64,000 nucleotides of DNA from an uncultured Candidatus Saccharibacteria bacterium (GTDB lineage Bacteria > Patescibacteriota > Doudnabacteria > UBA920). A program made the position numbers and the translations under genes. Numbering within the stretch: the stretch's first letter is position 1; the number at the start of each line of letters is the position of its first letter. Location: positions 72,392 through 136,391 of the forward strand of contig CAZEKH010000004.1 in the NCBI GenBank assembly GCA_964512925.1, written 5' to 3'. Positions 1 through 64,000 of this stretch are shown here, piece by piece. The notes under the pieces were generated by a model, which ran no database searches, had not been told where the DNA came from, and saw only the letters and a list, made by a program, of their open reading frames with translations.

Positions 1-274
1 TACAGTAACGCCGACTGAATCTCCTAGCGCTACGCCCGCAAGTTTAACCACAGACAAAATTTTGATAAATCAAATTAAAATTACAAGTACCCCAACAGGC
101 TATCTGAATGTCAGAAAAACTCCTTCCACTTCCGGCGCATTGGTGTCAAAAGTTTATCCGGGCGAGGTGTATCATTTTCTATCTTCAGAGAACGGCTGGT
201 ATAAGATAAGCCTGAAAGACGGAACTCCGGGATGGATATCAGGTCAGTATACGGAAAAAGTTCCAGCTCCGTAA
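1..274 (+). CDS. 3' fragment of a protein ending in a bacterial SH3 (SH3b)-like domain; the 5' end lies outside the window
   Basis: The frame is open from nt 2 to a stop at 272-274. The tail GYLNVRKTPSTSGALVSKVYPGEVYHFLSSENGWYKISLKDGTPGWISGQY looks SH3b-like. Confidence 0.5.
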   Translation, partial: TVTPTESPSATPASLTTDKILINQIKITSTPTGYLNVRKTPSTSGALVSKVYPGEVYHFLSSENGWYKISLKDGTPGWISGQYTEKVPAP

Positions 275-289
275 AAGATCGGTAAATAT

Positions 290-331
290 AAAACTAGCGC
301 CTAAATAGTTATGGGCGCTAGTTTTATTATT
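290..331. terminator. Bidirectional rho-independent terminator hairpin
   Basis: AAAACTAGCGCC-N12-GGCGCTAGTTTT followed by ATTATTT; it lies between convergent genes. Confidence 0.6.
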
Positions 332-391
332 TGTCCCAAGGTATTTTAAAATAGAAAATTGTTTGAGGTTGGGGAATTTGATTAATTTTTT

Positions 392-1114
392 TTATTCTCT
401 GGCTATAACCAGGCAAAATACTGACCCGGCGCCGGCTTCTTTGAGCGCTTTACTTGCAGACAAAAGGGTTTCGCCGGTGGTTGTAACATCGTCTATGAGT
501 AAGAAATTTTTATTCTGAATATCGGTTTTCACGAAATTTTTACTTATAGAAAAGGCATTTTTCAGATTTTTTTGTCTTTCAGCTTTTTTTAAGTCTTTTT
601 GGGTTTTGGTATATTTGTTTCTTTTTAGCGCTTCTGAGATTGGCAAATTTAGTGTGTCAGAAAACGCTTGGGAAAGTATTTTGGTTTGGTTAAAACCCCT
701 CCAACGTTCGCGCCAGGAATTTAGAGGAATCGGACAAATGACTGGATTTTTTGGCTTAAAGAATTCAGGATAGTTAGTTTGCATATCAGCGGCAGCCATT
801 TTACCTAGCATTTCAAAAATTTGCGGCACAAAATAATATTTGCCTTTGATAATAAGATCTTTTATTGCCTGGTCATTATAATCAAAAATACAAAAGAGAT
901 TTTCTGGACAAATGGAAGTTTTGCATTTTGTGTGGGTTTGGCCAAATGGGGAAGATTTTTTGCAGATAATACAAATTTGCGCATCTATCCGTTTAACAAG
1001 ATTTTGGCAGGACTGGCATAAATATTCTTTTCCTTCTTTTTCGCACCGAAGACAATAGATGGGAAAAACCAGATCTAAAAGAAAAGTTTTGATGTCAGAA
1101 AGAAGGGGATGCAT
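392..1114 (-). CDS. comFC: ComF family protein (competence protein F, phosphoribosyltransferase fold)
   Basis: ATG at 1114. N-terminal Cys pairs (CLRC...CQSC) and a C-terminal PRTase motif LLIDDVTTTGETL. The longer ORF-track version (to 1576) starts at TTG and runs through a separate gene. Confidence 0.75.
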   Translation of the reverse strand: MHPLLSDIKTFLLDLVFPIYCLRCEKEGKEYLCQSCQNLVKRIDAQICIICKKSSPFGQTHTKCKTSICPENLFCIFDYNDQAIKDLIIKGKYYFVPQIFEMLGKMAAADMQTNYPEFFKPKNPVICPIPLNSWRERWRGFNQTKILSQAFSDTLNLPISEALKRNKYTKTQKDLKKAERQKNLKNAFSISKNFVKTDIQNKNFLLIDDVTTTGETLLSASKALKEAGAGSVFCLVIARE

Positions 1115-1261
1115 AAAGATTGAAGATTTCCTCCTTCGCCAACCTCTTACGCCAAGGCTACAAAGGTCAGGAGGCTTCGAAGGACAAGGAAGATTGAAGA
1201 AGTGTTCCGAACTGAGGAATGATTTTGAAATATGAGAAATTATAATTGTATCTATTTTACC

Positions 1262-1306
1262 AAATAAATAAAAAGCACGCTGTCCCCGTGGCGGTTCGGG
1301 GACAGC
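1262..1306 (-). terminator. Rho-independent terminator of the small GC-rich gene
   Basis: 10-bp stem GCTGTCCCCG/CGGGGACAGC with a T-run on the minus strand. Confidence 0.6.
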
Positions 1307-1316
1307 GTGGGTCGGA

Positions 1317-1631
1317 CTACACTTCAGTGTCAACGAAATGGATGGGGGTTTTGCAGAAGTGGCAGCAAAAGCGGTCACCCCAGAAGATGTTCCGCGATTT
1401 TTTCGGATTCCAAGACAACGGCTGGTTGCACATTGGGTTTGGGCATCTCCAGAATACCTGACCCCATTCTTTTTTGAAATGGGCTTGAACGTATTCCACC
1501 ACAGGGGGCGGTGGTGGCGGTGCGAGTGTTGGGGGGAAATAGGCAATCCTCGTATCACACACGGAAACGTAACCAATCCTCAGTCCGCCCTGGGCAGGAG
1601 CTGCCCCATTGTGGGTGATGACGTAAATCAT
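1317..1631 (-). CDS. Small hypothetical protein (104 aa), Cys-rich with a PPPPPP run, inside a GC-rich island
   Basis: Near-consensus SD (GGCTAAGGAGG) 7 nt before the ATG and its own terminator. Motifs CPNPMC and CCHFC suggest metal binding. Local GC is far above the surroundings. Confidence 0.55.
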   Translation of the reverse strand: MIYVITHNGAAPAQGGLRIGYVSVCDTRIAYFPPTLAPPPPPPVVEYVQAHFKKEWGQVFWRCPNPMCNQPLSWNPKKSRNIFWGDRFCCHFCKTPIHFVDTEV

Positions 1632-1740
1632 ACTAAGGCCTCCTTAGCCTTAGGCGGAGCTTAACAAAGCGCAGAGAGAGAGTCAAGGGCATATCAATTA
1701 TTCAAATTGTTCTAAGTGCTCTAATTGATTTAATAATTTT

Positions 1741-1773
1741 AAAAAAAACAGCCCTGCCGTAGCAGGGCTGTTT
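1741..1773 (-). terminator. Rho-independent terminator downstream of clpC
   Basis: AACAGCCCTGC-CGTA-GCAGGGCTGTT with T8 on the minus strand. Confidence 0.7.
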
Positions 1774-1784
1774 AAATATTTAGT

Positions 1785-4331
1785 TTATGCTGTGACGGCG
1801 ACTCTTTCGTTTTTTGACGTAACTATGATGATTTTGTCTTTTTTGAGTTCCGCCTGGATTTTGCCGCCTTCTTTGACAGCGCCGGCAATGATCTTTTCCG
1901 CCAAGGGGTCTTCCAAAAGATCCTGGACATTTTTCCTTACGTACCTGGCGCCTTGACCCGGGTCAAAGCTTTTGTCGGCGATGTATTTTAGAACATTGGC
2001 GGGAATTTTCAGCTGAATATTTTGCCCCAAGAGGCGGGTTTGAAGTTCAGCAGCCTGGAGCTTGGTGATTTCTTTGAGTTCTTCCATACCCAGGGGCTTG
2101 AACACCACAATTTTATCCACGCGGTTTAGAAATTCAGGACGGAATTCCTGCTTTAAGGTTTCCATTACATTGTCTTTGATTTTTTCATACTCAATTTGCA
2201 AAGCAAATTTTTCGTCCAGTTTTTCTTCCTTGTCCGCAAAACCGATTTTTTGCGCCTGGGTGTTGAGTTCCTGCATCCCGAGGTTGGAAGTCATAATTAT
2301 AATAGTATTTCTAAAAGAGACTTTTTTGCCTTCCGAATCAGTCAGCTGGCCGTCTTCTAAAATCTGTAAAAAAATGTTAAACACATCGGGGTTGGCTTTT
2401 TCAATTTCATCAAACAAAACCACGCTATAAGGTTTTCTTCTTACAGCTTCGGTCAGCCTGCCGCCTTCGCCATAGCCGACATACCCGGCTGGCGCGCCTA
2501 TAAGCCTTGAAACATTGTGTCTTTCCATAAACTCCGACATATCCACCCGGATCAAGGCTTCTTCGTCTTCAAAAACTTCGCGCGCCAAAGCTTTGGCTGT
2601 CTCGGTTTTGCCCACGCCGGTGGGACCTAAGAAAATGAAACTGCCAAGGGGTCTTTTTGGGTTTGAAATGCCGGCGCGGCTTCTTTTTACGGCTTTGGAA
2701 ATTTCGCTGATAGCTTCATTTTGACCGATGATTTTGCTTTTAAGTATATTTTCCAGCTTAGCCAGTTTGGTAACATCGGTTTTAGTGAGTTTGGTAACTG
2801 GGATTTTAGTCATCATTGAAACCGTGTGGGCGATGTCTTCAGCGGTTATATCCCTGACCGGCGGCTGTTCCTGGGCGGCTAAGTTTTTGGAAAGTTCCTG
2901 TTTTTGTTTTAAAAGTTTTTCTTCCTGGCTTTTTAAGTGAATGGCTGTGGTAAAATCCTGAGCCAAAACGGCTTTGGTTTTTTCTTCTTCCAAAGCAGTC
3001 AGATCAGCTTCCAATTTTTTGGTGGCGCGCAGAATTTTGGAAGGGGAGTTGATTGACCTTAAAAAAGCCGCGGTTTCGTCTATCAAATCTACCGCTTTGT
3101 CAGGCAAAAATCTGTCTTGTATATAGCGCGTGGAAAGATCCACTGCCGCAAGCAAAGCCTCGTCCATAATCCTGACATTATGGTGTTTTTCGTAGTTGGG
3201 CTTTAAACCTTTGAGAATCTCAATTGTTTCTTCGCGCGAGGGTTCATCTACCAGCACGGGCTGAAATCTTCTTTCCAAAGCCGCGTCTTTTTCTATGTGC
3301 TGTTTGTATTCAGACAGGGTGGTTGCGCCGATAGCCCGAAGTTCGCCGCGGGCTAAGGCCGGTTTTAAGATATTGGCGGCATCCAGGCTGCCGGTTGTGG
3401 CGCCGGCGCCAACCATAGTGTGCAGTTCATCCACAAACAAAATGGTGTTTTTATCCGCTCTGACTTCTTCTATGATTTGCTTCAGTCGGTTTTCAAATTC
3501 GCCCCTAAACATAGAGCCGGCTACTATCAGAGCCAAATCCAGAGAAAGAATTTTTTTGTCCAAAAGAGAGTCCGGCACTTCGCGTTTAGAGATCGCCAAA
3601 GCCAAGCCCTCAACAATGGCGGTTTTACCCACACCAGCTTCGCCGATAAGCAGGGGATTGTTTTTGGTCCGCCTGTTTAAAATTGAGACCATTCTTTCAA
3701 TTTCCACTTTTCTTCCTACTACAGGATCCACAAGTCCTTGGGCGGCCTTTTTGGTCAGATCGGTAGTAAAATATTCAAGCAAGCTGTTTTTTTTGCCATC
3801 CGGTTTTCCGCCCGGCATCGGCTGGCCGGTTGATGGGTTTGGCATCCCGTTTTCGGATTGTGGAATTTCGGGAAATTTGGAAATATTTTCAAAAATATGC
3901 ATTAAGTCATGCTCAACTTCAGCGGGGTTGACATTCAGTTTCGCCAAAACGGTTTTGGCTTTATTTTGTCTGGCGGAAACCAAGCCATATAAAAAATGCT
4001 CTGTCCCGATGAATTGGTAGCCGAATTGGCTCGCCATAATAGCGGCTTTTTCAATGGCGATTTTTAAATTTTCCGACAGTACCGGTTTCCAGCTGGAAAC
4101 TGTGTTGCCGGAGTTAACGAAAATCAGTTCTTGTTTGACGATTTCCGGACTGAGTTTGGTTTTAGCCAAAATTTCCGAAGCAAAAGAACTTTTTTCGCCG
4201 ATTATGCCGTATAACAAATGTTCAGTCCCGATTTGCCCGTGTTTTAGTTCCTCTGAAACCATTTGCGCGAGGATAAGAGCGTTTTTTGCCCTGGAGGATA
4301 AACGTTCAAGTATTGAAGAAAAATTATTCAT
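1785..4331 (-). CDS. clpC: Class I Hsp100 AAA+ chaperone, ClpC-like (two Clp_N repeats, two AAA modules, short M-domain)
   Basis: Two Walker A motifs (GEAGVGKT, GPTGVGKT), a short coiled-coil middle domain and a KIGF loop. Confidence 0.85.
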   Translation of the reverse strand: MNNFSSILERLSSRAKNALILAQMVSEELKHGQIGTEHLLYGIIGEKSSFASEILAKTKLSPEIVKQELIFVNSGNTVSSWKPVLSENLKIAIEKAAIMASQFGYQFIGTEHFLYGLVSARQNKAKTVLAKLNVNPAEVEHDLMHIFENISKFPEIPQSENGMPNPSTGQPMPGGKPDGKKNSLLEYFTTDLTKKAAQGLVDPVVGRKVEIERMVSILNRRTKNNPLLIGEAGVGKTAIVEGLALAISKREVPDSLLDKKILSLDLALIVAGSMFRGEFENRLKQIIEEVRADKNTILFVDELHTMVGAGATTGSLDAANILKPALARGELRAIGATTLSEYKQHIEKDAALERRFQPVLVDEPSREETIEILKGLKPNYEKHHNVRIMDEALLAAVDLSTRYIQDRFLPDKAVDLIDETAAFLRSINSPSKILRATKKLEADLTALEEEKTKAVLAQDFTTAIHLKSQEEKLLKQKQELSKNLAAQEQPPVRDITAEDIAHTVSMMTKIPVTKLTKTDVTKLAKLENILKSKIIGQNEAISEISKAVKRSRAGISNPKRPLGSFIFLGPTGVGKTETAKALAREVFEDEEALIRVDMSEFMERHNVSRLIGAPAGYVGYGEGGRLTEAVRRKPYSVVLFDEIEKANPDVFNIFLQILEDGQLTDSEGKKVSFRNTIIIMTSNLGMQELNTQAQKIGFADKEEKLDEKFALQIEYEKIKDNVMETLKQEFRPEFLNRVDKIVVFKPLGMEELKEITKLQAAELQTRLLGQNIQLKIPANVLKYIADKSFDPGQGARYVRKNVQDLLEDPLAEKIIAGAVKEGGKIQAELKKDKIIIVTSKNERVAVTA

Positions 4332-4501
4332 ATTTTACAGATCACAAATAGCATAGGTAATACTGATGCTAAATATTAATATATAAGTTACAAGAAAATT
4401 TAATATTTGTTACACTTAAATTATAACATTTATTACAGCATAGATGATCTTATCACTCGTGTCAAGAGAGTGATAATAAAAATGCAAAATTAAATATCAA
4501 A

Positions 4502-4990
4502 ATGCAAAATATTGAGGCAGAAAATTTAGAAAAAGCTTATTCATATTCAATCTATTTGTTGTCTTTGAAGTTGCGCACGGAAGGGGAAATTAGAAATAAA
4601 TTACAAATAAAAAATTATAAATTACAAATTATAGACAGTGTCGTTCAAAAGCTGAAAGAAAATCAATATATAGACGACCAGAGGTATGCGGAGGTTTATG
4701 TGGAGAATTTGAAAAAGTATAAAACTTTCGGTTACTACGGCATAAAAAAGAAACTGATGGAAAAACGTCTGCCTGCCGGGATCATTGAACAGGTTTTAGA
4801 TGAATCTCTGAGCGAGGAGGAAGAGATAAAGATTGCAAAAAGGTATTTAATAAAATATGAAGCAGGAAATATGAAGCAGGAAGCAAAAGTGCAAAAAAAG
4901 GATGAGTTATATCAGGTAAAGCAAAAGCTGGCCAAAAAATTGGCCAGCCGGGGGTTTAGGACGGAAGTTGTAATGCAAATTATACTTTAA
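4502..4990 (+). CDS. recX: RecX family regulatory protein
   Basis: RecX-like three-helix repeats; motif YIDDQRYAEVYV. Confidence 0.65.
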   Translation: MQNIEAENLEKAYSYSIYLLSLKLRTEGEIRNKLQIKNYKLQIIDSVVQKLKENQYIDDQRYAEVYVENLKKYKTFGYYGIKKKLMEKRLPAGIIEQVLDESLSEEEEIKIAKRYLIKYEAGNMKQEAKVQKKDELYQVKQKLAKKLASRGFRTEVVMQIIL

Positions 4991-5354
4991 TTTCATTTCC
5001 TTCCAGATACCATTTATTTCCATTCGATGAATGCACTAAAGAAAATACCCCTGTGCGTGTATTCGAATTTGTTTGGGTATTTCCATATTGATAAGTGATG
5101 GTATATTCTGTTTCAATAATATGTTCTTCGCCTTGTTGTGAGGGTCTTAAATATTCTTCAACTTTACACGGATATTGTTCGCAAAATTCCTTAGGACCCC
5201 TTTGCTGATTAGCATGCGCTGATATTGCAGTTTGTACTATGTTCGGTAAGCGTTCTAAAAATTTTTTCAGTTTTATTTCTTGTACTTTTCCACTGATTAA
5301 ATCCGGGGTTTTTGGACCCTCAGGTGTAACAAAGCCTAAAAGTTTTTTTAACAT
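4980..5354 (-). CDS. Hypothetical protein (124 aa)
   Basis: Intact ORF convergent with recX; the two 3' ends overlap by 11 nt. No recognisable domain. Confidence 0.4.
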   Translation of the reverse strand: MLKKLLGFVTPEGPKTPDLISGKVQEIKLKKFLERLPNIVQTAISAHANQQRGPKEFCEQYPCKVEEYLRPSQQGEEHIIETEYTITYQYGNTQTNSNTRTGVFSLVHSSNGNKWYLEGNEIKV

Positions 5355-5377
5355 ATTTTATATACTAATAATTAGTT

Positions 5378-6325
5378 TTATAAATTCATTTCCCTAAGCC
5401 TTTTTACCCTCTCTTCTATGGGAGGATGGGTGTTAAAGAGGGAGGTAAACCAACTTCTTCCGGAGGAAGAAGTTGTCCTGAGCGCAGCCGAAGGACCCCT
5501 TAAATCGTCCTCGTGAAAAGGATTAACTATATACAAGTGAGCAGTAGCTTTGTTGGCAGCCTCTAGCGGTTCGTGGTCAGAACTGATTTTTTCTAAAGCC
5601 CGCGCAAGCCCTTCCGGGTAGCGTGTTAGGAGCGCCCCTGAGGCGTCTGCAAAAAATTCACGTTTTCTGGAGACTGCTAGTTTTATGAGAGTAGCAATTA
5701 TCGGGGAGAGGATGGCGAGTACAAGTCCCGCGATCATCAAAACCAATTTTAACTGACCGCCTCCCTCGCGGTCGTCGGATTTGCGTCCGCCAAAAAAACT
5801 TGCGCGAAGCATAAAGTCCGCAAGCAGGGTTACAGTGCCGACTAAAACTACGACCAAAGTCATAACACGGATGTCGTAGTTGCCTATGTGGGAGAGTTCG
5901 TGGGCTGTTACGCCTTCCAGTTCTACTTTGTCTAACTTTTGTAAAATCCCGGTTGTATAGCACACAACCGCATGCTTGGGGTCGCGTCCCGTGGCAAAAG
6001 CATTGGGCGCTGTGTCTTCTATTATATAAATTTTCGGTGTTGGAATGCCTGCTGTGATGCAAAGATTTTCTACTATGCGGTAAAGCTCCTGGTTAGACTG
6101 TCTGTCAACTTCCTTAGCCCCTGACAAGGCTAAGGTAATAGAATCGGAATAGTAGTAGGAAATGAGGGATGAAAAAACCGAAAAACCCACAGCGATATAA
6201 AGTATCTGCGGATTTCCATAAACCTGTGAAAATACAAAACCCAAAAGTGCAATAACTGCCAAAAAGCTGAATATGAGTATCCAGCTTTCGGTTTTGTTTT
6301 TATTTATATGGTCGTAAGTCAACAT
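5378..6325 (-). CDS. htpX: Zinc metalloprotease HtpX (peptidase M48)
   Basis: N-terminal TM segments, HELSH zinc motif and a THPPIEERV C-terminal tail. Confidence 0.85.
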   Translation of the reverse strand: MLTYDHINKNKTESWILIFSFLAVIALLGFVFSQVYGNPQILYIAVGFSVFSSLISYYYSDSITLALSGAKEVDRQSNQELYRIVENLCITAGIPTPKIYIIEDTAPNAFATGRDPKHAVVCYTTGILQKLDKVELEGVTAHELSHIGNYDIRVMTLVVVLVGTVTLLADFMLRASFFGGRKSDDREGGGQLKLVLMIAGLVLAILSPIIATLIKLAVSRKREFFADASGALLTRYPEGLARALEKISSDHEPLEAANKATAHLYIVNPFHEDDLRGPSAALRTTSSSGRSWFTSLFNTHPPIEERVKRLREMNL

Positions 6326-6358
6326 TTATTGCACTAATTACAAATATTACTAATTTTA

Positions 6359-6736
6359 CTAATAGAGATTTACAACTCGTTTTTGAATGATTCCATCTTT
6401 GGTAAAAACTCCAATGATACCTAGTTGTAGTTTGTGAGCTTTTAAATACCCGTGAACTTGTTTGATATGTTGAGGGTAAACCGCGTTTGCAACCTTAATC
6501 TCTAAAACAATTAAATTATTAATTAAAAAATCTAGATAATAACCACCAATATTTTTATTATTAAAAACCAATGGTGAATATAGCTGTTCTTTTACATCAA
6601 AACCTAATTTTATTAACTCGTCTTTAATGGCTTTATAATAATACTTTTCTTGGTAGCCATATCCAAATTCGTTGAAGACTTTAAACAAGACCCCAACTAT
6701 TTTATAACTCTCATCTGGAAATAAAGCCGCAGGCAT
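6359..6736 (-). CDS. GxxExxY family protein (PD-(D/E)xK-like)
   Basis: Motif GYGYQEKYY near the N-terminus. Confidence 0.65.
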   Translation of the reverse strand: MPAALFPDESYKIVGVLFKVFNEFGYGYQEKYYYKAIKDELIKLGFDVKEQLYSPLVFNNKNIGGYYLDFLINNLIVLEIKVANAVYPQHIKQVHGYLKAHKLQLGIIGVFTKDGIIQKRVVNLY

Positions 6737-6778
6737 ACTTAATTAGTATGATTTGTACGATGCGTAATTGGTGCAATA

Positions 6779-7327
6779 TTAAAATTGAACTTTAACGACC
6801 TGACCTTCCGGGCCTTTTTCGTCGATGTCGAAGAACTCTCTTTTGACAAAACCGAACATAGAGGCAAAGATGTTGCCTGGGAATTTTTCTACTGAAGTGT
6901 TGAAGTCGCGGACGGTGCCGTTGTAAAACCTTCTGGCAGCCTGGATTTTGTCTTCAGTGTCAGTTAGGTCTCGCTGCATCTGCATAAAGTTGGTGTTGGA
7001 CTTAAGGTCAGGGTATGCTTCGCTGACCGCAAACAGGGATTTTAAGGCTCCTGAAAGCATATTTTCGTCTTTGAGCTTTTCTTGCAAAGAACCGGCATTC
7101 ATAGCCATATTTCTGGCTTTGGTAACATTTTCCAAAACTGATGACTCTTGCTTGGCGTAACCTTTGACCGTATCAACCAAGTTTGGTATGAGGTCATACC
7201 TGCGTTTTAGCTGAACTTCGATGTCGCTCCAAGCTTCGTCTACCCGGTTTTTGGCTGTAATCAGCGAATTATAAAGAAAAATCGCAAAAACTACTATCAG
7301 ACCCAATACAATGATAAATGGTAACAT
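6779..7327 (-). CDS. lemA: LemA family protein
   Basis: N-terminal TM segment followed by the conserved LemA core (RYDLIPNLV, AARRFYN). Confidence 0.8.
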   Translation of the reverse strand: MLPFIIVLGLIVVFAIFLYNSLITAKNRVDEAWSDIEVQLKRRYDLIPNLVDTVKGYAKQESSVLENVTKARNMAMNAGSLQEKLKDENMLSGALKSLFAVSEAYPDLKSNTNFMQMQRDLTDTEDKIQAARRFYNGTVRDFNTSVEKFPGNIFASMFGFVKREFFDIDEKGPEGQVVKVQF

Positions 7328-7395
7328 ATGATTTTTTTGTTAATTTATTAGTCTATATATTATAGCATATTTTACTATATAATTGACAATGAAAT

Positions 7396-7767
7396 TTGGG
7401 GGTATATAATTTTAATATGGAATCAAAAGTTAAAAAAGAAATAACATTAGAAAGCCTTGCTGTTTCGGTTGACAATGTAGCAAATTCTTTACAAAATTTG
7501 GCCATAATGACCGCCAAGGGTTTTGAGAATGTAAATGAAAGATTGGATAAAGTTGAAGGCAGTTTAAATAAAGTTGAGGGTAGATTGGATAAAGTTGAAA
7601 ATGAAATGGCTGGGCTAAGGTCAAGCGTGAATAGATATTTAGAACTTTCAGATAAAAGGTATTTGGAGCTGAAGGCCAGGCAGGATGTTATTGTTTCCTG
7701 GGTTAAACAGATTGGCGACAAAACCGGGGTGAAGATTGATTTGACTGAGTTAGAAAAAGTGGTTTAA
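7396..7767 (+). CDS. Hypothetical coiled-coil protein with internal LDKVEG/LNKVEG repeats
   Basis: Heptad-like repeats KVEGSLNKVEGRLDKVENEM. A TTGACA / TATATAAT promoter-like pair lies upstream. Confidence 0.45.
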   Translation: MGVYNFNMESKVKKEITLESLAVSVDNVANSLQNLAIMTAKGFENVNERLDKVEGSLNKVEGRLDKVENEMAGLRSSVNRYLELSDKRYLELKARQDVIVSWVKQIGDKTGVKIDLTELEKVV

Positions 7768-7872
7768 TTTTTTTTAAAAAAACCGTTAGGGTTCAAAGCC
7801 ATAGCGGTTTTTTGATTTGTAAAAAATATGGTATAATAAATTGTAAAATACAAAATCAAAAAAGAAACAAAA

Positions 7873-10239
7873 ATGGCTTTTGTTGAGGATTTAAAAGACA
7901 AAGTAAATAGGTATTTAGACACCCAAGCTCTCAAATCTTTGGAGCATCGGGTTGGTTTGATTTTAAACGAGAGGGAAGAACTAAAAAGCTGGACTGACAA
8001 TGAGCTGAGGCTTTCTACTTTGGCTTTTAAGGATGATTTAGCAAAGGGAAAAAGTTTGGACTCGCTGGTAATATCTGCTTTTGCCGTGGTTTGCGAAGCC
8101 GCCAGACGAGTTTTTGGAAAGATCCCGTATGAGGTTCAGATTTTAGCCGGGCTTGTCATACATCAGGGAAAAGTTGCTGAGATGAAAGCCGGGGAAGGCA
8201 AAACTTTGACTGAAACTATGCCGGTGTATTTAAACGCGCTCTTAGGCAAGGGTGTGCACATCATAACTACTAACGACTATTTAGCTGAAAGGGATGCCAA
8301 AGAGATGAGTAAGCTGTATAGCTTTTTAGGCCTCACAACCGGTTATGTGGTTTCCACTTTAAAAAATCAAGAAAGGCAAACAGCGTATGCTCAGGATATA
8401 ACTTATGTAACAAATCAGGAAGTCGGGTTTGATTTTTTAAGGGATAACTTGGTTTTTGCCCGCAAGGAAAGAGTTTTAAGGTCTAAGAATCCTTTGCATT
8501 TCGGTATTATTGACGAAATAGACAGCATACTCATAGACGAGTCGCGCACGCCTTTGATCATTGCCGAGGCGGTTTCAGAGGAAAGGCAATTTTACGATTT
8601 GTTTACAGGCATTTCGTCTAAACTAAAGGAAGAGGAAGATTTTAAAGTTGATTATCAGCATAAGCAAGTAAGTATGACTGAAGAGGGGTTAAATAAAGCT
8701 GAAGCGATTTTGGGCGAACCGATTTTTAGCGCCACTAATCCAATGTATGTTTTTTATCTGGATGTTTGTTTAAGGGCCAAAACGCTTTTTGAAAAAGATA
8801 GGGACTATATCATTACTTCTGACGGGGTTGAAATAGTGGATGAATTCACGGGTCGGGTTTTGCCTGGCCGCAGATTTACAGATGGGGTGCACCAGGCGAT
8901 TGAAGCAAAAGAGAAAGTTAAAGTGCAGGAAGCTGACAGAACCACGGCAGCAGTCACTTTTCAGAATTTTTTTCCGATGTATGAAAAACTGTCGGGAATG
9001 TCCGGCACTGTGATGCGCGCGCGGGATGAGTTCCGTCAGGTTTATCATTTGGACGTGATACAGATTCCTACCAACAAACCTCTTTTAAGGATTGACCATA
9101 ACGATCTTTTTTTCAAAACCCAAAAAGGCAAATTTTTGGGGATGATGAAAAAAATCCTTCAAGCTCATAGAAAAGGCCAGCCGGTTTTAATCGGTTCGCG
9201 TAATGTAGAAACCGCCCATATGGTTGCTTCCATACTGGAAGAACAAAATTTAGCTTTCCAGCTCCTAACAGCTTCTGACCACCGTTCGGAAGCGGAAAAA
9301 ATCGCTCAGGCAGGTCAAGCGGGAATGATAACAGTCGCGACCAATATGGCCGGCAGGGGAACTGATATTTTACTTGGAGCCGGAGTTGAAGCGGAAGGCG
9401 GACTTTTTGTCATAGGCACAGAAAGACACGAATCCAGAAGAATTGACGACCAGCTGGTGGGAAGGTCTGGCAGGCAGGGGGAAGCCGGAGAGTCGCAATT
9501 TTTTATATCAATGGAAGATGAGATTATGCAGCTTTTTGGCAGTGAGAAAATCATTGATGCGATGGAGAGCATAGACATAGCTGAAGATGAATACATATCG
9601 GGCCGTAGTTTGGATTTGGCCTTTAAAAAAGCCCAGGATTTTGTGGAAAGTCGGAACTATGATTCTAGAATTTATCTATATAAATATGATCGGGTGGTAA
9701 ATTTTCAGCGCAATGAAGTATATAAATTAAGAGAACAGCTTTTAGAGAATGAGAATGCTTTTTCAGATTTTTTAAAAAGAACCGTGCCTGAGGTTTTGGA
9801 CGAGATATTTTCCTGGCCAGATTCTGAATCAATAGAAAAAAAACTAAGCGAGGTTTTTAGCGTTAACGTCGGGGGCGGCGAACTTGAAGAGTTTTTGAAA
9901 GAGAAAAATTTTTACAAGAAAACACAAAAGCTCTTAGAGATAAAAAATAAGCTGGCTGGATATTTTACCGAGAAAGCATTTTTAATGCGCGAAGACAGGG
10001 AAGTTTGGCTAGCTGCTCAAAATTTGGTTTTAAATGTAATTGACAGCAACTGGAGCAATCAGCTGGAGCTGATGGATATTTTAAAAGAAGAAGCGAATCT
10101 TTTTTCTTACGCTTCTGAAGACCCGCTTTTGGACTACATCCGCGACAGTCGGGATTTGTTTGCGGAGATGGGAAAAAATATCCAAAGGCAGTTTTTACAG
10201 GCAATATTTTTACGGTTAAATCAGCAGGGAAAACTTTAG
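7873..10239 (+). CDS. secA: Preprotein translocase ATPase SecA
   Basis: SecA DEAD motor motifs (MKAGEGKT, DEIDSILIDE). Confidence 0.95.
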   Translation: MAFVEDLKDKVNRYLDTQALKSLEHRVGLILNEREELKSWTDNELRLSTLAFKDDLAKGKSLDSLVISAFAVVCEAARRVFGKIPYEVQILAGLVIHQGKVAEMKAGEGKTLTETMPVYLNALLGKGVHIITTNDYLAERDAKEMSKLYSFLGLTTGYVVSTLKNQERQTAYAQDITYVTNQEVGFDFLRDNLVFARKERVLRSKNPLHFGIIDEIDSILIDESRTPLIIAEAVSEERQFYDLFTGISSKLKEEEDFKVDYQHKQVSMTEEGLNKAEAILGEPIFSATNPMYVFYLDVCLRAKTLFEKDRDYIITSDGVEIVDEFTGRVLPGRRFTDGVHQAIEAKEKVKVQEADRTTAAVTFQNFFPMYEKLSGMSGTVMRARDEFRQVYHLDVIQIPTNKPLLRIDHNDLFFKTQKGKFLGMMKKILQAHRKGQPVLIGSRNVETAHMVASILEEQNLAFQLLTASDHRSEAEKIAQAGQAGMITVATNMAGRGTDILLGAGVEAEGGLFVIGTERHESRRIDDQLVGRSGRQGEAGESQFFISMEDEIMQLFGSEKIIDAMESIDIAEDEYISGRSLDLAFKKAQDFVESRNYDSRIYLYKYDRVVNFQRNEVYKLREQLLENENAFSDFLKRTVPEVLDEIFSWPDSESIEKKLSEVFSVNVGGGELEEFLKEKNFYKKTQKLLEIKNKLAGYFTEKAFLMREDREVWLAAQNLVLNVIDSNWSNQLELMDILKEEANLFSYASEDPLLDYIRDSRDLFAEMGKNIQRQFLQAIFLRLNQQGKL

Positions 10240-10293
10240 AGTTATCATAATTTCTAATTGACCTAATTATTCTAAATCAGGTATACTTTACGT

Positions 10294-10575
10294 ATGCTGA
10301 GTAAAGAAGAGATAAAAAGAATTGCGGTTTTAGCTCGCATAGAGCTGAGCGAACAGGAAGTGGAAGGTCTTCAAAAAGACCTCTCTGCTGTTTTGGATTA
10401 TGTTGAGGATTTAAAACAGGTAGACACTGAAGGACTTCAGGAGATTGCCCAGGTAACCGGTTTGGTTAATGTGCAAAGAATGGACGCGCCGGAAGAAACT
10501 CAAATCCGCGAGGAGATTTTTAGCCAAGCTCCGGAGATGAAAGATGGATATTTTAAGGTGAAAGCGATCTTATAA
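10294..10575 (+). CDS. gatC: Glu/Asp-tRNA amidotransferase subunit C
   Basis: 93 aa GatC-like, located immediately upstream of gatA and gatB. Confidence 0.85.
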   Translation: MLSKEEIKRIAVLARIELSEQEVEGLQKDLSAVLDYVEDLKQVDTEGLQEIAQVTGLVNVQRMDAPEETQIREEIFSQAPEMKDGYFKVKAIL

Positions 10576-10753
10576 ATTGTTCAAATTTCCCCGCCTGCCA
10601 AGAAAGTGGAGAGTTGAAAAGATAAAATAATTATAATCAATAATTCTATTAATTCAGTTGTCTTGGGCTGGCAGATAATTAACCTAAAATATATTATTGG
10701 GGATTTAGGAATTATTTAGAATAATTAGATATTAGGTTAATTAGAATAATTTT

Positions 10754-12241
10754 ATGTCAGATTCTTTTGAATTTAAAACTTTAACAGAACTGCGGAATTT
10801 GCTGGATTCCAAGTCCATATCTTCTTTGGAATTGACCAAATATTTTTTGTCGCGCATAAAAAATTTGGATAAAGATTTAAATTCTTTTGTGACTGTTTCA
10901 GAAGAAGAGGCTTTGAAAAATGCCAAGGATGCGGACGAGTTTATAAATTCGCCTGGTGAAAATCCTTTTTTATGCGGTATTCCTTATGCTTCAAAAGATT
11001 TATTTTTGACCAAAGGCGTGCGCACCACTGCTTCTTCAAAAATATTGGATAACTATATACCGCCTTATGATGGAACTGTGACAAAAAAACTAAAAGATCA
11101 AAAGTCAGTTTTGCTGGGTAAAACCAATTTAGACGAATTTGCCCACGGCTCTTCTACTGAAACTTCAGCTTATGGGGTGTCAAAAAATCCTTGGGATAAA
11201 AATCGCATACCGGGAGGTTCTTCGGGTGGTTCTACTTCAGCTGTGGGAGGCGGACTTGCTCCTTGGGCAACAGCTACGGAAACAGGCGGCAGTATCCGTC
11301 AGCCGGCTTCTTTGTGCGGGCTTTCTGGCTGGAAGCCTACCTACGGGCGTGTTTCAAGATTTGGAGTCATAGCTATGGGTAGTTCTTTGGACTGTCCTGG
11401 CGCGGTTGCGCATACAGTTGAGGATTTGGCTCATTTGGCTGAAATAATGTCAGGACTGGACCCGAAGGATTCCACTACCGGACCGGTTGAGGTACCGCGC
11501 TTTTCCAAATCTTTAAACCAAAACATTAAAGGAAAAAAATTGGGTTTGCCCAAACAATATTTTGTAGATGGTATGGAGGAGGGTGTCAAGATAAGGGTTT
11601 TGGAAGCGGTTGATGAGCTTAAAAAACTTGGCGCTGAAATTGTTGAAGTTGACCTGCCGAACACCAGATACGGGTCTTTAGTTTATGCTATTATTTGTCC
11701 TTCGGAAGTTTCTTCAAATCTTGCGCGGTTTGATGGCATCCGCTATGGCCATAGCTCCAAGGAAGCGAAAAATCTTTTGGAAACCTATGAGAAATCCCGC
11801 GGAGAAGGTTTGGGTTTGGAGGCAAAGCGGAGGGTTTTAACAGGGACATATGTATTATCTGCCGGCTACTATGATGCGTATTATAAAAAAGCTCAAAAGG
11901 TCAGGGGGCTTATACTGCACGAATTTCAGGAAATTTTTAAGTCAGTTGACGCCCTGGTCTGCCCTTCTTCGCCAAATGTTGCGCCGAAAATCGGCACTGC
12001 CAAACAAAACCCGCTTTTTGGCTATATTGCCGACCAGCTGAACATCCCGTCCTCGCTTGCCGGCCTTCCTGCTTTGTCTGTTCCTTGCGGATTTTCTTCC
12101 CCGTCTGACGATGCTTCAGTACAGCTGCCTGTCGGCCTCCAGATCATCGGTCCTCAATGGGGAGAGCAGACAGTATTTGATATAGGTTATGCTTTTCAAA
12201 AAGTTACTGATTGGCATACCAAACATTCAACTCTTGCATAA
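10754..12241 (+). CDS. gatA: Glu/Asp-tRNA amidotransferase subunit A (amidase signature)
   Basis: Amidase signature GGSSGGS...TETGGSIRQPA. Confidence 0.9.
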   Translation: MSDSFEFKTLTELRNLLDSKSISSLELTKYFLSRIKNLDKDLNSFVTVSEEEALKNAKDADEFINSPGENPFLCGIPYASKDLFLTKGVRTTASSKILDNYIPPYDGTVTKKLKDQKSVLLGKTNLDEFAHGSSTETSAYGVSKNPWDKNRIPGGSSGGSTSAVGGGLAPWATATETGGSIRQPASLCGLSGWKPTYGRVSRFGVIAMGSSLDCPGAVAHTVEDLAHLAEIMSGLDPKDSTTGPVEVPRFSKSLNQNIKGKKLGLPKQYFVDGMEEGVKIRVLEAVDELKKLGAEIVEVDLPNTRYGSLVYAIICPSEVSSNLARFDGIRYGHSSKEAKNLLETYEKSRGEGLGLEAKRRVLTGTYVLSAGYYDAYYKKAQKVRGLILHEFQEIFKSVDALVCPSSPNVAPKIGTAKQNPLFGYIADQLNIPSSLAGLPALSVPCGFSSPSDDASVQLPVGLQIIGPQWGEQTVFDIGYAFQKVTDWHTKHSTLA

Positions 12242-12279
12242 CTAGAGAATTTTTAATTTGCAATTTTAATGAATTTTCA

Positions 12280-13830
12280 ATGAAAGAATTTACAGCTTCA
12301 ACCGAATACAAACCCGTGATTGGGTTTGAGATACATATACAGCTTGCTACCAAATCTAAGATGTTTGGCGTGGCGCACAACAACCCGGACCAGACTGAGC
12401 CGAATATGGATATAGACGAAGTTAACACGGCGCAGCCCGGGACTTTGCCTGTGGCAAACAAAGAAGCTATAAGGATGACTACAATGGTGGGGCTTGCTTT
12501 AAACTGTCAGATAGATGAGTTTAGCAAGTTTGACAGAAAACACTATTTTTACCCCGACCTGCCGAAAGGTTATCAGATTTCTCAGTATGATCAACCCATT
12601 GCGAAAAACGGGTATTTGGACATAGAGGTGAATGGAAAAATAAAGAGGATTAACATCACCAGGGGGCACCTTGAAGAAGATGCCGGGAAAAACATTCACC
12701 CAGAAGGATTGCCTTACTCTTTGGTTGATTACAACAGGGCTGGGTCAGCGCTTTTGGAAATTGTGACTGAACCGGAGATAGAAAGCGGACAGGAAGCTTA
12801 TGCGTTTTTAAGTGAGTTAAAAAATATCGTACGCTACTTGGGCGTGTCTTCCGCAGATATGGAAAAAGGAATTTTAAGGTGTGAGCCGAGCATTTCTGTG
12901 CGAAAACCTGGGGAAACCACTCTGCCAAAATATAAAGTGGAAGTAAAAAATATCAACTCTTTTCGCTTTGCCCAGGCTGCGATTGACTACGAAATCGCGC
13001 GGCAGACCGAGATTTTAAAAGACGGCGGAACGCCCAAGCAGGTTACTATGGGCTGGAACGAAAAGCTGGGAGTGACGGTTGAGCAGAGAAGCAAAGAAGA
13101 AGCAAACGACTACCGATATTTTCCGGAGCCGGATTTGCCGGTTTTACAATTTACCCAAGAGTATTTAGATGAGCTTAAAAGAAAAATGCCGGAACTGCCT
13201 GCTCAGAAAAGGCAAAGATTTTTAGAGGAATACGGTCTGCCTAAAGCGGATGTGGAAAATTTGGTTAATTGGAAAGAATTGGCGAATTATTTTGAGGAAG
13301 TGGTGAGTGAAATAGACGAATGGATCATTGTGGAAGGTCAATCGTTCGACCTCTCCCGCCCTGCGGGCACCCTCCCCACGCCTGGGGAGGGAAAAAGTGT
13401 TATTGCTTCGCAACTCTATAAAAGCGCTGTCAATTGGTGTTTGCAGGATTTTTCCGCGCTTTTAAACCAAAATCTGTGGAATCCTTCGGATTCTTCTGTA
13501 ACCCCTGAAAATTTTGCTGAGCTTTTAGTAATGATCCAGAAAGGAAAAATTTCAACTTCTGCAGCCAAACAGGTGTTTAAAGTGATGTTTGAAAAAGGCG
13601 GAGAGCCGGACAATATAGTTTCCGACCTTGGCCTGGAGCAGGTTTCAGATACAGGAGCTATTGAATCCGCTTTGGATAAAGTCATTGCCGAAAACCAAAA
13701 AGCTGTTACGGACTACAGGGCAGGCCAACAAAAGTCTTTTGGTTTTTTGGTCGGCCAGGCAATGAAAGAGCTGAAAGGTAAAGGCAACCCGCAGATTATA
13801 AACGAAATTTTAAAGAAAAAACTTTCTTAG
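12280..13830 (+). CDS. gatB: Glu/Asp-tRNA amidotransferase subunit B
   Basis: ATG at 12280 (MKEFTAS...) overlaps the gatA end. GatB core plus YqeY-like tail. It carries a GC-rich in-frame insert (see 13350-13391). Confidence 0.9.
   Translation: MKEFTASTEYKPVIGFEIHIQLATKSKMFGVAHNNPDQTEPNMDIDEVNTAQPGTLPVANKEAIRMTTMVGLALNCQIDEFSKFDRKHYFYPDLPKGYQISQYDQPIAKNGYLDIEVNGKIKRINITRGHLEEDAGKNIHPEGLPYSLVDYNRAGSALLEIVTEPEIESGQEAYAFLSELKNIVRYLGVSSADMEKGILRCEPSISVRKPGETTLPKYKVEVKNINSFRFAQAAIDYEIARQTEILKDGGTPKQVTMGWNEKLGVTVEQRSKEEANDYRYFPEPDLPVLQFTQEYLDELKRKMPELPAQKRQRFLEEYGLPKADVENLVNWKELANYFEEVVSEIDEWIIVEGQSFDLSRPAGTLPTPGEGKSVIASQLYKSAVNWCLQDFSALLNQNLWNPSDSSVTPENFAELLVMIQKGKISTSAAKQVFKVMFEKGGEPDNIVSDLGLEQVSDTGAIESALDKVIAENQKAVTDYRAGQQKSFGFLVGQAMKELKGKGNPQIINEILKKKLS
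13350..13391. repeat. GC-rich palindromic element inserted in-frame in gatB (hairpins CCCGC-CCT-GCGGG and CCCTCCCC-ACGCCT-GGGGAGGG)
   Basis: It translates to SRPAGTLPTPGEG. The second hairpin is the C-for-T variant of the CCCTCTCC-N6-GGAGAGGG core seen elsewhere in the window. Confidence 0.6.
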
Positions 13831-13836
13831 ACAGTT

Positions 13837-14724
13837 ATGTTAAATAGAAGAGAATTTCTAACAAGTTTACTTCCTGCTTTAGCTTTTAAATCTGAAGCAA
13901 AAGAAAAAAAGCAGGATCAGGTATGGAGCGAGGGCGTTGAAAGGATGAGTATTTTGTCGAAAACTGGGGAGGTTGAGATGAGTAATGTGTTTTTACACAA
14001 ACCCGGCGAAAAGTCTAGTTGGAATCTGGAAACTATAGGTGGAGAAAGAGTGGTTTCTGCAAATAAAGCAGAATGGGAGTTTATTCGCGAAAAAATCCAA
14101 AATGGATATTTAGTCATTACCGGTCATACTCATACAAGTCAAAGTGTTGAATCCGATGTGTTAAAGCTGACCAAGCAGAATAAAAAACCGGATATGGTTA
14201 AGCTTATTTCACCACCCAGTGTGCAAGGGCTGCTCGATATGGAAGCTTCAGGTGATTTTATTTATGCTTTTGACCAAGCAATGAATATAAAAAGTTATGG
14301 ACTTCCTTCTGAGTATGTGCTAAATGCGGTTTATGATCCAGCAGGGGTTTGGGTTTTTAAGGTTGATGCTGATACGAATTTTGTTCAAGATTTACATAGT
14401 ATTTTAAAGCGAGAACAAGAGTTAAAAGTGAACAATAAGTTAACAGGCGAATCAGTTAGCGCTTTGGCCTTGGAAAAAAAACAGCTGAGAAAAAAATATA
14501 GTCTCAATCTGGAAAGAGTAGCAAGCGCTTATAGAGAAATTTTAGAAGAGAATGTATTAAGTGTTCGTCACGCGCATTCCAATATGTTTGAAGTTTCCCA
14601 AAAAGCAAACCAGGTTTGTGGTGTTTTGGGAAATTTGGGCATCTCTATGAAGTATTATCAGTATCCGGATGCTGTCAAAATAGCGCCTTTGGAGATAGCA
14701 AAAGAATTTAGAATAAAATTCTAA
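13837..14724 (+). CDS. Hypothetical protein (295 aa) with an RREFL twin-arginine-like N-terminus
   Basis: Intact ORF with no confident homology. Confidence 0.45.
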   Translation: MLNRREFLTSLLPALAFKSEAKEKKQDQVWSEGVERMSILSKTGEVEMSNVFLHKPGEKSSWNLETIGGERVVSANKAEWEFIREKIQNGYLVITGHTHTSQSVESDVLKLTKQNKKPDMVKLISPPSVQGLLDMEASGDFIYAFDQAMNIKSYGLPSEYVLNAVYDPAGVWVFKVDADTNFVQDLHSILKREQELKVNNKLTGESVSALALEKKQLRKKYSLNLERVASAYREILEENVLSVRHAHSNMFEVSQKANQVCGVLGNLGISMKYYQYPDAVKIAPLEIAKEFRIKF

Positions 14725-14726
14725 AA

Positions 14727-14778
14727 AAAGTGCCGCCCGGGAAATTCGCCAACAGGCGAATCATCCGGGCGGTTTTGT
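14727..14778. terminator. Bidirectional terminator, nested hairpin GCCGCCCGG...CCGGGCGG
   Basis: A-run before and T-run after; it lies between convergent genes. Confidence 0.6.
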
Positions 14779-14780
14779 TG

Positions 14781-14993
14781 TCAGGGGTCACCGTATTTGC
14801 CCATCAAGATGTCGGAAACGACTTGAGCGAAGGCCTCATCGGTCGTCACTCCATTTAGCTGGGCTTGTTTGAAGGCCGTTAGTGAATAATCGATGATTGG
14901 GTTCCTGTCCGGGGCTTTTTCCCAGATCATAACCCCGTCTTTCATTTTGCAGATAGAAATCACTTGGGACCCGTCACGTGTGACGTAAGGCAT
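14781..14993 (-). CDS. Small hypothetical protein (70 aa) in a GC-rich island
   Basis: ATG at 14993 (MPYVTRDG...) with SD AAGGAG 6 nt upstream. GC is clearly above the neighbouring genes. Confidence 0.5.
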   Translation of the reverse strand: MPYVTRDGSQVISICKMKDGVMIWEKAPDRNPIIDYSLTAFKQAQLNGVTTDEAFAQVVSDILMGKYGDP

Positions 14994-15006
14994 GCACACT
15001 CCTTTC
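14988..15006 (-). promoter_or_regulatory. Hairpin that sequesters the SD of the small GC-rich gene (ACTCCTTT-TTG-AAAGGAGT on the mRNA)
   Basis: Perfect 8-bp stem whose right arm contains the AAGGAG SD. Confidence 0.4.
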
Positions 15007-15022
15007 AAAAAGGAGTATATAT
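15006..15022. repeat. (TA)8 dinucleotide microsatellite
   Basis: tatatatatatatatat. Confidence 0.9.
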
Positions 15023-15044
15023 ATATATATATCAGTTATTTTTT

Positions 15045-15083
15045 GCAAATAAAAAGAAGGGCACCCTCTTGCATTGCAAGAGG
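15045..15083 (-). terminator. 39-nt perfect palindrome (AGAAGGGCACCCTCTTGCA / TGCAAGAGGGTGCCCTTCT); probably the terminator of the miaA transcript
   Basis: Perfect inverted repeat, with an A-run on the plus side giving a T-run on the minus strand. Confidence 0.5.
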
Positions 15084-15273
15084 GTGCCCTTCTGGTGTAT
15101 TAATTATTTTTCGGATTGATGTTTTTGGGTTTAGCGTCGTTATTTTCTGGCTTTGTATCCGGGTGCAAATTTCTTAGACCAAAGGTTTCTTCGGTTAAAC
15201 CAAGCCCTCCGCATTGAGCTGGGTCTTCTCTTAGTGGATTGAAGTCAATTTCGTATTTTGGTTTTGGTATAAG

Positions 15274-16305
15274 TTAATGAATAAATTTTTTTATTAATTT
15301 TTCCGCTGTTTTTATGTTTGGTTTGATCCAGTGGATTTCCTGATTTTTTTTCCACCAGGTAAGCTGGCGTTTGGAGTAGTGTTTGATTGCGTAGGATAGT
15401 TCGGTTTGCGCGATATTCCACACCCTTCTAACCTCCCGCCTCAAGGGGGAGGAAATGTTTATATCGGGGTATTGTTGTAAAAATTTTGCAATGTACCGGT
15501 ATTCCAGACCGAATTGTTCTAATCTTTTCCAAGATAGCGCGGAACGGCGCGGAATTTTACGCGGAACGGCGCGGAAACCTTTATGCAGATTTTGTACTTC
15601 TTGGATCATTCCATCTTTTATTCTTTGTTTCAATCTTTTGTCGATTTTTTCATACAAAGTTTTTTGCGGCAAGATTGTGCCGATCCAGAGCGTATCATAT
15701 TTGCTGAGTACTGATGACTGAGCACTGATGACTGGGACAGGTTTACCTGTTGTGGCGATTATTTCTAAAGCGCGTATTAGTCTTCGTCTGTTATATCTGT
15801 CTATGGTTTTTGCGCGCTCTGGGTCCAAGCGAACTATTCGTGCGAATAGTTCCTCAGTGGATAGTTTTTCTAGTTCTTTGCGGAGCTTCGGGTTGGGTTT
15901 TACTTCGGGTATGCTTTGGTTAAAAACCACGGCGTCTATATAGTGCATACTCCCGCCGCAAAGTATTGGCAGTTTTCCGCGTTTTAAAATATCAGTTATA
16001 GCTTTGTCCGCGGCTTTTTTAAACCGCGAAACAGAATATTGGCGTTTTGGCGAGACAAAGTCTATGAGGTGGTGGGGGATGGATTTATAGTAAAATTGAA
16101 AATTTAATGATTTAAAGATTAAAGATTTTGGATTTTGAACCTTTTTCCAAACGCCAGGAACTTTTCCTGTGCCTAGGTTTAGGCCGCGGTAAATCTGCCG
16201 GCTATCGCAGGAGATTATTTCGCCGTTAAATTTTTTTGCTAAGGCTACTGCCAACTCGCTTTTACCTGAAGCTGTGGGGCCGACAATAATAATTATCTTA
16301 TTCAT
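15274..16305 (-). CDS. miaA: tRNA dimethylallyltransferase MiaA
   Basis: P-loop GPTASGKS and DSRQIYRGL; a C-terminal extension is present. Confidence 0.9.
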   Translation of the reverse strand: MNKIIIIVGPTASGKSELAVALAKKFNGEIISCDSRQIYRGLNLGTGKVPGVWKKVQNPKSLIFKSLNFQFYYKSIPHHLIDFVSPKRQYSVSRFKKAADKAITDILKRGKLPILCGGSMHYIDAVVFNQSIPEVKPNPKLRKELEKLSTEELFARIVRLDPERAKTIDRYNRRRLIRALEIIATTGKPVPVISAQSSVLSKYDTLWIGTILPQKTLYEKIDKRLKQRIKDGMIQEVQNLHKGFRAVPRKIPRRSALSWKRLEQFGLEYRYIAKFLQQYPDINISSPLRREVRRVWNIAQTELSYAIKHYSKRQLTWWKKNQEIHWIKPNIKTAEKLIKKFIH

Positions 16306-16551
16306 TATGACCGATCTGTATTAAAAATCTTTTATAAATATATTATTTTACAATTAATTTTTTTCCAGCGTGCGGGTTTTTTAACTTTAAAGACGCTCCC
16401 GAAAGTTTCATTTTTGGGCGTTTTTTAATTTCCCGCCTTTTGGCTTTTGTCGGGTATTCGTCAAAGATTTTTTTTCTCATAAAATGTCAAAAAAGAAATA
16501 TCAATTTTAGGTATGATATAATTATATTGCAAGATAAATAAATATACAAAG

Positions 16552-17082
16552 ATGAAAAATAAAATTTTCCCGTTGATATTAGTCCTTATTTTAGGCGGTG
16601 TGGCGAGCTATTTTTGGTATGATTCCAAGGAGAGAACAGTTTTGGCGCCAATACTGCCTGAAAAAAATAATTTGGAAAAAACACAGCAAGATTTAAGCCA
16701 GGGTCAAAAGCCTGAGCAGACAGAAAAACCGGTCGTAACATCTACACCAAAGCCTACCTTAGCACCTTCTCAAAGCTCAGGGGTGTTTTCCAGCGGTGAA
16801 GAGGTGGATGCGCCAGATATTTTGGTTTTAGAAAGCATTTTTGACGGCAGTAGTTTTAGTCCAAAAATTCTTGACATCAAAGCCGGGGATATAATCATTT
16901 TCAGAAATACTTCTAAAGTTCCTTTAAAAATAAAATCTATTGACTCAAGTTACTTAGAGTTTGATTCGGGCCAGGATATTTTACCCGGAGCAAAGTTTCA
17001 GTTTAAGTTTGAAAAAACCGGCTCGTGGCAATATTCGGATGAAAGATACCCGGATGCTGTAGGCCGGGTAAATGTAAAATAA
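16552..17082 (+). CDS. Hypothetical membrane-anchored protein (one N-terminal TM segment, Pro/Thr linker, C-terminal beta-rich domain)
   Basis: Intact ORF with a terminator after it. Confidence 0.45.
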   Translation: MKNKIFPLILVLILGGVASYFWYDSKERTVLAPILPEKNNLEKTQQDLSQGQKPEQTEKPVVTSTPKPTLAPSQSSGVFSSGEEVDAPDILVLESIFDGSSFSPKILDIKAGDIIIFRNTSKVPLKIKSIDSSYLEFDSGQDILPGAKFQFKFEKTGSWQYSDERYPDAVGRVNVK

Positions 17083-17088
17083 GTAAAT

Positions 17089-17120
17089 CCCGTCCTTTTC
17101 TTGAAAGGACGGGATTTTGT
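17089..17120 (+). terminator. Rho-independent terminator
   Basis: CCCGTCCTTTC-TTGA-AAGGACGGG followed by ATTTTGTATTT. Confidence 0.7.
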
Positions 17121-17169
17121 ATTTGGCTGAAAAAATGCTATAATAAAGTGGTAAAATTAAGATTTTTTC

Positions 17170-18012
17170 TTGAATATCAACTGGAAAACTTTTGGACACA
17201 GCCAAATAAAAAATCTGTTAGCTAAACAGCTTGAACACCAAAGGGTTCAAGGGGCTTATTTGTTTTTGGGCATTCCCGGAGTGGGTAAAAAAACTTTGGC
17301 TCTGGAGTTTTGTGAAAAAATATTGAAGACCGAGAATTTATCCACTCACCCGGATTTTTTTCTTTTTGACAAAGGTGAAGAAGAGATTTCCGTTGAAAGT
17401 TTAAGGGAATTTTCCGATAAGTTTTTTTTAAGTCCCGTCATGGGAGGGTATAAAACCGTAGTTATAAACAACATTCATAATTTAAATACTTTTAGCGCTA
17501 ATTCTCTTCTCAAAACACTCGAAGAGCCGGCAAAAAATACTGTTATCATTATGCTGTCTGAAAAACCACCTCTTCCAACAATACTTTCCCGCAGCCAGAT
17601 TTTTCGCTTCGGGAGGCTTTCCAGGCTTGAGGTGGATAATTGGCTTGCCTCATATAAGAACAATATTCCCGCCAATTTGATTAGCTGGGGGCGTGGCCAG
17701 GTTGGTTTTTTATACCAAGCTATCAAGGCCGGCCATGCTGAAATTTTAGCTGAATGGCAGGCGGAAAGAATAGAAATCCTTTCAGAAAAACCGGGTGTAA
17801 GGCTTAGGTTAATACCTAAATTTTCAGAAATGGAACTTGGAACAATGCTGGAATATGTGGATTTTTGGACAACTTTAGAATTGGACGAACTTGCGGAAAA
17901 TCCAAACAATTTTTTTCGCCTCAGACTGTTGCAGGAGCTTCGTAATAAATTGGCATTCAACGGTTTTAACAAAAAATTGCTTTTTCAGCAATTTTTATTG
18001 GAACTTAAATAA
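17170..18012 (+). CDS. holB: DNA polymerase III delta-prime-like AAA+ clamp-loader subunit
   Basis: TTG start. Walker A GIPGVGKKT and a TLEEP sensor-like motif. Confidence 0.65.
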   Translation: MNINWKTFGHSQIKNLLAKQLEHQRVQGAYLFLGIPGVGKKTLALEFCEKILKTENLSTHPDFFLFDKGEEEISVESLREFSDKFFLSPVMGGYKTVVINNIHNLNTFSANSLLKTLEEPAKNTVIIMLSEKPPLPTILSRSQIFRFGRLSRLEVDNWLASYKNNIPANLISWGRGQVGFLYQAIKAGHAEILAEWQAERIEILSEKPGVRLRLIPKFSEMELGTMLEYVDFWTTLELDELAENPNNFFRLRLLQELRNKLAFNGFNKKLLFQQFLLELK

Positions 18013-18017
18013 AAATT

Positions 18018-19082
18018 ATGTTTAAAAAAAGAAAAAAAATATTTTTGTTGTTTGTTTTGCTCTTGCTTTCGGCATCGTGCAATCCTTTTGCCAAAAACCA
18101 GCAGGCGGGAATTTATAAAACTTCAAACGGGGGAACGGATTGGCAGGCGGTTAACGCGCTTAAAACCGGAGGCAGTATCAGCCTGGCTCGGGTTACCAAG
18201 ATGTATTTTGATCCAAAAAATCACGAGACAGTTTTTGCCGGCACGCATAACCAAGGACTTTTGCGATCCACGGATTTTGGAGTTTCCTGGGAAAAGATTT
18301 TGTCAAAAATTTTGGTTTTTGATGTGGCTATTGATCCCAATAAAAATAGCACAATTTATGCAGCTGGTACTTATAACGGATTTGGAAAAATTTTAAAAAC
18401 TGAAGATAGCGGAAAAAGCTGGGTGGAAGTATATAACGAACAGGGGTCAGAGAATCCGGTCAGGGCTTTAGTTTTAGATACTGGCAATCCGATGGTTATA
18501 TATGCGGGTACCACGGCAGGCAACGTGGTAAAGTCAGTAGATGCTGGAAAAAGCTGGAAGCTGTTATATAGTTTTAATGACAGGGTGCAAAAAATTGGAT
18601 TTCAAAATAACAGAGTTTATGTGTTAACCAGGAGCAAAGGTCTTTTCGCCGCATCCTCTTCTTCTGTTGAAGTTTTTACAAATTTAACCGAGAAACTGAC
18701 AACTTTGTATGATTCTCAAAATTTTGGTTTTAATCAAGCCCAGGTTGGAACTTTTAACCAGTTTTTTGTAGACGAAGCCTCGGGAAACCTGATATATTTA
18801 ACTACTGACAAGGGTTTGCATAAATCTGTGGATTTTGGACAAAATTGGCAGTTTATGCCTTTACCCATAAAACAGGGTGACAGCTTTGCCAGGGCAATCG
18901 CCATTTCAAAAAATAGCAGTAATATTGTTTATGTTAGTGTAGGAACCACGGTCTACAAATCAACAGACGGGGGTCAAAGTTTTCAAACCCAGGGCCTTCA
19001 GGCTGGCGGGTACATAAATTACATTTTAGTAGATCCGCAATACCCTCAGATTGCTTTTGCCGGAATATATTATGATCAATAA
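18018..19082 (+). CDS. Lipoprotein with BNR/Asp-box (SxDxGxSW) beta-propeller repeats
   Basis: Lipobox LLLSASC and six Asp-box motifs (SNGGTDW, STDFGVSW, EDSGKSW, SVDAGKSW, SVDFGQNW, STDGGQSF). Confidence 0.6.
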   Translation: MFKKRKKIFLLFVLLLLSASCNPFAKNQQAGIYKTSNGGTDWQAVNALKTGGSISLARVTKMYFDPKNHETVFAGTHNQGLLRSTDFGVSWEKILSKILVFDVAIDPNKNSTIYAAGTYNGFGKILKTEDSGKSWVEVYNEQGSENPVRALVLDTGNPMVIYAGTTAGNVVKSVDAGKSWKLLYSFNDRVQKIGFQNNRVYVLTRSKGLFAASSSSVEVFTNLTEKLTTLYDSQNFGFNQAQVGTFNQFFVDEASGNLIYLTTDKGLHKSVDFGQNWQFMPLPIKQGDSFARAIAISKNSSNIVYVSVGTTVYKSTDGGQSFQTQGLQAGGYINYILVDPQYPQIAFAGIYYDQ

Positions 19083-19097
19083 TTAAATTTTTAATTT

Positions 19098-19655
19098 ATG
19101 ACAGATTCAGTTATAAGTTCGCATAAGCCGAATTTTGAAAAAGTTTTAGAACACTATATGCACGACCTGTCTTCGGTTAGGACGGGGAGGGCTAACCCCG
19201 CTCTTTTAAATACCGTCACAGTTGAAAGTTATGGTTCAAAACTTCCTCTAGAACACGTAGCTTCGGTTACAGTTTCAGACGCAAAAACTTTGACTATAAG
19301 TCCGTGGGACAAAGGCCAGCTCCAGGCCATAGAAAAAGGCATCCAGCTTGCAAACCTCGGGTTTAACCCGTCAAATGACGGCATAGTTATCCGCATTAAC
19401 CTTCCGCCAATGAGCGAGGAGCGCAGGAAGGAAATGGTTAAAATGGTGGGGCAATTGGCTGAAAAAGCGAAAATTGGCGTAAGGAACGTACGGGAAGACG
19501 CGATGAAAGAAATGAAAAAAGCCGAAGCAGACGGAAAAATTTCTAAGGACGAACTGACTGGCGGACAGAAAAAACTCCAGGAAGTGGTAGACAAATACAA
19601 CGAAGAGATAAAAAAACACGCAGAGAGCAAGGAAAAAGAAGTACTCACAGTTTAA
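19098..19655 (+). CDS. frr: Ribosome recycling factor
   Basis: 185 aa of typical RRF sequence. Confidence 0.95.
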   Translation: MTDSVISSHKPNFEKVLEHYMHDLSSVRTGRANPALLNTVTVESYGSKLPLEHVASVTVSDAKTLTISPWDKGQLQAIEKGIQLANLGFNPSNDGIVIRINLPPMSEERRKEMVKMVGQLAEKAKIGVRNVREDAMKEMKKAEADGKISKDELTGGQKKLQEVVDKYNEEIKKHAESKEKEVLTV

Positions 19656-19780
19656 ATTGACCTAAGTATTCTAATTTCTAATTGCCCTAAATATTTATTA
19701 ATCAGATTGGGATTTATTTAGAATAATTAGAACAATTAAAGAATTAGAAATTTGCAAATTAAATTAACAGAAATATTTAA

Positions 19781-20932
19781 ATGTTTTTTACCATAATAAT
19801 ATTTATAGCTATATTAGGTTTACTTGTACTGGTTCACGAGTTTGGGCATTTTATAGTGGCTAAAAAGTCGGGGATGGTGGTACACGAGTTTGGGTTTGGG
19901 TTTCCACCCCGCCTGTTCGGATTTTATAAGAGTCAGGGCAAGTGGAAATTAATATTTGGACATTCAAAGATTAAAACAGAAAATAATACAGAACAGGCGG
20001 GGCAAGCCCCTTTAGAATCTACCATATACTCTATAAATCTTTTGCCACTTGGGGGTTTTGTGAAGATAATGGGGGAAAACAACGACGAAGCCAGTGACCC
20101 AAGGTCTTTTGTAAACCGCCCTTTTTGGCCCAGGTTTTTTACTCTAGTGGCCGGGGTGGTTATGAATGTAGTTTTAGCTTGGTTTTTAATCTCAATTGGA
20201 TATATAATTGGTCTTCCTGCCGGGGTGCAGGATATTGCGGATTTGCCTCAAAATGCCCAGTTTAAGGAAGTCAGCTTAAAGATCAGTCAGGTGCAGGAAA
20301 ATTCCCCGGCTTTTCAGGCTGGGCTCAACGCGCTTGACCAGGTGGTTTCAGTTGATGGAAAAAATTTCACCAAGCCATCAGATCTGAGAAACTATATTTT
20401 GGAAAACAAAGGCAGAGAATTTGCTTTTCAGATAAAAAGGCAGGAGGAAAATCTGGAGTTAAAAGTTAAATCCAGAAGCGAGTATGGTCCCAACGAAGGC
20501 CCAACCGGCATTGGTTTGGATTTGGTGGGAAAACTTTCCTATTCTCCTTCGGTTGCGTTTATAGAAGGATTTAAAACCACGGGAGCTCAATTGGTAAATA
20601 TCACTCAGGGTTTTTACCAGCTAGTTTCCTCCAAAGCCGGACTTTCAGGGCTAGGTGGGCCGGTTAAAATAGCTAAGATTACTGGTCAGGTGGCGGATTT
20701 GGGTTTTTCGTATTTAATCCAGTTTGCGTCGTTTTTATCTTTAAATTTAGCTTTTTTAAACATTTTGCCCTTCCCAGCTTTGGACGGCGGCAGGATTTTG
20801 TTTTTAATTGTTGAAAAAATCCGTGGGCAAAAAAATAACCAAAAGTTTGAACAATGGGCCAACACCGCAGGTTTTGCCTTGTTGCTACTTTTGATGCTTT
20901 TAGTCACTATTAAAGATATTAGGGGAATATAA
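19781..20932 (+). CDS. rseP: Site-2 protease RseP (M50) with a PDZ domain
   Basis: HEFGH zinc motif in TM1 and an LDGG motif. Confidence 0.85.
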   Translation: MFFTIIIFIAILGLLVLVHEFGHFIVAKKSGMVVHEFGFGFPPRLFGFYKSQGKWKLIFGHSKIKTENNTEQAGQAPLESTIYSINLLPLGGFVKIMGENNDEASDPRSFVNRPFWPRFFTLVAGVVMNVVLAWFLISIGYIIGLPAGVQDIADLPQNAQFKEVSLKISQVQENSPAFQAGLNALDQVVSVDGKNFTKPSDLRNYILENKGREFAFQIKRQEENLELKVKSRSEYGPNEGPTGIGLDLVGKLSYSPSVAFIEGFKTTGAQLVNITQGFYQLVSSKAGLSGLGGPVKIAKITGQVADLGFSYLIQFASFLSLNLAFLNILPFPALDGGRILFLIVEKIRGQKNNQKFEQWANTAGFALLLLLMLLVTIKDIRGI

Positions 20933-20968
20933 CGAAAATTGCTTGGCTCCTTAGATTATTTCTGTTTT

Positions 20969-21481
20969 ATGGTTCAAGATCAAAAAAATTACGCTTTTAT
21001 TGACAGTCAAAATTTGAATCTGGGCGTGAGAAGCCAAGGTTGGGTTTTAGATTTTACAAGATTTAGGATTTTTTTAAGGGACAAATATAAAATAGAAAAG
21101 GCTTTTTTATTTATTGGTTTTATCCCTGAAAATCAATCCTTATACACTGAGCTTCAAAAGGCAGGTTACATTTGTATTTTTAAGCCAACTTTGGAAATTA
21201 AGCAAAATCATAAAGTTAAAGTAAAGGGTAATGTAGACGCAGAGTTAGTTTTGCACACAATGATTGAATATAAAAATTATGAAAAGGCCGTTATTGTTTC
21301 AGGAGATGGTGACTTTCATTGTCTCATTGAGTTTTTGATGGTTCAAAATAAGCTTTTAAAAATTATTGTTCCTAATAATAAATATTCAAGTTTGTTAAAA
21401 AAATTTAGTTTATATATAGCTAATATTTCGCTTTTTAGAAAAAAAGTTGAAAATAAAAAGAACGGCATTCCCGCGGGATAA
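20969..21481 (+). CDS. NYN (LabA-like) domain protein
   Basis: AFIDSQNL...GDGDF motifs. The start is uncertain (20939 or 20969). Confidence 0.6.
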   Translation: MVQDQKNYAFIDSQNLNLGVRSQGWVLDFTRFRIFLRDKYKIEKAFLFIGFIPENQSLYTELQKAGYICIFKPTLEIKQNHKVKVKGNVDAELVLHTMIEYKNYEKAVIVSGDGDFHCLIEFLMVQNKLLKIIVPNNKYSSLLKKFSLYIANISLFRKKVENKKNGIPAG

Positions 21482-21551
21482 ACCCTTTGGTAGTCCGTTC
21501 ATCGTGATACATAAATCATATCAAATTTAAACATTTTGTCAAGTAAACTCT

Positions 21552-22778
21552 ATGCGCCAATCTAAATATTTTTTAAAGACATCTAAAAATAAACCGGCTG
21601 AGGATTTGTCCATTAACGCTGTGTTTTTAGAACAGGGCGGTTTTGTGCAAAAAGTTATGGCCGGGGTGTATTCCTACCTGCCTTTGGGAATGAGAATTTT
21701 AAGGAAAATTGAAAATATTGTCAGGGAAGAAATGGATGCTATCGGCGGACAAGAGGTGTTTATGCCTTCGCTTCACCCCAAAGCCAATTGGGAAACCACT
21801 GACAGGTGGAAAAATATGGATGTGCTTTTTAAGATAAAATCACAGCATAACTATGAGTACGCCTTGGGTCCGACCCACGAAGAAATAGTCACCCCAATGG
21901 CATTGCCTATTATAAATAGTTACAAAGACTTGCCTTTAGCGGTATATCAGATACAGACGAAATTTCGCGATGAAGCTCGGGCCAAATCCGGGTTATTGCG
22001 GGGGAGGGAATTCAGGATGAAGGATTTATATAGTTTTCATTCGGATTCAAAAGATTTGGCAAGCTATTATGAAAATATGGCTGTGCCGGCTTATAAAAAT
22101 ATTTTTAAAAGGCTCGGGCTTGACGCGATATATACTGAAGCGTCGGGCGGGACTTTTAGCAAGTTTTCCCATGAATTTCAGGTGGCGATTCCAAGCGGCG
22201 AAGATACTATTTATATTTGTGAAAAATGCGAGATGGGAAAAAATAAAGAAGTTTTTTCCGAAGGTGTTGATTGCACGATTTGCGGCAAAACCGCCTGGCA
22301 GGAAGTTTCGGCTTCAGAAGTCGGAAATATTTTTAAGCTGGAAACAAAATTTTCTTCCGCGTTTAACTTAAATTATACTGACAAAGACGGGGAGAAAAAA
22401 CCGGTTGTTATGGGCTGCTATGGCATTGGCACTTCAAGGCTGATGGGCGTGTTGGTAGAAAAACATAATGATGAAAAAGGAATTATATGGCCGGAGGCGG
22501 TGGCTCCATTTAGGGTTCATTTAATAGCGCTTAAAGGCGCGGAAAACAAGGCTGACGAGCTTTACGCGTCTTTGACTTCCGCCGGGGTTGAGGTATTATA
22601 TGACGACAGGGACATAAGCGCGGGGGCGAAGTTTGCGGATGCGGATTTAATAGGTATTCCTTATAGGGTGGTGGTTTCGGCCAAAACTTTAGAAAAAGAA
22701 TCTGTAGAGGTAAAAAAGCGAAGTGAAAGTGAAGCGAATTTGGTAAAGATTGGTGATTTATTGAATTTTTTTAATTAA
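21552..22778 (+). CDS. proS: Prolyl-tRNA synthetase (short form lacking the editing insertion)
   Basis: Class II aaRS motifs and a Cys cluster CEKCEMG...CTICGK. Confidence 0.85.
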   Translation: MRQSKYFLKTSKNKPAEDLSINAVFLEQGGFVQKVMAGVYSYLPLGMRILRKIENIVREEMDAIGGQEVFMPSLHPKANWETTDRWKNMDVLFKIKSQHNYEYALGPTHEEIVTPMALPIINSYKDLPLAVYQIQTKFRDEARAKSGLLRGREFRMKDLYSFHSDSKDLASYYENMAVPAYKNIFKRLGLDAIYTEASGGTFSKFSHEFQVAIPSGEDTIYICEKCEMGKNKEVFSEGVDCTICGKTAWQEVSASEVGNIFKLETKFSSAFNLNYTDKDGEKKPVVMGCYGIGTSRLMGVLVEKHNDEKGIIWPEAVAPFRVHLIALKGAENKADELYASLTSAGVEVLYDDRDISAGAKFADADLIGIPYRVVVSAKTLEKESVEVKKRSESEANLVKIGDLLNFFN

Positions 22779-22872
22779 ATTTTCAATTTTCAATTTTTTC
22801 CGCAATGCGGAATCTGGTTTTACCGGACAATTTTCAGTAAATAATTTAAATATATATTTAAAAATTTGTTGG

Positions 22873-22904
22873 AAATTGTAAAATTGTAAAATTGTAAAAT
22901 TGTT
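22873..22904. repeat. Tandem octamer (AATTGTAA)x4 in the mreB upstream region
   Basis: aaattgtaaaattgtaaaattgtaaaattg. Confidence 0.8.
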
Positions 22905-22915
22905 TAGGGACTGAA

Positions 22916-23971
22916 TTGTTTTTTGACAAATTTTACCAAAAATTTTCCAAGGATATCGGGATTGACCTTGGCACGGCAAATACCCTCGTCTATGTAAAAG
23001 GCAAGGGGATTGTTATCAATGAGCCCTCAGTAGTTGCAATCAACCAGAGAACTAAGCAGATTTTAGCCATTGGCACCGAAGCTCGCAAAATGGTGGGTCG
23101 CACGCCTCCGCATATTGTCGCTACACGCCCTCTGGTTGACGGGGTGATTTCGGATTTTGAAGTTACCGAAGCAATGCTCCGGTATTTTATAGACAAAGTC
23201 CACAGCCAGGTTTATCCTTTTTTACGCCGCCCACGGGTTGTGATCGGTATTCCGTCAGGAGTTACTGAAGTTGAGAAGAGGGCGGTAGTAGATGCCGCTA
23301 TAAACGCCGGCGCCAGCCAAGCGTTTTTGATTGAAGAGCCTATGGCTGCCGCCATAGGCGCTCGTTTGCCTGTCCAGGATGCTACGGGAAGTATGATTGT
23401 GGATATAGGTGGCGGAACCACCGAGATAGCGGTTTTGTCTTTGGGCGGCGTGGTGCTGTCCCGGTCTTTGCGCATTGCCGGAGACGAAATGAACGGCAAT
23501 ATTATCAATTTCGCCAGGGAGCATTCCAATTTGCTTTTGGGAGTCAGAACAGCCGAGGCTGTAAAAATAGAAATTGGCAGCGCTTACCAGCTTGAAAAAC
23601 CTTTGTATACCACGATGCGCGGCAGGGATTTGGTTTCTGGGCTGCCCAAAGAGGTGAATATATCTGATACGCAGGTTAGGGAAGCCTTATCTTCCAGTTT
23701 GAGGTCAATAGTAAGCAATATCAAAAGCGTGATTGAAGAAATTCCTCCGGAGTTGATTTCCGATATTATGCATCGGGGTATTATTTTGGCCGGAGGCGGA
23801 GCTTTGCTTAGAGGGCTTAGTACTTTAATTCAGGAGGCTACTGGGATGCCTGTTTCCGTTGCTGAGGATCCTTTGACAGCGGTTGCGAGAGGAACCGGGG
23901 TTGTGGTTGAGGATTTGGAGAATCTTAAAGATGTTTTGGTTCCTGCGGAATTCGGAAAAATTCCCAGATAA
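22916..23971 (+). CDS. mreB: Rod-shape actin homologue MreB
   Basis: TTG start; IGIDLGTANT phosphate-1 motif. Confidence 0.9.
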   Translation: MFFDKFYQKFSKDIGIDLGTANTLVYVKGKGIVINEPSVVAINQRTKQILAIGTEARKMVGRTPPHIVATRPLVDGVISDFEVTEAMLRYFIDKVHSQVYPFLRRPRVVIGIPSGVTEVEKRAVVDAAINAGASQAFLIEEPMAAAIGARLPVQDATGSMIVDIGGGTTEIAVLSLGGVVLSRSLRIAGDEMNGNIINFAREHSNLLLGVRTAEAVKIEIGSAYQLEKPLYTTMRGRDLVSGLPKEVNISDTQVREALSSSLRSIVSNIKSVIEEIPPELISDIMHRGIILAGGGALLRGLSTLIQEATGMPVSVAEDPLTAVARGTGVVVEDLENLKDVLVPAEFGKIPR

Positions 23972-24031
23972 TCAGATGTCAGAAGATGTAAGATACTTAA
24001 AGTATACCTAGAGTTTTAAATTGAGTAGTTT

Positions 24032-24829
24032 ATGAAATTTTTTCCCAATAAGACGATAAGCTGGTTTTTTGTCGCATTTTTTTTTATAACAGTTTTATTT
24101 GGTTTAGAAACAGTAGGGCGGCTAAACAACGTAAGGGCGGTATTTTTACATATCCCGCAGCCTATTATTAGAGTGTTTTCTTCCATAATTTCGCCTGTGC
24201 ATAGTTTTTTTACCACAGCCTTCAGGCTAAAAGCTCTTGTGAAGGAAAATGCAATTTTAGAGAGCGAAATGTTTAGACTTGAGCAAGAAACTGCAAGACT
24301 TAAAAGTCAGGAGCGCGAAAATGAAACCTTGCGTAAAGAATTGGGATTTGTTCAGGTGAGTAAGTTGAATTTGCAGCCGTGCTCCGTGTTGTCTGAAAAT
24401 ATTTTTAAGATCTCGGATACAATCCTGTTAGATTGCGGCTCAGAACAGGGCGTAACAGAAGGTCAAGCGGTCATTTCTCAGGGGTATTTGGCTGGCAAAG
24501 TTGTTTATGTGTCGCAGAGAACCAGTACTGTTATTTTAACCACTGCTTCGGCTTTTTTGGTAGATGCCAAGACGAGCGATAGCGGAACACCGGCGGTTGT
24601 CAGAGGGTCTTTTGGGTCAGGGATGTTTGTTGATCAGCTTCCGCAAGATTTACAAGTACAGAAAGGTTGGATGGTTGTTACAGCTGGTATAAACCAAAAA
24701 ATTCCCAAGGATATTTTAATTGGCAAGGTAAACGAAATTACCTCCACAAATAACGCTCTATTTAAAAAAGCCACGCTTATCTCGCCAATAAATTTCGGCA
24801 TGTTAAGATTTGTTTTTGTAGTGAAATAA
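24032..24829 (+). CDS. mreC: Rod-shape protein MreC
   Basis: TM segment plus coiled coil plus beta domain, located directly after mreB. Confidence 0.8.
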   Translation: MKFFPNKTISWFFVAFFFITVLFGLETVGRLNNVRAVFLHIPQPIIRVFSSIISPVHSFFTTAFRLKALVKENAILESEMFRLEQETARLKSQERENETLRKELGFVQVSKLNLQPCSVLSENIFKISDTILLDCGSEQGVTEGQAVISQGYLAGKVVYVSQRTSTVILTTASAFLVDAKTSDSGTPAVVRGSFGSGMFVDQLPQDLQVQKGWMVVTAGINQKIPKDILIGKVNEITSTNNALFKKATLISPINFGMLRFVFVVK

Positions 24830-24839
24830 TATTCATTTA

Positions 24840-25370
24840 ATGAAATATTTGATATTTTTGCTCGGCATAATTTTTTTGGTCTCCATCAATATGGGTTTTT
24901 TTTCGTACTTAAGAATATATTTGACACTACCAAATTTGTTGCTGATGTCAGCAATAGTTTTTCCTATGTTAAGCCAGAAAGATGATTTTATTTTTTTTGC
25001 TTTTTTTTGCGGTTTGTTTGCGGATTTTTTTTACAGCATATATTTTGGTCCTTTTGCAGCAGCGTTTTTAATAGCCGCATTTTTTATCAGGTTTGTTTCT
25101 GAAAAATTTGTTTCTCCGCTTTCCGGCATTAAGACATATCTGACATTGTTTGTTGCGGGCGTCTTTTTTACCCATATATTGATTTATATTTTTCAAAATT
25201 TAATAGAAAGTTTGGGACGTCCTCTATACACAGTGCCTATGCGTGAAAGTTTATTTATGTTGATGGGTGAGCTGTTATGGGGTATAATTCTGTTGCCGGC
25301 TGTATGGAAATTCCTGAAGTATTTGATTGAAATCAATGAAAAATTTTTTTCAAAAAGAAAAGTTTTTTAA
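24840..25370 (+). CDS. mreD: Rod-shape protein MreD (polytopic membrane protein)
   Basis: Position and hydrophobicity. Confidence 0.6.
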   Translation: MKYLIFLLGIIFLVSINMGFFSYLRIYLTLPNLLLMSAIVFPMLSQKDDFIFFAFFCGLFADFFYSIYFGPFAAAFLIAAFFIRFVSEKFVSPLSGIKTYLTLFVAGVFFTHILIYIFQNLIESLGRPLYTVPMRESLFMLMGELLWGIILLPAVWKFLKYLIEINEKFFSKRKVF

Positions 25371-25373
25371 ACT

Positions 25374-27335
25374 ATGCAAAATCCTTTTGAAACAAAAAAT
25401 TTTATTGACAGTAAAAAAAAATCCGGTTTTTTAGAGTGGGAAGAATCTGCTGTAGATAAAGAATCAGGCGTGGAAGAGCTGTTAGACCAGCAGCGTGAAA
25501 GTCCAAAATTGGGCTGGTTAAAATTTTTTTTGTTTTTTTGTTTTTTTATCCTTGGCTACCGTATTTTTAGCCTGCAGATTTTAGGTTATGAAAATTTTAG
25601 CAAGCTGTCGGAAAATAACAGAACCAGAAAATTTCCGTTAATTGCGCCACGGGGTTTGATTTATGATATAAATGGGCAAATTATTGCTCAAAATTCTGCT
25701 AGCTTTTCATTGGTGGCTGTGCCATTTGATTTGCCAAAGAATCAAATTGATTTGGAATTGGAAGTAAAAAGCCTTTCAGCTTTGTTTTCTTTAGACGCGG
25801 ACAAAATTTTAAATATTTTGATACGCAATAAGCAGGGAGGCCTTACCCCGGTGGTGGTAAAGAGGGGACTTAGCGCCGAAGAAAGTATTTTATTTCAAAC
25901 TTATTTTGCAGATTTTCCGGGTTTTTCCATACAAAAAAATCCAACCAGGCTGTATCCGCAAAAAGATTTATTTTCACACATTTTGGGTTATACCGGTCTG
26001 ATTTCAAAAACCGAAAAAAATGCTGAAATCTATAAAAATTATGATGATATTGATATTGTTGGCAAGAGCGGAGTGGAAAAACAGTATGAAGAGTATTTGC
26101 ACGGTGAAAATGGGCAGAGCCTGATTGAGGTTGATGCTTCGGGCAAGCTAATAAATATCATCGGTGAAGATGAAGCTAAGCCGGGTTATAACGCCATATT
26201 GAATATTGATTTAGAATTGCAGAAGAAATTTTATGACAGTTTAAAAAATTCAAGACCCTCTGGAAGCATTAAGGCGGCGGCAGTGGCTTTAAATCCAAAA
26301 AATGGGAATATTCTGGCCTTGGTCAGTTTGCCAGGTTATGATAACAATATTTTTTCCGGCGGGCTTTCTGACGAAGAATATTCAATTTTGTTTGATGATG
26401 CAAATTTGCCATTGTTTAACCGGGTTATTGCCGGAACATATCCGCCAGGTTCTACAGTAAAGCCCGGAGTGGGCGCTGCCGCCTTGCAGGAAAAAATAGC
26501 AACGCCGGATACGGTAATCGTAGATAAAGGCGTTTTGGTTGTTCCTAATCAATTTAACCCCTCTCTTGCTTATAATTTTTACGGATGGAAACGTTCGGGT
26601 TTGGGACCTATGAATTTAGCTTCCGCCATAGCTGAAAGCAGTGATATATATTTTTATACCATAGCGGGCGGGTATCCGAATACCGGTATTTCCGGGCTGG
26701 GCGCAGAAAAGCTTTCTGCATACTTAAAAAAATTCGGTTTTGGTTCAATAACCGGGATCGATATTCCAGGAGAAAAGCCAGGCTTAGTTCCAGATCCCGA
26801 GTGGAAAGCCGAGTATTTTAAAAATGACGATATTTTGAGCAAGTGGTACTTGGGAAACACATATCATTTGGGTATTGGTCAGGGGGATATGCTTGCCACG
26901 CCTCTTCAAGTGGCGAATTTAACCGCAGTTTTTGCCAACAATGGAAAAACTTTTAAACCTAATATTCTAAATAAAATCGTTGATGAAAAAGGAAAATTAA
27001 TTTTTCAGCCAAAGCCAGAAGTTTTAATTTCAAATTTTGTTGATCAGCAGAATATTCGGGAAATTCAAAAAGGAATGAGGCAAACAGTGTTGTCCGGTTC
27101 AGCTGTTCAGTTAAAGGATTTGCCAATTAGCGCGGCTGGAAAAACGGGAACATCCCAATTTGACGGAGCAGATTTGAAAAAAACTCATGCTTGGTTTACA
27201 GCTTACGCTCCGTATGAAGATCCTCAGATTGTGCTGGCAATTTTGGTTGAGGCGGGTGGAGAGGGTCATTCGGTTGCGGTGCCTGTTGCCAAAGAGGTGT
27301 TAAAATGGTGGTCGGAAAACAGGTTAAAAAATTAA
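25374..27335 (+). CDS. mrdA: Penicillin-binding protein 2 (elongasome transpeptidase)
   Basis: STVK, SSD-like and KTGT transpeptidase motifs. Confidence 0.85.
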   Translation: MQNPFETKNFIDSKKKSGFLEWEESAVDKESGVEELLDQQRESPKLGWLKFFLFFCFFILGYRIFSLQILGYENFSKLSENNRTRKFPLIAPRGLIYDINGQIIAQNSASFSLVAVPFDLPKNQIDLELEVKSLSALFSLDADKILNILIRNKQGGLTPVVVKRGLSAEESILFQTYFADFPGFSIQKNPTRLYPQKDLFSHILGYTGLISKTEKNAEIYKNYDDIDIVGKSGVEKQYEEYLHGENGQSLIEVDASGKLINIIGEDEAKPGYNAILNIDLELQKKFYDSLKNSRPSGSIKAAAVALNPKNGNILALVSLPGYDNNIFSGGLSDEEYSILFDDANLPLFNRVIAGTYPPGSTVKPGVGAAALQEKIATPDTVIVDKGVLVVPNQFNPSLAYNFYGWKRSGLGPMNLASAIAESSDIYFYTIAGGYPNTGISGLGAEKLSAYLKKFGFGSITGIDIPGEKPGLVPDPEWKAEYFKNDDILSKWYLGNTYHLGIGQGDMLATPLQVANLTAVFANNGKTFKPNILNKIVDEKGKLIFQPKPEVLISNFVDQQNIREIQKGMRQTVLSGSAVQLKDLPISAAGKTGTSQFDGADLKKTHAWFTAYAPYEDPQIVLAILVEAGGEGHSVAVPVAKEVLKWWSENRLKN

Positions 27336-27347
27336 TCGACGTCTCGT

Positions 27348-28268
27348 ATGCAAAATAGAACACATAAAATAAATAAATTATTTTTTGACGGCCTAATAAA
27401 TTGGGCGAGTTTTTGTTTAAACAAAGTTTTTATTTATCTTGGGTTGAAAAAAGAAAAAAATTTTTGGGGTGTCGTTTATGATAGTCAAACCAAGCAGCCA
27501 ATTGATCCTGCTGTAGTGAAGATTGTCAGGGCCGGCACAAATATGGAAGTTCAGACCGGTATTACGGATTTGGGAGGACGTTACGGTTTTTTAGTCGGAC
27601 CTGGCAAATATAAAATAATAGCAAAAAAACAAAATTATTTGTTTCCGACAGAAATGTTGAAAGGCAGCGATGATGGGATTTATAAACATATTTATAAAGG
27701 AGAGTTTTTTGAAGTAAAAGGGGGGAGTGAGGTGGTGGCTCCCAATATTCCGATGGATTCGATTAATACAGATTGGAATCAGGAGGCGAAAAAAAAATAT
27801 TTTAAAGCCTATCCTTATGTCAGGTATTCTATTTTGTATTTGGCGAGCTGGGTGTACCGGTCGTTGTTTGTTATAAGTGTATTATTTATAAGCCGGGATT
27901 TTTTTCCTGATTTAACGATTCAAAAAAATATTTGGACATATATTTTTATCATCTTTCTATTGTTATGGTTATTTTCAAAAATTATCCCTGATATTCGTCT
28001 TTACGGTCAAATTTTAGATAAGAAAACCAAATCAGCGGTTTCTGGATTGTATTTAGAAGTGCACAGTCCACTTTTCCAGAGTGTTGTTTTTGGAAAAACC
28101 CAAACCAATGAAGATGGTAAATTTTTTTTGCGCGCCAGTCCTGGCAGCTACCGATTGCTTTTTTTTGACAATCCTTCTGAAAAACAAAGAAAAATTTTAG
28201 GCGCAGTTGACTTAAAGATCGGCGGAAATGGGTTGTTAAATAAAAAATTTACAATTGATTTGACATAA
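27348..28268 (+). CDS. Hypothetical membrane protein with two carboxypeptidase-regulatory-like beta domains flanking TM helices
   Basis: It occupies the slot where rodA would normally be. It is not SEDS-like. Confidence 0.45.
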   Translation: MQNRTHKINKLFFDGLINWASFCLNKVFIYLGLKKEKNFWGVVYDSQTKQPIDPAVVKIVRAGTNMEVQTGITDLGGRYGFLVGPGKYKIIAKKQNYLFPTEMLKGSDDGIYKHIYKGEFFEVKGGSEVVAPNIPMDSINTDWNQEAKKKYFKAYPYVRYSILYLASWVYRSLFVISVLFISRDFFPDLTIQKNIWTYIFIIFLLLWLFSKIIPDIRLYGQILDKKTKSAVSGLYLEVHSPLFQSVVFGKTQTNEDGKFFLRASPGSYRLLFFDNPSEKQRKILGAVDLKIGGNGLLNKKFTIDLT

Positions 28269-28372
28269 CTTGAGGTTTGTTGTCAAATTTGCTGTGGATA
28301 GCTAGTATTGTAATAACTGATAAAAACTAATATACTAATAAAGCATTCAGATTTAATAATCCAATCAAATGT

Positions 28373-28777
28373 ATGGATAGATCAACAAAAAAAATATTAG
28401 TTGTAGAAGATGACGGGCTTTTACAGAAAATACTCACAGACAAGCTTAGGCTTTTAAATTATCAGGTTTTTGCCGCAAGCGACGGCAGGGAAGCGCTTAA
28501 AATTGTGGAGGAGCAAAAACCGGATTTATTGCTTTTAGATTTATTGCTTCCTGAAATAGACGGATACAGGGTTCTTGAAAATATCCGTAAAAATACCGAT
28601 AAACAAATTGCTGAAACTTTAGTGATAGTGCTTTCAAACCTGTGGAGCGATCGCGACATTTTAAGCGCTCAAGCTTTAAAAATTGACGCTTATTTTGTGA
28701 AAACAACAGTGGACTTGGACGAGGTTTTTTCCCAGGTGGAAAAGTCGTTATTGGCCAAAGAAGGGTTGGAATCATAA
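28373..28777 (+). CDS. Stand-alone response-regulator receiver domain (CheY-like)
   Basis: VEDD...D...LLLPEIDG...K receiver motifs; no output domain. Confidence 0.75.
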   Translation: MDRSTKKILVVEDDGLLQKILTDKLRLLNYQVFAASDGREALKIVEEQKPDLLLLDLLLPEIDGYRVLENIRKNTDKQIAETLVIVLSNLWSDRDILSAQALKIDAYFVKTTVDLDEVFSQVEKSLLAKEGLES

Positions 28778-28800
28778 AATACCGGCTTTTATAACCGGGT

Positions 28801-28829
28801 TTGACACTGTCAACGGCTAGTGTTATAAT
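28801..28829 (+). promoter_or_regulatory. Consensus sigma70-type promoter (TTGACA-17-TATAAT) driving secE
   Basis: ttgacactgtcaacggctagtgttataat. Confidence 0.6.
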
Positions 28830-28838
28830 AGTATTATT

Positions 28839-28860
28839 AAAAGGCCGAACAAGGCCTTTT
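28839..28860 (+). promoter_or_regulatory. 5' UTR stem-loop AAAAGGCC-GAACAA-GGCCTTTT immediately downstream of the promoter
   Basis: Perfect 8-bp stem. Confidence 0.35.
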
Positions 28861-28877
28861 AAAAAAGGCGAAAAAAT

Positions 28878-29048
28878 ATGATACAATTTTTTTCCGAAGT
28901 AAAAAATGAGCTTTTAAAAGTTGTTTGGCCGACTAAAAGCCAGACTGTTAGCTATACTTTAGCTATCATTTTTTTAAGTTTGTTTGTAGCAGGTTTTTTA
29001 GGTCTGGCTGATTTTGGCCTGATCCGATTGTTCCAGGCTATAATATAA
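28878..29048 (+). CDS. secE: Preprotein translocase subunit SecE (56 aa, one TM segment); absent from the ORF track because it is under 60 aa
   Basis: MIQFFSEVKNELLKVVWPTKSQT...LAIIFLSLFVAGFLGLADFGL; the classical secE position is upstream of nusG. Confidence 0.65.
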   Translation: MIQFFSEVKNELLKVVWPTKSQTVSYTLAIIFLSLFVAGFLGLADFGLIRLFQAII

Positions 29049-29050
29049 AT

Positions 29051-29584
29051 ATGCTACCTCCCGGGCATATTGCGGCAGGGGCGCTTTTGGGGTATGGGGT
29101 TTCGTTTTTATTTCCCAACCTTTCTCCCGAAATCCGGAATCAATTGCCATTGCTTGGAGCATTTTGGGGTTTTGTTCCGGATTTAGATGAGTTTTGGATT
29201 TTTTTAAAAAACAAGAATTTTTTAGTTGTCAACAATCCCCAGAGGAATCATCGTAAGTACTTTAGCCACGCTCCTTTTTTATGGGTTTATGTTGCGGTTT
29301 TGGTTTTTTTATCCTTCCCGACCGAAAATGGCAAGATACAGGCAATGATGATTTTAGGCGGCAGCTGGACGCATTTTTTTCTTGACTCGTTTGATTACGG
29401 CATAATGTGGCTCTGGCCTTTTTCGGAAAAACTTTATTCATTTAGAACTCCTGGGCGAGAGTTTGTAATCACAGAAAAAAAGTTTTTAAGACACACGGGA
29501 GAATTTCTGAAGTTATATAGTAAAACTTTTACCTTTTATATGGAAATATTTATTTTATTTATTGCTTTAATAATTTACATTTAA
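29051..29584 (+). CDS. YdjM/DUF457-like membrane-bound metal-dependent hydrolase
   Basis: N-terminal PGHIAAG and a polytopic membrane profile. It is inserted between secE and nusG. Confidence 0.45.
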   Translation: MLPPGHIAAGALLGYGVSFLFPNLSPEIRNQLPLLGAFWGFVPDLDEFWIFLKNKNFLVVNNPQRNHRKYFSHAPFLWVYVAVLVFLSFPTENGKIQAMMILGGSWTHFFLDSFDYGIMWLWPFSEKLYSFRTPGREFVITEKKFLRHTGEFLKLYSKTFTFYMEIFILFIALIIYI

Positions 29585-29597
29585 TCTAAATCTTTTT

Positions 29598-30143
29598 ATG
29601 AGCAGACAGCAAGTTACAGGCGAAAGGCATTGGTATGTGCTTCATACTTATAGCGGATATGAAGACGCGGTGGCAGGAGCCCTGCACCAGCGCATAGAGT
29701 CTTTGGGTATGCAGGATAGCATTTTCGGCGTGCTTGTGCCTAAAGAAAAAAAGATTAAAATCAAGGAAGGCAAGAGAACCACAGTGGAAGAAAAGATTTT
29801 TCCCGGCTATGTGCTGGTGGATATGATTGTGACGGACGATTCCTGGTATGTAGTCAGAAATACGCCCAATGTGACGGGTTTTGTGGGCTCTGGAACCATC
29901 CCCACGCCTATTGCCCAGGAAGAATGGGATTACCTCAGTAAACGTATGGGTCAGGATGAGCCGAAGTTTAAAGTTGACTTCTCAGTTAACGAGCTGGTTA
30001 AGATCAACGATGGACCGTTTAAGGATTATGAGGGTAAAATCAGCAACGTAGACGAAGCCCACGGAAAAGTAAAGGTTATGGTCACAATTTTCGGCCGCGA
30101 AACCCCGGTTGAACTGGACTTTTTGCAAGTAAAGAAAATGTAA
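29598..30143 (+). CDS. nusG: Transcription antiterminator NusG
   Basis: NGN plus KOW domains (WYVLHTYSGYE...). Confidence 0.9.
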   Translation: MSRQQVTGERHWYVLHTYSGYEDAVAGALHQRIESLGMQDSIFGVLVPKEKKIKIKEGKRTTVEEKIFPGYVLVDMIVTDDSWYVVRNTPNVTGFVGSGTIPTPIAQEEWDYLSKRMGQDEPKFKVDFSVNELVKINDGPFKDYEGKISNVDEAHGKVKVMVTIFGRETPVELDFLQVKKM

Positions 30144-30181
30144 CTACGAATGCTTTATATTTCGGTTATAAAAGATTCATT

Positions 30182-30388
30182 ATGAACGACGAAGAAAAAT
30201 CAGAACAATATTTGAAGGATTTAAAGGATTGGCAAAATAATATGAATTCTCCCGGAGCCTACTTAGGGGGGAATATGCCGCCTTTGGTAAAGTATGGAAA
30301 TAGAAGACTGTTAAAGCCGTGGGCATATTTTGGTCTGGCACTCATAACCCTTTTGATAATTTTAAGCGCTTATAATTTTTTTAAATAA
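30182..30388 (+). CDS. Small hypothetical membrane protein (68 aa)
   Basis: C-terminal TM segment. Confidence 0.4.
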   Translation: MNDEEKSEQYLKDLKDWQNNMNSPGAYLGGNMPPLVKYGNRRLLKPWAYFGLALITLLIILSAYNFFK

Positions 30389-30479
30389 TAATTTTATTTT
30401 ATATTCACTTCCTGCGCTTCTCGGGTTGTGAACAAGAATAAAATTAATTGGTTTTTCAACCTCTCTGCCCTTTGGGCAT

Positions 30480-30498
30480 CTCTCCAAGTCTTGGAGAG
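30480..30498 (+). promoter_or_regulatory. Conserved hairpin CTCTCCAAG-TC-TTGGAGAG in the rplK leader (same element as 56549-56567)
   Basis: Perfect 8-9 bp stem; preceded by a second hairpin TGCCC-TTT-GGGCA. Confidence 0.5.
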
Positions 30499-30515
30499 AA
30501 AAATAAGGAAATGCT

Positions 30516-30941
30516 ATGGCTAAAAAAGTAAAAATTGAACTTAAACTGACCTTGCCGGCTGGCAAGGCAACCCCGGCTCCGCCGGTTGGAACCGCGCTGG
30601 GTCCCCACGGCGTCAATATCGCTTTGTTTGTAAAGGAATTTAACGACCGCACAGCTCCGATGGGCGACCTGATGATTCCCGCGGTTTTAACAATCTTTGA
30701 AGACAGGACTTTCAGTTTTATATTGAAAACTCCTCCGGCTTCAAACCTAATAATGAAAGCTATCGGCCTTCAGAAAGGCTCAGCGAATCCGCTTTTAAAC
30801 AAAGTAGGAAAGCTAACAGCTAAACAGGTTACTGAAATTGCCGAAAAGAAAATGCCTGACCTGAATGCCAACGACATCAAAGCCGCAGAAAAGATCATCC
30901 GTGGTACTGCCAGAAGTATGGGTGTGGAAGTAATAGATTAA
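30516..30941 (+). CDS. rplK: 50S ribosomal protein L11
   Basis: [29 protein letters not shown]. Confidence 0.95.
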
Positions 30942-30976
30942 TGCAAAATGCAAAACTCAAAATGTAAAATTAAAGA

Positions 30977-31005
30977 GTCCGCCCAAGGCGGACACAAAAA
31001 TTTTA
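30977..31005 (+). terminator. Rho-independent terminator after rplK
   Basis: GTCCGCC-CAAG-GCGGAC followed by ACAAAAATTTT. Confidence 0.6.
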
Positions 31006-31038
31006 ACTTTTGAATTTTAATTTTTAAACTTATCTCAC

Positions 31039-31806
31039 ATGTGGATTTACCTTTTAGCATTTATTCTTTTCTTCATTGTTCTTCCCGGCCTTAGGGTTGT
31101 TCAGCAGTACGAAAAAGGCGTGGTGTTTCGTTTGGGTAAGATTGTCGGGCTTAAAGAGCCGGGCCTTGCTTGGATTGTCCCATACATCTCCTGGGTTAAA
31201 AAAGTTGATTTAAGAACCATTACTCTGCCAATCCCGCCGCAGAAAATCATTACCAAAGACAATGTTTCGGTGGATGTTTCGGCAGTTGCTTATTACCAGG
31301 TTATTGACTCGGTAAAAAGTATAGTAGCTATAGAAAATGTAATGTCTGCCATCAATCAAATTGCCCAAACAACTGTCAGAAATATAGTTGGCAGGTTTCA
31401 GCTGGACGAAATTTTGTCAGAAAGAGACAGAATCAACCAGGAAATTCGTGGCGTTTTGGACCAACATACCGAAGCCTGGGGAGTTGTGGTTTCGCTGGTG
31501 GAAATAAAAGATATTGAATTGCCAGAAAATATGCAAAGAGCAATGGCCAAGCAGGCTGAGGCTGAGCGCGAGAAAAGGGCGAAGATAATCGCAGCCGAGG
31601 GAGAACTTTTGGCCAGTCAAAAGCTGGCGGAAACCGCTGATGTGATGGAAAAGCATCCGATAGCTTTACAGCTCAGGAATTTGCAGACTATGGCGGAAAT
31701 TTCCATAGAAAAAAATTCAACCATTATTTTCCCAGCCCAGTTTATGAGCACTGTTCAGGATGTAAAAAAATTTATTTCCGGCGAACATAAACATTTAAAT
31801 AATTAA
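31039..31806 (+). CDS. SPFH/band-7 (stomatin/prohibitin-like) membrane protein
   Basis: N-terminal TM segment and an SPFH core. Confidence 0.85.
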   Translation: MWIYLLAFILFFIVLPGLRVVQQYEKGVVFRLGKIVGLKEPGLAWIVPYISWVKKVDLRTITLPIPPQKIITKDNVSVDVSAVAYYQVIDSVKSIVAIENVMSAINQIAQTTVRNIVGRFQLDEILSERDRINQEIRGVLDQHTEAWGVVVSLVEIKDIELPENMQRAMAKQAEAEREKRAKIIAAEGELLASQKLAETADVMEKHPIALQLRNLQTMAEISIEKNSTIIFPAQFMSTVQDVKKFISGEHKHLNN

Positions 31807-31816
31807 AATTAAAAAT

Positions 31817-32137
31817 ATGTCGTTAAAAAAAGCCTATTTATATCTAGTGTCGGTTATATCTTTGGTTATATGGGTCATCGGAGCGATAATGCTTCTGAAT
31901 ATGGCTCTAAAAACATGGGTATTTACCAAAGCTGACAGGGATTACTACTCATATGCATGCCCAATGTCCCCGGGATCGGAAAAATGCACGGCTGAACAGG
32001 ATGAGATGTATAGGAAACAAAGTAAAGACAATCGTTCCGCCCAAAAACAACGGGACGCTGCGCAAGCTTTGTCGTTTATCATAGTTGGAGTGCCGGTTTG
32101 GTTTGGACATTGGAGGCTGGCTAAAAAAGAAGTATAG
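31817..32137 (+). CDS. Small hypothetical membrane protein (106 aa) downstream of the SPFH gene
   Basis: Two TM segments flanking a Cys-containing loop. Confidence 0.45.
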   Translation: MSLKKAYLYLVSVISLVIWVIGAIMLLNMALKTWVFTKADRDYYSYACPMSPGSEKCTAEQDEMYRKQSKDNRSAQKQRDAAQALSFIIVGVPVWFGHWRLAKKEV

Positions 32138-32320
32138 TCCACAGATACGCAGATATTGCAGTGACATAGATAATTTATTGAATAAATTTAAATAATTAAT
32201 TTGTGGGACCCGATTGCAATTTAAACATATAAAGATTGAAAATTGAAAAATAAATTTTTCAATAGTTAAATTTTTATTTTTAAATTTAGATTGGGGTTTG
32301 TACCACGAAGGAAAAAATAT

Positions 32321-33004
32321 ATGGCAAAAATTGCTAAAAGAGTTAAGAAAAATTTAGAGTTAGTGGATATAAAAAAGGTTTATACTGCCGAAGAAGCTGT
32401 GGAGCTTGCCAAAAAAACAGCTAATACCAAATTTGTAGGTTCTTTGGAGGTTCATATCCGCACCAATATTGACGCTAAAAAAACCGATCAGGCAGTCAGG
32501 GGAACAGTTAGCTTGCCCAACGGAACCGGCAAAACCAAAAAAGTAGCGGCTTTTGTAACTGAAGCTAAAGAAAAAGTCGCTAAAGAAGCTGGCGCGGCCA
32601 TAGTCGGCGGCGAAGAGTTGATCAAGCAAATCAAAGAAACGGAAAAAACCGATTTTGATGTAGCTGTCGCAGAACCCGCTATGATGCCAAAATTGGCTCA
32701 GATTGCCAAGATTTTGGGTACCCGGGGGCTGATGCCGAATCCAAAAACCGGCACTGTTGGCGAAAATATCGCCCAGTTGGTTAAGGAAATTGCCGGTGGC
32801 AAGGTTACTTTTAAAAATGATGATTCTGGCAATATTCACCAAATCATTGGAAAAAGCAATTTTGACAGCAAACAGCTTTTGGAAAATCTTAAAGCTTTGC
32901 TTGAAGCGGTGCAGTCTGCAAAACCCCAAGGAATTAAGGGGCAGTTTGTTTCAGGAATGTCTATCAATGTAACTATGGGTCCGGGAATCAAGTTTAAAAT
33001 ATAA
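32321..33004 (+). CDS. rplA: 50S ribosomal protein L1
   Basis: ATG at 32321 with SD GAAGGA (MAKIAKRVKK...). Confidence 0.9.
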   Translation: MAKIAKRVKKNLELVDIKKVYTAEEAVELAKKTANTKFVGSLEVHIRTNIDAKKTDQAVRGTVSLPNGTGKTKKVAAFVTEAKEKVAKEAGAAIVGGEELIKQIKETEKTDFDVAVAEPAMMPKLAQIAKILGTRGLMPNPKTGTVGENIAQLVKEIAGGKVTFKNDDSGNIHQIIGKSNFDSKQLLENLKALLEAVQSAKPQGIKGQFVSGMSINVTMGPGIKFKI

Positions 33005-33006
33005 AA

Positions 33007-33045
33007 ATATCCGCCCCGATATTCACTGGGGCGGATATTTTTTTG
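33007..33045 (+). terminator. Rho-independent terminator after rplA
   Basis: ATATCCGCCCC-N10-GGGGCGGATAT followed by T7. Confidence 0.7.
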
Positions 33046-33095
33046 TAAAAAAATAAAAAATGTAGTATTATTGATACTACAATTAAGTAAAAAAA

Positions 33096-33686
33096 ATGAT
33101 ACTTTCAGACAAGGATATAAAACAATATTTGAAAAGCGGGCGGATCCAAGTAGAGCCACTTTTTCCAAATAGCATACAGCCAGCATCGGTTGACCTGCAT
33201 TTGGGCGCGGATTTTTTGGTTTTTTCCACGGATAGCCATACCTTTATAGACCCAAAAGAGCCGATAGATGATATGATGAAAAAAGTTTCCATCAGCGATA
33301 AAAAACAGTTTATTTTGCATCCGGGCGAATTTGCTTTGGGTATGACTTATGAAGTGGTGGGTGTTTCCGAAGATATGGTAGGCAGGCTTGAGGGTAAGTC
33401 CTCTTTGGGCAGGATTGGACTGATTATACACGCTACGGCGGGGTATTTGGATCCGGGCAACAAGCTAAAGATGACTTTGGAGCTATCAAACATTTCTACC
33501 CTGCCTATCAAGCTGTATTACAAAATGCCGATCGCCCAAATGTCTTTTACGCCTCTGTCATCGAAAGCGGACAATGCCTATGGAAAGTCAAAACTTAACA
33601 GCAAATACTACGGCGCTATGAAGCCGCAGGCCAGCCAGTACTGGAAAAATTTTAAAAAAAATAACCAGTGGATGAAATTTAAATAG
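33096..33686 (+). CDS. dcd: dCTP deaminase
   Basis: MILSDKDIKQYL and VDLHLG motifs; dUTPase-fold family. Confidence 0.85.
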   Translation: MILSDKDIKQYLKSGRIQVEPLFPNSIQPASVDLHLGADFLVFSTDSHTFIDPKEPIDDMMKKVSISDKKQFILHPGEFALGMTYEVVGVSEDMVGRLEGKSSLGRIGLIIHATAGYLDPGNKLKMTLELSNISTLPIKLYYKMPIAQMSFTPLSSKADNAYGKSKLNSKYYGAMKPQASQYWKNFKKNNQWMKFK

Positions 33687-33689
33687 ACA

Positions 33690-33728
33690 AATAAAAAAGC
33701 GATTCAAATGTTGGATCGCTTTTTTATA
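33690..33728. terminator. Bidirectional terminator between dcd and the convergent transporter gene
   Basis: AAGCGAT-N11-ATCGCTT flanked by A and T runs. Confidence 0.55.
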
Positions 33729-34701
33729 TTATGATCTTAAGAAAAACAAAAATTGAAAAAAATGAAAGTATGGTTGACACTACCATTGTGGTCGCGGTAA
33801 ATTCAGCATCCAGTCCAAATTTTTCCGCTAACACAAAAGTTGTTGCCGCTGTGGGCATACTGGCAAGCAAAAAAGATGCCGCAATGATTTGCGGTTCAAA
33901 CCCCAGAGTTTTAAACAGTAGCCAGATAAAGCCGGGAAAAATCGCTAATTTTAAGAGGGAAACTAAAACCGAATTTAGTAAATTGGTTCGGCTGAATTTT
34001 CCGTGCATAAAAGCGCCTAATGCAAACAAAGCAACCGGAGAAGCTGTGGCTGCCAGCAGTCCGGCAGAAGATTGGATAATTTCAGAAAACAAATTTTTTT
34101 TTGGCATAAAACTAAAAACAATGCCTAAAACCAGACTAAGTATGAGCGGATTGTAAAAAAAATCTTTTAAATATTGTTTAAAGGTTACTTTGCCGCGACT
34201 GTAATATTCAGAAATCAGTAGGCCAAAAGCTATACCAAAAACCAACTGGCTAGCGCCAATGCCGATTATCAGTCCTGAGTATTCCGGCGCAAAGGCAGCT
34301 TGCCCGATAGGAAAACCCATATAAATGGTATTGCCGACTGTACTGGTAAGCAGGATGGCTGCCTTTAGTTTTTTGCTTATTTTCAAATATTTTAAGAGCA
34401 AGGCCAGTAAACCGCCAAAAATCAACAGGCCAAAAATATTTTGTATGATTGCTTGAAAAATTTGAGGATTTGACCAGTCAATTTTAGACAGGCTAAAAAA
34501 AACAATAGCCGGCAAAGCGACATAATACGCAAAGCCGTTTAGGTCGGACACCCAGGACTGTTTAACCACTTTAAATTTTTTAAGCAAAAATCCGCTAAGA
34601 ATAACGGCAAAAACCGGCATAATAATTAACAAAGTTTGCATTTTGATTTTGGTTTCTTTTGAGAGTTGGGCCGAACTTATTTTGTACACCACTATTTCCA
34701 T
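33724..34701 (-). CDS. AEC (auxin efflux carrier) family transporter
   Basis: About 10 TM segments and the typical two-repeat architecture. Confidence 0.8.
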   Translation of the reverse strand: MEIVVYKISSAQLSKETKIKMQTLLIIMPVFAVILSGFLLKKFKVVKQSWVSDLNGFAYYVALPAIVFFSLSKIDWSNPQIFQAIIQNIFGLLIFGGLLALLLKYLKISKKLKAAILLTSTVGNTIYMGFPIGQAAFAPEYSGLIIGIGASQLVFGIAFGLLISEYYSRGKVTFKQYLKDFFYNPLILSLVLGIVFSFMPKKNLFSEIIQSSAGLLAATASPVALFALGAFMHGKFSRTNLLNSVLVSLLKLAIFPGFIWLLFKTLGFEPQIIAASFLLASMPTAATTFVLAEKFGLDAEFTATTMVVSTILSFFSIFVFLKIII

Positions 34702-34777
34702 TTTGCCTTATTTTCAGGTAAAATACAAGGGAGTTTGACATTAAGCTGGTAAAGGTCAATGTTTAAGATTGGAAGCT

Positions 34778-35230
34778 ATGTTAAAAGCAAAAATTAAAAG
34801 GCTGGATTCTGCTGTTGAATTGCCAAAATATCAGACAGCTGAATCAGCCGGGTTTGATATCGCGTCAAATATTGATTGTATTGTTGAACCGGGGCAAATT
34901 GCTAAGATACCCACAGGTTTGATAGTGGAAGCGCCGGCGGGGCATTTTTTAATGATAGCCGCCAGAGGCAGTACGGCAGCTAAAAAGGGTTTAAAGATGG
35001 CTAATGCAATCGGAATTATAGACAGGGATTTTGCAGGTCCAAACGATGAAATATTTTTACCTATGCATAACTTTACCAACCAGCCGGTTGAATTGAAAAA
35101 GGGTGAAAGGATAGCTCAGGGAGTTTTTGTCAAAGTTGACCAGGCGGTGTGGGAAGAACAGGGGTCAATGCGCGAAAAAGACCGGGGCGGATATGGCAGT
35201 ACCGGTGGATATGAAGAAAATTCAAAATGA
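34778..35230 (+). CDS. dut: dUTP diphosphatase
   Basis: MLKAKIKRL...LPKYQTAESAGFDI; an alternative TTG start lies at 34769. Confidence 0.85.
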   Translation: MLKAKIKRLDSAVELPKYQTAESAGFDIASNIDCIVEPGQIAKIPTGLIVEAPAGHFLMIAARGSTAAKKGLKMANAIGIIDRDFAGPNDEIFLPMHNFTNQPVELKKGERIAQGVFVKVDQAVWEEQGSMREKDRGGYGSTGGYEENSK

Positions 35231-35239
35231 AAATCCTAA

Positions 35240-35812
35240 ATGGAAAATTTGAAGCATAAAATTTTGATCGGTTTAATAGGCGAGAAATTGTCCGGAAAAG
35301 ATACAGCAGCGGATTTTTTGGTTAGAAAATATAAAGCCGAACATTTCCGTACCAGCCATATTTTGGATGAGCTTTTAGATGTTTTGGATCTGCCTAAAAC
35401 CAGGCAAAATGAAATAGCAGCCGGTCGGGGTATGGAGATGGTTTTTGGGGAAAGAGTGATCGGAGACGCGCTGTTAAGTAGAATAAATAAAAGCGCAGCC
35501 CAAGTTGTAGTTAACAATGGGCTGAGGCAGGAATATCAGTTTGAAGATGCGCTTAAAATGGGCGCAAAAATCATCTATATCACGGCGCCGGTAGAGATTC
35601 GTTATGAAAGGTTTTTGTCCCGGGCAGAAAAAACTGAAGATGGGAGGGAATCTATTTCTGACTTCGCCAAGCAGGAAGCTCAGTGGATTGAAAATAAAAT
35701 TCCGGTTTTAGGCGCAAAGGCTGACTATAAAATTGAAAATATGGGTACTTTGGAGGAGTTCTATAAAAAAGTGGAAGAAATTTTTCTGGATATTGAACAT
35801 AAATTAAGTTAA
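35240..35812 (+). CDS. P-loop nucleotide kinase-like protein (dNMP/dephospho-CoA kinase fold)
   Basis: Walker A GLIGEKLSGKDT; sits inside the dut-tmk-thyX cluster. Confidence 0.4.
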   Translation: MENLKHKILIGLIGEKLSGKDTAADFLVRKYKAEHFRTSHILDELLDVLDLPKTRQNEIAAGRGMEMVFGERVIGDALLSRINKSAAQVVVNNGLRQEYQFEDALKMGAKIIYITAPVEIRYERFLSRAEKTEDGRESISDFAKQEAQWIENKIPVLGAKADYKIENMGTLEEFYKKVEEIFLDIEHKLS

Positions 35813-35816
35813 ATCT

Positions 35817-36566
35817 ATGTCATTTTTAAAAAAAATTATGGGGAAAAATAATGCGGATATGTCCCAGAAGCGCGGGAGGTTTGTGGTGATTGACGGAACT
35901 GACGGCAGCGGCAAAGCCACCCAGACGCAGATGCTGATGGATACTTTGAAAGCCGAAGGTTTTGAGTTTGAAGTCGCGGACTTTCCTCAGTATGGGCAAA
36001 AGTCGGCTGCGATGGTTGAGGAATATCTGATAAATAAAAAATACGGACAGGTGAATCCATATGCCGCTTCCACCTTTTACGCTATTGACCGGTTTGACGC
36101 GAGTTTTAAAATCCGCAAATGGCTCGAAGAGGGTAGGGTTGTTGTTTCCAACCGCTATGTGACTGCCAGCGCCGGTCATCAGGGGGGGAAAATTTCCGAC
36201 CAGGACGAGCGCAATAAATTTTTCAGCTGGCTTAACCGGCTGGAGTATGAAATTTTTGGTATCCCGAGGCCGGATTTGAATATCATCCTTCATATGCCGG
36301 CGGAAATGGCGCAAAAATTGGCGCAAAAAAAATGGGAGGACCAGAAGGAGTATATGAATGGAAAGAAAACCGATCTACACGAAGAGGATTTGAATCATTT
36401 GAAAAATGCGGAAAAAGTTTTTATAGAAATTTCCAATTTGTTCCCCAACACCAAACTGGTAGAATGCCTCGACGGAGAAAGGCTGCTGAGTCCCCAGGAA
36501 GTCCATAACAAAGTTTGGGAAATGGTCAGAAGAATTGCTTTGAAAGATTATAAGTTAAAAAAATAA
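35817..36566 (+). CDS. tmk: Thymidylate kinase (long, eukaryote/archaea-like form)
   Basis: P-loop IDGTDGSGKATQ and a DRF/DRY-like motif AIDRFDAS. Confidence 0.85.
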   Translation: MSFLKKIMGKNNADMSQKRGRFVVIDGTDGSGKATQTQMLMDTLKAEGFEFEVADFPQYGQKSAAMVEEYLINKKYGQVNPYAASTFYAIDRFDASFKIRKWLEEGRVVVSNRYVTASAGHQGGKISDQDERNKFFSWLNRLEYEIFGIPRPDLNIILHMPAEMAQKLAQKKWEDQKEYMNGKKTDLHEEDLNHLKNAEKVFIEISNLFPNTKLVECLDGERLLSPQEVHNKVWEMVRRIALKDYKLKK

Positions 36567-36570
36567 ACAT

Positions 36571-38256
36571 ATGTTCACTGAAGAAGAAAAAAAAGTTTTA
36601 CAAAAATTTGTCACTTCTGCTGAAGATAATATTTTTGCCATACGCGGGATGCCCGGGATGGTTGGGGCGGCGTATGCCCGTTATAGCAGGGCCAAGGGCG
36701 GCTTTAGAGAAGTATTGCTTAAAGAGTTTATAGAAGCTGGCAATATTGATCCCAAGCACGCTGACGAGCTGATTGCCAGGGTCTTGGTTGCGTACGGGGA
36801 CGACTCAGTGGGCGAGCTTGAAGGCGCGCATATCAGTTTTGAAAAAATATCAATGCTGGCGGCTAAAGAAATTGAAGATCGCAGGATCGGAGGAAGTCCG
36901 ATTGAGCAGTCTACCCGTTATGTTCTCTATGACCAAAAAACCGAGGATGGAAAATGGCTGTATTATAGGGGCGATGATGTGCTTAAAACCTCCTTTGGAA
37001 AATTGTATGAAGAAACGATGGATTTTATTTTTCAGACCTATTCAGAATTAGTTGAGCCTTTAAAAAAACATTTGGAAAATCAAAAGCCGTTGTCTGAAGC
37101 GGAATATGATATAAATGGCGATGGTAAAAAGGAGCTTTTAAGCGAATTGACTGATGACAAGCAGATCAAAGCTTTTAAACAAACTTATACTTTTGAACTG
37201 AGGGCTAAAGCTTGTGATATTTTAAGGTCTTTTTTGCCCATAGCCACCCTGACAAATGTTGGGATGTTTGGAAATGGCAGATTTTATCAAGGATTGATTT
37301 CTTATCTTCTAACTACTGATTTACCGGAAAATCACAGTGTGGCGGCGGGCGCTCAGAAAGCTTTGTCAGAAATTATCCCTCAGTACATAAGACGCGCTCA
37401 GAGAAGCGAGTACATAGCGGAAAATCGCCGGGCGATGTTTAGTTTAACCAAAGAAATGTTAAAAAGCCATAAAGCCCATCCGCCTTTGGAATTGCCAGAG
37501 TTTGTTTTACAAGACAGGGGAGAAAAAATTATAGAAAAAATTATTAAAGAAGGCGGTTTGGTGGAGAATGCTTTAAACCGAGCGGAGGAAATTTCGCTTT
37601 TAGCAATGATGCTATATTCATATAGTGATTTTGCTTTAGCTGATTTGAGACTGATTGTGGAAAATTTGTCTGAAGAGGAAAAAATAAAAATATTCCAAAC
37701 TTATATGGGAGAAAGAAAAACCAGAAGAGATCGTCCCGGCAGGGCTATGGAAGACGGTTATTCGTATAATTTTGATATGGTTACCAATTTTGGGGTTTAT
37801 AAAGATTTACAAAGGCACCGGATGAATACCCAAACCCGCCAGTTGTTTACAACCAAGCTTGGTTTTTTTTACGCGCCTGAACTGGAAGCTGTGGGCGCGA
37901 TGGAAAAAGCGAAATTGTGTGTGGAAAAATCCAATCAATTGTTTGAAAAAATGCATTTGGAAAATCCGGAACTAGCTCAGTATGCGGTGCTGCACGGGCA
38001 TTATATCCGCTGGTATATGGGTTTTAACGACCGAGAAGCTATGCATCTTTTAGAACTTCGTTCAACACCGCAAGGTCATCCGAATTACAGGCAGGCCGCT
38101 CAACAAATGCATAAATTGATCTTAGAAAGGTCAGAGCCAAGAGGTTCGGCTATGAAGTTTGTGGATCACAATGAATACTACTGGTCAAGGGCGGACAGCG
38201 AAGCCAAGCAGCGGGTTAAGGAAGCCGAACTTGATAAAAAATTCGGGAAAATTTAA
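36571..38256 (+). CDS. thyX: Flavin-dependent thymidylate synthase ThyX, tandem double-domain fusion
   Basis: The N half carries RRIGGSPIEQSTRY (RHR-x7-S-x-RY with H replaced by R). The C half carries DLQRHR with an altered Ser region. The protein is about twice the usual ThyX length. Confidence 0.6.
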   Translation: MFTEEEKKVLQKFVTSAEDNIFAIRGMPGMVGAAYARYSRAKGGFREVLLKEFIEAGNIDPKHADELIARVLVAYGDDSVGELEGAHISFEKISMLAAKEIEDRRIGGSPIEQSTRYVLYDQKTEDGKWLYYRGDDVLKTSFGKLYEETMDFIFQTYSELVEPLKKHLENQKPLSEAEYDINGDGKKELLSELTDDKQIKAFKQTYTFELRAKACDILRSFLPIATLTNVGMFGNGRFYQGLISYLLTTDLPENHSVAAGAQKALSEIIPQYIRRAQRSEYIAENRRAMFSLTKEMLKSHKAHPPLELPEFVLQDRGEKIIEKIIKEGGLVENALNRAEEISLLAMMLYSYSDFALADLRLIVENLSEEEKIKIFQTYMGERKTRRDRPGRAMEDGYSYNFDMVTNFGVYKDLQRHRMNTQTRQLFTTKLGFFYAPELEAVGAMEKAKLCVEKSNQLFEKMHLENPELAQYAVLHGHYIRWYMGFNDREAMHLLELRSTPQGHPNYRQAAQQMHKLILERSEPRGSAMKFVDHNEYYWSRADSEAKQRVKEAELDKKFGKI

Positions 38257-38265
38257 TAAAGTCAA

Positions 38266-38297
38266 AACACTCCCATACTTTGGAGTATGGGAGTGTT
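38266..38297 (+). terminator. Rho-independent terminator after thyX
   Basis: 14-bp stem AACACTCCCATACT / AGTATGGGAGTGTT. Confidence 0.6.
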
Positions 38298-38312
38298 TAA
38301 GGGGAAATATTT

Positions 38313-39389
38313 TTGAAGGAATTGGTAAAAAAAATCGAAGAGCTTTTGTTGGAAATTTCCAAGCTAAAACAGCATTTAAACCTGCCACAAAAAGAGCAGA
38401 GGGTTTTGGAATTGGAAGATATGATGAATCAGGGAGGTTTTTGGGATGACAATGAGAAAGCCCAAAAAATTTCCAAAGAATACAGCGGGCTGAAAAAGTT
38501 TTATGATTTTTGGATAGATTTGGAAAAGGAAACCAAAGAACTTTTGGAACTTGCCAAAGCTGAAACAGATGCTGATTTTTTTTCCAAACAATACGAAGTC
38601 TTGGTAAAAAAATACAAAGAAAACAGATTTGTGGCTTTAATGTCAAAAAAATACGACGATCATAGCGCGATTTTTTCTTTGCATTCCGGCGCCGGGGGAG
38701 TGGACGCGCAGGATTGGGCGGACATCCTTTTAAGGATGTTTTTACGGTATTGCGAAAGAAAAAATTTGGAAACAGAAGTTTTGGAACTCTCCAGGGGCGA
38801 GCAGGGAGGTCTGAAGACTTGTGTGGTGGAAGTAAGAGGTCCATATGCTTACGGGCTTTTAAAAAGCGAAGCCGGAGTGCATCGTTTGGTTAGGCTTAGC
38901 CCTTTTAATCCTGCGCATACTCGGGAGACTTCTTTTGCGCTCTTAGAGCTTTTGCCGGTTTTGGAAGAAAAAGAAACAATTGAACTTGACCCCAAAGACC
39001 TGAAAATAGAAGCCAATACGGCCTCAGGCCACGGCGGCCAGTCGGTTAATACCACTTATAGCGCTATTCGCATCACTCATATTCCTACGGGGCTTAAGGT
39101 GTCGATTCAAAATGAACGTTCCCAGCACCAAAATCGCGAATTGGCAATGAAAATCCTGATGTCCAAGCTGAAAACATTGGAGGAAGAAAAAATGCAAAAA
39201 GAAAAACAAGCAATTCGAGGCGAGTTTAAATCCGCAGAGTGGGGCAATCAAATACGCTCGTATGTCATTCATCCGTATAAAATGGTCAAAGACCATAGAA
39301 CAAATTACGAGACTTCAGACCCCGATTCAGTTTTTAATGGCGAATTGGATGAGTTTGTGGAAAGTTATTTGGAAAAAGTAGCCGTCTAA
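38313..39389 (+). CDS. prfB: Peptide chain release factor 2
   Basis: SPF tripeptide and GGQ motif. Continuous ORF from TTG with SD TAAGGGG; no programmed +1 frameshift site. Confidence 0.9.
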   Translation: MKELVKKIEELLLEISKLKQHLNLPQKEQRVLELEDMMNQGGFWDDNEKAQKISKEYSGLKKFYDFWIDLEKETKELLELAKAETDADFFSKQYEVLVKKYKENRFVALMSKKYDDHSAIFSLHSGAGGVDAQDWADILLRMFLRYCERKNLETEVLELSRGEQGGLKTCVVEVRGPYAYGLLKSEAGVHRLVRLSPFNPAHTRETSFALLELLPVLEEKETIELDPKDLKIEANTASGHGGQSVNTTYSAIRITHIPTGLKVSIQNERSQHQNRELAMKILMSKLKTLEEEKMQKEKQAIRGEFKSAEWGNQIRSYVIHPYKMVKDHRTNYETSDPDSVFNGELDEFVESYLEKVAV

Positions 39390-39481
39390 TTTGGATTTTT
39401 GAAAAAAATTTGGTATAATATAAAATACAGAAAGATTTTTTGAAATAAAAATAAAGATATTTGAGTTTGCAAGGGTCTTTT

Positions 39482-40162
39482 ATGATAAGATTTGAAAATG
39501 TTACAAAAAAATATCAAGATTCGCAAGCTGCTTTAAAAAATATTAACCTGCAAATTCATCGCGGGGAGTTTATCTCTTTAGTGGGGCTTTCGGGCGCGGG
39601 CAAGTCAACTTTTCTTAAAATCATTATTGGTGAAGAACCAATAGAAGAAGGCAGGATTTTGATAGATGATGTTGACATCTCAATGGTAAAAAAAAGCCAT
39701 TTACCGCTTTTAAGAAGGAAAATCGGGGTAGTGTTTCAGGATATGAAGTTGCTGCCCAGGCGCACCGCTTTTGAAAATGTGGCGTTTGCGATGGAAGTAT
39801 GCGGACACAGGGAAGAAAAAATAGTTGAGGAAGTGCCGAAGATTTTAGAACTGGTAGGTTTGTCACAAAAACAAAATCATTTTCCCGACCAGATGTCCGG
39901 CGGTGAAAAACAGCGCGTTGCCATAGCCAGAGCATTGTCGCACAGGCCGGTCTTGCTGTTGGCTGACGAACCGACCGGAAACCTTGACGAAGTAAATGCC
40001 GGCGAGGTTTTGGATTTGCTGCTGAAAATAAACCGTTTGGGCACAACTGTGCTTTTAGCCACCCACGCGGCGGATTTGGTAAATAAAATAAATAAACGGG
40101 TGATTACTCTGGAAAATGGCCAAATCACCTTTGAGCAGGAAAGAGGAGTATATAAACTATAA
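39482..40162 (+). CDS. ftsE: Cell-division ABC ATPase FtsE
   Basis: MIRFENVTKKY, Walker A GLSGAGKST, LSGGEKQR. Confidence 0.9.
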   Translation: MIRFENVTKKYQDSQAALKNINLQIHRGEFISLVGLSGAGKSTFLKIIIGEEPIEEGRILIDDVDISMVKKSHLPLLRRKIGVVFQDMKLLPRRTAFENVAFAMEVCGHREEKIVEEVPKILELVGLSQKQNHFPDQMSGGEKQRVAIARALSHRPVLLLADEPTGNLDEVNAGEVLDLLLKINRLGTTVLLATHAADLVNKINKRVITLENGQITFEQERGVYKL

Positions 40163-41080
40163 ATGTTAGATTCTATTTCAATTTTTCGCGTGTTTAAATC
40201 CGGGTTGATGAATTTTGTCAGAAACCCCTGGTTGTCCGTCGGCGCCGGGATGGTGATGACTATTACCCTGGTTATTTTTTCTTTGCTGTTTATGCTTTTT
40301 ACCGTGACGAATTACTCAATCAAAAGCATACAAAATAAAGTTGACATCAGCGTGTATTTTAAAAACGGACTGTCTGAAGAAAAAATCAAAGCTATACAAG
40401 TTGAAGTTGAAAAGGATCCGGCAGTTAAGGAAACGCGTTATATTTCGGCTGCTCAGGCGTTTGAATTGTTCAAAGAAAGGCATAAATATGATCCCCAGAT
40501 CACCCAATCGTTAAACGAGCTGACAGAAAACCCTCTGCCCGCGACTTTAAATGTTAAAGCCAATAATCTGGAGGATTACACAAAAATCGCAGAACGTTTG
40601 CAAAAGCCAGAGTATAAAGACTTTGTTGAAAAAGTGAATTACGAAGACAGTCGCGATTTGATAGATAAGCTGACTAAAATTTTAAAGTATATAGTTTCGG
40701 GAGGTATAGCTTTGGTCGTGGTGTTTTCCTTGATTGCGATTTTGGTTATCTTTAACACTATTACACTGACTATTTACCACCGGAAGGAAGAAGTGGAAAT
40801 AATGCGTTTGGTCGGCGCTACTAACTGGTATATCCGCGGACCGTTTTTGGTTGAAAGTCTGCTTTATGCCCTGTCCGGCACATTTTTAAGCGCTATATTG
40901 TTTGTGCCTGTGTTTACCAATGTGCTGCCAAAAATCGCCGTTTTTATAGATCCGGAGATTGGGCTTTTTAGCAGCAATCTGTTTAATTTTGTTTTTGTAG
41001 TTTTGATGATGCTGATAATTTCTTGTATTTTAGCCTCGCTGTCCACGTTTTTAGCCATAAGGAAATATCTTAAAATATAG
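40163..41080 (+). CDS. ftsX: Cell-division ABC permease-like protein FtsX
   Basis: Four TM segments with a large extracellular loop; directly follows ftsE. Confidence 0.8.
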   Translation: MLDSISIFRVFKSGLMNFVRNPWLSVGAGMVMTITLVIFSLLFMLFTVTNYSIKSIQNKVDISVYFKNGLSEEKIKAIQVEVEKDPAVKETRYISAAQAFELFKERHKYDPQITQSLNELTENPLPATLNVKANNLEDYTKIAERLQKPEYKDFVEKVNYEDSRDLIDKLTKILKYIVSGGIALVVVFSLIAILVIFNTITLTIYHRKEEVEIMRLVGATNWYIRGPFLVESLLYALSGTFLSAILFVPVFTNVLPKIAVFIDPEIGLFSSNLFNFVFVVLMMLIISCILASLSTFLAIRKYLKI

Positions 41081-41085
41081 CCAAT

Positions 41086-41113
41086 TTGACAGCGCATTCA
41101 GATGGGGTATAAT
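41086..41113 (+). promoter_or_regulatory. Consensus promoter TTGACA-16-TATAAT at the ftsX 3' end
   Basis: ttgacagcgcattcagatggggtataat. Confidence 0.55.
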
Positions 41114-41213
41114 TGTAAAGAGCCTAAAAAAGCTTTAAGCTTTAGGCGTTAGATTGCAGAAATCTTTGCCGACTCTCTTTAAATTTTGGGGAGTTTTTTT
41201 ATTTAAGATATGA

Positions 41214-41311
41214 CCCCGTTAGAAATTTAAACTTCATAAATAATTGGATTTAAAATTAAAGTTTGCTAATGTAAATTCTACACTAACAAAGTCAGGAGAT
41301 TTCTAACGGGG
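41214..41311 (+). promoter_or_regulatory. Long-range 13-bp inverted repeat CCCCGTTAGAAAT ... ATTTCTAACGGGG enclosing the SD and GTG start of rplI
   Basis: Perfect arms about 70 nt apart; the right arm ends at the start codon. Confidence 0.45.
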
Positions 41312-41763
41312 TGAAAGTTATATTTTTAAAAGATCTGGCAGGACAAGGAAAGAAGGGGGAACTGAAAGAAGTTGCTGAAGGTTTTGGCAACAATTTTTTA
41401 GTTGCCAAAGGGTTTGCGGCTGTTGCCACTCCGCAGATAATCGCAAAAATTCAAAAAGAAAAAAAGGATGCGGAAGAAAAACTAAATCGGGATTTTCAAA
41501 AAGCAGTGTCGCAAAAAGCAGATTTGGAAAAGCGGGTTTTTATTTTAAAGGTAAAAGTAGGCGATAAAGGGCAGGTTTTTGGGGGAATGCACGAAAAGGA
41601 TATAGCCAAGGCTGTATCGGACAAGATGGGTTTTGAAATTGACAGGCATATGGTGGCAATTCCCCAACCGTTTAAAACCCTGGGCGAGCATAAGGCTAAG
41701 GTTAAACTAAACGACAAAGTTCAAGCTATTATAAACATTAAACTGGAAGCTGAAACCGCTTAG
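41311..41763 (+). CDS. rplI: 50S ribosomal protein L9
   Basis: GTG start; MKVIFLKDLAGQGKKGELKEV. Confidence 0.85.
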   Translation: MKVIFLKDLAGQGKKGELKEVAEGFGNNFLVAKGFAAVATPQIIAKIQKEKKDAEEKLNRDFQKAVSQKADLEKRVFILKVKVGDKGQVFGGMHEKDIAKAVSDKMGFEIDRHMVAIPQPFKTLGEHKAKVKLNDKVQAIINIKLEAETA

Positions 41764-41766
41764 CAT

Positions 41767-42189
41767 ATGACTGACAATATTCCTTTGGAAGAAAATATTG
41801 ATTTGGACAAAAACACAAGACTGAACAGCCTTTTGAAGTTTTTGGTTTTAACTTTTTTAGCCTCTGGTATGGTTTTGGTTGTGCTTCGGCAGATTGAGGT
41901 TTACTACCGCGATCAAATTTACATAGCCACGCAAGTAACATTGCCGGTGCATAAACAGGCCAGTAGATCAGTTGGTCAGAATATCAGTAAGTCAGATAAT
42001 CAGTTAATCAGTGGAAATGATTTATTTAAAGTATGTCCTACTGATTGGATAGTAAATAAAATGCCGGTGATAGATAAAAATCAGCCTGAGGAGTATTATA
42101 TTTTAGACGGCAAGAGGTGGGAGATTTCGGAGTTTGATGTGGGGTGGGTAAGAGAAAATTGTGATGTAAAACCTCAGGCAGTTTACTAA
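41767..42189 (+). CDS. Hypothetical protein (140 aa, one TM segment)
   Basis: Intact ORF. Confidence 0.4.
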   Translation: MTDNIPLEENIDLDKNTRLNSLLKFLVLTFLASGMVLVVLRQIEVYYRDQIYIATQVTLPVHKQASRSVGQNISKSDNQLISGNDLFKVCPTDWIVNKMPVIDKNQPEEYYILDGKRWEISEFDVGWVRENCDVKPQAVY

Positions 42190-42212
42190 ATAATAAAGTT
42201 TATGTTGCTTTA

Positions 42213-42330
42213 CCCCCTCTCCTATATAGGAGAGGGGTGGGGTGAGGTTTGAGCGATGGTAATAAGACATAAGTTTAATCAATTTTTTAACATTGTTGCC
42301 TCACCCTGCCCTCTCCGAGTTTGGAGAGGG
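42213..42330. mobile_element. MITE-like composite: two copies of the GC-rich palindromic element in inverted orientation flanking a 51-bp AT-rich core
   Basis: Left copy CCCCTCTCC-TATATA-GGAGAGGGG-TGGGGTGAGG. Right copy CCTCACCCTG-CCCTCTCC-GAGTT-TGGAGAGGG. Confidence 0.55.
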
Positions 42331-42384
42331 AATTGATAAAAAAATATTTTTTTATAACACATTAACTGTTAACAACTTTATAAA

Positions 42385-44064
42385 ATGGCGAAAAATAACA
42401 ATTCCAGCAAAACAAAAAAAAATCCTATAAAAACCAAATTTATCTTTGTTTCCGGTGGGGTTATATCCGGCATTGGTAAGGGGATTACTTCGGCTTCTGT
42501 GGGAGCGATTTTGAAGTCCAAAGGTTTTTCCGTTAGCGCGGTTAAAGTGGATATGTATTTAAACCAGGACGCGGGAACCATAAGGCCGCAGGAGCACGGG
42601 GAAGTTTTTGTGACTGAAGATGGGATGGAAACAGACCAGGACTTGGGACACTATGAGAGGTTTATCGGGCAAAATATCACCAAGGCAAACTACATCACAA
42701 CCGGACAGATATATGCGGAAGTTTTGAGAAAAGAGCGCGCGTTTGAGTACGGCGGAGAGGATGTGGAAGCTATCCCTCACGTGACGGATGAAATCATCCG
42801 CAGGTGGAGCGTGGCCGGCAAGGGCAATGATTTTTGTTTGGTGGAGCTTGGCGGAACTGTTGGAGAATACCAAAACGGCATCTTTTTTGAAGCCACGCGT
42901 ATAATGAAACTGCGAGATCCTGGGTCAGTATTACATATTCATGTGGCTTATTTGCCCATCCCTTCGTATTTAGGCGAGATGAAGTCTAAACCGGTTCAGC
43001 AGTCAGTCAGAGTTTTAAATAGTATGGGCATTGAGCCGGATATAATAGTCGGACGTTCTTCCGTACCCATAGACGACCGCCGCAAAGAACGCGTGGCTTT
43101 GTTTTGCAATGTGGCAAAAAATTATGTCCTTTCCAATCCCGACGTCTCCAGCATTTACGAAGTGCCTGTTATATTAGAACAACAAAAAGCCGGAGAATTG
43201 ATCTTGGAAAAATTTGGCATTAAACCCAGAAAACAAGATTTGAAAGAATGGAAAGCTTTGGTTTCCCGCATTAAAAATATCAAAAAAGAAGTTAATATTG
43301 CTGTGGTAGGAAAGTACTTTGGCGTAGGGAAATTCCAGTTATCGGATTCATATGTTTCAGTGATTGAATCAATAAAACACGCAGCCTGGCAAAACAAGGT
43401 TAAGGCTAAACTGACCTGGATAGACTCCGTAAAAGTAGAAAAACAGGGCGCTAAGAGCGTTTTAAAAGGTTTTGCGGGCATTGTAGTTCCTGGGGGGTTT
43501 GGCAGCCGTGGCACAGAAGGGATGATTGAAGCAGTTAAATACGCCAGAGAAAACAATATCCCATACCTGGGACTTTGCTATGGAATGCAGATGGCAACCA
43601 TAGAGTTTGCTAGAAATGTTGCAAATTTAAAAAATGCCAACACCACGGAAGTAAATAAAAATACTCCATACCCGGTCATCCATATAATGCCTGAGCAGGA
43701 AAAAATGCTTTTAAATCGCGAGTACGGGGCAACTATGCGTCTGGGTGGTTGGGATTGTCTTATTAAGCGGGGGACTAAGGCTGAGAAAGCTTATTTGGAT
43801 GGCGGCTGGATCAAGAAGTTAGGCAGACCAAGGATTTCCGAACGTCACCGTCATCGTTATGAGTTTAACAACGAATTTAGAGAGCAGCTGGAAAAAGCTG
43901 GGTTAGTCATTGCCGGCACCACGCCGGACGGCAAACTTGTGGAAATAGTTGAACTTAAAGACCATCCCTTTTTTGTCGCCAGCCAGTTCCACCCGGAATT
44001 TTTATCCCGGCCTCTTTCACCGCATCCTTTGTTCGCGGGATTTATGAAAGTGGTAGTAAAATAA
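42385..44064 (+). CDS. pyrG: CTP synthase
   Basis: Synthetase domain plus glutamine amidotransferase domain (GLCYGMQ). Confidence 0.95.
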   Translation: MAKNNNSSKTKKNPIKTKFIFVSGGVISGIGKGITSASVGAILKSKGFSVSAVKVDMYLNQDAGTIRPQEHGEVFVTEDGMETDQDLGHYERFIGQNITKANYITTGQIYAEVLRKERAFEYGGEDVEAIPHVTDEIIRRWSVAGKGNDFCLVELGGTVGEYQNGIFFEATRIMKLRDPGSVLHIHVAYLPIPSYLGEMKSKPVQQSVRVLNSMGIEPDIIVGRSSVPIDDRRKERVALFCNVAKNYVLSNPDVSSIYEVPVILEQQKAGELILEKFGIKPRKQDLKEWKALVSRIKNIKKEVNIAVVGKYFGVGKFQLSDSYVSVIESIKHAAWQNKVKAKLTWIDSVKVEKQGAKSVLKGFAGIVVPGGFGSRGTEGMIEAVKYARENNIPYLGLCYGMQMATIEFARNVANLKNANTTEVNKNTPYPVIHIMPEQEKMLLNREYGATMRLGGWDCLIKRGTKAEKAYLDGGWIKKLGRPRISERHRHRYEFNNEFREQLEKAGLVIAGTTPDGKLVEIVELKDHPFFVASQFHPEFLSRPLSPHPLFAGFMKVVVK

Positions 44065-44077
44065 TATGTAGCTTGAA

Positions 44078-44112
44078 TTTAAAAACCTTCCGAAATATCG
44101 GAAGGTTTTTAA
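44078..44112. terminator. Bidirectional terminator between pyrG and rpmA
   Basis: AAAACCTTCCGA-AATA-TCGGAAGGTTTT. Confidence 0.7.
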
Positions 44113-44116
44113 ATTC

Positions 44117-44398
44117 TTATTTTTCAGCTACCACGTTAACTATTCTGGTTCTTTTTAGGTTGCCGTGGAATTTTTTTACCATCTTGCTTTGGAACTGAAC
44201 TTTGCCGTTGGCCAGGGAGTAGAGGGTGGAGTCGCCGCCTTTACTGACATTTTTTCCCGGGTGAAATTTGGTGCCGTGTTGGCGAACTATCACCTGACCG
44301 GTTTTGACTGCTTGATTGCCAAAGATTTTAACGCCAAGTCGTTTTGAGACTGAGTCGCGGCCTAGGGCTGTACTGCCGCCAGCTTTTTTATGTGCCAT
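44117..44398 (-). CDS. rpmA: 50S ribosomal protein L27
   Basis: [10 protein letters not shown]... Confidence 0.95.
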
Positions 44399-44489
44399 AA
44401 TTATTCACAAATGCACGGATTACACGAATTACACTAATACTAATATTTGTATTCGTAAATTTATGTGCTAAATTAATTATATTTATGTT

Positions 44490-45827
44490 CTAATTTTTTT
44501 CAAATATTGCTATTTCCCTGGCCACTATCTGGTCTTTTCTGTCGTAGATAGCAGTGCCTCTGGCGCTTAGCCTCAAAAATTTCATTTTTTTAGCTATTTT
44601 TGCCGGGATTAAGGCTATTGAATTATATCCTAAAGTACTCGCCCAGTCAAGGGAGGGGAGCATAGTATAAGAATCTCGCCCTTTTTTATAGGCTGGGATA
44701 CACATCACTATTTTGGCTTTTTCCGGCAAAAAAAGGCTAAATTCTTTAAAGGCTTTTTTATAGAGCCTTATTAAGTCGTCAAAATTCATTTCTATTTCTT
44801 TTTGTGTCGGATAGGCTGAATACACAGGTCCCAGTGTGCCTTCTGTAACAATGGCGCTGATTTTCGCTCCTGAGTCGGTAATTAGCTTATTTAAACCCTG
44901 GGTAGCGTCTGAAACCTCCAAACCGAATTTACTTTGCGAGATATGATAGCGATTTTTAAACCATTCTAAATTTTGAATACTGCCTTTGATGGCAAATTTG
45001 TTGATATCCGAACCGATCATCCTAAAACCTAAAAGCAGGCCTTCTTGGATCATAGTGCCAATGCCGCAAAAAGGGTCCAGGATGGTGTCATTGGTTTTCG
45101 CGCCAGATAAATTTAGCATTACTTGCGCAACTTTAGGCGGAATCATTCCCTGTTTTTCGTCTCGTATAGGCCTTTGGTAGTCGCGCCTGCCATAGTCCTC
45201 AAAATCCTGAACCACCAGAGTTTTGGCAGTATAGAGGATTTCTTCTCCAGCTAAAATGCAAATTTCCGAGCCTTTTTCCAAAAGTAAATTTTTAGTAACA
45301 GCAACTGACGCAAGTGATAAAGAATTCATTTCCGGCAAAACCAGCCTGGCGCTAAAGCCCATATCTGTCAGAGTTTTTTTAACCATCATACCCAGCCTTT
45401 TTGGCTCGGAAAAAATATTCATTGAAGGCATACCGTTTTTTGAGGCCTCCGGTTTGTCCGCAAGTTTGCGGTTTAGCAGGTAAACGCTAAGTCCAAACTG
45501 AATTTTTCCCTTATACTCTTTGAGAAATTGTTTCTTAAGGAGGCTTGGCCTGAAATAGTGTTTTAAGGCAAAGTTCAAAGAATCCTGAGGCCGTTTTTTT
45601 ACCTCATCTATTACTTGCAGGATTTTTACTACGCCCCCGAGATTTTTTTGCAGTTTGTGAACATTGATTGCTTGAGGTAACTCTACTAACAAAATTTCTT
45701 CCGAGGCGCAGACAATTTCCGGCTCAAGCCCGGTAAGACCCAGGGAGTCGTCTTTTTTATTTAGCAATTCTACGAGTTCAGCGATGGAAAGCGTGTAAAC
45801 CCTGCCTAAAACAAAAGCGTATTTCAT
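44490..45827 (-). CDS. THUMP-domain class I SAM-dependent RNA methyltransferase
   Basis: SAM motif DPFCGIGT and an N-terminal THUMP-like region. Confidence 0.55.
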   Translation of the reverse strand: MKYAFVLGRVYTLSIAELVELLNKKDDSLGLTGLEPEIVCASEEILLVELPQAINVHKLQKNLGGVVKILQVIDEVKKRPQDSLNFALKHYFRPSLLKKQFLKEYKGKIQFGLSVYLLNRKLADKPEASKNGMPSMNIFSEPKRLGMMVKKTLTDMGFSARLVLPEMNSLSLASVAVTKNLLLEKGSEICILAGEEILYTAKTLVVQDFEDYGRRDYQRPIRDEKQGMIPPKVAQVMLNLSGAKTNDTILDPFCGIGTMIQEGLLLGFRMIGSDINKFAIKGSIQNLEWFKNRYHISQSKFGLEVSDATQGLNKLITDSGAKISAIVTEGTLGPVYSAYPTQKEIEMNFDDLIRLYKKAFKEFSLFLPEKAKIVMCIPAYKKGRDSYTMLPSLDWASTLGYNSIALIPAKIAKKMKFLRLSARGTAIYDRKDQIVAREIAIFEKN

Positions 45828-45889
45828 TTAAAAATGCTTAATTTCCTCATTTTATAAATTTTACAAAAATTCACAGACTTGGTTATAAT

Positions 45890-46291
45890 ATGTTTATGTA
45901 TGAAAAATTGAAGAAAAACTGGCCGGAGATACAGCCTAAGCTCGTTTGGATAGCGACTTCTTTAGTAATGTTTGGCGCCGGATTTGGGGCAGGCAACTAC
46001 GACAGAAAAAATTCCTATAAAAGATTTCAAGTAAAACCACAGGTTAATTATACCACACAAAAGCCTCAAGGGGAGGTAAAGGCCGTATCCACCCCGGCTC
46101 CTGTAAAAGAGGCAGTAACCGGCAAAACTGATCAGCCTGCGGCTGACTGCAAGATTAAGGGCAACATCGGAACCTCAGGCAAGATTTACCATATTCCGGG
46201 AGGACGCTCGTACAAAATAGTTAAGCCTGAACAATGTTTTAACACTGAGGAAGAAGCAGTCAGTGCGGGTTTTAGAAAAGCTTTGCAATAA
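45890..46291 (+). CDS. Hypothetical membrane-anchored protein with a C-terminal Cys-pair domain (CKIKG...YHIPGG...CF...AGFRKA)
   Basis: One TM segment; conserved-looking C-terminal 50 aa. Confidence 0.4.
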   Translation: MFMYEKLKKNWPEIQPKLVWIATSLVMFGAGFGAGNYDRKNSYKRFQVKPQVNYTTQKPQGEVKAVSTPAPVKEAVTGKTDQPAADCKIKGNIGTSGKIYHIPGGRSYKIVKPEQCFNTEEEAVSAGFRKALQ

Positions 46292-46300
46292 AAATTTTTT

Positions 46301-47494
46301 ATGAAAAAATCCATTTATTTAGATTATGCCGCCTCAGCCCCCATAGTAAAAGAAGTCTTGGTAGAAATGTCTCGGATTGAACAAGAGATTTACGGCAACC
46401 CGTCCAGCTTGCACCAAAAGGGGAGAGAGGCTTTTTTACTCATAGAAAAATCCAGACAAAAAATTGCCGGGATTTTTTCTTCAAGTCCGGAAGAAATATA
46501 TTTTACTTCGGGCGGCACTGAAAGTTGTAATTTGGCAATTTTGGGATATGCTAGAGCACAAAAAAAGGGGAGTCACATAATCACAACCGCTTTTGAACAT
46601 CACGCTGTTTTAAATCCTTTAAAGCAGTTGGAGTTTGAAGGTTATAAAGTTACATACTTAAAACCCAGTCCGGAGGGTTTTGTTGAAGCTGAAAAAATTA
46701 AGAAAGCAATCAAAGCGGAAACTGTTTTGGTGACAGCGATGTATGCAAATAATGAAATAGGAACCATACAACCGGTAATTGAGATAGGAAAGTTAATAGC
46801 GGCAGAAAATAAACACAGAAGATCGCAAGGGAAAAAGCAGATAGTTTTTCATACGGACGCGTGCCAGGCGGCAGGGTATTTGGATTTAAATGTTCAAACC
46901 TTGGGCGTGGATTTGATGTCAATAAATGGAAGCAAAATCGGCGGTCCGAAAGGAGCCGGAGTTTTGTTTATAAAAAAAGGCATAAATTTAAAACCTTTGG
47001 TTTATGGAGGCGGGCAGGAAAGCAATATAAGGTCAGGAACAGAAAATACCGTTGGCATTGTAGGGCTTGCCAAAGCTTTGGAGCTGGCTCAGGGATCTAA
47101 AAGTAAAAATTACGCTAAAGTTAGCGAGTTAAGGAATTGGCTTTTTAAGAATATTTTAAAAGAAATTCCGAAATCTTATATAAATGGCAGTCTGGAAAAC
47201 CGACTACCCAATAACTTAAACCTCAGATTTGAGGGAGTTGAAGGGGAGATGTTGATGTTGTATTTAGATGCGAAGGGTATATTTATATCAACTGGAAGCG
47301 CGTGCAGCACTTCCGAAACATTACTTTCGCACGTATTAAAAAGTATTGGACTTTCAGATAGGGAGGCGAGGAGTAGTATAAGAATTACAATGGGTAAAGA
47401 AACTACTAAATCTGATCTAAAATATTTTGTATCAGTCTTAAAATCAAATGTTGAACTAATTAGAAAATCAAAAAATAGTTTTTTTATAGATTAA
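46301..47494 (+). CDS. Cysteine desulfurase (class V aminotransferase, NifS/IscS-like)
   Basis: PLP lysine context SINGSKIGGPKG; catalytic Cys in GSACS. Confidence 0.85.
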   Translation: MKKSIYLDYAASAPIVKEVLVEMSRIEQEIYGNPSSLHQKGREAFLLIEKSRQKIAGIFSSSPEEIYFTSGGTESCNLAILGYARAQKKGSHIITTAFEHHAVLNPLKQLEFEGYKVTYLKPSPEGFVEAEKIKKAIKAETVLVTAMYANNEIGTIQPVIEIGKLIAAENKHRRSQGKKQIVFHTDACQAAGYLDLNVQTLGVDLMSINGSKIGGPKGAGVLFIKKGINLKPLVYGGGQESNIRSGTENTVGIVGLAKALELAQGSKSKNYAKVSELRNWLFKNILKEIPKSYINGSLENRLPNNLNLRFEGVEGEMLMLYLDAKGIFISTGSACSTSETLLSHVLKSIGLSDREARSSIRITMGKETTKSDLKYFVSVLKSNVELIRKSKNSFFID

Positions 47495-47588
47495 TATAAA
47501 AAAAAATTTTTGAATAAAATCCCACTTAGTTTAACTGATTAAAAGTTCTTTATATCTGCTTAAGGGGAGTATTATTAGAAATATATAG

Positions 47589-47618
47589 TATGTCGCACAA
47601 TGTATCTTATGCGACATA
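47589..47618. repeat. Palindrome TATGTCGCA-N12-TGCGACATA embedded in an AT-rich imperfect longer palindrome
   Basis: 9-bp perfect arms. Confidence 0.7.
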
Positions 47619-47732
47619 TAATATATAAATTAACAAAATTATTTCTTTTTATCTCTTTGTTTTTGAATTAGTTTACCGTGCTTTCCGTTTAAAAGTTTTT
47701 CAAAAATAAAATTTATACATTGTATTAAACTT

Positions 47733-47762
47733 AAAACCCAAATGAATATTCATTTGGGTTTT
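47733..47762 (-). terminator. Perfect 30-nt palindrome AAAACCCAAATGAATATTCATTTGGGTTTT; probably the terminator of the minus-strand hydrolase operon
   Basis: Perfect inverted repeat with flanking A/T runs. Confidence 0.55.
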
Positions 47763-47841
47763 ATTGGCATATTATTGTTCCTATACTTTTTATTTTTAGC
47801 GGCAGTGAGGTATTACTTGTCCCCTATCTTTGTATAAAGGC

Positions 47842-48807
47842 CTAATTTTTACAGGCCGTGTCTAAATCTATGTGGATGTGGTCATATTTACGGGCATCAG
47901 TACCTGGGTTAACCTGAAGCCCTAACGAGCTGGCCTTTGCTTCAGCTGCCTTGCCTGCCGGGCTGGATCTGAAAGCTTGTGAACCGTCGGCAAAATCTAC
48001 TGCGCAAAAACGGTAATGATAAGAATTTTTAGCATGTTGGCCGGAGGATACGGAAGAGATTTGTATTTTGCCTTTAGCTGATCCGGCCTTGCATATTTCC
48101 ACCACAGCGGCAAAAATTTCCGGCTGGATACGCGCCGCTTCTTTTTGAAACCTGGCTGCGTCCTGCCAGCCGCAGCCGGCTTGGGTTATGAGCGCTGGGT
48201 CATTTGACCCTAAAGCGTTGAAAATTTGTCCAGAGGAATTTTTCACTCCAGTAACGTTTCCGCTAGAATCTATAACTTGTGTCCAGTCATCCCACCCCGT
48301 TGTATCCAAAGCCACGCTCGGCAGCTGTAGTTTTGGGAACTTCACTAAATCTGGGTTAATGGTTTTAAGGAGTAAATAACCACCCATCAGTAGCACAAGT
48401 CCGGTTAAGCTGGTAGCCAGCATATCTTTGGCTTTGGAAACAGATTCATTATTGCCCTCGGCTGACATATATAAGTATCCGGCTATAACTATGAAAAAGA
48501 CTGAGATGGTGGCCCCAACAATGATGGCAAGGCGGTAAAGCTTGTTGATACAGCTGTATAGATCTCCTTGCCCTGAGACTTTGACTGTGCTTCCGTTAAC
48601 TATGTTTGCGTTTCCTGAAATATTGCTGTTATCCGAAGGCGCGCAGAGATACTTTTTTATCTGATCTGAAACTCCTGTATAGCTGGAGCCTTTTTGGGTG
48701 TAGGGGTTTTGGGTTTGGGCAAAAACTAAATTTACATTTGCCAGTAAAATAGCAAAGCTGAAGAAAAGAAAAAAGACCAGTTTGATTTTTTGTTTTGAGA
48801 ATATCAT
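47842..48807 (-). CDS. Paralogue A: signal peptide plus two-helix membrane hairpin (TrbC/VirB2-pilin-like) fused to a C-terminal M15-type zinc peptidase (VanY/L-Ala-D-Glu peptidase-like)
   Basis: N-terminal 170 aa nearly identical to paralogue B. C-terminal zinc ligands in SYHYRFCAVDF and DHIHIDL. Confidence 0.6.
   Translation of the reverse strand: MIFSKQKIKLVFFLFFSFAILLANVNLVFAQTQNPYTQKGSSYTGVSDQIKKYLCAPSDNSNISGNANIVNGSTVKVSGQGDLYSCINKLYRLAIIVGATISVFFIVIAGYLYMSAEGNNESVSKAKDMLATSLTGLVLLMGGYLLLKTINPDLVKFPKLQLPSVALDTTGWDDWTQVIDSSGNVTGVKNSSGQIFNALGSNDPALITQAGCGWQDAARFQKEAARIQPEIFAAVVEICKAGSAKGKIQISSVSSGQHAKNSYHYRFCAVDFADGSQAFRSSPAGKAAEAKASSLGLQVNPGTDARKYDHIHIDLDTACKN
48300..48745. repeat. Direct repeat copy 1 (about 450 bp, roughly 90% identical to 49690-50130)
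   Basis: Aligned by eye: ggttttaaggagtaaataaccacccatca...gtgtaggggtttt. Confidence 0.8.
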
Positions 48808-49232
48808 TTTATGCAGGTTACTGACAGGTTGTTTTCCTGATTTTTTATAAGTTCCATATTTGCAGCCTTTAGAATAGGGTCAAAAAATACCGGGTTATTA
48901 AAAGAGCTTTTTGGATTTGAAGTTGTAAAAGGTTTAGCGCATTTAAGCCAAAGCAAATCGCCTGTTGTATTCAATTCTACTTGTCCGTAGTTTTCTAATT
49001 CTGGCAAAGACAATGTTTTGGGATAATCCTGATAAATCAATTCCGCTTTAAGTTGTTGATTTTTTTCAGTTAAAGACAGAATATAACTTTCTATGGTAGA
49101 AGTTGGTGTAATGTTTGTAGTTACAGGGTTCTTGATTGTTTGCGGTGTCTTCTCAACAAACAGAAGAGCGCCTATGGCAATTAGACCAAAAAATATTAGG
49201 ATAGAAAGTAAAATAATTATAAACTTATTCAT
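48804..49232 (-). CDS. Small membrane-anchored hypothetical protein (142 aa) between the two paralogues
   Basis: N-terminal TM segment; 4-nt overlap with the downstream gene. Confidence 0.45.
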   Translation of the reverse strand: MNKFIIILLSILIFFGLIAIGALLFVEKTPQTIKNPVTTNITPTSTIESYILSLTEKNQQLKAELIYQDYPKTLSLPELENYGQVELNTTGDLLWLKCAKPFTTSNPKSSFNNPVFFDPILKAANMELIKNQENNLSVTCIK

Positions 49233-49242
49233 AATATATTAT

Positions 49243-50211
49243 TTAGGCTCGAAATTTGTTAAGCCACGATGCAACAGCATCAACACCCTTATCCCAGGTG
49301 CCAAAATTTTGTTTGTTGCCGGCATCGTCATTTCCAACGTTGCCTGGGTTGAAGGTTTGCGCTCCAAGCCCTTTGGTTCCTAGCGAACTGTCGGTTTGCA
49401 TTATGGCAACCATAAGTTTTGCATCTACATTATATTTTGCCGCCGAAGCAAGAATCATTGAGCCGGTTAAGGGAGTTTTTGGAGCTGCTTTTTTTAAATA
49501 TGAATCTATGGTTTGGGGCGATGAAAAATCAATATTTTTCAAATCGTTATATATTTGGGTAACCAAAGCCTCATGATTAGAGGCAGTGGCATAAGGACCA
49601 ATATTATAGCCAGCTAAAATATGCGTCTGGGTTGAATTTCCCGCGCCTCCCCCTCCTCGCGTTGAGGTAAAAGAATAAGTATTCCACTCCGCAGCATCCA
49701 AAGCCACGCTTGGCAGTCTCAGTGTTGGGAATTTTACCAAATCCGGGTTAATGGTTTTAAGGAGTAAATAACCACCCATCAAAAGCACAAGTCCGGTTAA
49801 ACTGGTTGTTAATATATCTTTGGCTTTAGACACAGATTCGTTATTACCCTCGGCTGACATATACAAGTACCCGGCTATAACGATAAAAAAGACTGAGATG
49901 GTAGCTCCGACTATGATGGCAAAGCGGTAAAGTTTGTTGATACAGCTATACAAATCTCCTTGTCCTGAGATTTTGACCGTGCTTCCGTTAACTATATTTG
50001 CATCTCCTGAGATATTGTTGTTATCCGAAGGCGCGCAAAGAAACTTTTTTATTTGATCTGAAACTCCTGTGTAGCTTGAACCTTTTTGGGTGTAGGGGTT
50101 TTGACCAGCTGCGGGCAAAGCGTCAGTTTGGGCAAAGACATTGGAAACATTGCCAAAAAATATTCCAAACAGAATATAACAAAAGAAAAAAATTTGAAAT
50201 TGTTTTTTCAT
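49243..50211 (-). CDS. Paralogue B: the same signal peptide and TrbC/VirB2-like hairpin, fused to a C-terminal GH73/FlgJ-like (or lytic-transglycosylase-like) peptidoglycan glycosidase domain
   Basis: C-terminal AAKYNVDAKLMVAIMQTDSSLG...NPGNVGN resembles the glucosaminidase motif AQAILESGWG...NNLFG, with D at the acid position. Confidence 0.55.
   Translation of the reverse strand: MKKQFQIFFFCYILFGIFFGNVSNVFAQTDALPAAGQNPYTQKGSSYTGVSDQIKKFLCAPSDNNNISGDANIVNGSTVKISGQGDLYSCINKLYRFAIIVGATISVFFIVIAGYLYMSAEGNNESVSKAKDILTTSLTGLVLLMGGYLLLKTINPDLVKFPTLRLPSVALDAAEWNTYSFTSTRGGGGAGNSTQTHILAGYNIGPYATASNHEALVTQIYNDLKNIDFSSPQTIDSYLKKAAPKTPLTGSMILASAAKYNVDAKLMVAIMQTDSSLGTKGLGAQTFNPGNVGNDDAGNKQNFGTWDKGVDAVASWLNKFRA
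49690..50130. repeat. Direct repeat copy 2
   Basis: See copy 1. Confidence 0.8.
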
Positions 50212-50217
50212 TTTAGA

Positions 50218-51561
50218 TTATAAAAAATCCAGCGGGTTGTAGGTGTAGCCAAAAGGCAGGCGGTAAGAACCGTAAATGTTGCTGTATTTACCGTTTGAAA
50301 CCCCAAATCCTTCGGCGTCGTAGACGCCGAAATGTATGTGGTATCCCCTTTCCGGCCCATATAATTTTTTAGTGGTATTGCCTGTGTTGCCTTCGTATCC
50401 GACAATATCTCCCTGCAATACTTTTTGTCCGGGTTTTACTTTATAACTTCGTAAGTGTGCATATAAAGTTACGATGCCTCTTGATCCGCCGGAGGTGCTG
50501 ATGTTATGTTTGATAGCAACCCAGTTTCCATAAGCTTGATCTGAAGAGTCTGTGTATAAAACTTCTCCGTCTGCGGCCGCATATACGGGCTGTCCAGCCG
50601 GGGCTGCTATATCGATCCCATTATGAAAATTGTAACCCAAGGCGGTAAAGCCTGTATTTCCGTATTTTTGAGTTAAAATCCCGTCCATTGGCCAGGCTAA
50701 AACTCCTTTTTTTGCCGCTATGGTTTTTTTACCGAGTTTTGTCCTTATTTGTTCGTCAAGTTCATTGATTTCTTTTTGAATATCCTGCTCTTCTTTTTTG
50801 CTTGTGGCTAAAAGTTTTTGAAAATTGGATTCCAAACCTCTGGTTTGAGCGAGCAATTTTTCTTTTTGAGAACGTTGGGTGACCAGCGATTCCTTGCTTA
50901 TTTGCAGCTGCTCTTTTAGCTCATTTAAATTTTTTAACTGTATTGTTAATTCTTTTTGTTGTTGTTCCAGTCTTGCTTTCAGGTCTTTTATTTTTTTTAC
51001 CAGCTGGAAAATTTTATCTTGATAACTGTTATTGTACTCTATTTGGTCTAAAAATTCGGAAAGATTTTTCGCGCCCAATGTGGATTGGAGTTGGTATTGC
51101 TGGTCAAATTCATTTAGTTCCACTATCAGCTGGCTCAAAACTTTTTTGTTGTCCGCAATTTCTTTTATTTTTTGCTCTATGAGCTTTTCCGTTTCCGCTA
51201 TTTGGAGTTGAGTATCTTCAATTTGGGTGTTTTTTGCTTCTATTTGCAGTTCCATAGACGCAATTTCCCGGTCAAAAATGAAAACTTCGTTTTTGAGTGA
51301 ATTGGAAGCGTCTCTGGCTTTGGCGATTTGTTCGGTGTATTGCTTGATTTGTTTATTTAATTGTTCCAGCTTTTGCTGGCGCTGGTCTTTTTCGTTTTGC
51401 AGTTTAGTTGCGGCGTCTGTAGCGTCATCGGCTTTAGTTAAAAAAGCGCTCAAACAAAACATAAACAAAAAAACCGGCAAAGCAAACAAAGCCAACATTT
51501 TTCGTTTATTTTTTGTTTCAATGAGGTTAATCATTAAAATAATTATACCATAAATTTTCAA
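50218..51561 (-). CDS. Peptidase M23 (LytM) with an N-terminal TM/signal segment and a long coiled coil (EnvC/PcsB-like architecture)
   Basis: HNGIDIAAPAGQP, YAHL and HIHFGV M23 motifs with about 250 aa of coiled coil. The start may instead be at 51498. Confidence 0.85.
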   Translation of the reverse strand: MKIYGIIILMINLIETKNKRKMLALFALPVFLFMFCLSAFLTKADDATDAATKLQNEKDQRQQKLEQLNKQIKQYTEQIAKARDASNSLKNEVFIFDREIASMELQIEAKNTQIEDTQLQIAETEKLIEQKIKEIADNKKVLSQLIVELNEFDQQYQLQSTLGAKNLSEFLDQIEYNNSYQDKIFQLVKKIKDLKARLEQQQKELTIQLKNLNELKEQLQISKESLVTQRSQKEKLLAQTRGLESNFQKLLATSKKEEQDIQKEINELDEQIRTKLGKKTIAAKKGVLAWPMDGILTQKYGNTGFTALGYNFHNGIDIAAPAGQPVYAAADGEVLYTDSSDQAYGNWVAIKHNISTSGGSRGIVTLYAHLRSYKVKPGQKVLQGDIVGYEGNTGNTTKKLYGPERGYHIHFGVYDAEGFGVSNGKYSNIYGSYRLPFGYTYNPLDFL

Positions 51562-51603
51562 AAAATAAAAACCCGCAATTTTTTTTCAATGCGGGTTTTT
51601 TGT
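51562..51603 (-). terminator. Terminator after gltX, immediately before the M23 gene
   Basis: AAACCCGCA-N12-TGCGGGTTT with a T-run on the minus strand. Confidence 0.65.
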
Positions 51604-51611
51604 TTTATTTA

Positions 51612-53144
51612 TTATAATTCAGTAGCGGCTTGGATCAGTCTGTCTATTATCTCTTGTTTCCCTTGGCCAAACAACAGCACTGAAGCAACTTCAAAAGGTC
51701 CGGGACTTTTTTCTTGGCCGGTTAACGCATACCTCAAAGGCCATAATACAGAGCCGTTGTCGTAACCGTTTTTTTCTATAAAAGACTTAAGCTCCGTTTC
51801 AAGATTTGCTTTAGAAAATTTGGCCGTATCTAGAGTTTTGAAAAATTCCGCAAGCTCGTTTAAAACTTTTTTTGTAGACTCAGCCGTGGATTTTTTCCAA
51901 ACCATGAGCTTGGGGTCAACTTTCGGGCGGACAAAAAAGTATGTTGTCCGCTCCCCTATTTCCGAGAGTTTTTTTAGTCTTTCTTTTTCTAAGTTCGCGA
52001 TTTGTTCAAAATATTCGTGCGGCAGGACGGTTTTGTCAAAGTTTAAATGGTTAGCTTCCCAATACTTTAACCAGTAAGGCAAAAGCTCGTTGGTAAGTTT
52101 GCTTGGGTTCATTGTTTTAATGTATTGGCTGTTCATCCAGTCGAGCTTGTTTTGGTCAAAGACAGCCGGCGCTTTGTTTATTTTTTCCAAGTCAAAATTT
52201 TCCATGAGTTCATCCATACTGAAAATTTCTTGCTCGGTTTTCGGGTTCCAACCTAAAAAAGCCACAAAATTTATTAGCGCGTCTTTTAGATAGCCTTTGG
52301 ACAGAAAATCTTCAACAGCCACATCGCCTTGTCTTTTGGAAAGTTTTGACTTGTCTGGATTTAAAATCAGCGGCAAATGGGCGTACTGGGCGGGCTGAAA
52401 GCCCAAAGCATTGGCTATGAGCAAATGTTTTGGAGTGGACGGCAGCCATTCTTCCCCGCGGATAACGTGAGTAATTTTCATATGATGGTCATCTACGACA
52501 ACAGCAAGGTGGTAAGTCGGGAAGCCATCGGATTTTAGTATGACTTGGTCGTCTAAAATTTGGTTTTGATATTTGACCACGCCAAAAATCAGGTCGTTGT
52601 GCACTGTTTCTCCTTCAAGCGGGATTGCAAAACGGATGACCGGATTTTTACCCAAAGCCTTAAATTCGGCTTGTTTTTTTTCAATTTCTTTTGCGGTTAA
52701 ATTCCTGCAATGACGGTCGTACATCGGAGGTTTTTTTAGCGCAACCTGCTCTTTGCGAAGTTCATCAAGCCTTTCAGAAGAACAAAAGCAGAAATATGCT
52801 TTTTTTTCTTCCACCAATTGAAGAGCGTATTTTTGGTAAATTTCTAAACGTTTGGATTGAAGGTATGGGCCATAGTCCCCTTTCTCTTCTAAGCTTCCGT
52901 CGGGTTTTAAAAAATATCCTTCATCAAACCCAATACCAACTTCACTCATCACTTTCAGTAAATTTTCCACTGCCCCTGAAACTAGGCGGTTTTGGTCGGT
53001 ATCTTCTATGCGCAGGATATGACTGCCTTTGTTTTTTTTTGCAAATAAAAAAGAAAACAGCGCGGTTCTAAGCGAGCCTATGTGAACAAAGCCGGTGGGG
53101 CTGGGAGCAAAGCGAGTCCGTACAGATTGATCAAAATTGCCCAT
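51612..53144 (-). CDS. gltX: Glutamyl-tRNA synthetase
   Basis: HIGS (HIGH) and KLSKR (KMSKS) motifs. Confidence 0.9.
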   Translation of the reverse strand: MGNFDQSVRTRFAPSPTGFVHIGSLRTALFSFLFAKKNKGSHILRIEDTDQNRLVSGAVENLLKVMSEVGIGFDEGYFLKPDGSLEEKGDYGPYLQSKRLEIYQKYALQLVEEKKAYFCFCSSERLDELRKEQVALKKPPMYDRHCRNLTAKEIEKKQAEFKALGKNPVIRFAIPLEGETVHNDLIFGVVKYQNQILDDQVILKSDGFPTYHLAVVVDDHHMKITHVIRGEEWLPSTPKHLLIANALGFQPAQYAHLPLILNPDKSKLSKRQGDVAVEDFLSKGYLKDALINFVAFLGWNPKTEQEIFSMDELMENFDLEKINKAPAVFDQNKLDWMNSQYIKTMNPSKLTNELLPYWLKYWEANHLNFDKTVLPHEYFEQIANLEKERLKKLSEIGERTTYFFVRPKVDPKLMVWKKSTAESTKKVLNELAEFFKTLDTAKFSKANLETELKSFIEKNGYDNGSVLWPLRYALTGQEKSPGPFEVASVLLFGQGKQEIIDRLIQAATEL

Positions 53145-53202
53145 AATTAAATGAGATTATTATAAGATTACTAACTGATTATAGCTTTTTTATGGCGAAT
53201 AA

Positions 53203-54150
53203 TCAAACCTGGGAAGATTTAATTTTGTATTTAATCAGTTCGGATACAAGGCCCCAAGTTGCGTGGAAAATCCTTTTATATCTTTTGGGCTGGGTTAGAA
53301 GTCTCCATAACCATTCCAGACCCATTTGAGCTAGTATTTTTGGAGGCTTTGGGTATATGCCGGCTAAATAATCAAAAGTTCCGCCAACGCCCATAACCAA
53401 ATTGATGCTTGAAAGTTTTGGCAAATTTTCCAAAATCCACTTCTCCTGGCGGATAGGTCCAAACGCAACAAATAAAATATCAGGGTTTGCGATGTTTATA
53501 TCATCAATAATTGACACATCCTCGGGATTTTTGTTTGAATATTGAACCCTGATTTTTTGATCTGCTGATCTACTGATCAACTGTTCCGCTGCCAATTTCG
53601 GAGTTTCCCCAAATCCTCCAAGTAAATAAATTGACCAGTTATTTTTTTCCGCAAGCTCTGCAATGTCAGAAACTAGTTCTCGTCCCGGGATTCTTTCTAT
53701 TTGCGTACCAAGCCCCCTCCCCTGCCCTCCCCCGCCTGTGGCGGGAGATGGAGAAAAAAAAGGAAAGGCAAATTTGATTAGCACAGCTAACGCTTGAAAG
53801 TAGGCTTTAAAAATTATTTTCCAGTGGTTAACATTTTCTAGCTTGCCTTTGAACTTATTTTTTTCCCCTCTCCCCGAATCAGATGGGGGGGGAGAGTAGG
53901 GTGGGGGTGTGGGTGGTATTTCCAAATATGTTTTTGCCCACAAAATCCCAATACCGTCAGCTAGGGCAATGTCAGCTTTGTTTAGCATTTCTAAAATTTG
54001 TTTGTCGCGTAAAGCAGCATACAAAAATTCTGAGTACAAAGTCGTTACCCAGGTTTTTTGTTTGTTTCTAATATTTTTTTCTAATTCTTTCAGTAATTCA
54101 GGTTTAGAAAAGTTGTTAATCTTAAGTCCCGCAACATCAATTTTTTGCAT
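53203..54150 (-). CDS. WecB/TagA/CpsF family glycosyltransferase carrying an in-frame insertion of about 70 aa
   Basis: Conserved ADGIGILWA and VMGVGGTFDY blocks. The insert is PTPPPYSPPPSDSGRG...GGGGQGRGLG. Confidence 0.7.
   Translation of the reverse strand: MQKIDVAGLKINNFSKPELLKELEKNIRNKQKTWVTTLYSEFLYAALRDKQILEMLNKADIALADGIGILWAKTYLEIPPTPPPYSPPPSDSGRGEKNKFKGKLENVNHWKIIFKAYFQALAVLIKFAFPFFSPSPATGGGGQGRGLGTQIERIPGRELVSDIAELAEKNNWSIYLLGGFGETPKLAAEQLISRSADQKIRVQYSNKNPEDVSIIDDINIANPDILFVAFGPIRQEKWILENLPKLSSINLVMGVGGTFDYLAGIYPKPPKILAQMGLEWLWRLLTQPKRYKRIFHATWGLVSELIKYKIKSSQV
53709..53917. mobile_element. MITE-like insertion of about 210 bp inside the tagA-like gene: C/G-rich inverted termini around an AT-rich core, read through in frame
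   Basis: The right end contains CTCTCCCC-N12-GGGGAGAG (family core). The left end contains CCCGCC-TGT-GGCGGG. Confidence 0.55.
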
Positions 54151-54226
54151 TATATTTATTTACCCAATAATGTATCATTACTCTAATATTATACCCAAAA
54201 TCCACAAAATCAGCTATAATATCCCT

Positions 54227-54529
54227 ATGGAATTAATAGGTAAAATAGCTTCCAAAATAAAAAAATCAGAAAAGCCCAGGAAAAACCCGCATCTCCACTC
54301 CCCCACCCATCTGCTTGCTGAAGAGCTAACTTTGAAGCTGAATGATAAAAAACATTTTGCTTTTTACCTGAAAATGGCTGTACTTTATGACCATAACTGG
54401 CTTAGGAAGCTGGCTGGTGAGATTTTGGAAAACCGAAATGTGCAAACACCTGGTAAACTATTTGCGTACCTTATTAAAAAAGCCAACTTGGAAAAGAAAG
54501 CTGAGGCAAATATTGAAAAGGCAAAATAA
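54227..54529 (+). CDS. Hypothetical protein (101 aa)
   Basis: ATG at 54227 directly after TATAAT (54215-54220). The longer ORF-track version overlaps tagA antisense. Confidence 0.4.
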   Translation: MELIGKIASKIKKSEKPRKNPHLHSPTHLLAEELTLKLNDKKHFAFYLKMAVLYDHNWLRKLAGEILENRNVQTPGKLFAYLIKKANLEKKAEANIEKAK

Positions 54530-54687
54530 AAAAGCGCCAAAGGGGGCTGGCGCTGCTGTCAAGTCTCCCGGAGCTAGACCGTTCAAAAAGAAAGGGGAGC
54601 CTTTACTCCCATCGCATATTTCCCCCTTTATTTAGCAAGACACTTGCTAACAGTAAACTGATTATAAAGATAAATTTTTTTTAGTCA

Positions 54688-55179
54688 ATGATCCTCCCAA
54701 TCCTTACATACCCAAACGACATCTTAAGAAAACCGACTGAGCCGGTGAGTTTTCCTTTGTCTTCAGAGATGAAGAAACTCACCAAAGATATGATAGAAAC
54801 AGTCAGGAAAGCGGACGGCATTGGTCTTGCCGCTCCGCAGGTTGGAAAGTCGGTTAAGCTGATAGTGGTGAATTTGGAAAAATCGGAAATACCTCTGTTT
54901 CCTCTATATAATCCAAAAGTAGTAAGCAAAGGCGGAAAAAAGATTGAGATTGAAGAAGGCTGTTTGTCCATCCCCGGAGTTTTTGGTATGGTTAAACGGC
55001 CAAAAAAAGTGACCATAGAAGCGCAAAATATGAAAGGCGAAACCATAACTTTTACGGACGAGGGTTGGGTGTCTCGGGTTTGTCAGCACGAGATAGACCA
55101 CATAAATGGGATTTTAATAATTGATTTAATAAAAAAATATACTAAAGGGGAAGAGGTTGTTAGAGAGTTAGAGAGTTAG
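54688..55179 (+). CDS. def: Peptide deformylase
   Basis: GIGLAAPQVG, EGCLSIPG and QHEIDH motifs. Confidence 0.9.
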   Translation: MILPILTYPNDILRKPTEPVSFPLSSEMKKLTKDMIETVRKADGIGLAAPQVGKSVKLIVVNLEKSEIPLFPLYNPKVVSKGGKKIEIEEGCLSIPGVFGMVKRPKKVTIEAQNMKGETITFTDEGWVSRVCQHEIDHINGILIIDLIKKYTKGEEVVRELES

Positions 55180-55211
55180 AGAGTAATTCCGAATTTGTTT
55201 TTCAAATATAT

Positions 55212-55748
55212 ATGAAGTTTATAAAAGATTTACTTTTTTTTGAAATAAATACTACTGGACAGGATAGCGACAAAGACAGCATACTGCAGCTGTCTGCTGT
55301 TTTGCTGGATAAGGATAATTTGCTGGAAAAATCCGTTTTTAATTCTTATGTCAGAGTTAGTTATATGGACAATGTAATGGCTCAGCATGCCAAGCTCCTT
55401 TCTGTCCGGGTAGAAGAAATAAAAAAAGCCCAAAAGATTTATGAAGTTGTCAAATTGTTTCAAAAGAAATTTTCCACGCCCTTGCTTTTAGCGTCAAATT
55501 CTTCGGGCAACATCTTGTTTTTAAAAAACGCCTTTAAAAAGTCGGCTGTGCCGTTTGATTTTGATCCGCATATTTTGGACTTATGGACATTGGGCTATGT
55601 TTATACGCTCAATGCCGGGATGAAAAAGATGCCGGCTTTCAGCACTTTTGTGGACTATTTTAGGTTAAGACAAGAAAATCCGTTTAATGCTTTGGAAAAA
55701 GTCAGGCTGGGCGCTGAAATATTTAGAAGAATAGTTAAAGAAGTTTAG
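55212..55748 (+). CDS. DnaQ-like exonuclease-fold paralogue with degenerate catalytic motifs (probably inactive)
   Basis: FFEINTTG replaces DxE, and there is no C-terminal H-x4-D. Confidence 0.45.
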   Translation: MKFIKDLLFFEINTTGQDSDKDSILQLSAVLLDKDNLLEKSVFNSYVRVSYMDNVMAQHAKLLSVRVEEIKKAQKIYEVVKLFQKKFSTPLLLASNSSGNILFLKNAFKKSAVPFDFDPHILDLWTLGYVYTLNAGMKKMPAFSTFVDYFRLRQENPFNALEKVRLGAEIFRRIVKEV

Positions 55749-55793
55749 ATTATTAATGATTGAATCTACGTACTTACTAAAAAAATTCAGATT

Positions 55794-55873
55794 GTCATTC
55801 CCGCGCAGGCGGGAATCTTGTTTAAACAATACAACTAAACTAATCAGTTTTTCGGCTCTTGGGCCGGAATGAC
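55794..55873. repeat. Intergenic inverted repeat GTCATTCC ... GGAATGAC with an internal hairpin ATTCCCGC-GCAG-GCGGGAAT
   Basis: 8-bp terminal IR and 8-bp internal stem. Confidence 0.6.
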
Positions 55874-55910
55874 AGCAAGTGCGTAAGTCCTAAAAATATT
55901 TAATAAATTT

Positions 55911-56471
55911 ATGAATTTTAACAAAGATATTTTACTTATTGACTTGGAGATGACGGGGTTGGATTTTAGAAACAATGAGATAATCCAGCTCTCAGCCATA
56001 CTTTTGGATAAAAAAACTTTGAAAGAAAAAGCTTGGTTTAACTCTTATGTCAAACCCCGAAACTGGAAAAGTCGTGATCCGGAGTCGATGAAAATCAACG
56101 GGCTTAAATGGGAGATTTTAAAAGAAGCTGCTGATCTAAAACCAGTTTTGGTTTCCTTCATAAAAAAATTCAAGCCTAACCAGGTTATACTCGCTAACTA
56201 TGGCGGGATAATGGACATAACTTTTTTACAAGAAGCTTTTAAAAAAAGTAAGATGAAATGGCCTTTTGATTACCATATATTCAACCTTTGGCCGGTATTT
56301 TTTCAGTATTTGGCGCAAAAAAACCAACTAAGAAACAGTAAAAAATTTACTGGTTTTACTTTGGAAGATTTGATGAAAAGATTTGGCATTAGTTCAGAAA
56401 ACCGCCACGACGGTCTCTCCGACTGCCGCGTAGAGGCTGAAGTGCTGAGGAGAATAGTAAAATCCAAATAA
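55911..56471 (+). CDS. DEDDh 3'-5' exonuclease (DnaQ/oligoribonuclease-like)
   Basis: Exo I LIDLEMTGL; Exo III HDGLSD. Confidence 0.6.
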   Translation: MNFNKDILLIDLEMTGLDFRNNEIIQLSAILLDKKTLKEKAWFNSYVKPRNWKSRDPESMKINGLKWEILKEAADLKPVLVSFIKKFKPNQVILANYGGIMDITFLQEAFKKSKMKWPFDYHIFNLWPVFFQYLAQKNQLRNSKKFTGFTLEDLMKRFGISSENRHDGLSDCRVEAEVLRRIVKSK

Positions 56472-56548
56472 ATTCCCTTTTAAGTGATAAAAAAACGTGG
56501 TGGATAAATAAAGTTTTAAATATATAGAAACATAACCTCTCTCTAACT

Positions 56549-56567
56549 CTCTCCAAGTATTGGAGAG
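56549..56567 (+). promoter_or_regulatory. Conserved hairpin CTCTCCAAG-TA-TTGGAGAG immediately upstream of fmt (same element as at rplK)
   Basis: 18 of 19 nt identical to 30480-30498. Confidence 0.5.
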
Positions 56568-56577
56568 AGAAACTATA

Positions 56578-57522
56578 ATGAAATCTATGAGAATTGTTTT
56601 TTTTGGCACATCAAATGTGGCTTTACCGGTTTTGGAAAATCTTTCCCGCCAGCACGAGATTGTTGCTGTGGTAACCAGGCCGGACGCAAAAGTCGGCAGG
56701 AGCCAGGAACTTTCCGAAAGCCCTGTTTCGGTTTTGGCCAATGAGATGAAAATCAAAGTTCTAAAACCTGAGATGGTAAAAAATAACAATATTTTCAGGC
56801 TGGAACTTCAGGATTTAAACGCTGATATTTTTGTCGTGGTTTCTTATGGGCATATTTTGCCTTTGGAAATAATCAATATACCGAGGCTAAAAACTTTGAA
56901 TGTGCATTTTTCTTTGCTTCCCAAATACCGCGGCGCCTCCCCTATTCAGGCCGCGCTTTTAAACGGAGAGACCGAAACAGGCACCAGCATATTTATTTTA
57001 GACGAAAAGATGGACAGAGGACCCATCCTCAGGCAGGAAAAAATCGCCATTGATCCAGACGACAACTTTTTGTCTTTGTCGGAAAAGCTGGCTGCCCTTT
57101 CGGGAAAAATAATTGTTGACACTATTTATCACTACGACAACGGCGATATTAAACCAATTTTTCAGGACGAAAATTCGGCCACCTATTGTAAGACCTTATC
57201 CAAAGCCGATGGCAAGATAGACTGGTCAAAAACGGCTTTGGAAATCTATAACCAGTTTAGGGCATTTTTCCCTTGGCCAGGAGTTTGGACAGAGTGGAAT
57301 AAAAAGAAGGTTAAAGTGCTTGAATGCATTGCTACAAATCCAGATACTATTAAAGCCACAAATGCCTACGAATTTGGCCAGGTGCTGGAAAATGGAGCGG
57401 TGCTTTGCGGGCAAAATACATTTTTACAAATCAATTCGCTTCAGCTAGAGGGAAAAAAAGAAACAAAAATCGCTGACTTTTTAAACGGCTACTCGGATTT
57501 CGTAGGAAGCAAACTAAACTAA
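56578..57522 (+). CDS. fmt: Methionyl-tRNA formyltransferase
   Basis: MRIVFFGTS...HFSLLPKYRGASPIQ. Confidence 0.9.
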   Translation: MKSMRIVFFGTSNVALPVLENLSRQHEIVAVVTRPDAKVGRSQELSESPVSVLANEMKIKVLKPEMVKNNNIFRLELQDLNADIFVVVSYGHILPLEIINIPRLKTLNVHFSLLPKYRGASPIQAALLNGETETGTSIFILDEKMDRGPILRQEKIAIDPDDNFLSLSEKLAALSGKIIVDTIYHYDNGDIKPIFQDENSATYCKTLSKADGKIDWSKTALEIYNQFRAFFPWPGVWTEWNKKKVKVLECIATNPDTIKATNAYEFGQVLENGAVLCGQNTFLQINSLQLEGKKETKIADFLNGYSDFVGSKLN

Positions 57523-57529
57523 ATTAAAA

Positions 57530-57570
57530 CAATGTCAAGGGTGACCCTTGACATTGTTGCTTTTTGATTT
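57530..57570 (+). terminator. Rho-independent terminator after fmt
   Basis: CAATGTCAAGGG-TG-ACCCTTGACATTG followed by a T-rich tail. Confidence 0.7.
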
Positions 57571-57584
57571 GTTTTTGATTTGCT

Positions 57585-57650
57585 AAAGACTAATCACTAA
57601 AGTCTAAATTCTAAGCACTAAAGACTAACCACTAAACTTTAAAGACTATT
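57585..57650. repeat. Degenerate tandem repeats of CACTAAAGNCTAA
   Basis: cactaaagtctaaattctaagcactaaagactaaccactaaac. Confidence 0.6.
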
Positions 57651-58551
57651 TCAAATATCTATTTTTATTTGCGACGTGTTCTTCAAAAGTTTTTGAGTAA
57701 ACAGGCTCGCCTGAAGGCTGTTTATGCAGAAAATAGTAGTAATCGGTTTTTTTTGAGTTTAGAACCGCGTTTATGGAAGAAAGCGAGGGGCTACAGATAG
57801 GACCGGGAGGCAGGCCGGGGTTAAGGTAAGTGTTATAAGGCGATTTAATTTTTAAGTCCTCAAGTAGCGGAGCAGGGTCATTTTTTCCCGTTATGTAGTT
57901 GATGGTGGCGTCGGACTGAAGAGGTATTTTTGCTTTAAGCCTGTTTAAAAATATTCCCGCCACAATTTGTCTTTCTTCGTCTAACCGTAACTTGCTTTCC
58001 GGGGATACTGCGTTGCGGCCGGTTTCGTTTTCTACAACAGACGCCAATACCAAGACTTCATAGGGTGTATAGCCTATTGTTTGGGCCTTTTGTACCATTT
58101 CCGGACTGAATTTTTTATAGAAATTCGCCAGGGATTTGCTGATGATTTCCTCAGCGGTTTGTTTTTGGTTAAAGCTTTCGGGCTTAAAAATGCGGTAAGT
58201 GTCAGGATATAAAAACCCTTCCAAATCCGCGGTTTTGGGTTTTTGGTAGATGCTGAATTTGTCAGAAAGGTTGTAGGAGTCTTGTAAAACTAAAAAATCT
58301 TTTGCCGAAACAAGTTTTTCTTTTTCCAGATAGTTGGCAATATCTTTTATACCCCAGCCTTCGATAAGTGTTACGCTGACTTCTTCTTTTTTTAAATTCT
58401 TTGCCGCTTCAATGGCTTTCAGCCTGTCGGCTTTTTGTTTCTGATAGCGAAAAAAACCGCTGGCTAAAGCGGCTCCAAGAATTGCTATAAATATTATTAG
58501 AAATATATTTTTAAGTTTTGACATTTCTGAAATTTTGGCAATTATGTTCAA
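57646..58551 (-). CDS. mltG: Endolytic murein transglycosylase MltG (YceG-like)
   Basis: N-terminal TM segment and a YceG core. Confidence 0.8.
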   Translation of the reverse strand: MNIIAKISEMSKLKNIFLIIFIAILGAALASGFFRYQKQKADRLKAIEAAKNLKKEEVSVTLIEGWGIKDIANYLEKEKLVSAKDFLVLQDSYNLSDKFSIYQKPKTADLEGFLYPDTYRIFKPESFNQKQTAEEIISKSLANFYKKFSPEMVQKAQTIGYTPYEVLVLASVVENETGRNAVSPESKLRLDEERQIVAGIFLNRLKAKIPLQSDATINYITGKNDPAPLLEDLKIKSPYNTYLNPGLPPGPICSPSLSSINAVLNSKKTDYYYFLHKQPSGEPVYSKTFEEHVANKNRYLK

Positions 58552-58557
58552 TTTTAT

Positions 58558-59001
58558 TTAATTTTGCGCAATTATTTTGACCCACACTTCCCTGTTTCTG
58601 CCGCCGTCCAGCTCTACGAAAAATACGGTTTGTTTTGCTCCTAACAAAATATCGCCTTTTTCAATGATCAAATTTTCCGAGTTTCCCAGTAAAAACGCTT
58701 TGACGTGGGCGTGGCCGTTGGAGCGCTCGTTGACCGCCACATTTAGCCTGACTTCAAACAAGTCGTGACTGTAACTGGTATCCAGCGGCACTGTGCGGTA
58801 TAACATCTTCATAAAATCCTGAACCAGCAAAGTTTCGTTGTTGTTGATGCGGATAGCTCCGGTGGTATGCGGACAAAAAACCGTTACAATCCCCTCTTTC
58901 ACCCCGCTGTCTATAACAAATTTGCGGATATGGTTGGTTATATCCACCATCTCAAACTGCTTTTTGGTTTCAAGAAAGATTTTATTTACTGGTTTGCTCA
59001 T
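58558..59001 (-). CDS. yjbQ: YjbQ/UPF0047 family protein
   Basis: VFCPHTTGAI signature. Confidence 0.8.
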   Translation of the reverse strand: MSKPVNKIFLETKKQFEMVDITNHIRKFVIDSGVKEGIVTVFCPHTTGAIRINNNETLLVQDFMKMLYRTVPLDTSYSHDLFEVRLNVAVNERSNGHAHVKAFLLGNSENLIIEKGDILLGAKQTVFFVELDGGRNREVWVKIIAQN

Positions 59002-59029
59002 GATTATATTATATCATAAATAATAATAC

Positions 59030-59055
59030 AAAACCCCGCTTTATGGCGGGGTTTT
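59030..59055. terminator. Bidirectional terminator AAAACCCCGC-TTTATG-GCGGGGTTTT
   Basis: Perfect 10-bp stem. Confidence 0.7.
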
Positions 59056-59083
59056 ACAAATCTATTAAATAGTCAGCGGAATT

Positions 59084-59356
59084 TTACAGGATTGCGTCTT
59101 TGGCGGCTTTGAGAACGCGGAATTTGATAACGGTTTTAGCAGGGATTGAGATGCTTTCGCCGGTTGCTGGGTTTCGTCCCATTCTGGCCGGGCGGTGCTT
59201 TTTCAAAAGTTTGCCAAGTCCCGGGATGGTGAATTCGCCTTCTTTTTTGGTAACTGTGTAAGCCATATTGGCTAAAGCATCCATAAACTCACCAGCTTGT
59301 TTTCTGGTTACGCCAAGTTTTTCGGCGAGAGCTTGGAGCATTTCTGACTTTGTCAT
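59084..59356 (-). CDS. hup: Nucleoid protein HU
   Basis: MTKSEMLQALAEK...GRNPATGE. Confidence 0.9.
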   Translation of the reverse strand: MTKSEMLQALAEKLGVTRKQAGEFMDALANMAYTVTKKEGEFTIPGLGKLLKKHRPARMGRNPATGESISIPAKTVIKFRVLKAAKDAIL

Positions 59357-59555
59357 TTGTTTGTGTCCTTTTTACCCCTTATATTTGTTAAGGAGTATAA
59401 ATAATTTTTTTAACTTGTAATTTAATATTAACAGAAAACCCAATAAAATCAAGTGATTTTAAGAGAAAGTGAGAAAAATTTGCAATTTTTAGTTTTCAAT
59501 TTTCAAAAGACAATAATTTCAGCTTAAATATGAGAAAAAATATATAAAATATTTT

Positions 59556-60650
59556 TTAAAGTATTAGCATTCCATCGCCAAAAGAGAAGAAACGCATCTG
59601 TTTTTCCATAGCTTTTTGATAGATATCCAATAGTTTTTTTCTTCCAACCAATGCCGAAACCAACATCATTAGACTGCTTTTTGGCACGTGGAAATTGGTT
59701 ATAAGCCCGTCTATGAGTTTAAATTCATACGGCGGGTAGATAAACAAGTCGGTTGTACCAGAGAGTTTTTTTGTTTGGGCGTAGGATTCAAGAGTGCGAA
59801 GGCTGGTCGTGCCTACAGCAAAAATGGGACGTTTTTGTTTTTTAGCTTTTACGATGAATTCAATAGTTTTTGGGTCAATGAAATACTGTTCGGTATGTAG
59901 CTTGCCGGTTTTGAGTTGCTTTGGCGTTAATGGAGCAAAAGTTCCTAGCGATACGTCGAGGCGGACAAACTTTATGACTATCCCCTGCTTTTTCAAGTCG
60001 GTTAAAAGTTTTTTTGTAAAATGCAAAGAAGCGGTGGGGGCGGCTACGGACTCTCCAGTTTTGGCAAAAACAGTTTGGTACGCTTTCTGTTTTTGTTTTT
60101 CAGTCAAAGGTGAATGCTTAATATACGGAGGCAATGGTGTTTGGCCGTATTTTTTCAGGATTTGCGGGAATTGTTTTATGTCAAAATTAGGTTTTAAAAA
60201 ATAAGTTCCCCCGTCTTTTTTAACGACTGTCAATGACAAAATTTTACGGCTTTTTGAGCTTTTGATTGGAATAGTTAGGATAGAATTTAAAGTAAGTTTT
60301 TTGTTTGAAAGAGCTTTGATCATACCTCCCCTAACCCCAGCCCGACGAGTTCGTTCTGGCGGGCCTCCTTGATAAGGAGGGGAAAATAAAATGGTACCTA
60401 AATACAATAGCTCCACTTTTCCGCCGGTTGGTTTTAAAACAGGCAAACGGGCTGGTAAAACTCTGGTTTGATTGAACACTAAAATCGCGTTTTTCGGCAG
60501 ATATTTTCCAAGATTTTTAAAAATGTCAAAAGATAGGGTTTCATTTTTGCGGTCATATACCAAAACCCTCGCGCTATCGCGAGGATGGGTCGGTTTTTGG
60601 GCTATGAGTTCTGGGGAAATTTCGTAATTAAAATCTTCTGTTTTTATCAT
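59556..60650 (-). CDS. queA: S-adenosylmethionine:tRNA ribosyltransferase-isomerase QueA
   Basis: Typical QueA N-terminus. Contains a GC-rich in-frame insert (SPPYQGGPPERTRRAGVRGG). Confidence 0.9.
   Translation of the reverse strand: MIKTEDFNYEISPELIAQKPTHPRDSARVLVYDRKNETLSFDIFKNLGKYLPKNAILVFNQTRVLPARLPVLKPTGGKVELLYLGTILFSPPYQGGPPERTRRAGVRGGMIKALSNKKLTLNSILTIPIKSSKSRKILSLTVVKKDGGTYFLKPNFDIKQFPQILKKYGQTPLPPYIKHSPLTEKQKQKAYQTVFAKTGESVAAPTASLHFTKKLLTDLKKQGIVIKFVRLDVSLGTFAPLTPKQLKTGKLHTEQYFIDPKTIEFIVKAKKQKRPIFAVGTTSLRTLESYAQTKKLSGTTDLFIYPPYEFKLIDGLITNFHVPKSSLMMLVSALVGRKKLLDIYQKAMEKQMRFFSFGDGMLIL
60324..60382. repeat. GC-rich hairpin element (CCTCCTT-GAT-AAGGAGG plus flanking GC-rich sequence) inserted in-frame in queA
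   Basis: GC far above the gene background; perfect 7-bp stem. Confidence 0.5.
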
Positions 60651-60656
60651 ACAAGT

Positions 60657-61190
60657 TTAGTAGTCTTGTTGCTTGGAAAAATCCACATTTCTAATTTTTT
60701 GAATTGTAGTTTTTAGGTTTGAAATATAATCATTTATATTCACTTTGGATTGAGAAATATAGAGATTATATAAAATACTCTTAACTCTCAATGTTTGAGG
60801 ATGGTCAGGGTTTTGAGCATAAGAATTTAAAATTTGAAAAAAATCCGCCAAGAGTTTTTTTAGCTTATCGATTTGCTCATCTATATTTTTTGGTATAACT
60901 ACTCCTTGCTTTCTTTCAATGAAATCAATCCCAAGATTCTGACCTATAGCTGTTTGAATTGCTTGTTCTTCAGAAAATCGGCTGCTAGTTAAGGTTTTGT
61001 AGAATGTATTAAAAGCCGTTGCTTCAATTGAATTACCAGGCTGGTGTATAAAATTTGCGCAATTTAGTAGAAGTGTTTCAATCCTTGGTATTAGTCTTTC
61101 TAGTTCAAAAGCTAGCATTTCCAGTCTATTTTTGTTATTTTCAGGTTTGGAAAAAAATGATCTTAGTCTTTCAAAATTAGGTCTGAACAT
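60657..61190 (-). CDS. Hypothetical protein (177 aa)
   Basis: Intact ORF. Confidence 0.4.
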   Translation of the reverse strand: MFRPNFERLRSFFSKPENNKNRLEMLAFELERLIPRIETLLLNCANFIHQPGNSIEATAFNTFYKTLTSSRFSEEQAIQTAIGQNLGIDFIERKQGVVIPKNIDEQIDKLKKLLADFFQILNSYAQNPDHPQTLRVKSILYNLYISQSKVNINDYISNLKTTIQKIRNVDFSKQQDY

Positions 61191-61199
61191 ATGTTTATA

Positions 61200-62057
61200 T
61201 TAATGTAATATTATTTTTACTACTTCCACCAAGCCCCAAATAGCGAGGCCTAGGAAAGCTAAAGTGCCGAGAAAAGAAATCCAGGAGTTTTTTACAAGTT
61301 TGACTGTTTTAGCAGGGTTTAAAAAAAGAGCAATATTTAAAAGCGTATGAGCGCCTATAACTCCAATGCTAAATCCGAGCACATTGACTATGGAAAAGAG
61401 CGGCACATAGCCGGCAAAGTCGTCTAAACCCAGTATAAAAGGAACAGTAAAAGAAAAAAAGAGTAACTTTTTCCAAGGCAAGGCGGATGAGCCTTTCATC
61501 TTTTCTCCCAAATCCGGCAAAACCTTTGAAAGTATCGGCCTGATATATTTTAAAAGAGAGCTTAAAAACTTGTCTAAACCTAAAAATATATATTTTTTAA
61601 ACTTTCCTTCCGCTTGCCAATTGGAAAAATGTTCCAGTCCTGAGTAAGCTAGCTCAAAGAGCACCAAAGAAGCGATAAGAACCATTATTGCCAAAAGCCA
61701 TTCAATTTCTTTGAAAAATGTCCAAACTATCAAAATAATTGCCGTGCCGAGGGCGTTGCCCACGGCTGTGCCGATTTCTATGGCTACGCGATTTTTCCAG
61801 CCTGGGTTTGTTGCCATCAGCCTGCCCATAAAAATGGCAAAGTCTACGGCCGTTTTAAGATAAATGGTTCCGCCTATCAGGATATCGTACCAACGGATTT
61901 GTAAAAGAATATCCTGTCCCCGGGTAATCCCGTTTAAGCCTAAAACAGTTAAGGTTAAAAGCCCTGTTAATACAAAAAAAACCACCACTGTCATACTTAA
62001 TGGTATAACTTGGCTATACAGAAAAGGTTCGTTGGTTTTTTGGGCAGGGTTTTGCAT
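61200..62057 (-). CDS. Polytopic integral membrane protein (TerC/DUF475-like)
   Basis: 7-8 TM segments. Confidence 0.4.
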   Translation of the reverse strand: MQNPAQKTNEPFLYSQVIPLSMTVVVFFVLTGLLTLTVLGLNGITRGQDILLQIRWYDILIGGTIYLKTAVDFAIFMGRLMATNPGWKNRVAIEIGTAVGNALGTAIILIVWTFFKEIEWLLAIMVLIASLVLFELAYSGLEHFSNWQAEGKFKKYIFLGLDKFLSSLLKYIRPILSKVLPDLGEKMKGSSALPWKKLLFFSFTVPFILGLDDFAGYVPLFSIVNVLGFSIGVIGAHTLLNIALFLNPAKTVKLVKNSWISFLGTLAFLGLAIWGLVEVVKIILH

Positions 62058-62065
62058 ATTGAGAT

Positions 62066-63229
62066 TTAAAAATATTTTTTATCTTTTAACTTCTCAGGCA
62101 GAAAGCTGGCGGATTGGTCATCGGAAGAACCATATCCCAGATCTTTCATCAGTTGGGTCGGGGCATTCCTTATATGAAGGGGTACGGGAAGATTGCTGAA
62201 ATTTTTGACGTCAGCCTGGGCTGCGCGAAGAGCGTCATAAGCAGAGCGGTCTTTTTTGCAGTTTGCCAGGTAAGCGGCGCCGTGGCTGAGGTTTATGGCG
62301 CATTCGGGGTAGCCGATTTTTTCACAGGCCGCAAAAACCGCAGTAGCAACCACCAAAGCAGTAGGCTGTGCCAGTCCGATGTCTTCTGAAGCAAATATTA
62401 CCATTCTTCTGGCGATAAATAAAGGGTCTTCGCCGGATTCCACCATTCTCGTCAGATAGTAGATTGCGGCATCTGTTTGTCCCGCGCGCATAGATTTGAT
62501 GAAAGCAGAAATAGTGTTGTAATGTTCTTCTCCGGCTTTGTCGTATCGCAAAGTTTTTGACTGTAAGGTTTGTTTGAGATTTTCAAGAGTGACAGACCCG
62601 TACAGGCTGATACAATTTTCCAACATTGACAAAACTTGCCTGGCATCCCCTCCTGACATTGACACTAGCCACTGTTTTTCACCCTCTCCGATATCGGAGA
62701 GGGTTGGGGTGAGGTTACGGATAGCATTATTTATTATTTCTCCAATTTCTTCCTCATTTAACTCATTTAGCACAAAAACCCTGCAGCGGGACAAAAGCGC
62801 GGGGATGACTTCAAAGCTCGGGTTTTCCGTGGTTGCGCCGATCGAAGTCAGCTCGCCAGACTCTACATAAGGCAAAAGGAAATCCTGCTGAGCTTTGTTA
62901 AAACGGTGGATTTCGTCCAGAAAAAGAATCTTGGGTGTATTGGACAGATAAGACTCATTGGACTTATAAGATTTATTTTCAATTATTTTCCTGATATCTT
63001 CTTTCCCAGCGCTGACTGCGGAGAGTTCAAAAAATTCAGCATTCAGTGCTTTTGCATATATCCTCGCCAGGGTGGTTTTGCCCACGCCCGGCGGTCCCCA
63101 CAGCAAAAAACTAAACAAATGTTTTTGTTCTATGGCTTTTCTTATGGGTCCGTCCTCCCCTACCAAATGCTTTTGACCAATATAATCTTCAAGGGTTTGG
63201 GGTCTGAGTTGTTGCGCTAGTGGCTGCAT
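62066..63229 (-). CDS. rarA: Replication-associated recombination protein RarA/MgsA (AAA+)
   Basis: Walker A GPPGVGKTT, Walker B LFLDEIH and a GGDAR arginine finger. Contains the in-frame palindromic element. Confidence 0.85.
   Translation of the reverse strand: MQPLAQQLRPQTLEDYIGQKHLVGEDGPIRKAIEQKHLFSFLLWGPPGVGKTTLARIYAKALNAEFFELSAVSAGKEDIRKIIENKSYKSNESYLSNTPKILFLDEIHRFNKAQQDFLLPYVESGELTSIGATTENPSFEVIPALLSRCRVFVLNELNEEEIGEIINNAIRNLTPTLSDIGEGEKQWLVSMSGGDARQVLSMLENCISLYGSVTLENLKQTLQSKTLRYDKAGEEHYNTISAFIKSMRAGQTDAAIYYLTRMVESGEDPLFIARRMVIFASEDIGLAQPTALVVATAVFAACEKIGYPECAINLSHGAAYLANCKKDRSAYDALRAAQADVKNFSNLPVPLHIRNAPTQLMKDLGYGSSDDQSASFLPEKLKDKKYF
62681..62714. repeat. Palindromic element ACCCTCTCC-GATATC-GGAGAGGGT-TGGGGTGAGG in-frame inside rarA
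   Basis: Encodes TPTLSDIGEG just upstream of the GGDAR motif; same family as 42213-42247. Confidence 0.65.
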
Positions 63230-63295
63230 ATATTTTAGTATAACAAAAAACCCGCATAGGTGTGTACCTGGGCGGGTTTAGGGTTTATGGTTGCA

Positions 63296-63679
63296 TTAGA
63301 ACCAGAAAGAAGAGATAAACATTGAGTGGATTATGAGCACGGCGCCAAGCAGCCCCATATTTTTCGCAAACTGAACTTGCTCCATCATTTTTTTAGTTGG
63401 GTCGGTTTCTTTCCAGAAAGCGTGCATCATAAAAGTTACTGGAACTAAAAACAAAACCAGCGCCAAAGTTCCTAAACGCACGTATTCACCGAGCAGGATG
63501 GAAGCTCCGCCTAGTAAGAGTAAAACACCGCTGGCTAAAACCGCCTGCTTTGGTTGAGGTACGCCTTTAAAGTGGGTATAACCTGACAAGCTTTCGAGGT
63601 TTGCAAAATGGTTGTAGGCGTTGTATAGAAAATATCCGCCCAGCAAAATTCTGCCTAGTAACATTATATCTGCTGACAT
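63296..63679 (-). CDS. doxX: DoxX family membrane protein
   Basis: LLGRILLGGYFL... Confidence 0.75.
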   Translation of the reverse strand: MSADIMLLGRILLGGYFLYNAYNHFANLESLSGYTHFKGVPQPKQAVLASGVLLLLGGASILLGEYVRLGTLALVLFLVPVTFMMHAFWKETDPTKKMMEQVQFAKNMGLLGAVLIIHSMFISSFWF

Positions 63680-63747
63680 ATGTTGATTTGTTTCTTGTCT
63701 TTTTAAGACAGTTAGTTGATGTTAAATTTTTTTAGAAGTTGGCATTT

Positions 63748-63771
63748 TACCCTCTCCTCGCCAGGAGAGGG
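63748..63771. repeat. Intergenic copy of the palindromic element ACCCTCTCC-TCGCCA-GGAGAGGGT
   Basis: Perfect 9-bp stem with a 6-nt loop. Confidence 0.65.
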
Positions 63772-63783
63772 TAAAAATTAAAG

Positions 63784-64000
63784 TTATATCTGGGTTAAGT
63801 CTATGGTTTGGTCTATGCGGATTTGGGAGACAAAATCCGGAATATGGGAAACCATAAGAAATGCGCCTTCGTAGGAGTCTAAAGCCTTAGCTATGACAGG
63901 CAAGTGGCGGAAGTTAATGTGGTTAGTGGGTTCGTCTAAAATCAAAAGTCCCGGTTTCATAAGTACCAGCCTGCAAAAAGCCAAAAGGCCTTTTTGACCT
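63784..64000 (-). CDS. ABC transporter ATP-binding protein, 3' part (the 5' end lies beyond the window)
   Basis: Walker B LILDEPTNHI. Confidence 0.6.
   Translation of the reverse strand, partial: GQKGLLAFCRLVLMKPGLLILDEPTNHINFRHLPVIAKALDSYEGAFLMVSHIPDFVSQIRIDQTIDLTQI

Follow-up and report, generated by a model that had tools for sequence, protein, structure and literature searches.

What kind of DNA are the short GC-rich hairpins which recur in this stretch, some of them between genes and some of them translated inside housekeeping genes? The whole stretch that was analysed, 64 kb and hereafter called the window, belongs to a Candidatus Doudnabacteria host (CPR) with a genome of 39% GC, and it holds about 10 copies of the GC-rich element where 0 to 0.5 are expected by chance. 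Our main reading, to which we give a probability of roughly 0.6, is that these triplex-motif copies are non-autonomous selfish DNA, that the copies inside genes are in-frame survivors and that a DUF559 protein is the candidate partner.

Architecture and distribution of the copies

A multi-copy family of GC-rich hairpins had been proposed in the first-pass annotation and the scans bear this out. The exact pattern CCCTCTCC-N4-7-GGAGAGGG was matched four times in the window (42215, 42309, 62682 and 63750) and never in 100 dinucleotide shuffles, and CTCTCC-N3-9-GGAGAG was matched six times against none in shuffles, adding 30480 and 56549 to the exact-motif set. The hairpin is present as described, but the defining third segment had been missed. 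Each copy is a unit of 31-36 nt in which a loop joins a homopyrimidine arm to the complementary homopurine arm; after a further loop of 3 nt comes a G-rich stretch that repeats the purine arm in mirror order. The tail GGGGTGAGG stands directly after the hairpin at 42239 and 62706, and GGGTGAGG is found in inverted orientation at 42299. A triplex scanner following this order (pyrimidine arm, loop, purine arm, loop and purine-arm mirror, in which A may be A or T) returned 7-8 window loci against 0-0.5 in shuffles, at 13350-13391, 30460-30499, 42214-42248, 42299-42330, 53713-53747, 56536-56569 and 62682-62714. The reverse segment order (class I) gave 0 in the window in the same scan, and the polarity is strict, with class II to class I at 7/0 in the window and 14/0 in other Doudnabacteria loci. 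The second loop has 3 nt in four window copies (GTG, CAG, TTG and TTA) and holds a nested hairpin in two others. Three window copies fit CCCTCTCC-N6-GGAGAGGG-N3-GGGTGAGG and have all 24 stem bases in common; identical stems go together with unrelated loops. About half of the window copies are intergenic; the remainder are insertions specific to the lineage, and the reading frames run through them. As copies with identical stems occur both between and inside genes, the repeat is a multi-copy DNA element and not a protein motif.

Two of the intergenic copies form an inverted pair. The left member (42214..42248, plus strand) is canonical, CCCTCTCC-TATATA-GGAGAGGG-GTG-GGGTGAGG, and is located in the spacer upstream of pyrG and downstream of an unannotated 140-aa ORF (41767-42189). 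The right member (42299..42330) is canonical on the minus strand, CCCTCTCC-AAACTC-GGAGAGGG-CAG-GGTGAGG. They are separated by a 51-nt spacer without an ORF, with the third-strand tails pointing inward. The pair at 42213-42330 had been taken for a composite MITE; the inverted pair is real and matches the BoxC pairs of E. coli. Two further minus-strand copies, found by the motif and triplex scans, belong to a GA-rich subfamily. The copy at 30460..30499 reads TCTCTCC-AAGACTT-GGAGAGA-TGCCCAAAGGGCA-GAGAGG, with TGCCCAAAGGGCA as nested hairpin, and stops 5 nt short of the rplK ribosome-binding site. The copy at 56536..56569 is a perfect mirror, CTCTCTCC-AATACTT-GGAGAGAG-TTA-GAGAGAGG, whose GGAGAGAG arm on the plus strand is likely the Shine-Dalgarno sequence of fmt (ATG at 56578). 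The 19-nt palindromes previously listed at 30480 and 56549 exist, but they are only the hairpin part of these full three-part elements. The copy listed at 63748-63771 is an intergenic hairpin upstream of doxX which lacks the third segment; it is a hairpin-only relative (63750..63771, no strand assigned), CCCTCTCC-TCGCCA-GGAGAGGG, extended by TTTTA/TAAAA.

Copies inside genes and their turnover among relatives

Five copies are in frame, one each in gatB, rarA and queA and two in the tagA-like gene. The gene identities had been assigned correctly, and all four ORFs are uninterrupted across the elements. In gatB the insert (13339..13398, minus strand) encodes 20 aa (QSFDLSRPAGTLPTPGEGKS) and was delimited by translation and triplex scan; its core element at 13350-13391 reads on the minus strand CCCTCCCC-AGGCGT-GGGGAGGG-TGCCCGCAGGGC-GGGAGAGG, with TGCCCGCAGGGC as nested hairpin. 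The rarA copy (62682..62714, plus strand, with rarA on the minus strand) is canonical and has 33 nt, CCCTCTCC-GATATC-GGAGAGGG-TTG-GGGTGAGG, translated as LTPTLSDIGEG at aa 173-183. The codon phase shared by gatB and rarA (ACC CTC YCC ... GGR GAG GGN) was confirmed, and as two cases it carries no statistical weight. The tagA-like gene has a degenerate copy on the minus strand at 53713..53747 (CTCCCGCC-ACA-GGCGGGGGAGGG-CAG-GGGAGGGGGC; loop ..SPSPATGGGGQGRGLG.., about aa 133-155) and a second, more decayed one on the plus strand at 53866..53917 (CCCCTCTCCCC-GAATCAGAT-GGGGGGGGAGAG-TAGGGTGGGGGTGTGGGTGG; encoding ..PPTPPPYSPPPSDSGRGE.., about aa 78-98). The queA hairpin proposed earlier is in frame, but the copy is degenerate; this decayed element (60331..60382, minus strand) consists of the hairpin CCTCCTT-ATC-AAGGAGG, a GC hairpin and a G-rich tail TGGGGTTAGGGG, and does not satisfy the third-strand rule.

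Alignment with orthologues supports the reading of the coding copies as lineage-specific in-frame insertions in housekeeping genes, as had been expected for all four genes. Compared with PDB GatB, the protein is longer by about 35 residues between its helical and YqeY domains, the insert falls at the junction of the two aligned PDB domains, and the 20-aa insert of the window was found in no other of 120 orthologues. RarA is 7 residues longer than most orthologues, and its insert lies in the loop between helices 159-172 and 182-192, of low confidence in the predicted model. QueA has a lineage-specific insert of 20 aa (ILFSPPYQGGPPERTRRAGVRGG) which contains the decayed element. In the TagA-like protein two inserts flank a segment conserved among orthologues and helical in all Doudnabacteria TagA; in its AF2 model the part encoded by 53713..53747 is coil with pLDDT about 55 and that encoded by 53866..53917 is coil with pLDDT 61-67. 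The expectation that inserts map to loops was thus borne out by the predicted models of RarA and the TagA-like protein, where the loops are disordered, with GatB at an interdomain junction. What had been read as a 210-bp MITE at 53709-53917 is two independent insertions around a conserved helix and not one unit. MITE status was rejected because the tagA interior is ancestral, no target-site duplications were seen at recent insertions and the window has no transposase.

Inserts of at least 6 aa, enriched in P, G and S, are common in these proteins (RarA 47/120, GatB 63/120 and TagA 33/120 orthologues). Doudnabacteria RarA proteins that are nearly the same differ by inserted copies (P0068 and P0010, 95% identical; P0029 and P0023, 93% identical), and blocks of 57-63 nt arise at once between such orthologues. 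All seven RarA inserts inspected at the DNA level, from four relatives, are such motifs (7/7). The newly gained RarA copies have different stems, and these obey the mirror rule. Differing stems that follow the third-strand rule are GGAGAGAG / GAGAGAGG, GGGGAGG / GGAGGGG, GGGGGAG / GAGGGGG, GGGGAGG / GGTGGGG and GGGGGAGG / GGAGGGGG, which amounts to covariation. Related genomes gain and lose such copies over short times, and within shared loop hotspots the inserts take different positions in different genomes. No target-site duplications were found at the recent insertions or around the DUF559 units described below.

For Doudnabacteria these observations present the motif as a steady supplier of loop insertions to the essential proteins of a reduced genome. 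The inserts account for many unusual P/G/S-rich stretches and differences in protein length within CPR and flag insertion-tolerant sites in GatB, RarA, QueA and TagA, and insertion junctions can be defined by comparing orthologues that are 93-95% identical and differ by a gained copy.

Relation to known repeats and to DUF559 genes

Judged by architecture and sequence, the family is the one already described as BoxC, PIT or TM_ECO, a G/C-rich intrastrand triplex motif, and it is not new. BoxC, PIT and TM_ECO have reportedly been treated by Bachellier in the 1990s and by Hoyne and Maher in 2000 and 2002. The segment order is the same, from the pyrimidine arm and its loop through the purine arm to a G-rich mirror behind a 3-nt loop, and the stem nearly so, including which A faces T in the third strand; loops are variable, and the copies are numerous, dispersed and found in both orientations and in inverted pairs with inward tails, as at 42214/42299. 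An E. coli copy for comparison is CCCTCTCCCTTCCAGGGAGAGGGTCGGGGTGAGGGT (Table 1 of Holder et al. 2015, the TM_ECO study; PMC4666352). By CD and NMR, the E. coli motif as single-stranded DNA folds in vitro into a hairpin on whose purine arm the third strand lies antiparallel, and triplex formation was not detected in vivo in E. coli (PMC4666352). E. coli K-12 has 23 copies, all intergenic, with five closely spaced inverted pairs (PMC4666352). The published pattern is CCCTCNCCC-N3-6-GGGNGAGGG-N3-GGGNGAGGG with 9-nt stems whereas the window stems have 8 nt (CCCTCTCC / GGAGAGGG / GGGTGAGG), so that pattern is missed by the outermost base. A related Doudnabacteria contig (L125, 128-167) is nearer to the published pattern: it can be read with 9-nt stems and a second loop of 4 nt, or with 10-nt stems and a loop of 2 nt. 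The window differs from the E. coli set in having a GA-rich subfamily and another whose second loop contains a small nested GC hairpin, in its host (a CPR bacterium of 39% GC) and in location, since half of the copies lie inside genes and are translated and are thus not strictly intergenic as in K-12. The intergenic-only location is how the E. coli copies have been described and stands outside the structural definition. At least 120 loci from many phyla contain the exact 26-base motif. Copies of the repeat are also translated as part of HsdR, MiaB-like, UDP-galactopyranose mutase, GH43 and methylase genes in phyla other than that of Doudnabacteria.

The comparison with Rickettsia RPEs holds as a functional analogy, given lineage-specific in-frame insertions in loops or at a domain junction: a selfish-looking palindromic repeat sits in frame in housekeeping genes, the ORFs stay open and the peptide is placed at tolerant sites. 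In-frame occurrence is, however, not unique to this lineage, as HsdR, GH43 and others demonstrate. RPEs are long hairpins of about 100-150 bp in families RPE-1 to RPE-8. The present unit, with 31-36 nt and a third mirror segment, is set apart by the described length of RPEs, not by a comparison with RPE sequences, and it is pan-bacterial whereas RPEs are genus-specific. With REP/REPIN-RAYT systems the motif shares short structured repeats, frequent inverted doublets, repeats that far outnumber the enzyme genes and, in other bacteria, a small enzyme gene between inverted repeat copies. Unlike in those systems the repeat has a third segment and the flanked gene is a DUF559 Vsr-like PD-(D/E)xK nuclease instead of a Y1 (HUH) transposase.

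The link to DUF559 comes from metagenomic loci. In 66 of 80 DUF559 loci a motif lies at most 400 nt from the gene, and in these 80 loci the motif density is 2.20 per kb near DUF559 against 0.17 per kb far from it, a 13-fold enrichment. Orientation is ordered, with 44 plus and 7 minus copies upstream and 43 minus and 9 plus copies downstream. In the proposed unit a plus-strand motif precedes a PF04480 (DUF559) gene of roughly 300 nt by about 40 nt and a minus-strand motif follows it by about 16 nt, and the median length of the bracketed units is 426 nt; PF04480 units also occur in frame inside PriA, MetH and HrpA. The window pair 42214/42299 has the same geometry minus the ORF. Neither the window nor about 38 kb of other Doudnabacteria DNA contains a DUF559 gene or a remnant of one. 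DUF559 was nearby in 1 of 120 loci picked for the motif, so most copies lie far from any DUF559 gene; this scarcity is expected for non-autonomous elements and equally compatible with there being no link. The bracketing would be explained just as well by DUF559 genes homing into motif pairs that were already there, and no clean empty/filled site was found for a DUF559 unit. I-Bth0305I is a homing endonuclease with a Vsr-like fold grouped with VSR/DUF559 (PMC3424549). Genes of that type resemble the DUF559 units as small nuclease genes of the same fold class in frame in host genes; the units differ in having no intron or intein context, and the host protein apparently retains the extra domain via motif-encoded linkers.

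Explanations weighed

Under the selfish reading, the canonical unit offers its own means of persistence. Its 33 nt are 11 codons, it is stop-free in 5 of 6 reading frames and it encodes a P/S/T/L...G/E/G peptide, presumably flexible. From these properties we infer that selection would spare copies whose landing site is in frame and falls in a loop or an interdomain linker of an essential protein. The best candidate for the acting enzyme is the DUF559 (Vsr-like PD-(D/E)xK) nuclease, which may nick at the folded structure and so lead to repair-mediated copying. The compact unit of about 430 bp that is typical in other bacteria, a DUF559 gene between two inverted motifs, can itself sit in frame in genes. 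Single motifs and inverted pairs that lack an ORF, 42214/42299 among them, would either derive from such units or be targets on which the enzyme acts in trans.

The competitor we take most seriously, though we consider it unlikely, is that the copies are host-beneficial structured DNA or RNA signals under selection (replication or transcription pause sites, nucleoid-protein sites or translational control hairpins at ribosome-binding sites), with coding copies as tolerated or useful linkers. It would explain why stems are identical among copies while loops differ, and at rplK and fmt a copy borders on, or itself provides, the ribosome-binding site. The rarA element also occurs in a relative whose RarA protein is 72% identical, and no other 33-nt segment of the gene is as conserved (32/33 nt against a mean of 23.4); 9 of its 10 synonymous third positions are unchanged, where the background is 53%. 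Identical stems and this copy look like purifying selection on the stems and not like recent copying, and a host function could be behind them. However, presence and absence vary among 93-95% identical orthologues, no position is consistent relative to genes, no copy resembles an intrinsic terminator and the E. coli copies were found to be without promoter, terminator or regulatory activity (PMC4666352). Palindromic transposable elements of RPE or MITE type, with TIRs, a classical transposase elsewhere and the stretches 42213-42330 and 53709-53917 as MITEs, are more improbable still. The dispersed multi-copy distribution, the inverted pair and the insertions in essential genes would suit them; the supposed MITE in tagA nevertheless has as its interior an ancestral coding segment present in all orthologues as a confident helix, no target-site duplications were seen at recent insertions or around DUF559 units, the 33-nt unit is far below RPE or MITE length and TIRs leave the conserved mirror repeat unexplained. 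Among the 68 window ORFs no transposase, integrase or Y1 (RAYT) gene was found, and no Y1_Tnp; the first-pass annotation had asked for a cognate transposase elsewhere in the genome.

A repeated de novo origin, in which purine-rich tracts provoke replication slippage or template switching and the motifs are not copied from one another, has very little probability. The very diverse stems and unrelated loops of Doudnabacteria copies would be natural products of it, but template switching yields inverted and not mirror repeats, and neither the 24 stem bases common to three window loci, nor the recurrence of an identical 26-base motif across many phyla, nor the gain of whole blocks at once is expected from it. 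An assembly or binning artefact, with chimeric reads from GC-rich organisms in an AT-rich metagenome-assembled genome, might be suspected from GC-rich patches at 39% GC; its probability is negligible, as every host ORF remains open, an identical TagA protein is recorded from two sources, the same rarA element is present in an independent assembly of another sample and analogous inserts occur in dozens of independent assemblies.

A wider version of the selfish reading is more tentative and we hold it at somewhat below even odds. BoxC-type motifs would be the cis-acting ends of pan-bacterial selfish DUF559 elements of about 430 bp, and the thousands of solo and paired motifs, including the translated Doudnabacteria copies, would be trans-mobilised derivatives of a system adapted to genes by stop-free sequence and flexible linkers. 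If true, it would make sense of both a repeat of E. coli and a protein family (YcjD) that have so far been orphans; BoxC, PIT and TM_ECO go back to the 1990s and have no known origin, mobiliser or function. The DUF559 bracketing provides a concrete hypothesis which is testable in E. coli K-12 with YcjD and BoxC, where BoxC number 9 lies 168 nt from ycjD.

Architecture and identity of the triplex-type elements

A family of GC-rich palindromic elements was found to be scattered in the window. The palindrome CCCTCTCC-N4-7-GGAGAGGG is present four times and the shorter form CTCTCC-N3-9-GGAGAG six times, while both are absent from shuffled sequences. The tail TGGGGTGAGG, which had been spotted in the first-pass annotation, is not arbitrary but, past a loop of 3 nt, mirrors the purine arm, so that GGAGAGGG is answered by GGGTGAGG with a T facing one A. 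The generic listing of inverted repeats (25 longest pairs) included only the 42214 palindrome (I17) of this family, and a purpose-built scanner was therefore written, which requires a pyrimidine arm, a loop, a purine arm, a second loop and a mirror strand (G over G; A or T over A). This triplex scan detected 7–8 loci in the window as against 0–0.5 in dinucleotide shuffles, which confirmed the observation. Three of them lie within genes, at 13350-13391 in gatB, at 53713-53747 in the tagA-like gene and at 62682-62714 in rarA; 30460-30499 and 56536-56569 stand upstream of rplK and fmt, respectively, and 42214-42248 and 42299-42330 form an inverted pair. Three more loci call for a caveat: 63750-63771 is a bare hairpin, and the elements at 53866-53917 and at 60331-60382 in queA are decayed. 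The reverse order of the parts (mirror, purine arm, pyrimidine arm) was found nowhere in the window, and in other Doudnabacteria DNA its count was 0 vs 14 for the usual order.

The three canonical copies (42214, 42299 and 62682) have all 24 stem bases in common and unrelated loops, and the pair at 42214 and 42299 is arranged with tails inward and a spacer of 51 nt. The two 19-nt palindromes belong to elements of a GA-rich subfamily (CTCTCTCC / GGAGAGAG / GAGAGAGG), of which they form the hairpin portion, and the second loop of the gatB and rplK copies encloses a nested small GC hairpin (TGCCC-NNN-GGGC). A reading of the copies as intrinsic terminators was discarded, as no copy was called terminator-like and the real terminator-like hairpins of this genome are of a different kind. 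In the region 56536-56580 the plus-strand GGAGAGAG arm is the likely Shine-Dalgarno sequence of fmt, whose start is probably ATG at 56578 and not TTG at 56560, and in the region 30460-30516 the element stops 5 nt short of the ribosome-binding site of rplK; folding of the mRNA into a hairpin could mask this site or that of fmt.

The family is not a new one; through a full-text search with the tail, the paper of Holder et al. 2015 was located, and the elements are those already known as BoxC / PIT / TM_ECO (PMC4666352). The family was named BoxC in the 1990s, found again by Hoyne and Maher under the name of PIT elements and later described as TM_ECO, a G/C-rich “intrastrand triplex motif” with the pattern CCCTCNCCC-N3-6-GGGNGAGGG-N3-GGGNGAGGG, of which E. 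coli K-12 has 23 copies and a set of 262 proteobacterial genomes 3,610 (PMC4666352). The E. coli copies have variable loops, occur in both orientations, are all intergenic and include five inverted pairs; the single strand forms a stable purine-motif triplex in vitro which was not detectable in vivo (PMC4666352). Neither promoter nor terminator activity and no link to mobile elements were found for TM_ECO, which is associated with local genome instability (PMC4666352). The window copies share with it the order of the parts, the 3-nt second loop, nearly the same stems and the identical choice of the A that is matched by T, and differ in having stems of 8 nt where the published ones have 9.

The exact 26-base motif was located at no fewer than 120 loci in a scan of one genome per species, and the loci listed belong to Pseudomonadota, Chloroflexota, Cyanobacteria, Bacteroidota, Planctomycetota, Omnitrophota, Nitrospirota, Myxococcota and other phyla. 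Copies in other Doudnabacteria have different stems and still keep the mirror rule, and this covariation across three strands argues that it is the folded or mirror architecture that is conserved, rather than one particular sequence.

Copies residing in frame within genes

The proposal that essential genes are colonised in frame stands, and such residence extends what is described for BoxC / PIT / TM_ECO. The inserts in GatB, RarA, QueA and the TagA-like protein are lineage-specific and occupy loops that tolerate insertion. Compared with solved structures, GatB of the window is about 35 residues longer in the part that joins its helical and YqeY domains, and a 20-residue segment of the protein (QSFDLSRPAGTLPTPGEGKS) is unique to it among 120 close orthologues, which carry varied inserts of their own at two hotspots. 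Most Doudnabacteria RarA proteins read ..IIKQS-KVKIS-KEAK-WL.., and the window RarA reads ..NNAIRNLTPTLSDIGEGEKQWL..; the element peptide LTPTLSDIGEG lies in the loop between helices 159–172 and 182–192 of an AlphaFold model, where the pLDDT dips locally. The shared codon phase of the gatB and rarA copies is real and, with two cases, not significant. The 20-residue insert of QueA is absent from two relatives, one of which has a different in-frame copy elsewhere in its QueA, and thus the same gene was hit independently; this relative's copy (locus L124, 5024-5069) is a GA-rich element with nested hairpin, read as ..PSKFTLSKTWREYPPQVGERGL.. at about residue 38.

The tagA-like gene had been thought to hold a 210-bp MITE, which was ruled out by orthologue alignment and a structure model. 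Of the 70 residues that seem inserted relative to solved TagA, most form a segment which TagA conserves throughout Doudnabacteria and which is modelled as a confident helix (residues 99–128), and the element-derived stretches (about 78–98 and 133–155) are separate low-confidence coils flanking it. Most of the Doudnabacteria TagA/WecG homologues (P0242-P0360) are of about 440 aa with a C-terminal NUDIX fusion, while the window protein (53203-54150) has 315 aa and no NUDIX domain.

Inserts of at least 6 residues, enriched in P, G and S, were present in 47 of 120 RarA, 63 of 120 GatB and 33 of 120 TagA orthologues, and all seven RarA inserts checked as DNA (in four relatives) proved to be triplex-type motifs. 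The exact motif is also read through in genes of other phyla, namely those of HsdR, a MiaB-like enzyme, UDP-galactopyranose mutase, a GH43 hydrolase and a DNA methylase, with the same peptides as the open frames of the canonical unit (LTPTLS..GEG, PSPQPSP..GEG and PSP..GEGWGEV); CPR are thus not alone in having the motif in frame. The canonical unit has a stop codon in only one of its six frames (TGA within GGGTGAGG), and its length of 33 nt, or 11 codons, may ease survival in frame. No paper on in-frame triplex motifs in CPR was met in a literature search which mostly covered journals outside subscription.

Closely related orthologues differ in their elements. What separates the RarA proteins P0010 and P0068 (95% identical) is an inserted pair of motifs in inverted arrangement, with new stems; P0023 and P0029 (93% identical) differ by a 63-nt block with one motif. 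The window rarA copy, in turn, recurs at the corresponding site in a relative whose protein is only 72% identical, with 32 of 33 nucleotides the same; against this relative the element is the most conserved 33-nt stretch of the gene, and 9 of its 10 synonymous third positions are kept vs a background of 53% (roughly p = 0.02). Taken with the common stems, these comparisons point to rapid gain and loss and, alongside it, to a nucleotide-level constraint on the stems.

Association of the motifs with DUF559 nucleases

The association with DUF559 (PF04480), a Vsr-like PD-(D/E)xK nuclease domain, is the most valuable lead of the analysis, through which a long-known orphan repeat becomes a system that can be tested. 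In a PriA locus of Gastranaerophilales two motifs flank an inserted DUF559 domain, and in E. coli K-12 BoxC number 9 (1351205-1351239) lies 168 nt downstream of ycjD, which is annotated as DUF559 (L126, NC_000913.3 1350300-1352000). The C-terminal end of YcjD reads ..RRSPSP. In a metagenome scan starting from DUF559 (80 loci, L127-L206), the domain had a motif no further than 400 nt away at 66 of the 80, and the density was 2.20 per kb near the domain vs 0.17 further away, that is 13-fold. The layout is stereotyped, the gene being typically bracketed by two inverted motifs. Upstream motifs are about 40 nt away (44 on the plus strand vs 7 on the minus) and downstream motifs about 16 nt away (43 minus vs 9 plus), both tails face inward, and the window pair at 42214 and 42299, with its 51-nt spacer, has the same geometry. 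The unit has a median length of 426 nt from outer end to outer end, and the DUF559 ORF usually ends in the downstream motif or just past it. The two motifs of a unit, left and right, are often of unlike stem type, which recalls the A + B pairs of E. coli. Seventeen of the units are placed inside longer open frames; Pfam recorded DUF559 in frame in MetH, HrpA, PriA and a methylase (loci including L051 2408-2850, L166, L132 and L128) and also fused to Fpg.

On this sequence evidence DUF559 is a candidate partner enzyme of the triplex motifs, in the relationship that REP sequences have with RAYT genes; alternatively, the genes for DUF559 may home into pairs of motifs and not be what mobilises them. 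When the search was started from the motif, DUF559 was nearby in only 1 of the 120 loci listed, and an HMM built from the 80 sequences detected neither a DUF559 gene nor a remnant of one in the window or in some 38 kb of DNA from other Doudnabacteria. Around 31 units no target-site duplications were evident, and unit lengths modulo 3 (residues 0, 2 and 1 in 13, 11 and 7 cases) showed no bias to multiples of three. The fabI-BoxC-ycjD-sapF locus of E. coli was considered as an empty/filled site and is polymorphic; 3,346 of 5,426 genomes keep it and 2,080 of 5,426 hold less than 80% of the query. One genome of the latter kind, from an O157:H7 strain, was examined; in it the homology stops about 40 nt before BoxC and a different island follows, which is not a clean excision or insertion. 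No clean empty sites were found. The literature search, within the same coverage, gave no paper linking DUF559 or YcjD with BoxC.

Gene content and other features of the window

The window belongs to the core chromosome of a Candidatus Doudnabacteria genome (Patescibacteria/CPR), with a GC content of 35–45% and a coding share of about 90%; its nearest relatives carry the name Doudnabacteria. The RarA, GatB and TagA proteins match proteins from one NCBI contig at 100% identity, and an exact look-up of the RarA protein gave no record. Each of the 68 ORFs examined is either a housekeeping gene or unknown (among them comF, clpB, secA, gatCAB, mreBC, rplKA, pyrG, gltX, fmt, queA and rarA), with no transposase, integrase or Y1 enzyme in the set, and scans for Rfam families, tRNA and tmRNA gave no matches in the window.

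A ThyX-like ORF (36571-38256) encodes 561 aa with the Thy1 match limited to residues 397–517 in two stretches, and no family was assigned to its long N-terminal part. The ComF-like ORF (392-1576) has its ComF match confined to residues 180–393; its N-terminal part contains a GC-rich hairpin with a 12-bp stem (ACGCTGTCCCCG...CGGGGACAGCGT) and further GC-rich patches of non-triplex type (regions of note 1274-1317 and 1494-1615). Between rpmA and an unknown gene there is a 445-aa ORF (44490-45827) with DNA methylase motifs (N6_N4_Mtase / UPF0020), and no restriction enzyme that could partner it was recognised. Long perfect or near-perfect inverted repeats, not of the triplex kind, are located at 15055-15093, 44075-44116 and 57528-57558 with stems of 19, 19 and 14 bp; the latter two were called terminator-like, and the first, which is outside the scanned ranges, contains TGCCC/GGGCA and resembles the nested hairpins of two triplex elements.

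Follow-up and report, generated by a model that had tools for sequence, protein, structure and literature searches.

Four identical subunits make up ThyX, and its four active sites, likewise identical, each lie at an interface of three monomers (PMC11940539; PMC6514825). In site 1 of the Mycobacterium tuberculosis (Mtb) enzyme, subunit A contributes the RHR motif (residues 95-97) and R199, subunit B contributes S71 and R190, and subunit C contributes R87, Q103, S105, R107 and Y108 (PMC6514825). A further arginine, R172, is a ligand of the dUMP phosphate jointly with R87 (PMC12004180). The PBCV-1 enzyme is divided in the same manner: in its inhibitor complex, monomer A provides Gln75 and Arg182, and monomer B provides Ser88 and Gln89 (PMC3498832). 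Mutants of the Thermotoga maritima (Tm) enzyme at S88, R90 and Y91 are strongly impaired, and dUMP is activated by R174 (PMC8316439; PMC11940539). It follows from the published subunit split that the RHR/R174 group and the Ser loop of any one chain serve different sites. Put into T. maritima numbering, one subunit of an ordinary enzyme supplies RHR and Arg174 (for the FAD phosphates, the flavin and the activation of dUMP), a second the Glu86-Ser88-Arg90-Tyr91 loop, which binds dUMP and takes part in catalysis, and a third Thr55 and Arg165 (FAD).

One of the closest systems to the one described here was mentioned by Valas & Bourne in 2009, who remarked on a 'duplicated ThyX' in Chloroflexi and 'a few other species', termed it uncharacterised and noted only the duplication (PMC3224940). 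In a literature search of incomplete coverage, this remark was the only description of a fused or asymmetric ThyX that we found, and no paper was found that describes a complementary retention of residues. Structural and mechanistic work on ThyX rests wholly on the symmetric homotetramer. In 2004, Leduc and colleagues reportedly mixed differently inactivated ThyX subunits and obtained heterotetramers in which a complete site was rebuilt in trans.

Here we analyse a 561-residue protein encoded in a 64,000-nucleotide stretch of DNA (the window). Its gene is ordinary for its family, which is very large and already annotated and whose duplication was noted in 2009. The proposed half-of-sites architecture of the double-length form concerns the family as a whole and appears to be under-described. 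Our reading, to which we assign a probability of roughly three in four, is that the protein is a functional flavin-dependent thymidylate synthase (FDTS) built from two ancient, diverged and fused ThyX domains, and that it forms a pseudo-tetrameric dimer with two complete sites.

A double-length thyX in a dTTP-pathway cluster

The features of the locus are collected in Table 1. A preliminary description of this DNA had placed the 561-residue protein at the end of a dut-kinase-tmk cluster, which agrees with the ORF and with the Pfam typing of the upstream genes. The thyX ORF begins 4 nt past the tmk stop codon, and a transporter gene on the opposite strand, also upstream of thyX, is listed between dcd and dut. 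Collectively, the cluster encodes the steps from dCTP through dUTP, dUMP and dTMP to dTDP. The dUMP provided through the neighbouring dcd and dut would be converted by the fused ThyX to dTMP, the substrate of the neighbouring tmk product. The Doudnabacteria loci nearest to this one (L001, L003) keep the gene order dcd-dut-kinase-tmk-thyX-prfB. In two Parcubacteria loci the double-length thyX has tmk or dut as a neighbour, and dcd lies no more than 4 kb from it in 10 of 80 genomes, which span several phyla and include archaea. No second thyX and no thyA was detected by tblastn in the window, a 64 kb part of the genome, with TM0449 and E. coli ThyA as queries. The presence of dcd, dut, a dNMP kinase gene and tmk around thyX supports a genuine role in dTMP synthesis.

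Table 1. Features of the locus, with positions counted from the first nucleotide of the window
Feature	Position	Strand	Basis and remarks
dcd (dCTP deaminase)	33096-33686	+	Pfam DCD E=3.3e-42; first gene of the dTTP-pathway cluster
dut (dUTPase; dUMP supply)	34769-35230	+	Pfam dUTPase E=6.1e-22
DNMK-like nucleotide kinase	35240-35812	+	Pfam DNMK E=2.1e-9; NCBIfam PRK08356 E=3.2e-17, below cut-off
tmk (thymidylate kinase; dTMP consumer)	35817-36566	+	Pfam Thymidylate_kin E=3.8e-20
Double-length thyX (flavin-dependent thymidylate synthase gene)	36571-38256	+	ORF, 561 aa
N half, aa 1-300, ThyX-like, keeps dUMP-loop ('subunit C') residues	36571-37470	+	Pfam Thy1, hhalign
N-half loop GDDSVGELEGAH, aa 76-87, equivalent to the Tm H51-H59 flavin/folate loop	36796-36831	+	Alignment
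N-half motif RRIGGSPIEQSTRY, residues 104-117	36880-36921	+	Translation, alignment
N-half DILRSFLP; D216 = Tm E144, R219 = Tm R147 (Mtb R172)	37216-37239	+	Translation, alignment
C half, aa 301-561, ThyX-like, keeps RHR/FAD ('subunit A') residues	37471-38253	+	Pfam Thy1, hhalign
C-half motif DLQRHRMNTQTRQLF, residues 412-426	37804-37848		Translation
C-half RHR, R415-H416-R417 = Tm R78-H79-R80	37813-37821	+	Translation, alignment
C-half R497 = Tm R174/Mtb R199, dUMP-activating arginine, in LLELRSTPQGH	38059-38061	+	Translation, alignment

Two ThyX domains in a single chain

The entire protein scores 102.8 bits against the Pfam Thy1 model (PF02511), with two matching stretches. Scanned alone, the N half (aa 1-300) reaches 52.2 bits (E=8.6e-14) and the C half (aa 301-561) 52.7 bits (E=6.1e-14), so that the whole protein and each half pass the gathering cut-off of 24.8 bits. 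Profiles of the two halves, built from 121 diverse family members, were aligned with hhalign to a profile that was centred on TM0449 of T. maritima (query sequence identical to PDB 1KQ4) and comprised 120 canonical ThyX sequences. Both matched, the N half with a probability of 93.8% (E 1.8e-7) and the C half with 96.6% (E 4.8e-10). The preliminary description had proposed two ThyX-like halves and an alignment of each to ThyX profiles as the check; the proposal holds, each half matching Thy1 and the canonical profile independently. A probability of 2% for the N half, obtained with a shallow, Patescibacteria-only alignment against the single TM0449 sequence, is unreliable and is superseded by the 121/120 profiles. 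The halves match one another weakly (hhalign E 1.3e-3).

Solved relatives are difficult to reach by sequence. A single-sequence phmmer search of the PDB sequences gave no match, and a 46-sequence profile gave a marginal one, to M. tuberculosis ThyX (E 0.22). The AF2 model, in turn, is confident over both domains (mean pLDDT 88.6, pTM 0.87). Its sole segment with pLDDT below 50, residues 76-84, falls in the N-half loop of Table 1, where low values are expected of a loop that is ordered by ligand. In a Foldseek search of the PDB with this model, the top matches were ThyX structures only (M. tuberculosis, T. thermophilus, T. maritima and PBCV-1), at TM scores, normalised to the target, of 0.5-0.57; the PDB contains no solved two-domain ThyX. 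The predicted fold thus assigns the protein to ThyX rather than to another flavoprotein family, membership of which had been named as fatal to the initial proposal.

Against the NCBIfam equivalog model for thyX (TIGR02170) the protein scores 34.8 bits, far below the cut-off of 87.9, and its distance from all solved ThyX is great. Enzymes of the ThyX fold acting on other substrates are known, for instance the PolB-type UMP methylases. These points would suit an enzyme of another activity, such as PolB-like C5 modification of uracil or cytosine, or a non-catalytic nucleotide-binding protein, in either case distinct from the thymidylate synthase of the cell. We regard such a function as unlikely, given that none of the residues for dUMP, FAD or catalysis is missing, all being kept at 95-100% conservation, that the gene closes a dcd-dut-kinase-tmk cluster, and that the Chlamydiae sampled, from a phylum listed as having ThyX and no ThyA, yielded no ThyX-type gene other than the double-length form.

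Division of the active-site residues between the halves

Mapping of the T. maritima residues onto the two halves (Table 2) reveals a complementary split. Residues with the subunit A role (R415, H416, R417 and R497) occur in the C half only and those with the subunit C role (E112, S114, R116 and Y117) in the N half only, which means that all losses fall on the same reciprocal site. The signature RHR-x7-S(xRY) is contained in neither domain; the N half reads xxR-x8-STRY, the C half has RHR alone, and the complete RHR/Ser-loop motif is obtained only by combining the two. Between them, the halves hold equivalents of Tm R78, H79, R80, E86, S88, R90, Y91, R147 and R174, all conserved at 95-100%. Going by the published subunit roles, these nine catalytic and ligand residues would meet in one three-dimensional site.

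Table 2. Equivalents of T. maritima ThyX residues in the two halves, mapped by hhalign, with conservation counts from 121 cluster representatives (clusters at 50% identity)
Tm residue	Mtb residue	N half	C half
H53		D77	R386
T55	S71	S79 (invariant)	R388 (K/R)
E58		E82 (E/Q)	E394 (invariant)
R74		K99	K411 (family: mostly R)
R78		D103 (variable)	R415 (121/121)
H79		R104 (variable: G/R/A/S/P)	H416 (115/121)
R80		R105 (121/121)	R417 (120/121)
E86	Q103	E112 (119/121)	none
S88	S105	S114 (121/121)	none
R90	R107	R116 (121/121)	none
Y91	Y108	Y117 (119/121)	L/F
R147	R172	R219 (120/121)	Q470
N163		N235 (N/S/T)	N486 (112/121)
R165	R190	R237 (R/Q)	R488 (117/121)
R174	R199	Y245/L246	R497 (120/121)

The preliminary description had read the N half as retaining Ser-x-RY with an RHR reduced to RR, and the C half as retaining RHR with the downstream Ser positions replaced. 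The N-half Ser-x-RY is indeed intact, S114, R116 and Y117 being conserved in 119-121 of 121 representatives. So is the C-half RHR, downstream of which no Ser, Arg or Tyr stands at the canonical +10, +12 and +13 positions (those of Ser88, Arg90 and Tyr91). The RR of the N half exists as well but is not a remnant shared by the family, in which the pattern is x-x-R and only R105 is kept; with R104 variable and an aspartate, D103, at the R78 position, 'RR' is incidental to the window sequence.

Conservation follows the same division. Mean conservation in the 121 representatives is 0.99 for the eight live-site residues and 0.49 for the reciprocal positions, the latter value being on a par with the whole-protein background (0.51). 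Overall, the halves are equally conserved, with median identities to the query of 35% and 33%. The further suggestion of subfunctionalised half-sites is thereby strengthened, in that complementarity holds on the published subunit roles and in the 0.99 versus 0.49 contrast; the fused chains would then form a pseudo-tetramer. The asymmetric pattern, in which the N half keeps the Ser loop and the R147 equivalent and the C half keeps RHR and the R174 equivalent, is found across the 121 representatives. Complementary retention is an ancient trait of a huge family and not of the window gene.

Because S88, R90, Y91 and R174 are important for catalysis in T. maritima ThyX, the reciprocal pocket is very unlikely to act as a catalyst. 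It is not fully random, however: R105 is invariant, Q424 is present in 106 of 121 representatives and position 423 is R or W in 106 of 121. All four pockets of a pseudo-tetramer could be active if Q421, R423 and Q424 of the C half and R105 of the N half substituted for the missing residues. We consider this decidedly improbable, because the reciprocal equivalents of the eight key residues are conserved at background level only, the R174 position is occupied by Y, L, K or M, S88, R90 and Y91 have no conserved chemical equivalent, and the missing residues matter for catalysis in canonical ThyX.

Equally, one half might be a structural pseudo-domain without catalytic input, the other pairing with itself into canonical sites within a higher oligomer. 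Many fused duplicated enzymes keep a dead scaffold domain, and the two halves are barely recognisable as mutual homologues. The residue inventory speaks strongly against this arrangement and leaves it with very little probability: the N half lacks R78, H79 and R174, the C half lacks E86, S88, R90 and Y91, and both are equally conserved. As neither has a full set, N-N or C-C pairing gives no complete site.

Several residues do not follow a simple split. R105 (the equivalent of Tm R80) is invariant despite its place in the 'dead' site, which counts against such a split. Residues of the third-subunit class disagree with one another, S79 (Tm T55) being invariant in the N half and R488 (Tm R165) better kept in the C half. 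In the N-half loop, G76, D77 and S79 are each at least 95% conserved, and D216 of the N half is present in 121 of 121 representatives. R219 probably serves as a dUMP phosphate ligand of the R147 type in the subunit C role; its invariance in the N half fits, since Mtb R172 acts with R87, a subunit C residue.

The architecture that we favour, with two complete sites per dimer, can be summarized as follows. The C half would be a specialised donor of RHR and Arg174, and the N half a specialised donor of the dUMP loop and probably also of the Arg147-type phosphate ligand. As a site needs three ThyX domains, a lone two-domain chain is insufficient, and the minimal unit would be a homodimer that mimics the D2 tetramer. 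Such a homodimer, with its four domains, would resemble the ThyX tetramer and contain two complete FAD/dUMP sites, each where a C half ('A') meets an N half ('C'), whereas the two reciprocal pockets (N half in the 'A' role, C half in the 'C' role) would be defective from both sides and hence degenerate. If sites are written A-alpha/B-gamma/C-beta, with the alpha and beta roles reciprocal between A and C, the dimer should have two live and two dead sites under either possible true two-fold axis. For the third (gamma) role, S79 would point to the N half and R488 to the C half. One FAD and one dUMP per 561-residue chain would be expected, and a dimer of about 130 kDa.

It is conceivable, though we think it unlikely, that the degenerate pockets have been repurposed, for example to dock NAD(P)H or the tail of the folate, or to bind a nucleotide allosterically, with R105 and Q424/R423 anchoring the ligand. 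Were that so, the reductive and methylation half-reactions would be physically apart, whereas canonical ThyX shares a single pocket between them.

Distribution, significance and comparison with known systems

The window protein belongs to the double-length family, having two ThyX domains within about 510-600 aa and aligning over its full length. A collection of proteins at 90% identity contains 3711 homologues, of which the best 120 are all about 540-590 aa; some of these, from Doudnabacteria, Liptonbacteria and Patescibacteria, are named FAD-dependent thymidylate synthase. A HMMER scan of 1.84 billion representatives found 4393 clusters with E<1e-3, of which 749 had E<1e-30; the latter number is a lower bound for the double-length form, in clusters at 50% identity. 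Nearly all of the best 150 clusters are 500-600 aa long. In data with one genome per species, at least 596 loci encode full-length relatives, covered from residue 2 to about 555.

The nearest relatives of the window protein, which comes from a Doudnabacteria-like Patescibacterium, are 54-74% identical to it, and relatives beyond the Patescibacteria are 33-45% identical over the full length. Bacterial hosts include Patescibacteria, Nitrospinota, Binatia, Chloroflexi (Chloroflexus, Roseiflexus), Chlamydiae (Waddlia and others), Acidobacteria and the cyanobacteria Calothrix, Westiellopsis and Prochloron; among archaea, the double-length gene is found in Thaumarchaeota and DPANN archaea. Two candidates for a naturally split form, with heteromeric N-only and C-only proteins, were rejected: in one (L081), known from a single metagenome contig, the split is caused by an 8-bp tandem repeat, and the other (L082) is a fragment at a contig end.

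Chlamydiae have ThyX and lack ThyA (PMC5954106). The double-length form is present in every chlamydial genome sampled, and the proteins of Parachlamydia, Protochlamydia and Neochlamydia have the same length as the double-length ThyX of Waddlia. Chlamydial ThyX of the duplicated type is annotated as 'FAD-dependent / alternative thymidylate synthase'. The matches listed for the Waddlia homologue are from environmental chlamydiae only, C. trachomatis being absent among them. The C. trachomatis protein CT632, at about 529 aa, would presumably belong to the double-length family; Griffin and colleagues are said to have shown in 2005 that it is an active FDTS. C. trachomatis ThyX (CT632) was also used by Basta et al. 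(2012).

ThyX is an antibacterial target because humans do not have it. The fused form is carried by all the chlamydial genomes sampled and probably by Chlamydia, and by ammonia-oxidising archaea, many cyanobacteria, Chloroflexi, CPR and DPANN. If it has only two sites, each a composite of a 'flavin' and a 'dUMP' domain, it would constitute a natural experiment confirming that ThyX sites act in trans. The FAD stoichiometry would then be one per chain, and the asymmetric interfaces and dead pockets would offer sites for selective inhibitors. These implications apply to the family and not to the window gene specifically.

The canonical ThyX/FDTS enzymes (T. maritima TM0449, 1KQ4/1O26/4GT9; M. 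tuberculosis, 2AF6/3GWC) have the same fold as the window protein. As in these enzymes, the equivalents of RHR, Glu86, Ser88, Arg90, Tyr91, Arg147 and Arg174 are present once in the window protein, and its active sites would likewise be assembled from several ThyX domains. A canonical chain has one domain of about 220-260 aa, with RHR and the Ser loop together, and forms four identical sites. The window protein, in contrast, has 561 aa, two diverged domains and a split motif, with two of its four sites presumably live and the others dead; its similarity to the canonical enzymes is so low that phmmer and hmmsearch of the PDB barely detect it.

With the duplicated ThyX of Valas & Bourne, the protein shares the two-domain, full-length architecture; it is a member of that group and differs from it in no architectural respect. 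The Waddlia protein carries the same split motifs, EDARIGGSPLEKSTRY and DLHRHRMLTQERQ. Microcystis phage Ma-LMM01 also encodes a double-length ThyX (BFVD A0A7D4, 491 aa), which aligns structurally along the full length of the query (561 columns, E 2e-15, TMq 0.56); it differs from the window protein in being viral and shorter, and is 20% identical to it. The mixed-mutant tetramers that Leduc is said to have obtained share with the window protein the principle that differently defective subunits can complete a site in trans; they were an engineered laboratory mixture of point mutants of one gene, whereas the ThyX of the window is natural, covalently fused and evolutionarily fixed.

Conserved residues beyond the proposed live site

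In the double-length flavin-dependent thymidylate synthase (ThyX) of the window, Arg105 of the N-terminal half aligns with Arg80 of the Thermotoga maritima enzyme, a position that serves in canonical ThyX as an FAD-phosphate ligand, and its column in the family alignment is invariant (121/121 representatives, one per 50%-identity cluster). This arginine is part of the reciprocal pocket, which is otherwise degenerate, yet the residue is retained, an invariance of which the proposed model gives no account. Two basic motifs, one in each half, are family-specific and nearly invariant, and neither has a counterpart in the opposite half; these residues may contact FAD, NADPH or folate.

Features in and around the window thyX and its split relative
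Feature	Position	Strand	Remarks
Mem_trans/AEC-family transporter gene	window:33724-34701	-	opposite strand; separates dcd from dut
Phage-type deoxynucleotide monophosphate kinase family match	window:35240-35812	+	Pfam DNMK, E 2e-9
N-half basic motif A-R37-Y-S39-R40	window:36679-36690 (aa 37-40)		corresponds to canonical 'AARVS'
N-half R105	window:36883-36885		
C-half basic motif R382-x2-R385-R386-x-K/R388-P-G-R391	window:37714-37743 (aa 382-391)		at canonical His53 loop position
RF2 (prfB) homologue	window:38313-39389	+	downstream of thyX; one unbroken ORF, TTG start
Split ThyX relative	L081:207-1885		JGI metagenome contig Ga0654430_0045532

Genes flanking thyX

In the closest Doudnabacteria loci (L001 and L003), dcd directly abuts dut, and the intervening transporter gene of the window therefore has the appearance of an insertion, specific to this lineage, that interrupts the nucleotide operon. 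The DNMK-like kinase, which also matches NCBIfam PRK08356 with a score below cut-off, keeps its place between dut and tmk in both of these loci and at locus L005; it is a putative second (d)NMP kinase adjoining tmk. Downstream, the ORF listing of the window gives no sign in prfB of the programmed +1 frameshift that is common in bacterial prfB.

Split and fused relatives

At locus L081, the coding sequence of a ThyX closely related to that of the window is broken exactly at the inter-half linker, yielding an N gene (310 aa) and a C gene (248 aa) that overlap by 1 nt, each match Thy1 and are followed by a DHFR gene. The split is caused by an 8-bp tandem repeat (ATGAATTA followed by ATGAAT), and removal of 8 nt restores a single frame. 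It could be a viable natural two-subunit form or, because the locus is a single 2.5-kb contig, a sequencing error.

When viral structure models (BFVD) were searched with the predicted fold of the window ThyX, the 'thymidylate synthase' of Microcystis phage LMM01 (491 aa, model A0A7D4) aligned across the entire double-length query (E 2e-15), and another viral protein, unnamed and 461 aa long, likewise aligned to it. These structural alignments indicate that phages, too, carry a circulating fused ThyX form.

Follow-up and report, generated by a model that had tools for sequence, protein, structure and literature searches.

An inverted pair of BoxC/PIT/TM_ECO units upstream of pyrG in a Candidatus Doudnabacteria genome, and its likeness to the termini of DUF559 nuclease cassettes

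In a 64-kb stretch of a Candidatus Doudnabacteria genome (hereafter the window, meaning this whole stretch), two inverted copies of a short structured sequence stand just ahead of pyrG, and a first, sequence-only reading described them as a MITE-like composite that could also influence the gene. What is this element, does it serve pyrG, and how might it have arrived there? On balance we consider it probable that the locus carries an inverted, tails-inward pair of BoxC/PIT/TM_ECO units that is lineage-specific and probably selfish or neutral, and that may have arisen, by a mechanism that we infer, as a derivative of a nuclease-encoding cassette. As a single feature it is one more case of a described repeat; its wider interest lies in where such units occur and beside which gene.

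The inverted pair before pyrG

The composite spans 118 bp and holds two inverted copies of one unit of about 33 nt, at 42214-42247 (+ strand) and 42299-42330 (- strand), bearing out the earlier description of inverted terminal copies (here ~32 nt) of a repeat also seen elsewhere in the window. Between them lies the 51-nt AT-rich core of that description, a unique spacer at 42248-42298 with 25% G+C. Upstream, an open reading frame of 140 aa (41767-42189, + strand) follows rplI (41311-41763) and belongs to no Pfam family, its counterparts in relatives ranging from 73 to 481 aa. Downstream, the CTP synthase gene pyrG (42385-44064, + strand; Pfam CTP_synth_N, E 7e-99) begins with an ATG at 42385, placing the end of the composite at 42330 the expected 55 bp ahead of the start.

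The unit had been called palindromic, which is true of its hairpin arms, while the unit as a whole has a three-part architecture, CCCTCTCC-loop-GGAGAGGG-3 nt-GGGTGAGG, in which the G-rich arm of the hairpin recurs in mirror form as the tail GGGTGAGG, yielding 8-10 allowed purine-motif triplets. In each half of the composite, accordingly, a pyrimidine arm is matched by a complementary purine arm, and a loop of 1-3 nt, ambiguous in its register, leads into the third, mirror segment. The left unit (42213-42247, + strand), delimited by pattern and triplex scoring and by family alignment, reads CCCCTCTCC-TATATA-GGAGAGGGG-T-GGGGTGAGG over 42214-42247, with a C-arm (42214-42222), a loop (42223-42228), a G-arm (42229-42237), a single T (42238) and the third segment (42239-42247). 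On the 5' side of the hairpin the family conserves a dinucleotide, C(-2)Y(-1), whose first position is represented here by the C at 42213; of 229 units, 92% carry C(-2). This left half forms a perfect hairpin of 9-10 bp, with 10 Watson-Crick pairs and 10/10 allowed triplets, and no shuffled sequence (0/100) scored as well. The right unit (42299-42330) reads CCTCACCC-TG-CCCTCTCC-GAGTTT-GGAGAGGG, that is, CCCTCTCC-AAACTC-GGAGAGGG-CA-GGGTGAGG on the minus strand, and equals the reverse complement of the left unit but for a differing loop and a single-nucleotide indel within the tail; it too forms a perfect hairpin, with 8 pairs and 8/8 allowed triplets (equalled by none of 100 shuffles).

When folded, the composite gives a central stem, GGGGTGAGG against CCTCACCC, and two terminal hairpins, turning the inverted doublet into one long hairpin; the spacer ends GCGATGG and CATTGTTGC pair weakly and lengthen the central stem. 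The RNA fold that had been proposed as a check returned a very stable prediction for the 195-nt intergenic spacer (-68.5 kcal/mol, z = -7.5), and the pair, if transcribed, would add three very stable stems to the RNA. An assembly artefact was ruled out, as an independent Logan assembly (SRR14271332, L129) matches 271/271 nt across the composite; this is the sole same-strain contig, and no polymorphism was seen at the composite. Chance is no better an account: the hairpin CCCTCTCC-N3-9-GGAGAGGG occurs four times in the window against 0.00 expected (100 shuffles), and a sequence-agnostic search for the triplex motif found six in the window and none in any of 20 shuffles, from which we conclude that the composite is not a chance arrangement.

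A described repeat and its siblings in the window

The unit is the already described BoxC/PIT/TM_ECO intrastrand-triplex motif of Escherichia coli, on which earlier work under the BoxC and PIT names is reportedly due to Bergler (1992), Bachellier (1990s) and Hoyne and Maher (2000, 2002). Holder et al. 2015 (PMC4666352) defined TM_ECO as CCCTCNCCC-N3-6-GGGNGAGGG-N3-GGGNGAGGG, equated it with BoxC/PIT, reported single-strand triplex formation in vitro for E. coli sequences only, counted five ‘tandem inverted’ sites in MG1655, surveyed the motif in Proteobacteria and noted no association with transposons, phages or plasmids. Opposite-strand pairing was likewise noted by Kaplan et al. 2016 (PMC5100583), as ‘HPG1/HPG2’.

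The pyrG pair has the three-part sequence of the E. coli elements, CCCTCTCC(C)-loop-(G)GGAGAGGG-3 nt-GGGTGAGG(G), and its third segment follows their A-to-T mirror rule. Each is multi-copy and dispersed, and each forms opposite-strand inverted pairs whose spacers are short and which frequently lie immediately ahead of genes. One such case, the hrpB-mrcB site of MG1655, which we read directly, has the layout of the pyrG pair but a spacer of 16 nt rather than 51 nt. The arms also differ, being 8 nt here against 9 in E. coli: each arm of the pyrG pair agrees with the published 9-nt consensus at 8/9 positions (CCCTCTCC-T vs CCCTCTCCC), leaving a strict 9-nt regular expression unmatched, and in AT-rich genomes of many phyla it is the 8-nt variant that occurs. 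Two further differences concern host and placement: the published survey places TM_ECO in Proteobacteria, while the present host belongs to the CPR; and E. coli copies are said to be intergenic throughout, while siblings of the pyrG pair occupy in-frame positions in coding sequence.

Beyond E. coli, >120 IMG/VR contigs with G+C of 0.32-0.74 and unrelated flanks contain the exact pattern CCCTCTCC-N4-8-GGAGAGGG-N-TGGGGTGAGG, and the variant with 8-bp arms is present in >120 genome contigs from Bacteroidota, Cyanobacteria, Proteobacteria, Chloroflexota, Armatimonadota, other phyla and five CPR lineages. The genome loci hold about 147 units in 0.87 Mb, most of them solo, with 17 pairs within 400 nt; tails-inward pairs recur with lineage-conserved spacers, for instance 28 nt in four Methylobacterium loci. 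In some phage contigs, units lie between consecutive structural genes, a REP-like punctuation.

The window itself contains three canonical and three variant units in its 64 kb (none in shuffles), and three or four of these six motifs lie in-frame within genes (gatB, tagA, mgsA). A canonical unit at 62682-62714 (+ strand) sits in-frame in mgsA/rarA (62066-63229, - strand), where it encodes NLTPTLSDIGEG in a variable loop, the sense strand being the C-rich one, with 8/10 third-segment triplets allowed. L126 has an orthologous unit that shares 34/36 nt with it, whereas identity outside the unit is 70%. A clean insertion was rejected for this copy, as the net gain is only 7 aa over modal homologues and the loop is variable in 28/120 homologues. 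The tagA/wecG homologue (53203-54150, - strand) contains two degenerate units recognised by homologue comparison. One, at 53868-53908 (+ strand), is of the TM type and belongs to a 24-aa in-frame insertion missing from 11 homologues, and the other, a G/C-rich unit at 53705-53750 (- strand), is a 13-aa in-frame insertion (ATGGGGQGRGLGT) likewise missing from homologues. They are 115 nt apart and could be thought one composite insertion, an option we discarded, since the sequence between them encodes conserved protein and the two therefore represent separate insertions. Another degenerate unit lies in-frame in gatB (12211-13830, + strand) at 13350-13391 (- strand), where 35 aa are inserted by comparison with the GatB of PDB 3al0_B.

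Between genes, a GA-only variant of the motif, CTCTCTCC-AATACTT-GGAGAGAG-TTA-GAGAGAGG (56536-56569, - strand), ends 8 nt ahead of an ATG at 56578, where, judging from the translation, we place the start codon of an fmt-like gene; the program-made open reading frame opens at a TTG at 56560, within the motif. Additionally, a hairpin-only copy (CCCTCTCC-TCGCCA-GGAGAGGG), with no third segment, lies at 63750-63771 in the intergenic region upstream of a DoxX-family gene.

Small selfish repeats lodged in coding sequence have precedents. Rickettsia palindromic elements (RPEs), reportedly described by Ogata and colleagues in 2000, are said to be small palindromic selfish repeats of 100-150 bp that sit in-frame in genes, and they share with the mobile G+C clusters of yeast mitochondrial DNA a setting of AT-rich, reduced genomes and tolerant loops. 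The mgsA, tagA and gatB units resemble RPEs in their in-frame position, as do units of other CPR genomes, in which we likewise saw copies in-frame inside protein-coding genes. RPEs differ in being longer and unrelated in sequence, and the pyrG copy is intergenic.

Empty sites in relatives and the case for a host element

Five relatives (L003, L002, L001, L250 and L251) keep the order rplI-hypothetical gene-pyrG, with spacers of 46, 67, 89, 34 and 147 nt between the last two genes, and the unit was found in none of these spacers; in L251 and L001 the spacer holds other G/C-rich hairpins. Across 39.7 kb of syntenic DNA from these relatives the triplex-type motif occurs 0 times, against six in the window. 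The absence from five orthologous spacers marks the unit as an insertion particular to this lineage rather than a leader of pyrG; the sequence-only reading had named conservation as a leader structure across relatives as the outcome that would overturn its view, and the comparison it had suggested instead revealed empty sites. At strain level, an exact-protein look-up with the window's pyrG returned no match in which an empty site might be sought.

Could the structure nevertheless be host property, acting as a pyrG leader or attenuator, as a terminator or RNA-stabilising stem-loop, or as a hairpin, G4 or triplex switch? Its very stable predicted fold and its location 55 nt ahead of pyrG would suit such a role, as would the placement of units between structural genes in phage contigs and the DNA-level conservation of the orthologous mgsA unit. 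Against this stand the empty sites and the lack of any recognisable signal: the Rfam 15 covariance models (pyrG leader included), run over the whole window at gathering thresholds, gave no match, relaxing to E<=10 on 42100-42500 returned only microRNA and sRNA noise, no terminator-like site (hairpin plus U-tract) was found in 41700-42500, and no promoter-like match falls inside the element.

The literature on the E. coli elements also bears on this question. Kaplan et al. 2016 (PMC5100583) proposed the E. coli motif as a regulatory G4-hairpin switch, a proposal that lends the host reading some support. The NMR data of Holder et al. speak against a G-quadruplex (PMC4666352). In our sequences, a canonical three-tetrad G4 would need longer G-runs than the 8-nt arms offer, and the GA-only variant (56536-56569) is incapable of forming any G4, weakening the G-quadruplex as the constrained structure. 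Moreover, Hoyne & Maher 2002, as relayed in PMC4666352, reportedly saw neither promoter nor terminator activity from PIT elements in E. coli, and PMC4666352 describes the triplex as undetected in vivo. Taken together, a dedicated host element is quite improbable; the earlier suggestion of an effect on pyrG expression found no support, the pair probably has no dedicated regulatory role at pyrG, and annotating it as a pyrG regulator is unwarranted.

DUF559 cassettes and a possible origin of the pair

If the pair is an insertion, its likeness to known mobile elements becomes the central question. It resembles a MITE in being small, non-coding and intergenic, in its terminal inverted repeats of ~32 nt, and in its absence from relatives. 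Its termini, moreover, are of the kind that bounds a longer protein-coding element, the DUF559 cassette, which we found in other lineages. It departs from a MITE in several respects: the composite itself is unrepeated, each terminus is also a free-standing repeat, and the ‘autonomous’ partner is a nuclease-fold protein of ~105-117 aa that is no known transposase. BLAST placed the 51-nt core nowhere else, whether in the remaining 63.8 kb of the window or across ~1.9 Mb from related loci, the 33-nt unit being the only repeated part. Target-site duplications, suggested as a check, did not appear. By eye, there was none at the composite (left ...GCTTTAC, right AATTGAT...) and none evident at 14 full DUF559 cassettes, and among 229 non-redundant units from other contigs the flanking direct repeats were no longer than in a shuffled-partner control; nor was an insertion caught in the act among these 229. 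The description as a MITE-like mobile insertion is therefore kept in part, for the inverted termini, the lineage-specific presence and the DUF559-type layout, and given up for the duplication and for the composite as the repeated entity, its core being single-copy and its arms unlike in loop and tail.

The link to DUF559 came from a reverse test, in which 80 metagenome loci were fetched solely by YcjD-like DUF559 similarity (with three sequences as the query), forming 74 clusters at 90% identity with G+C of 0.42-0.70. Up to 200 nt from the DUF559 gene, relaxed TM units reach a density of 0.93 per kb, ~50-fold above the 0.018 per kb seen elsewhere; for the sequence-agnostic motif the densities are 5.9 per kb close to the gene and 0.105 at a distance. 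By the latter motif, a unit adjoins the DUF559 gene in 61/69 loci, on both sides in 44. The association is oriented, as proximal units lie on the + strand upstream in 44/49 cases and on the - strand downstream in 52/56, bracketing the gene tails-inward as in the pyrG pair. Fourteen complete cassettes measure 399-468 bp. Ten of them allow a position-by-position comparison of the two arms, which agree at 30-35 of 32-37 positions; in four of these cassettes the agreement is complete and extends to the loop. Loops vary from one cassette to another, and variant families retain the mirror rule. In E. coli, TM_ECO no. 9 sits 168 nt downstream of ycjD, and strains carry 19-30 units in phylogroups A/B1/C (ycjD+), 6-15 in D/E/F and 1-2 in B2 (ycjD-), a correlation that is confounded with phylogeny. 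Enterobacter strains span counts of <30 to >300 units. Neither the 64-kb window nor any of seven CPR loci searched yielded a DUF559 gene. Our literature search, of incomplete coverage and so no proof of novelty, found no paper linking DUF559, ycjD, COG2852 or PF04480 to BoxC/PIT/TM.

The orientation and arm length of the pyrG pair match the terminal inverted repeats of these 400-470-bp YcjD-like DUF559 cassettes. With this shared tails-inward layout, the pair looks like an empty, non-autonomous (MITE/REPIN-like) derivative, a plausible origin as judged from sequence comparison. An internal deletion of a DUF559 cassette would leave such a pair, as MITEs relate to insertion sequences and REPINs to the REP-flanked RAYT gene. 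A DUF559 nuclease supplied in trans might then recognise the units as structured single-stranded DNA, and this recognition could spread or maintain them, making the nuclease a candidate driver of mobility.

Several points run counter to the derivative model: neither the window nor the seven CPR loci gave a DUF559 gene, the core is single-copy, no target-site duplication appeared, and Holder et al. noted no link with transposons, phages or plasmids. In addition, the pyrG arms differ (TATATA vs AAACTC, with the tail indel) whereas arms of intact cassettes are near-identical, and nearby units can arise independently, as did the tagA pair. The difference in loop and tail allows a competing history, in which two solo 33-nt units inserted independently, head to head, in a permissive spacer, with no composite and no cassette origin. 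This history fits the core that is repeated nowhere, the preponderance of solo units in the genome loci (~147 units against 17 close pairs), the demonstrably separate tagA insertions, and a hypothetical gene-pyrG spacer that seems to tolerate insertions, to judge from the other G/C-rich hairpins of L251 and L001. It fits less well with the frequency of pairs, since 147 units placed at random over 0.87 Mb would give far fewer than the 17 pairs seen at 400 nt or less, with the recurrence of tails-inward pairs at lineage-conserved spacers (28 nt in the Methylobacterium loci, 16 nt at hrpB-mrcB of E. coli), or with an orientation that is that of cassette termini. We regard independent insertion as rather unlikely, yet the most serious competitor to a cassette-derived pair.

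REP, BIME and REPIN elements offer another parallel: these repeats too are short and structured, and stand either alone or as inverted doublets that form a long hairpin. Their RAYT is reportedly a single-copy gene, itself flanked by inverted REPs and far outnumbered by the repeats, as Bertels and Rainey are said to have described in 2011. DUF559 and the triplex units follow the same logic of repeats flanking a gene, and the pyrG pair has the REPIN architecture of two inverted short palindromic units forming one long hairpin; in addition, the C(-2)Y(-1) dinucleotide recalls the guide and cleavage motifs of IS200/IS605. Could a RAYT, an IS200/IS605-like Y1 transposase, be the mover in place of the DUF559 nuclease? 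We hold this very improbable. Unlike the HUH Y1 fold of RAYTs, the DUF559 fold is PD-(D/E)xK, Vsr-like, and a Pfam scan of 10 small unit-bracketed ORFs found no Y1 transposase, matching two to DUF559 and two to phage tail proteins. The unit lacks the GTAG motif of REPs, its mirror third segment has no REP counterpart, and REP families are typically species- or genus-specific, whereas this unit is near-identical across phyla. Furthermore, the reverse test ties the units strongly, and in orientation, to DUF559, their candidate mobiliser.

Extending the cassette-derived reading, we tentatively propose, with less confidence than for the pyrG pair itself, that BoxC/PIT/TM, an orphan since the early 1990s, may represent the terminal inverted repeats of a tiny selfish cassette of ~400-470 bp, pan-bacterial and coding for nothing but a YcjD-like DUF559 nuclease. 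Solo units and tails-inward pairs would be its non-autonomous progeny, which the nuclease would spread in trans through the folded single strand and which could lodge in-frame in genes of compact CPR genomes.

The E. coli BoxC/PIT motif is near sequence-identical across bacterial phyla, CPR/Patescibacteria included, well beyond the Proteobacteria of the published survey. In small, gene-dense genomes the unit commonly lies in-frame in essential genes, affecting the annotation and alignment of CPR proteins, and at one orthologous in-frame site (mgsA) its DNA is conserved well beyond the neighbouring codons. Biophysical studies of 2000-2016 left the origin and upkeep of these repeats unanswered. 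The oriented DUF559 association now supplies a concrete candidate for their maker or maintainer, one that can be put to the test in E. coli K-12, with its 23 units and single ycjD gene.

A triplex-motif pair upstream of pyrG

The 118-bp feature at 42213-42330 comprises two inverted units of about 33 nt separated by a 51-nt spacer of 25% G+C. The left unit (42214-42247, + strand) reads CCCCTCTCC-TATATA-GGAGAGGGG-T-GGGGTGAGG, and the right unit (42299-42330, - strand), CCTCACCC-TG-CCCTCTCC-GAGTTT-GGAGAGGG, is its reverse complement, with a different loop and a tail altered by a 1-nt indel; re-reading the window confirmed the sequence-only reading's description of both ends. An ORF without a Pfam family (41767-42189, after rplI; ‘hyp’) lies upstream, and pyrG (42385-44064; Pfam CTP_synth_N and GATase) lies downstream. 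With four copies of the hairpin motif in the window and an expectation of 0.00, the composite is no chance match, and it is no assembly artefact, since an independent Logan assembly (L129, SRR14271332) matches the window over 271/271 nt. The predicted RNA fold of the 195-nt hyp-pyrG spacer (-68.5 kcal/mol, z = -7.5) has three stems, namely the left and right hairpins and, between them, a central stem in which the two tails pair, and the predicted DNA fold is alike.

The arms belong to a known family, defined as TM_ECO by the pattern 5'-CCCTCNCCC-N3-6-GGGNGAGGG-N3-GGGNGAGGG and equated with the earlier ‘BoxC’ and ‘PIT’ (Holder et al. 2015, PMC4666352). Both pyrG arms satisfy the triplex rule, with 10/10 and 8/8 allowed triplets and an equal score in 0/100 shuffles, and the third segment is the purine arm mirrored with one A changed to T. 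What had been described as a palindrome plus a tail is therefore the known three-part motif (TM), and the composite is its known inverted-pair configuration. Single-stranded TM_ECO forms a purine-motif triplex in vitro by CD and NMR, with none detected in duplex DNA or in vivo (PMC4666352). The same survey counted 3,610 copies in 262 proteobacterial genomes, reported the 23 copies of MG1655 to be intergenic without exception, with five ‘tandem inverted’ sites, and found that TM_ECO loci vary more among strains than control loci do (PMC4666352). Kaplan et al. 2016 (PMC5100583) likewise describe the motifs as paired on opposite strands. The one E. coli pair that we read, between hrpB and mrcB, shares the hairpin-tail, spacer, tail-hairpin layout of the pyrG composite, with a spacer of 16 nt.

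Distribution across phyla and within genes

The unit is dispersed over bacterial phyla. The exact pattern CCCTCTCC-N4-8-GGAGAGGG-N-TGGGGTGAGG was found in at least 120 IMG/VR contigs, with a G+C content of 32-74% and unrelated flanks among the matches listed. The 8-bp-arm variant, the form present in the window, gave at least 120 matches in a collection of species-representative genomes; those listed come from Bacteroidota, Ignavibacteria, Nitrospirota, Melainabacteria, Nostoc, Rivularia, Gamma- and Alphaproteobacteria, Armatimonadota, Chloroflexota, Verrucomicrobia, Cloacimonadota and Acidobacteria, and from five CPR lineages (Moran-, Gracili-, Falkow-, Sacchari- and Nomurabacteria). Among 147 units in the listed genome loci there are 17 close pairs, eight with tails inward, six with tails outward and three direct. 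In Methylobacterium the composite is conserved in its entirety: tails-inward pairs at four loci (L171, L178, L210, L237) share, across species, a 28-nt spacer that is itself palindromic (TGTG.GA...TCACACA). Across 229 non-redundant units (L005-L249), the only conserved flank positions lie just 5' of the C-arm, outside hairpin and triplex: -2 is C in 92% and -1 is a pyrimidine in 93%, and the two may constitute a recognition or cleavage motif. In several phage-like IMG/VR contigs (L042, L023, L050, L053, L067/L069), units stand in one orientation between consecutive genes, including tail tube and tail completion genes, resembling REP-like intergenic punctuation.

A sequence-agnostic finder that requires a pyrimidine arm of 8 nt, the complementary arm and a mirrored third segment detected six motifs in the window against none in each of 20 shuffles; the syntenic DNA of five relatives (39.7 kb) yielded none. 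A GA-only variant at 56536-56569 (CTCTCTCC / GGAGAGAG / GAGAGAGG) stops 8 nt short of the probable start of a gene whose translation resembles methionyl-tRNA formyltransferase (fmt-like). Lacking G-runs, this copy could form a triplex but not a G4; that it keeps the mirror rule argues for conservation of triplex-type symmetry rather than of G-quadruplex potential. A hairpin-only copy at 63750-63771 (CCCTCTCC-TCGCCA-GGAGAGGG), intergenic and upstream of a DoxX-family gene, has no third segment and may be a decayed unit.

Other copies lie in-frame inside genes. A degenerate unit in gatB (gene 12211-13830) falls within an insertion of 35 aa that is missing from GatB of PDB 3al0_B. Two more degenerate units, one passing the generic finder and the other recognised by hand, occupy a tagA/wecG homologue (gene 53203-54150), where in-frame insertions of 24 and 13 aa are absent from 11/11 aligned CPR homologues; the protein between them is conserved, so these are two separate insertions.

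A canonical, in-frame unit at 62682-62714 encodes NLTPTLSDIGEG within mgsA/rarA, and the nearest homologue (L126, 72% protein identity) carries a unit at the orthologous site (L126 1926-1961). Nucleotide identity between the two genes is 34/36 inside the unit and 791/1,125 (70%) outside; at identical residues, the codons are identical in 10/11 cases inside and 126/275 outside, an excess with a chance of about 0.003 by our own hand binomial estimate rather than a tool's output. This conservation points to DNA-level constraint or to homogenisation between copies. Among 120 MgsA homologues from Doudnabacteria-like genomes (P0241-P0360), diverse insertions occur at the unit's loop in 28 and at a second loop in 27. 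The sites, at query residues ~88 and ~169-183, hold unrelated insertions of 6-56 aa (27 and 28 homologues), often with repeat-coded peptides such as GEGLGEG, PLSKGELEGV, SPSGRGQGEG and ...PLPRGEGLGEG..., and both surface loops look like hotspots of, or sites tolerant to, small palindromic insertion in CPR proteins. In other low-G+C genomes, above all in CPR genomes among the matches listed, units often lie within long ORFs, with the C-rich strand as sense strand in 12/13 clear genome-locus cases (L130-L249) and in 3/4 in the window; the avoidance of stop codons would by itself predict less bias than this.

Association of units with DUF559 genes

RAYT genes are bracketed by REPs, which outnumber them. 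On this model, ten small ORFs bracketed by units were scanned against Pfam; two encode DUF559 proteins (PF04480; E 3e-34 and 6e-25), two encode phage tail proteins, and none of the ten matches a Y1 transposase. DUF559 has a Vsr-like PD-(D/E)xK nuclease fold and has been grouped with Vsr and a group I intron homing endonuclease (PMC3424549; PMC1189080). The E. coli K-12 locus examined (NC_000913.3 1351204-1351760, L252) holds one annotated DUF559 gene, ycjD, adjoining fabI (envM) and followed 168 nt downstream by TM_ECO no. 9.

In the reverse direction, 80 metagenome loci (L253-L332; 74 clusters at 90% identity, 52 at 70%; G+C 0.42-0.70) were picked by similarity to YcjD-like DUF559 and by no other criterion. 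Relaxed TM units lie within 200 nt of the DUF559 gene in 29/80 loci; the 56.1 kb near the gene hold 52 units and the 222.7 kb elsewhere hold four (0.93 versus 0.018 per kb, about 50-fold). Loci that fail the sequence pattern mostly carry variants with a longer second loop or with other arms under the mirror rule, for example CCTTCCCCC/GGGGGAAGG/GGATGGGGG and CCCTCCCC/GGGGAGGG/GGGTGGGG. Under a sequence-agnostic definition, units stand beside the DUF559 gene in 61 of the 69 loci whose flanks are complete, and on both sides of it in 44, at a density of 5.9 per kb near the gene versus 0.105 per kb far away. The association is oriented: the proximal upstream unit is on the + strand in 44/49 loci and the proximal downstream unit on the - strand in 52/56.

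Fourteen complete TM-DUF559-TM cassettes measure 399-468 bp, with gaps between gene and unit of 12-60 nt upstream and 1-36 nt downstream. Ten of them have arms that are comparable by position and agree at 30-35 of 32-37 positions, four being perfect including the loop; loops vary between cassettes, and the inverted symmetry often runs a few bases past the unit. These are properties of the terminal inverted repeats of one element. In a Rickettsiales locus (L182 797-3148), a complete DUF559 domain lies in-frame within a long ORF taken, from its sequence, to be priA (PriA helicase); hairpin-coded peptides adjoin the domain on either side.

Of about 245 loci selected for the unit, only 5 carry a DUF559 gene, so units greatly outnumber the gene, like the excess of REPs over RAYTs. 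Within E. coli, ycjD is single-copy in 3,378/5,426 complete genomes, and we assume the phylogroup labels of the strains with published unit counts. In phylogroups A, B1 and C, ycjD replaces eefRABCD between sapF and fabI, and B2 carries eefRABCD in its place (PMC12817139); units per strain number 19-30 in A/B1/C, 1-2 in B2 and 6-15 in D/E/F (Holder 2015 Tables S1/S7, PMC4666352). These counts track phylogroup and ycjD presence and fit the DUF559 model, a suggestive pattern confounded with phylogeny. The literature searched, from a library searchable only in part, held no link between DUF559 or ycjD and BoxC/PIT/TM.

Mobility and origin of the pyrG pair

For pyrG, Candidatus Doudnabacteria / Patescibacteria give the best matches; protein identity is 83-86% in the closest relatives that are not identical, five of which keep the order ftsX-rplI-hyp-pyrG-rpmA-methylase-arfC. 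Their hyp-pyrG spacers measure 46 (L003), 67 (L002), 89 (L001), 34 (L250) and 147 nt (L251), against 195 nt in the window, or 77 nt minus the composite, a comparison across distances too great for a base-precise empty site. All five spacers lack a TM unit; the pair at pyrG is lineage-specific, and the 118 bp are thus not a conserved pyrG leader, the finding that would have refuted the sequence-only reading. Other, unrelated G/C-rich hairpins, CTCCGCC-AGCT-GGCGGAG and CGATCCGC-CTGA-GCGGAGAGTCG, occur in the spacers of L251 (2420-2470) and L001 (3925-3950), and the hyp-pyrG spacer seems to collect small structured insertions. The further suggestion of an influence on pyrG expression found no support; promoter and terminator activity is reported to be absent from the repeat in E. 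coli (Hoyne & Maher 2002, as cited in PMC4666352), and we infer that the pair is functionally neutral.

The proposed MITE-like nature holds for the architecture, the terminal inverted repeats, the absence in relatives and the recurrent layout, and fails for target-site duplication and for repetition of the whole composite. Around the 229 non-redundant units, which come from contigs other than the window, flanking direct repeats do not exceed in length those of a shuffled-partner control; the 51-nt core matches nothing else in the window and nothing in ~1.9 Mb of loci, where the arms alone match. The pyrG arms also differ from each other in loop and tail, which counts against mobility of the composite. 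The pair is MITE-like in architecture and plausibly so in origin.

Cassette termini face tails-inward, the orientation of the pyrG pair, and a cassette that lost its ORF would retain a spacer comparable in size to those at pyrG (51 nt) and hrpB-mrcB (16 nt). The pyrG pair may descend from a cassette by such an internal deletion rather than, as the alternative has it, from two solo insertions of the unit, and DUF559 may act on the units. No DUF559 gene was found in the 64-kb window or the CPR loci, which counts against this mechanism for the present genome. The pyrG feature belongs to a known repeat family, and what deserves follow-up is the association of that family with DUF559 genes.
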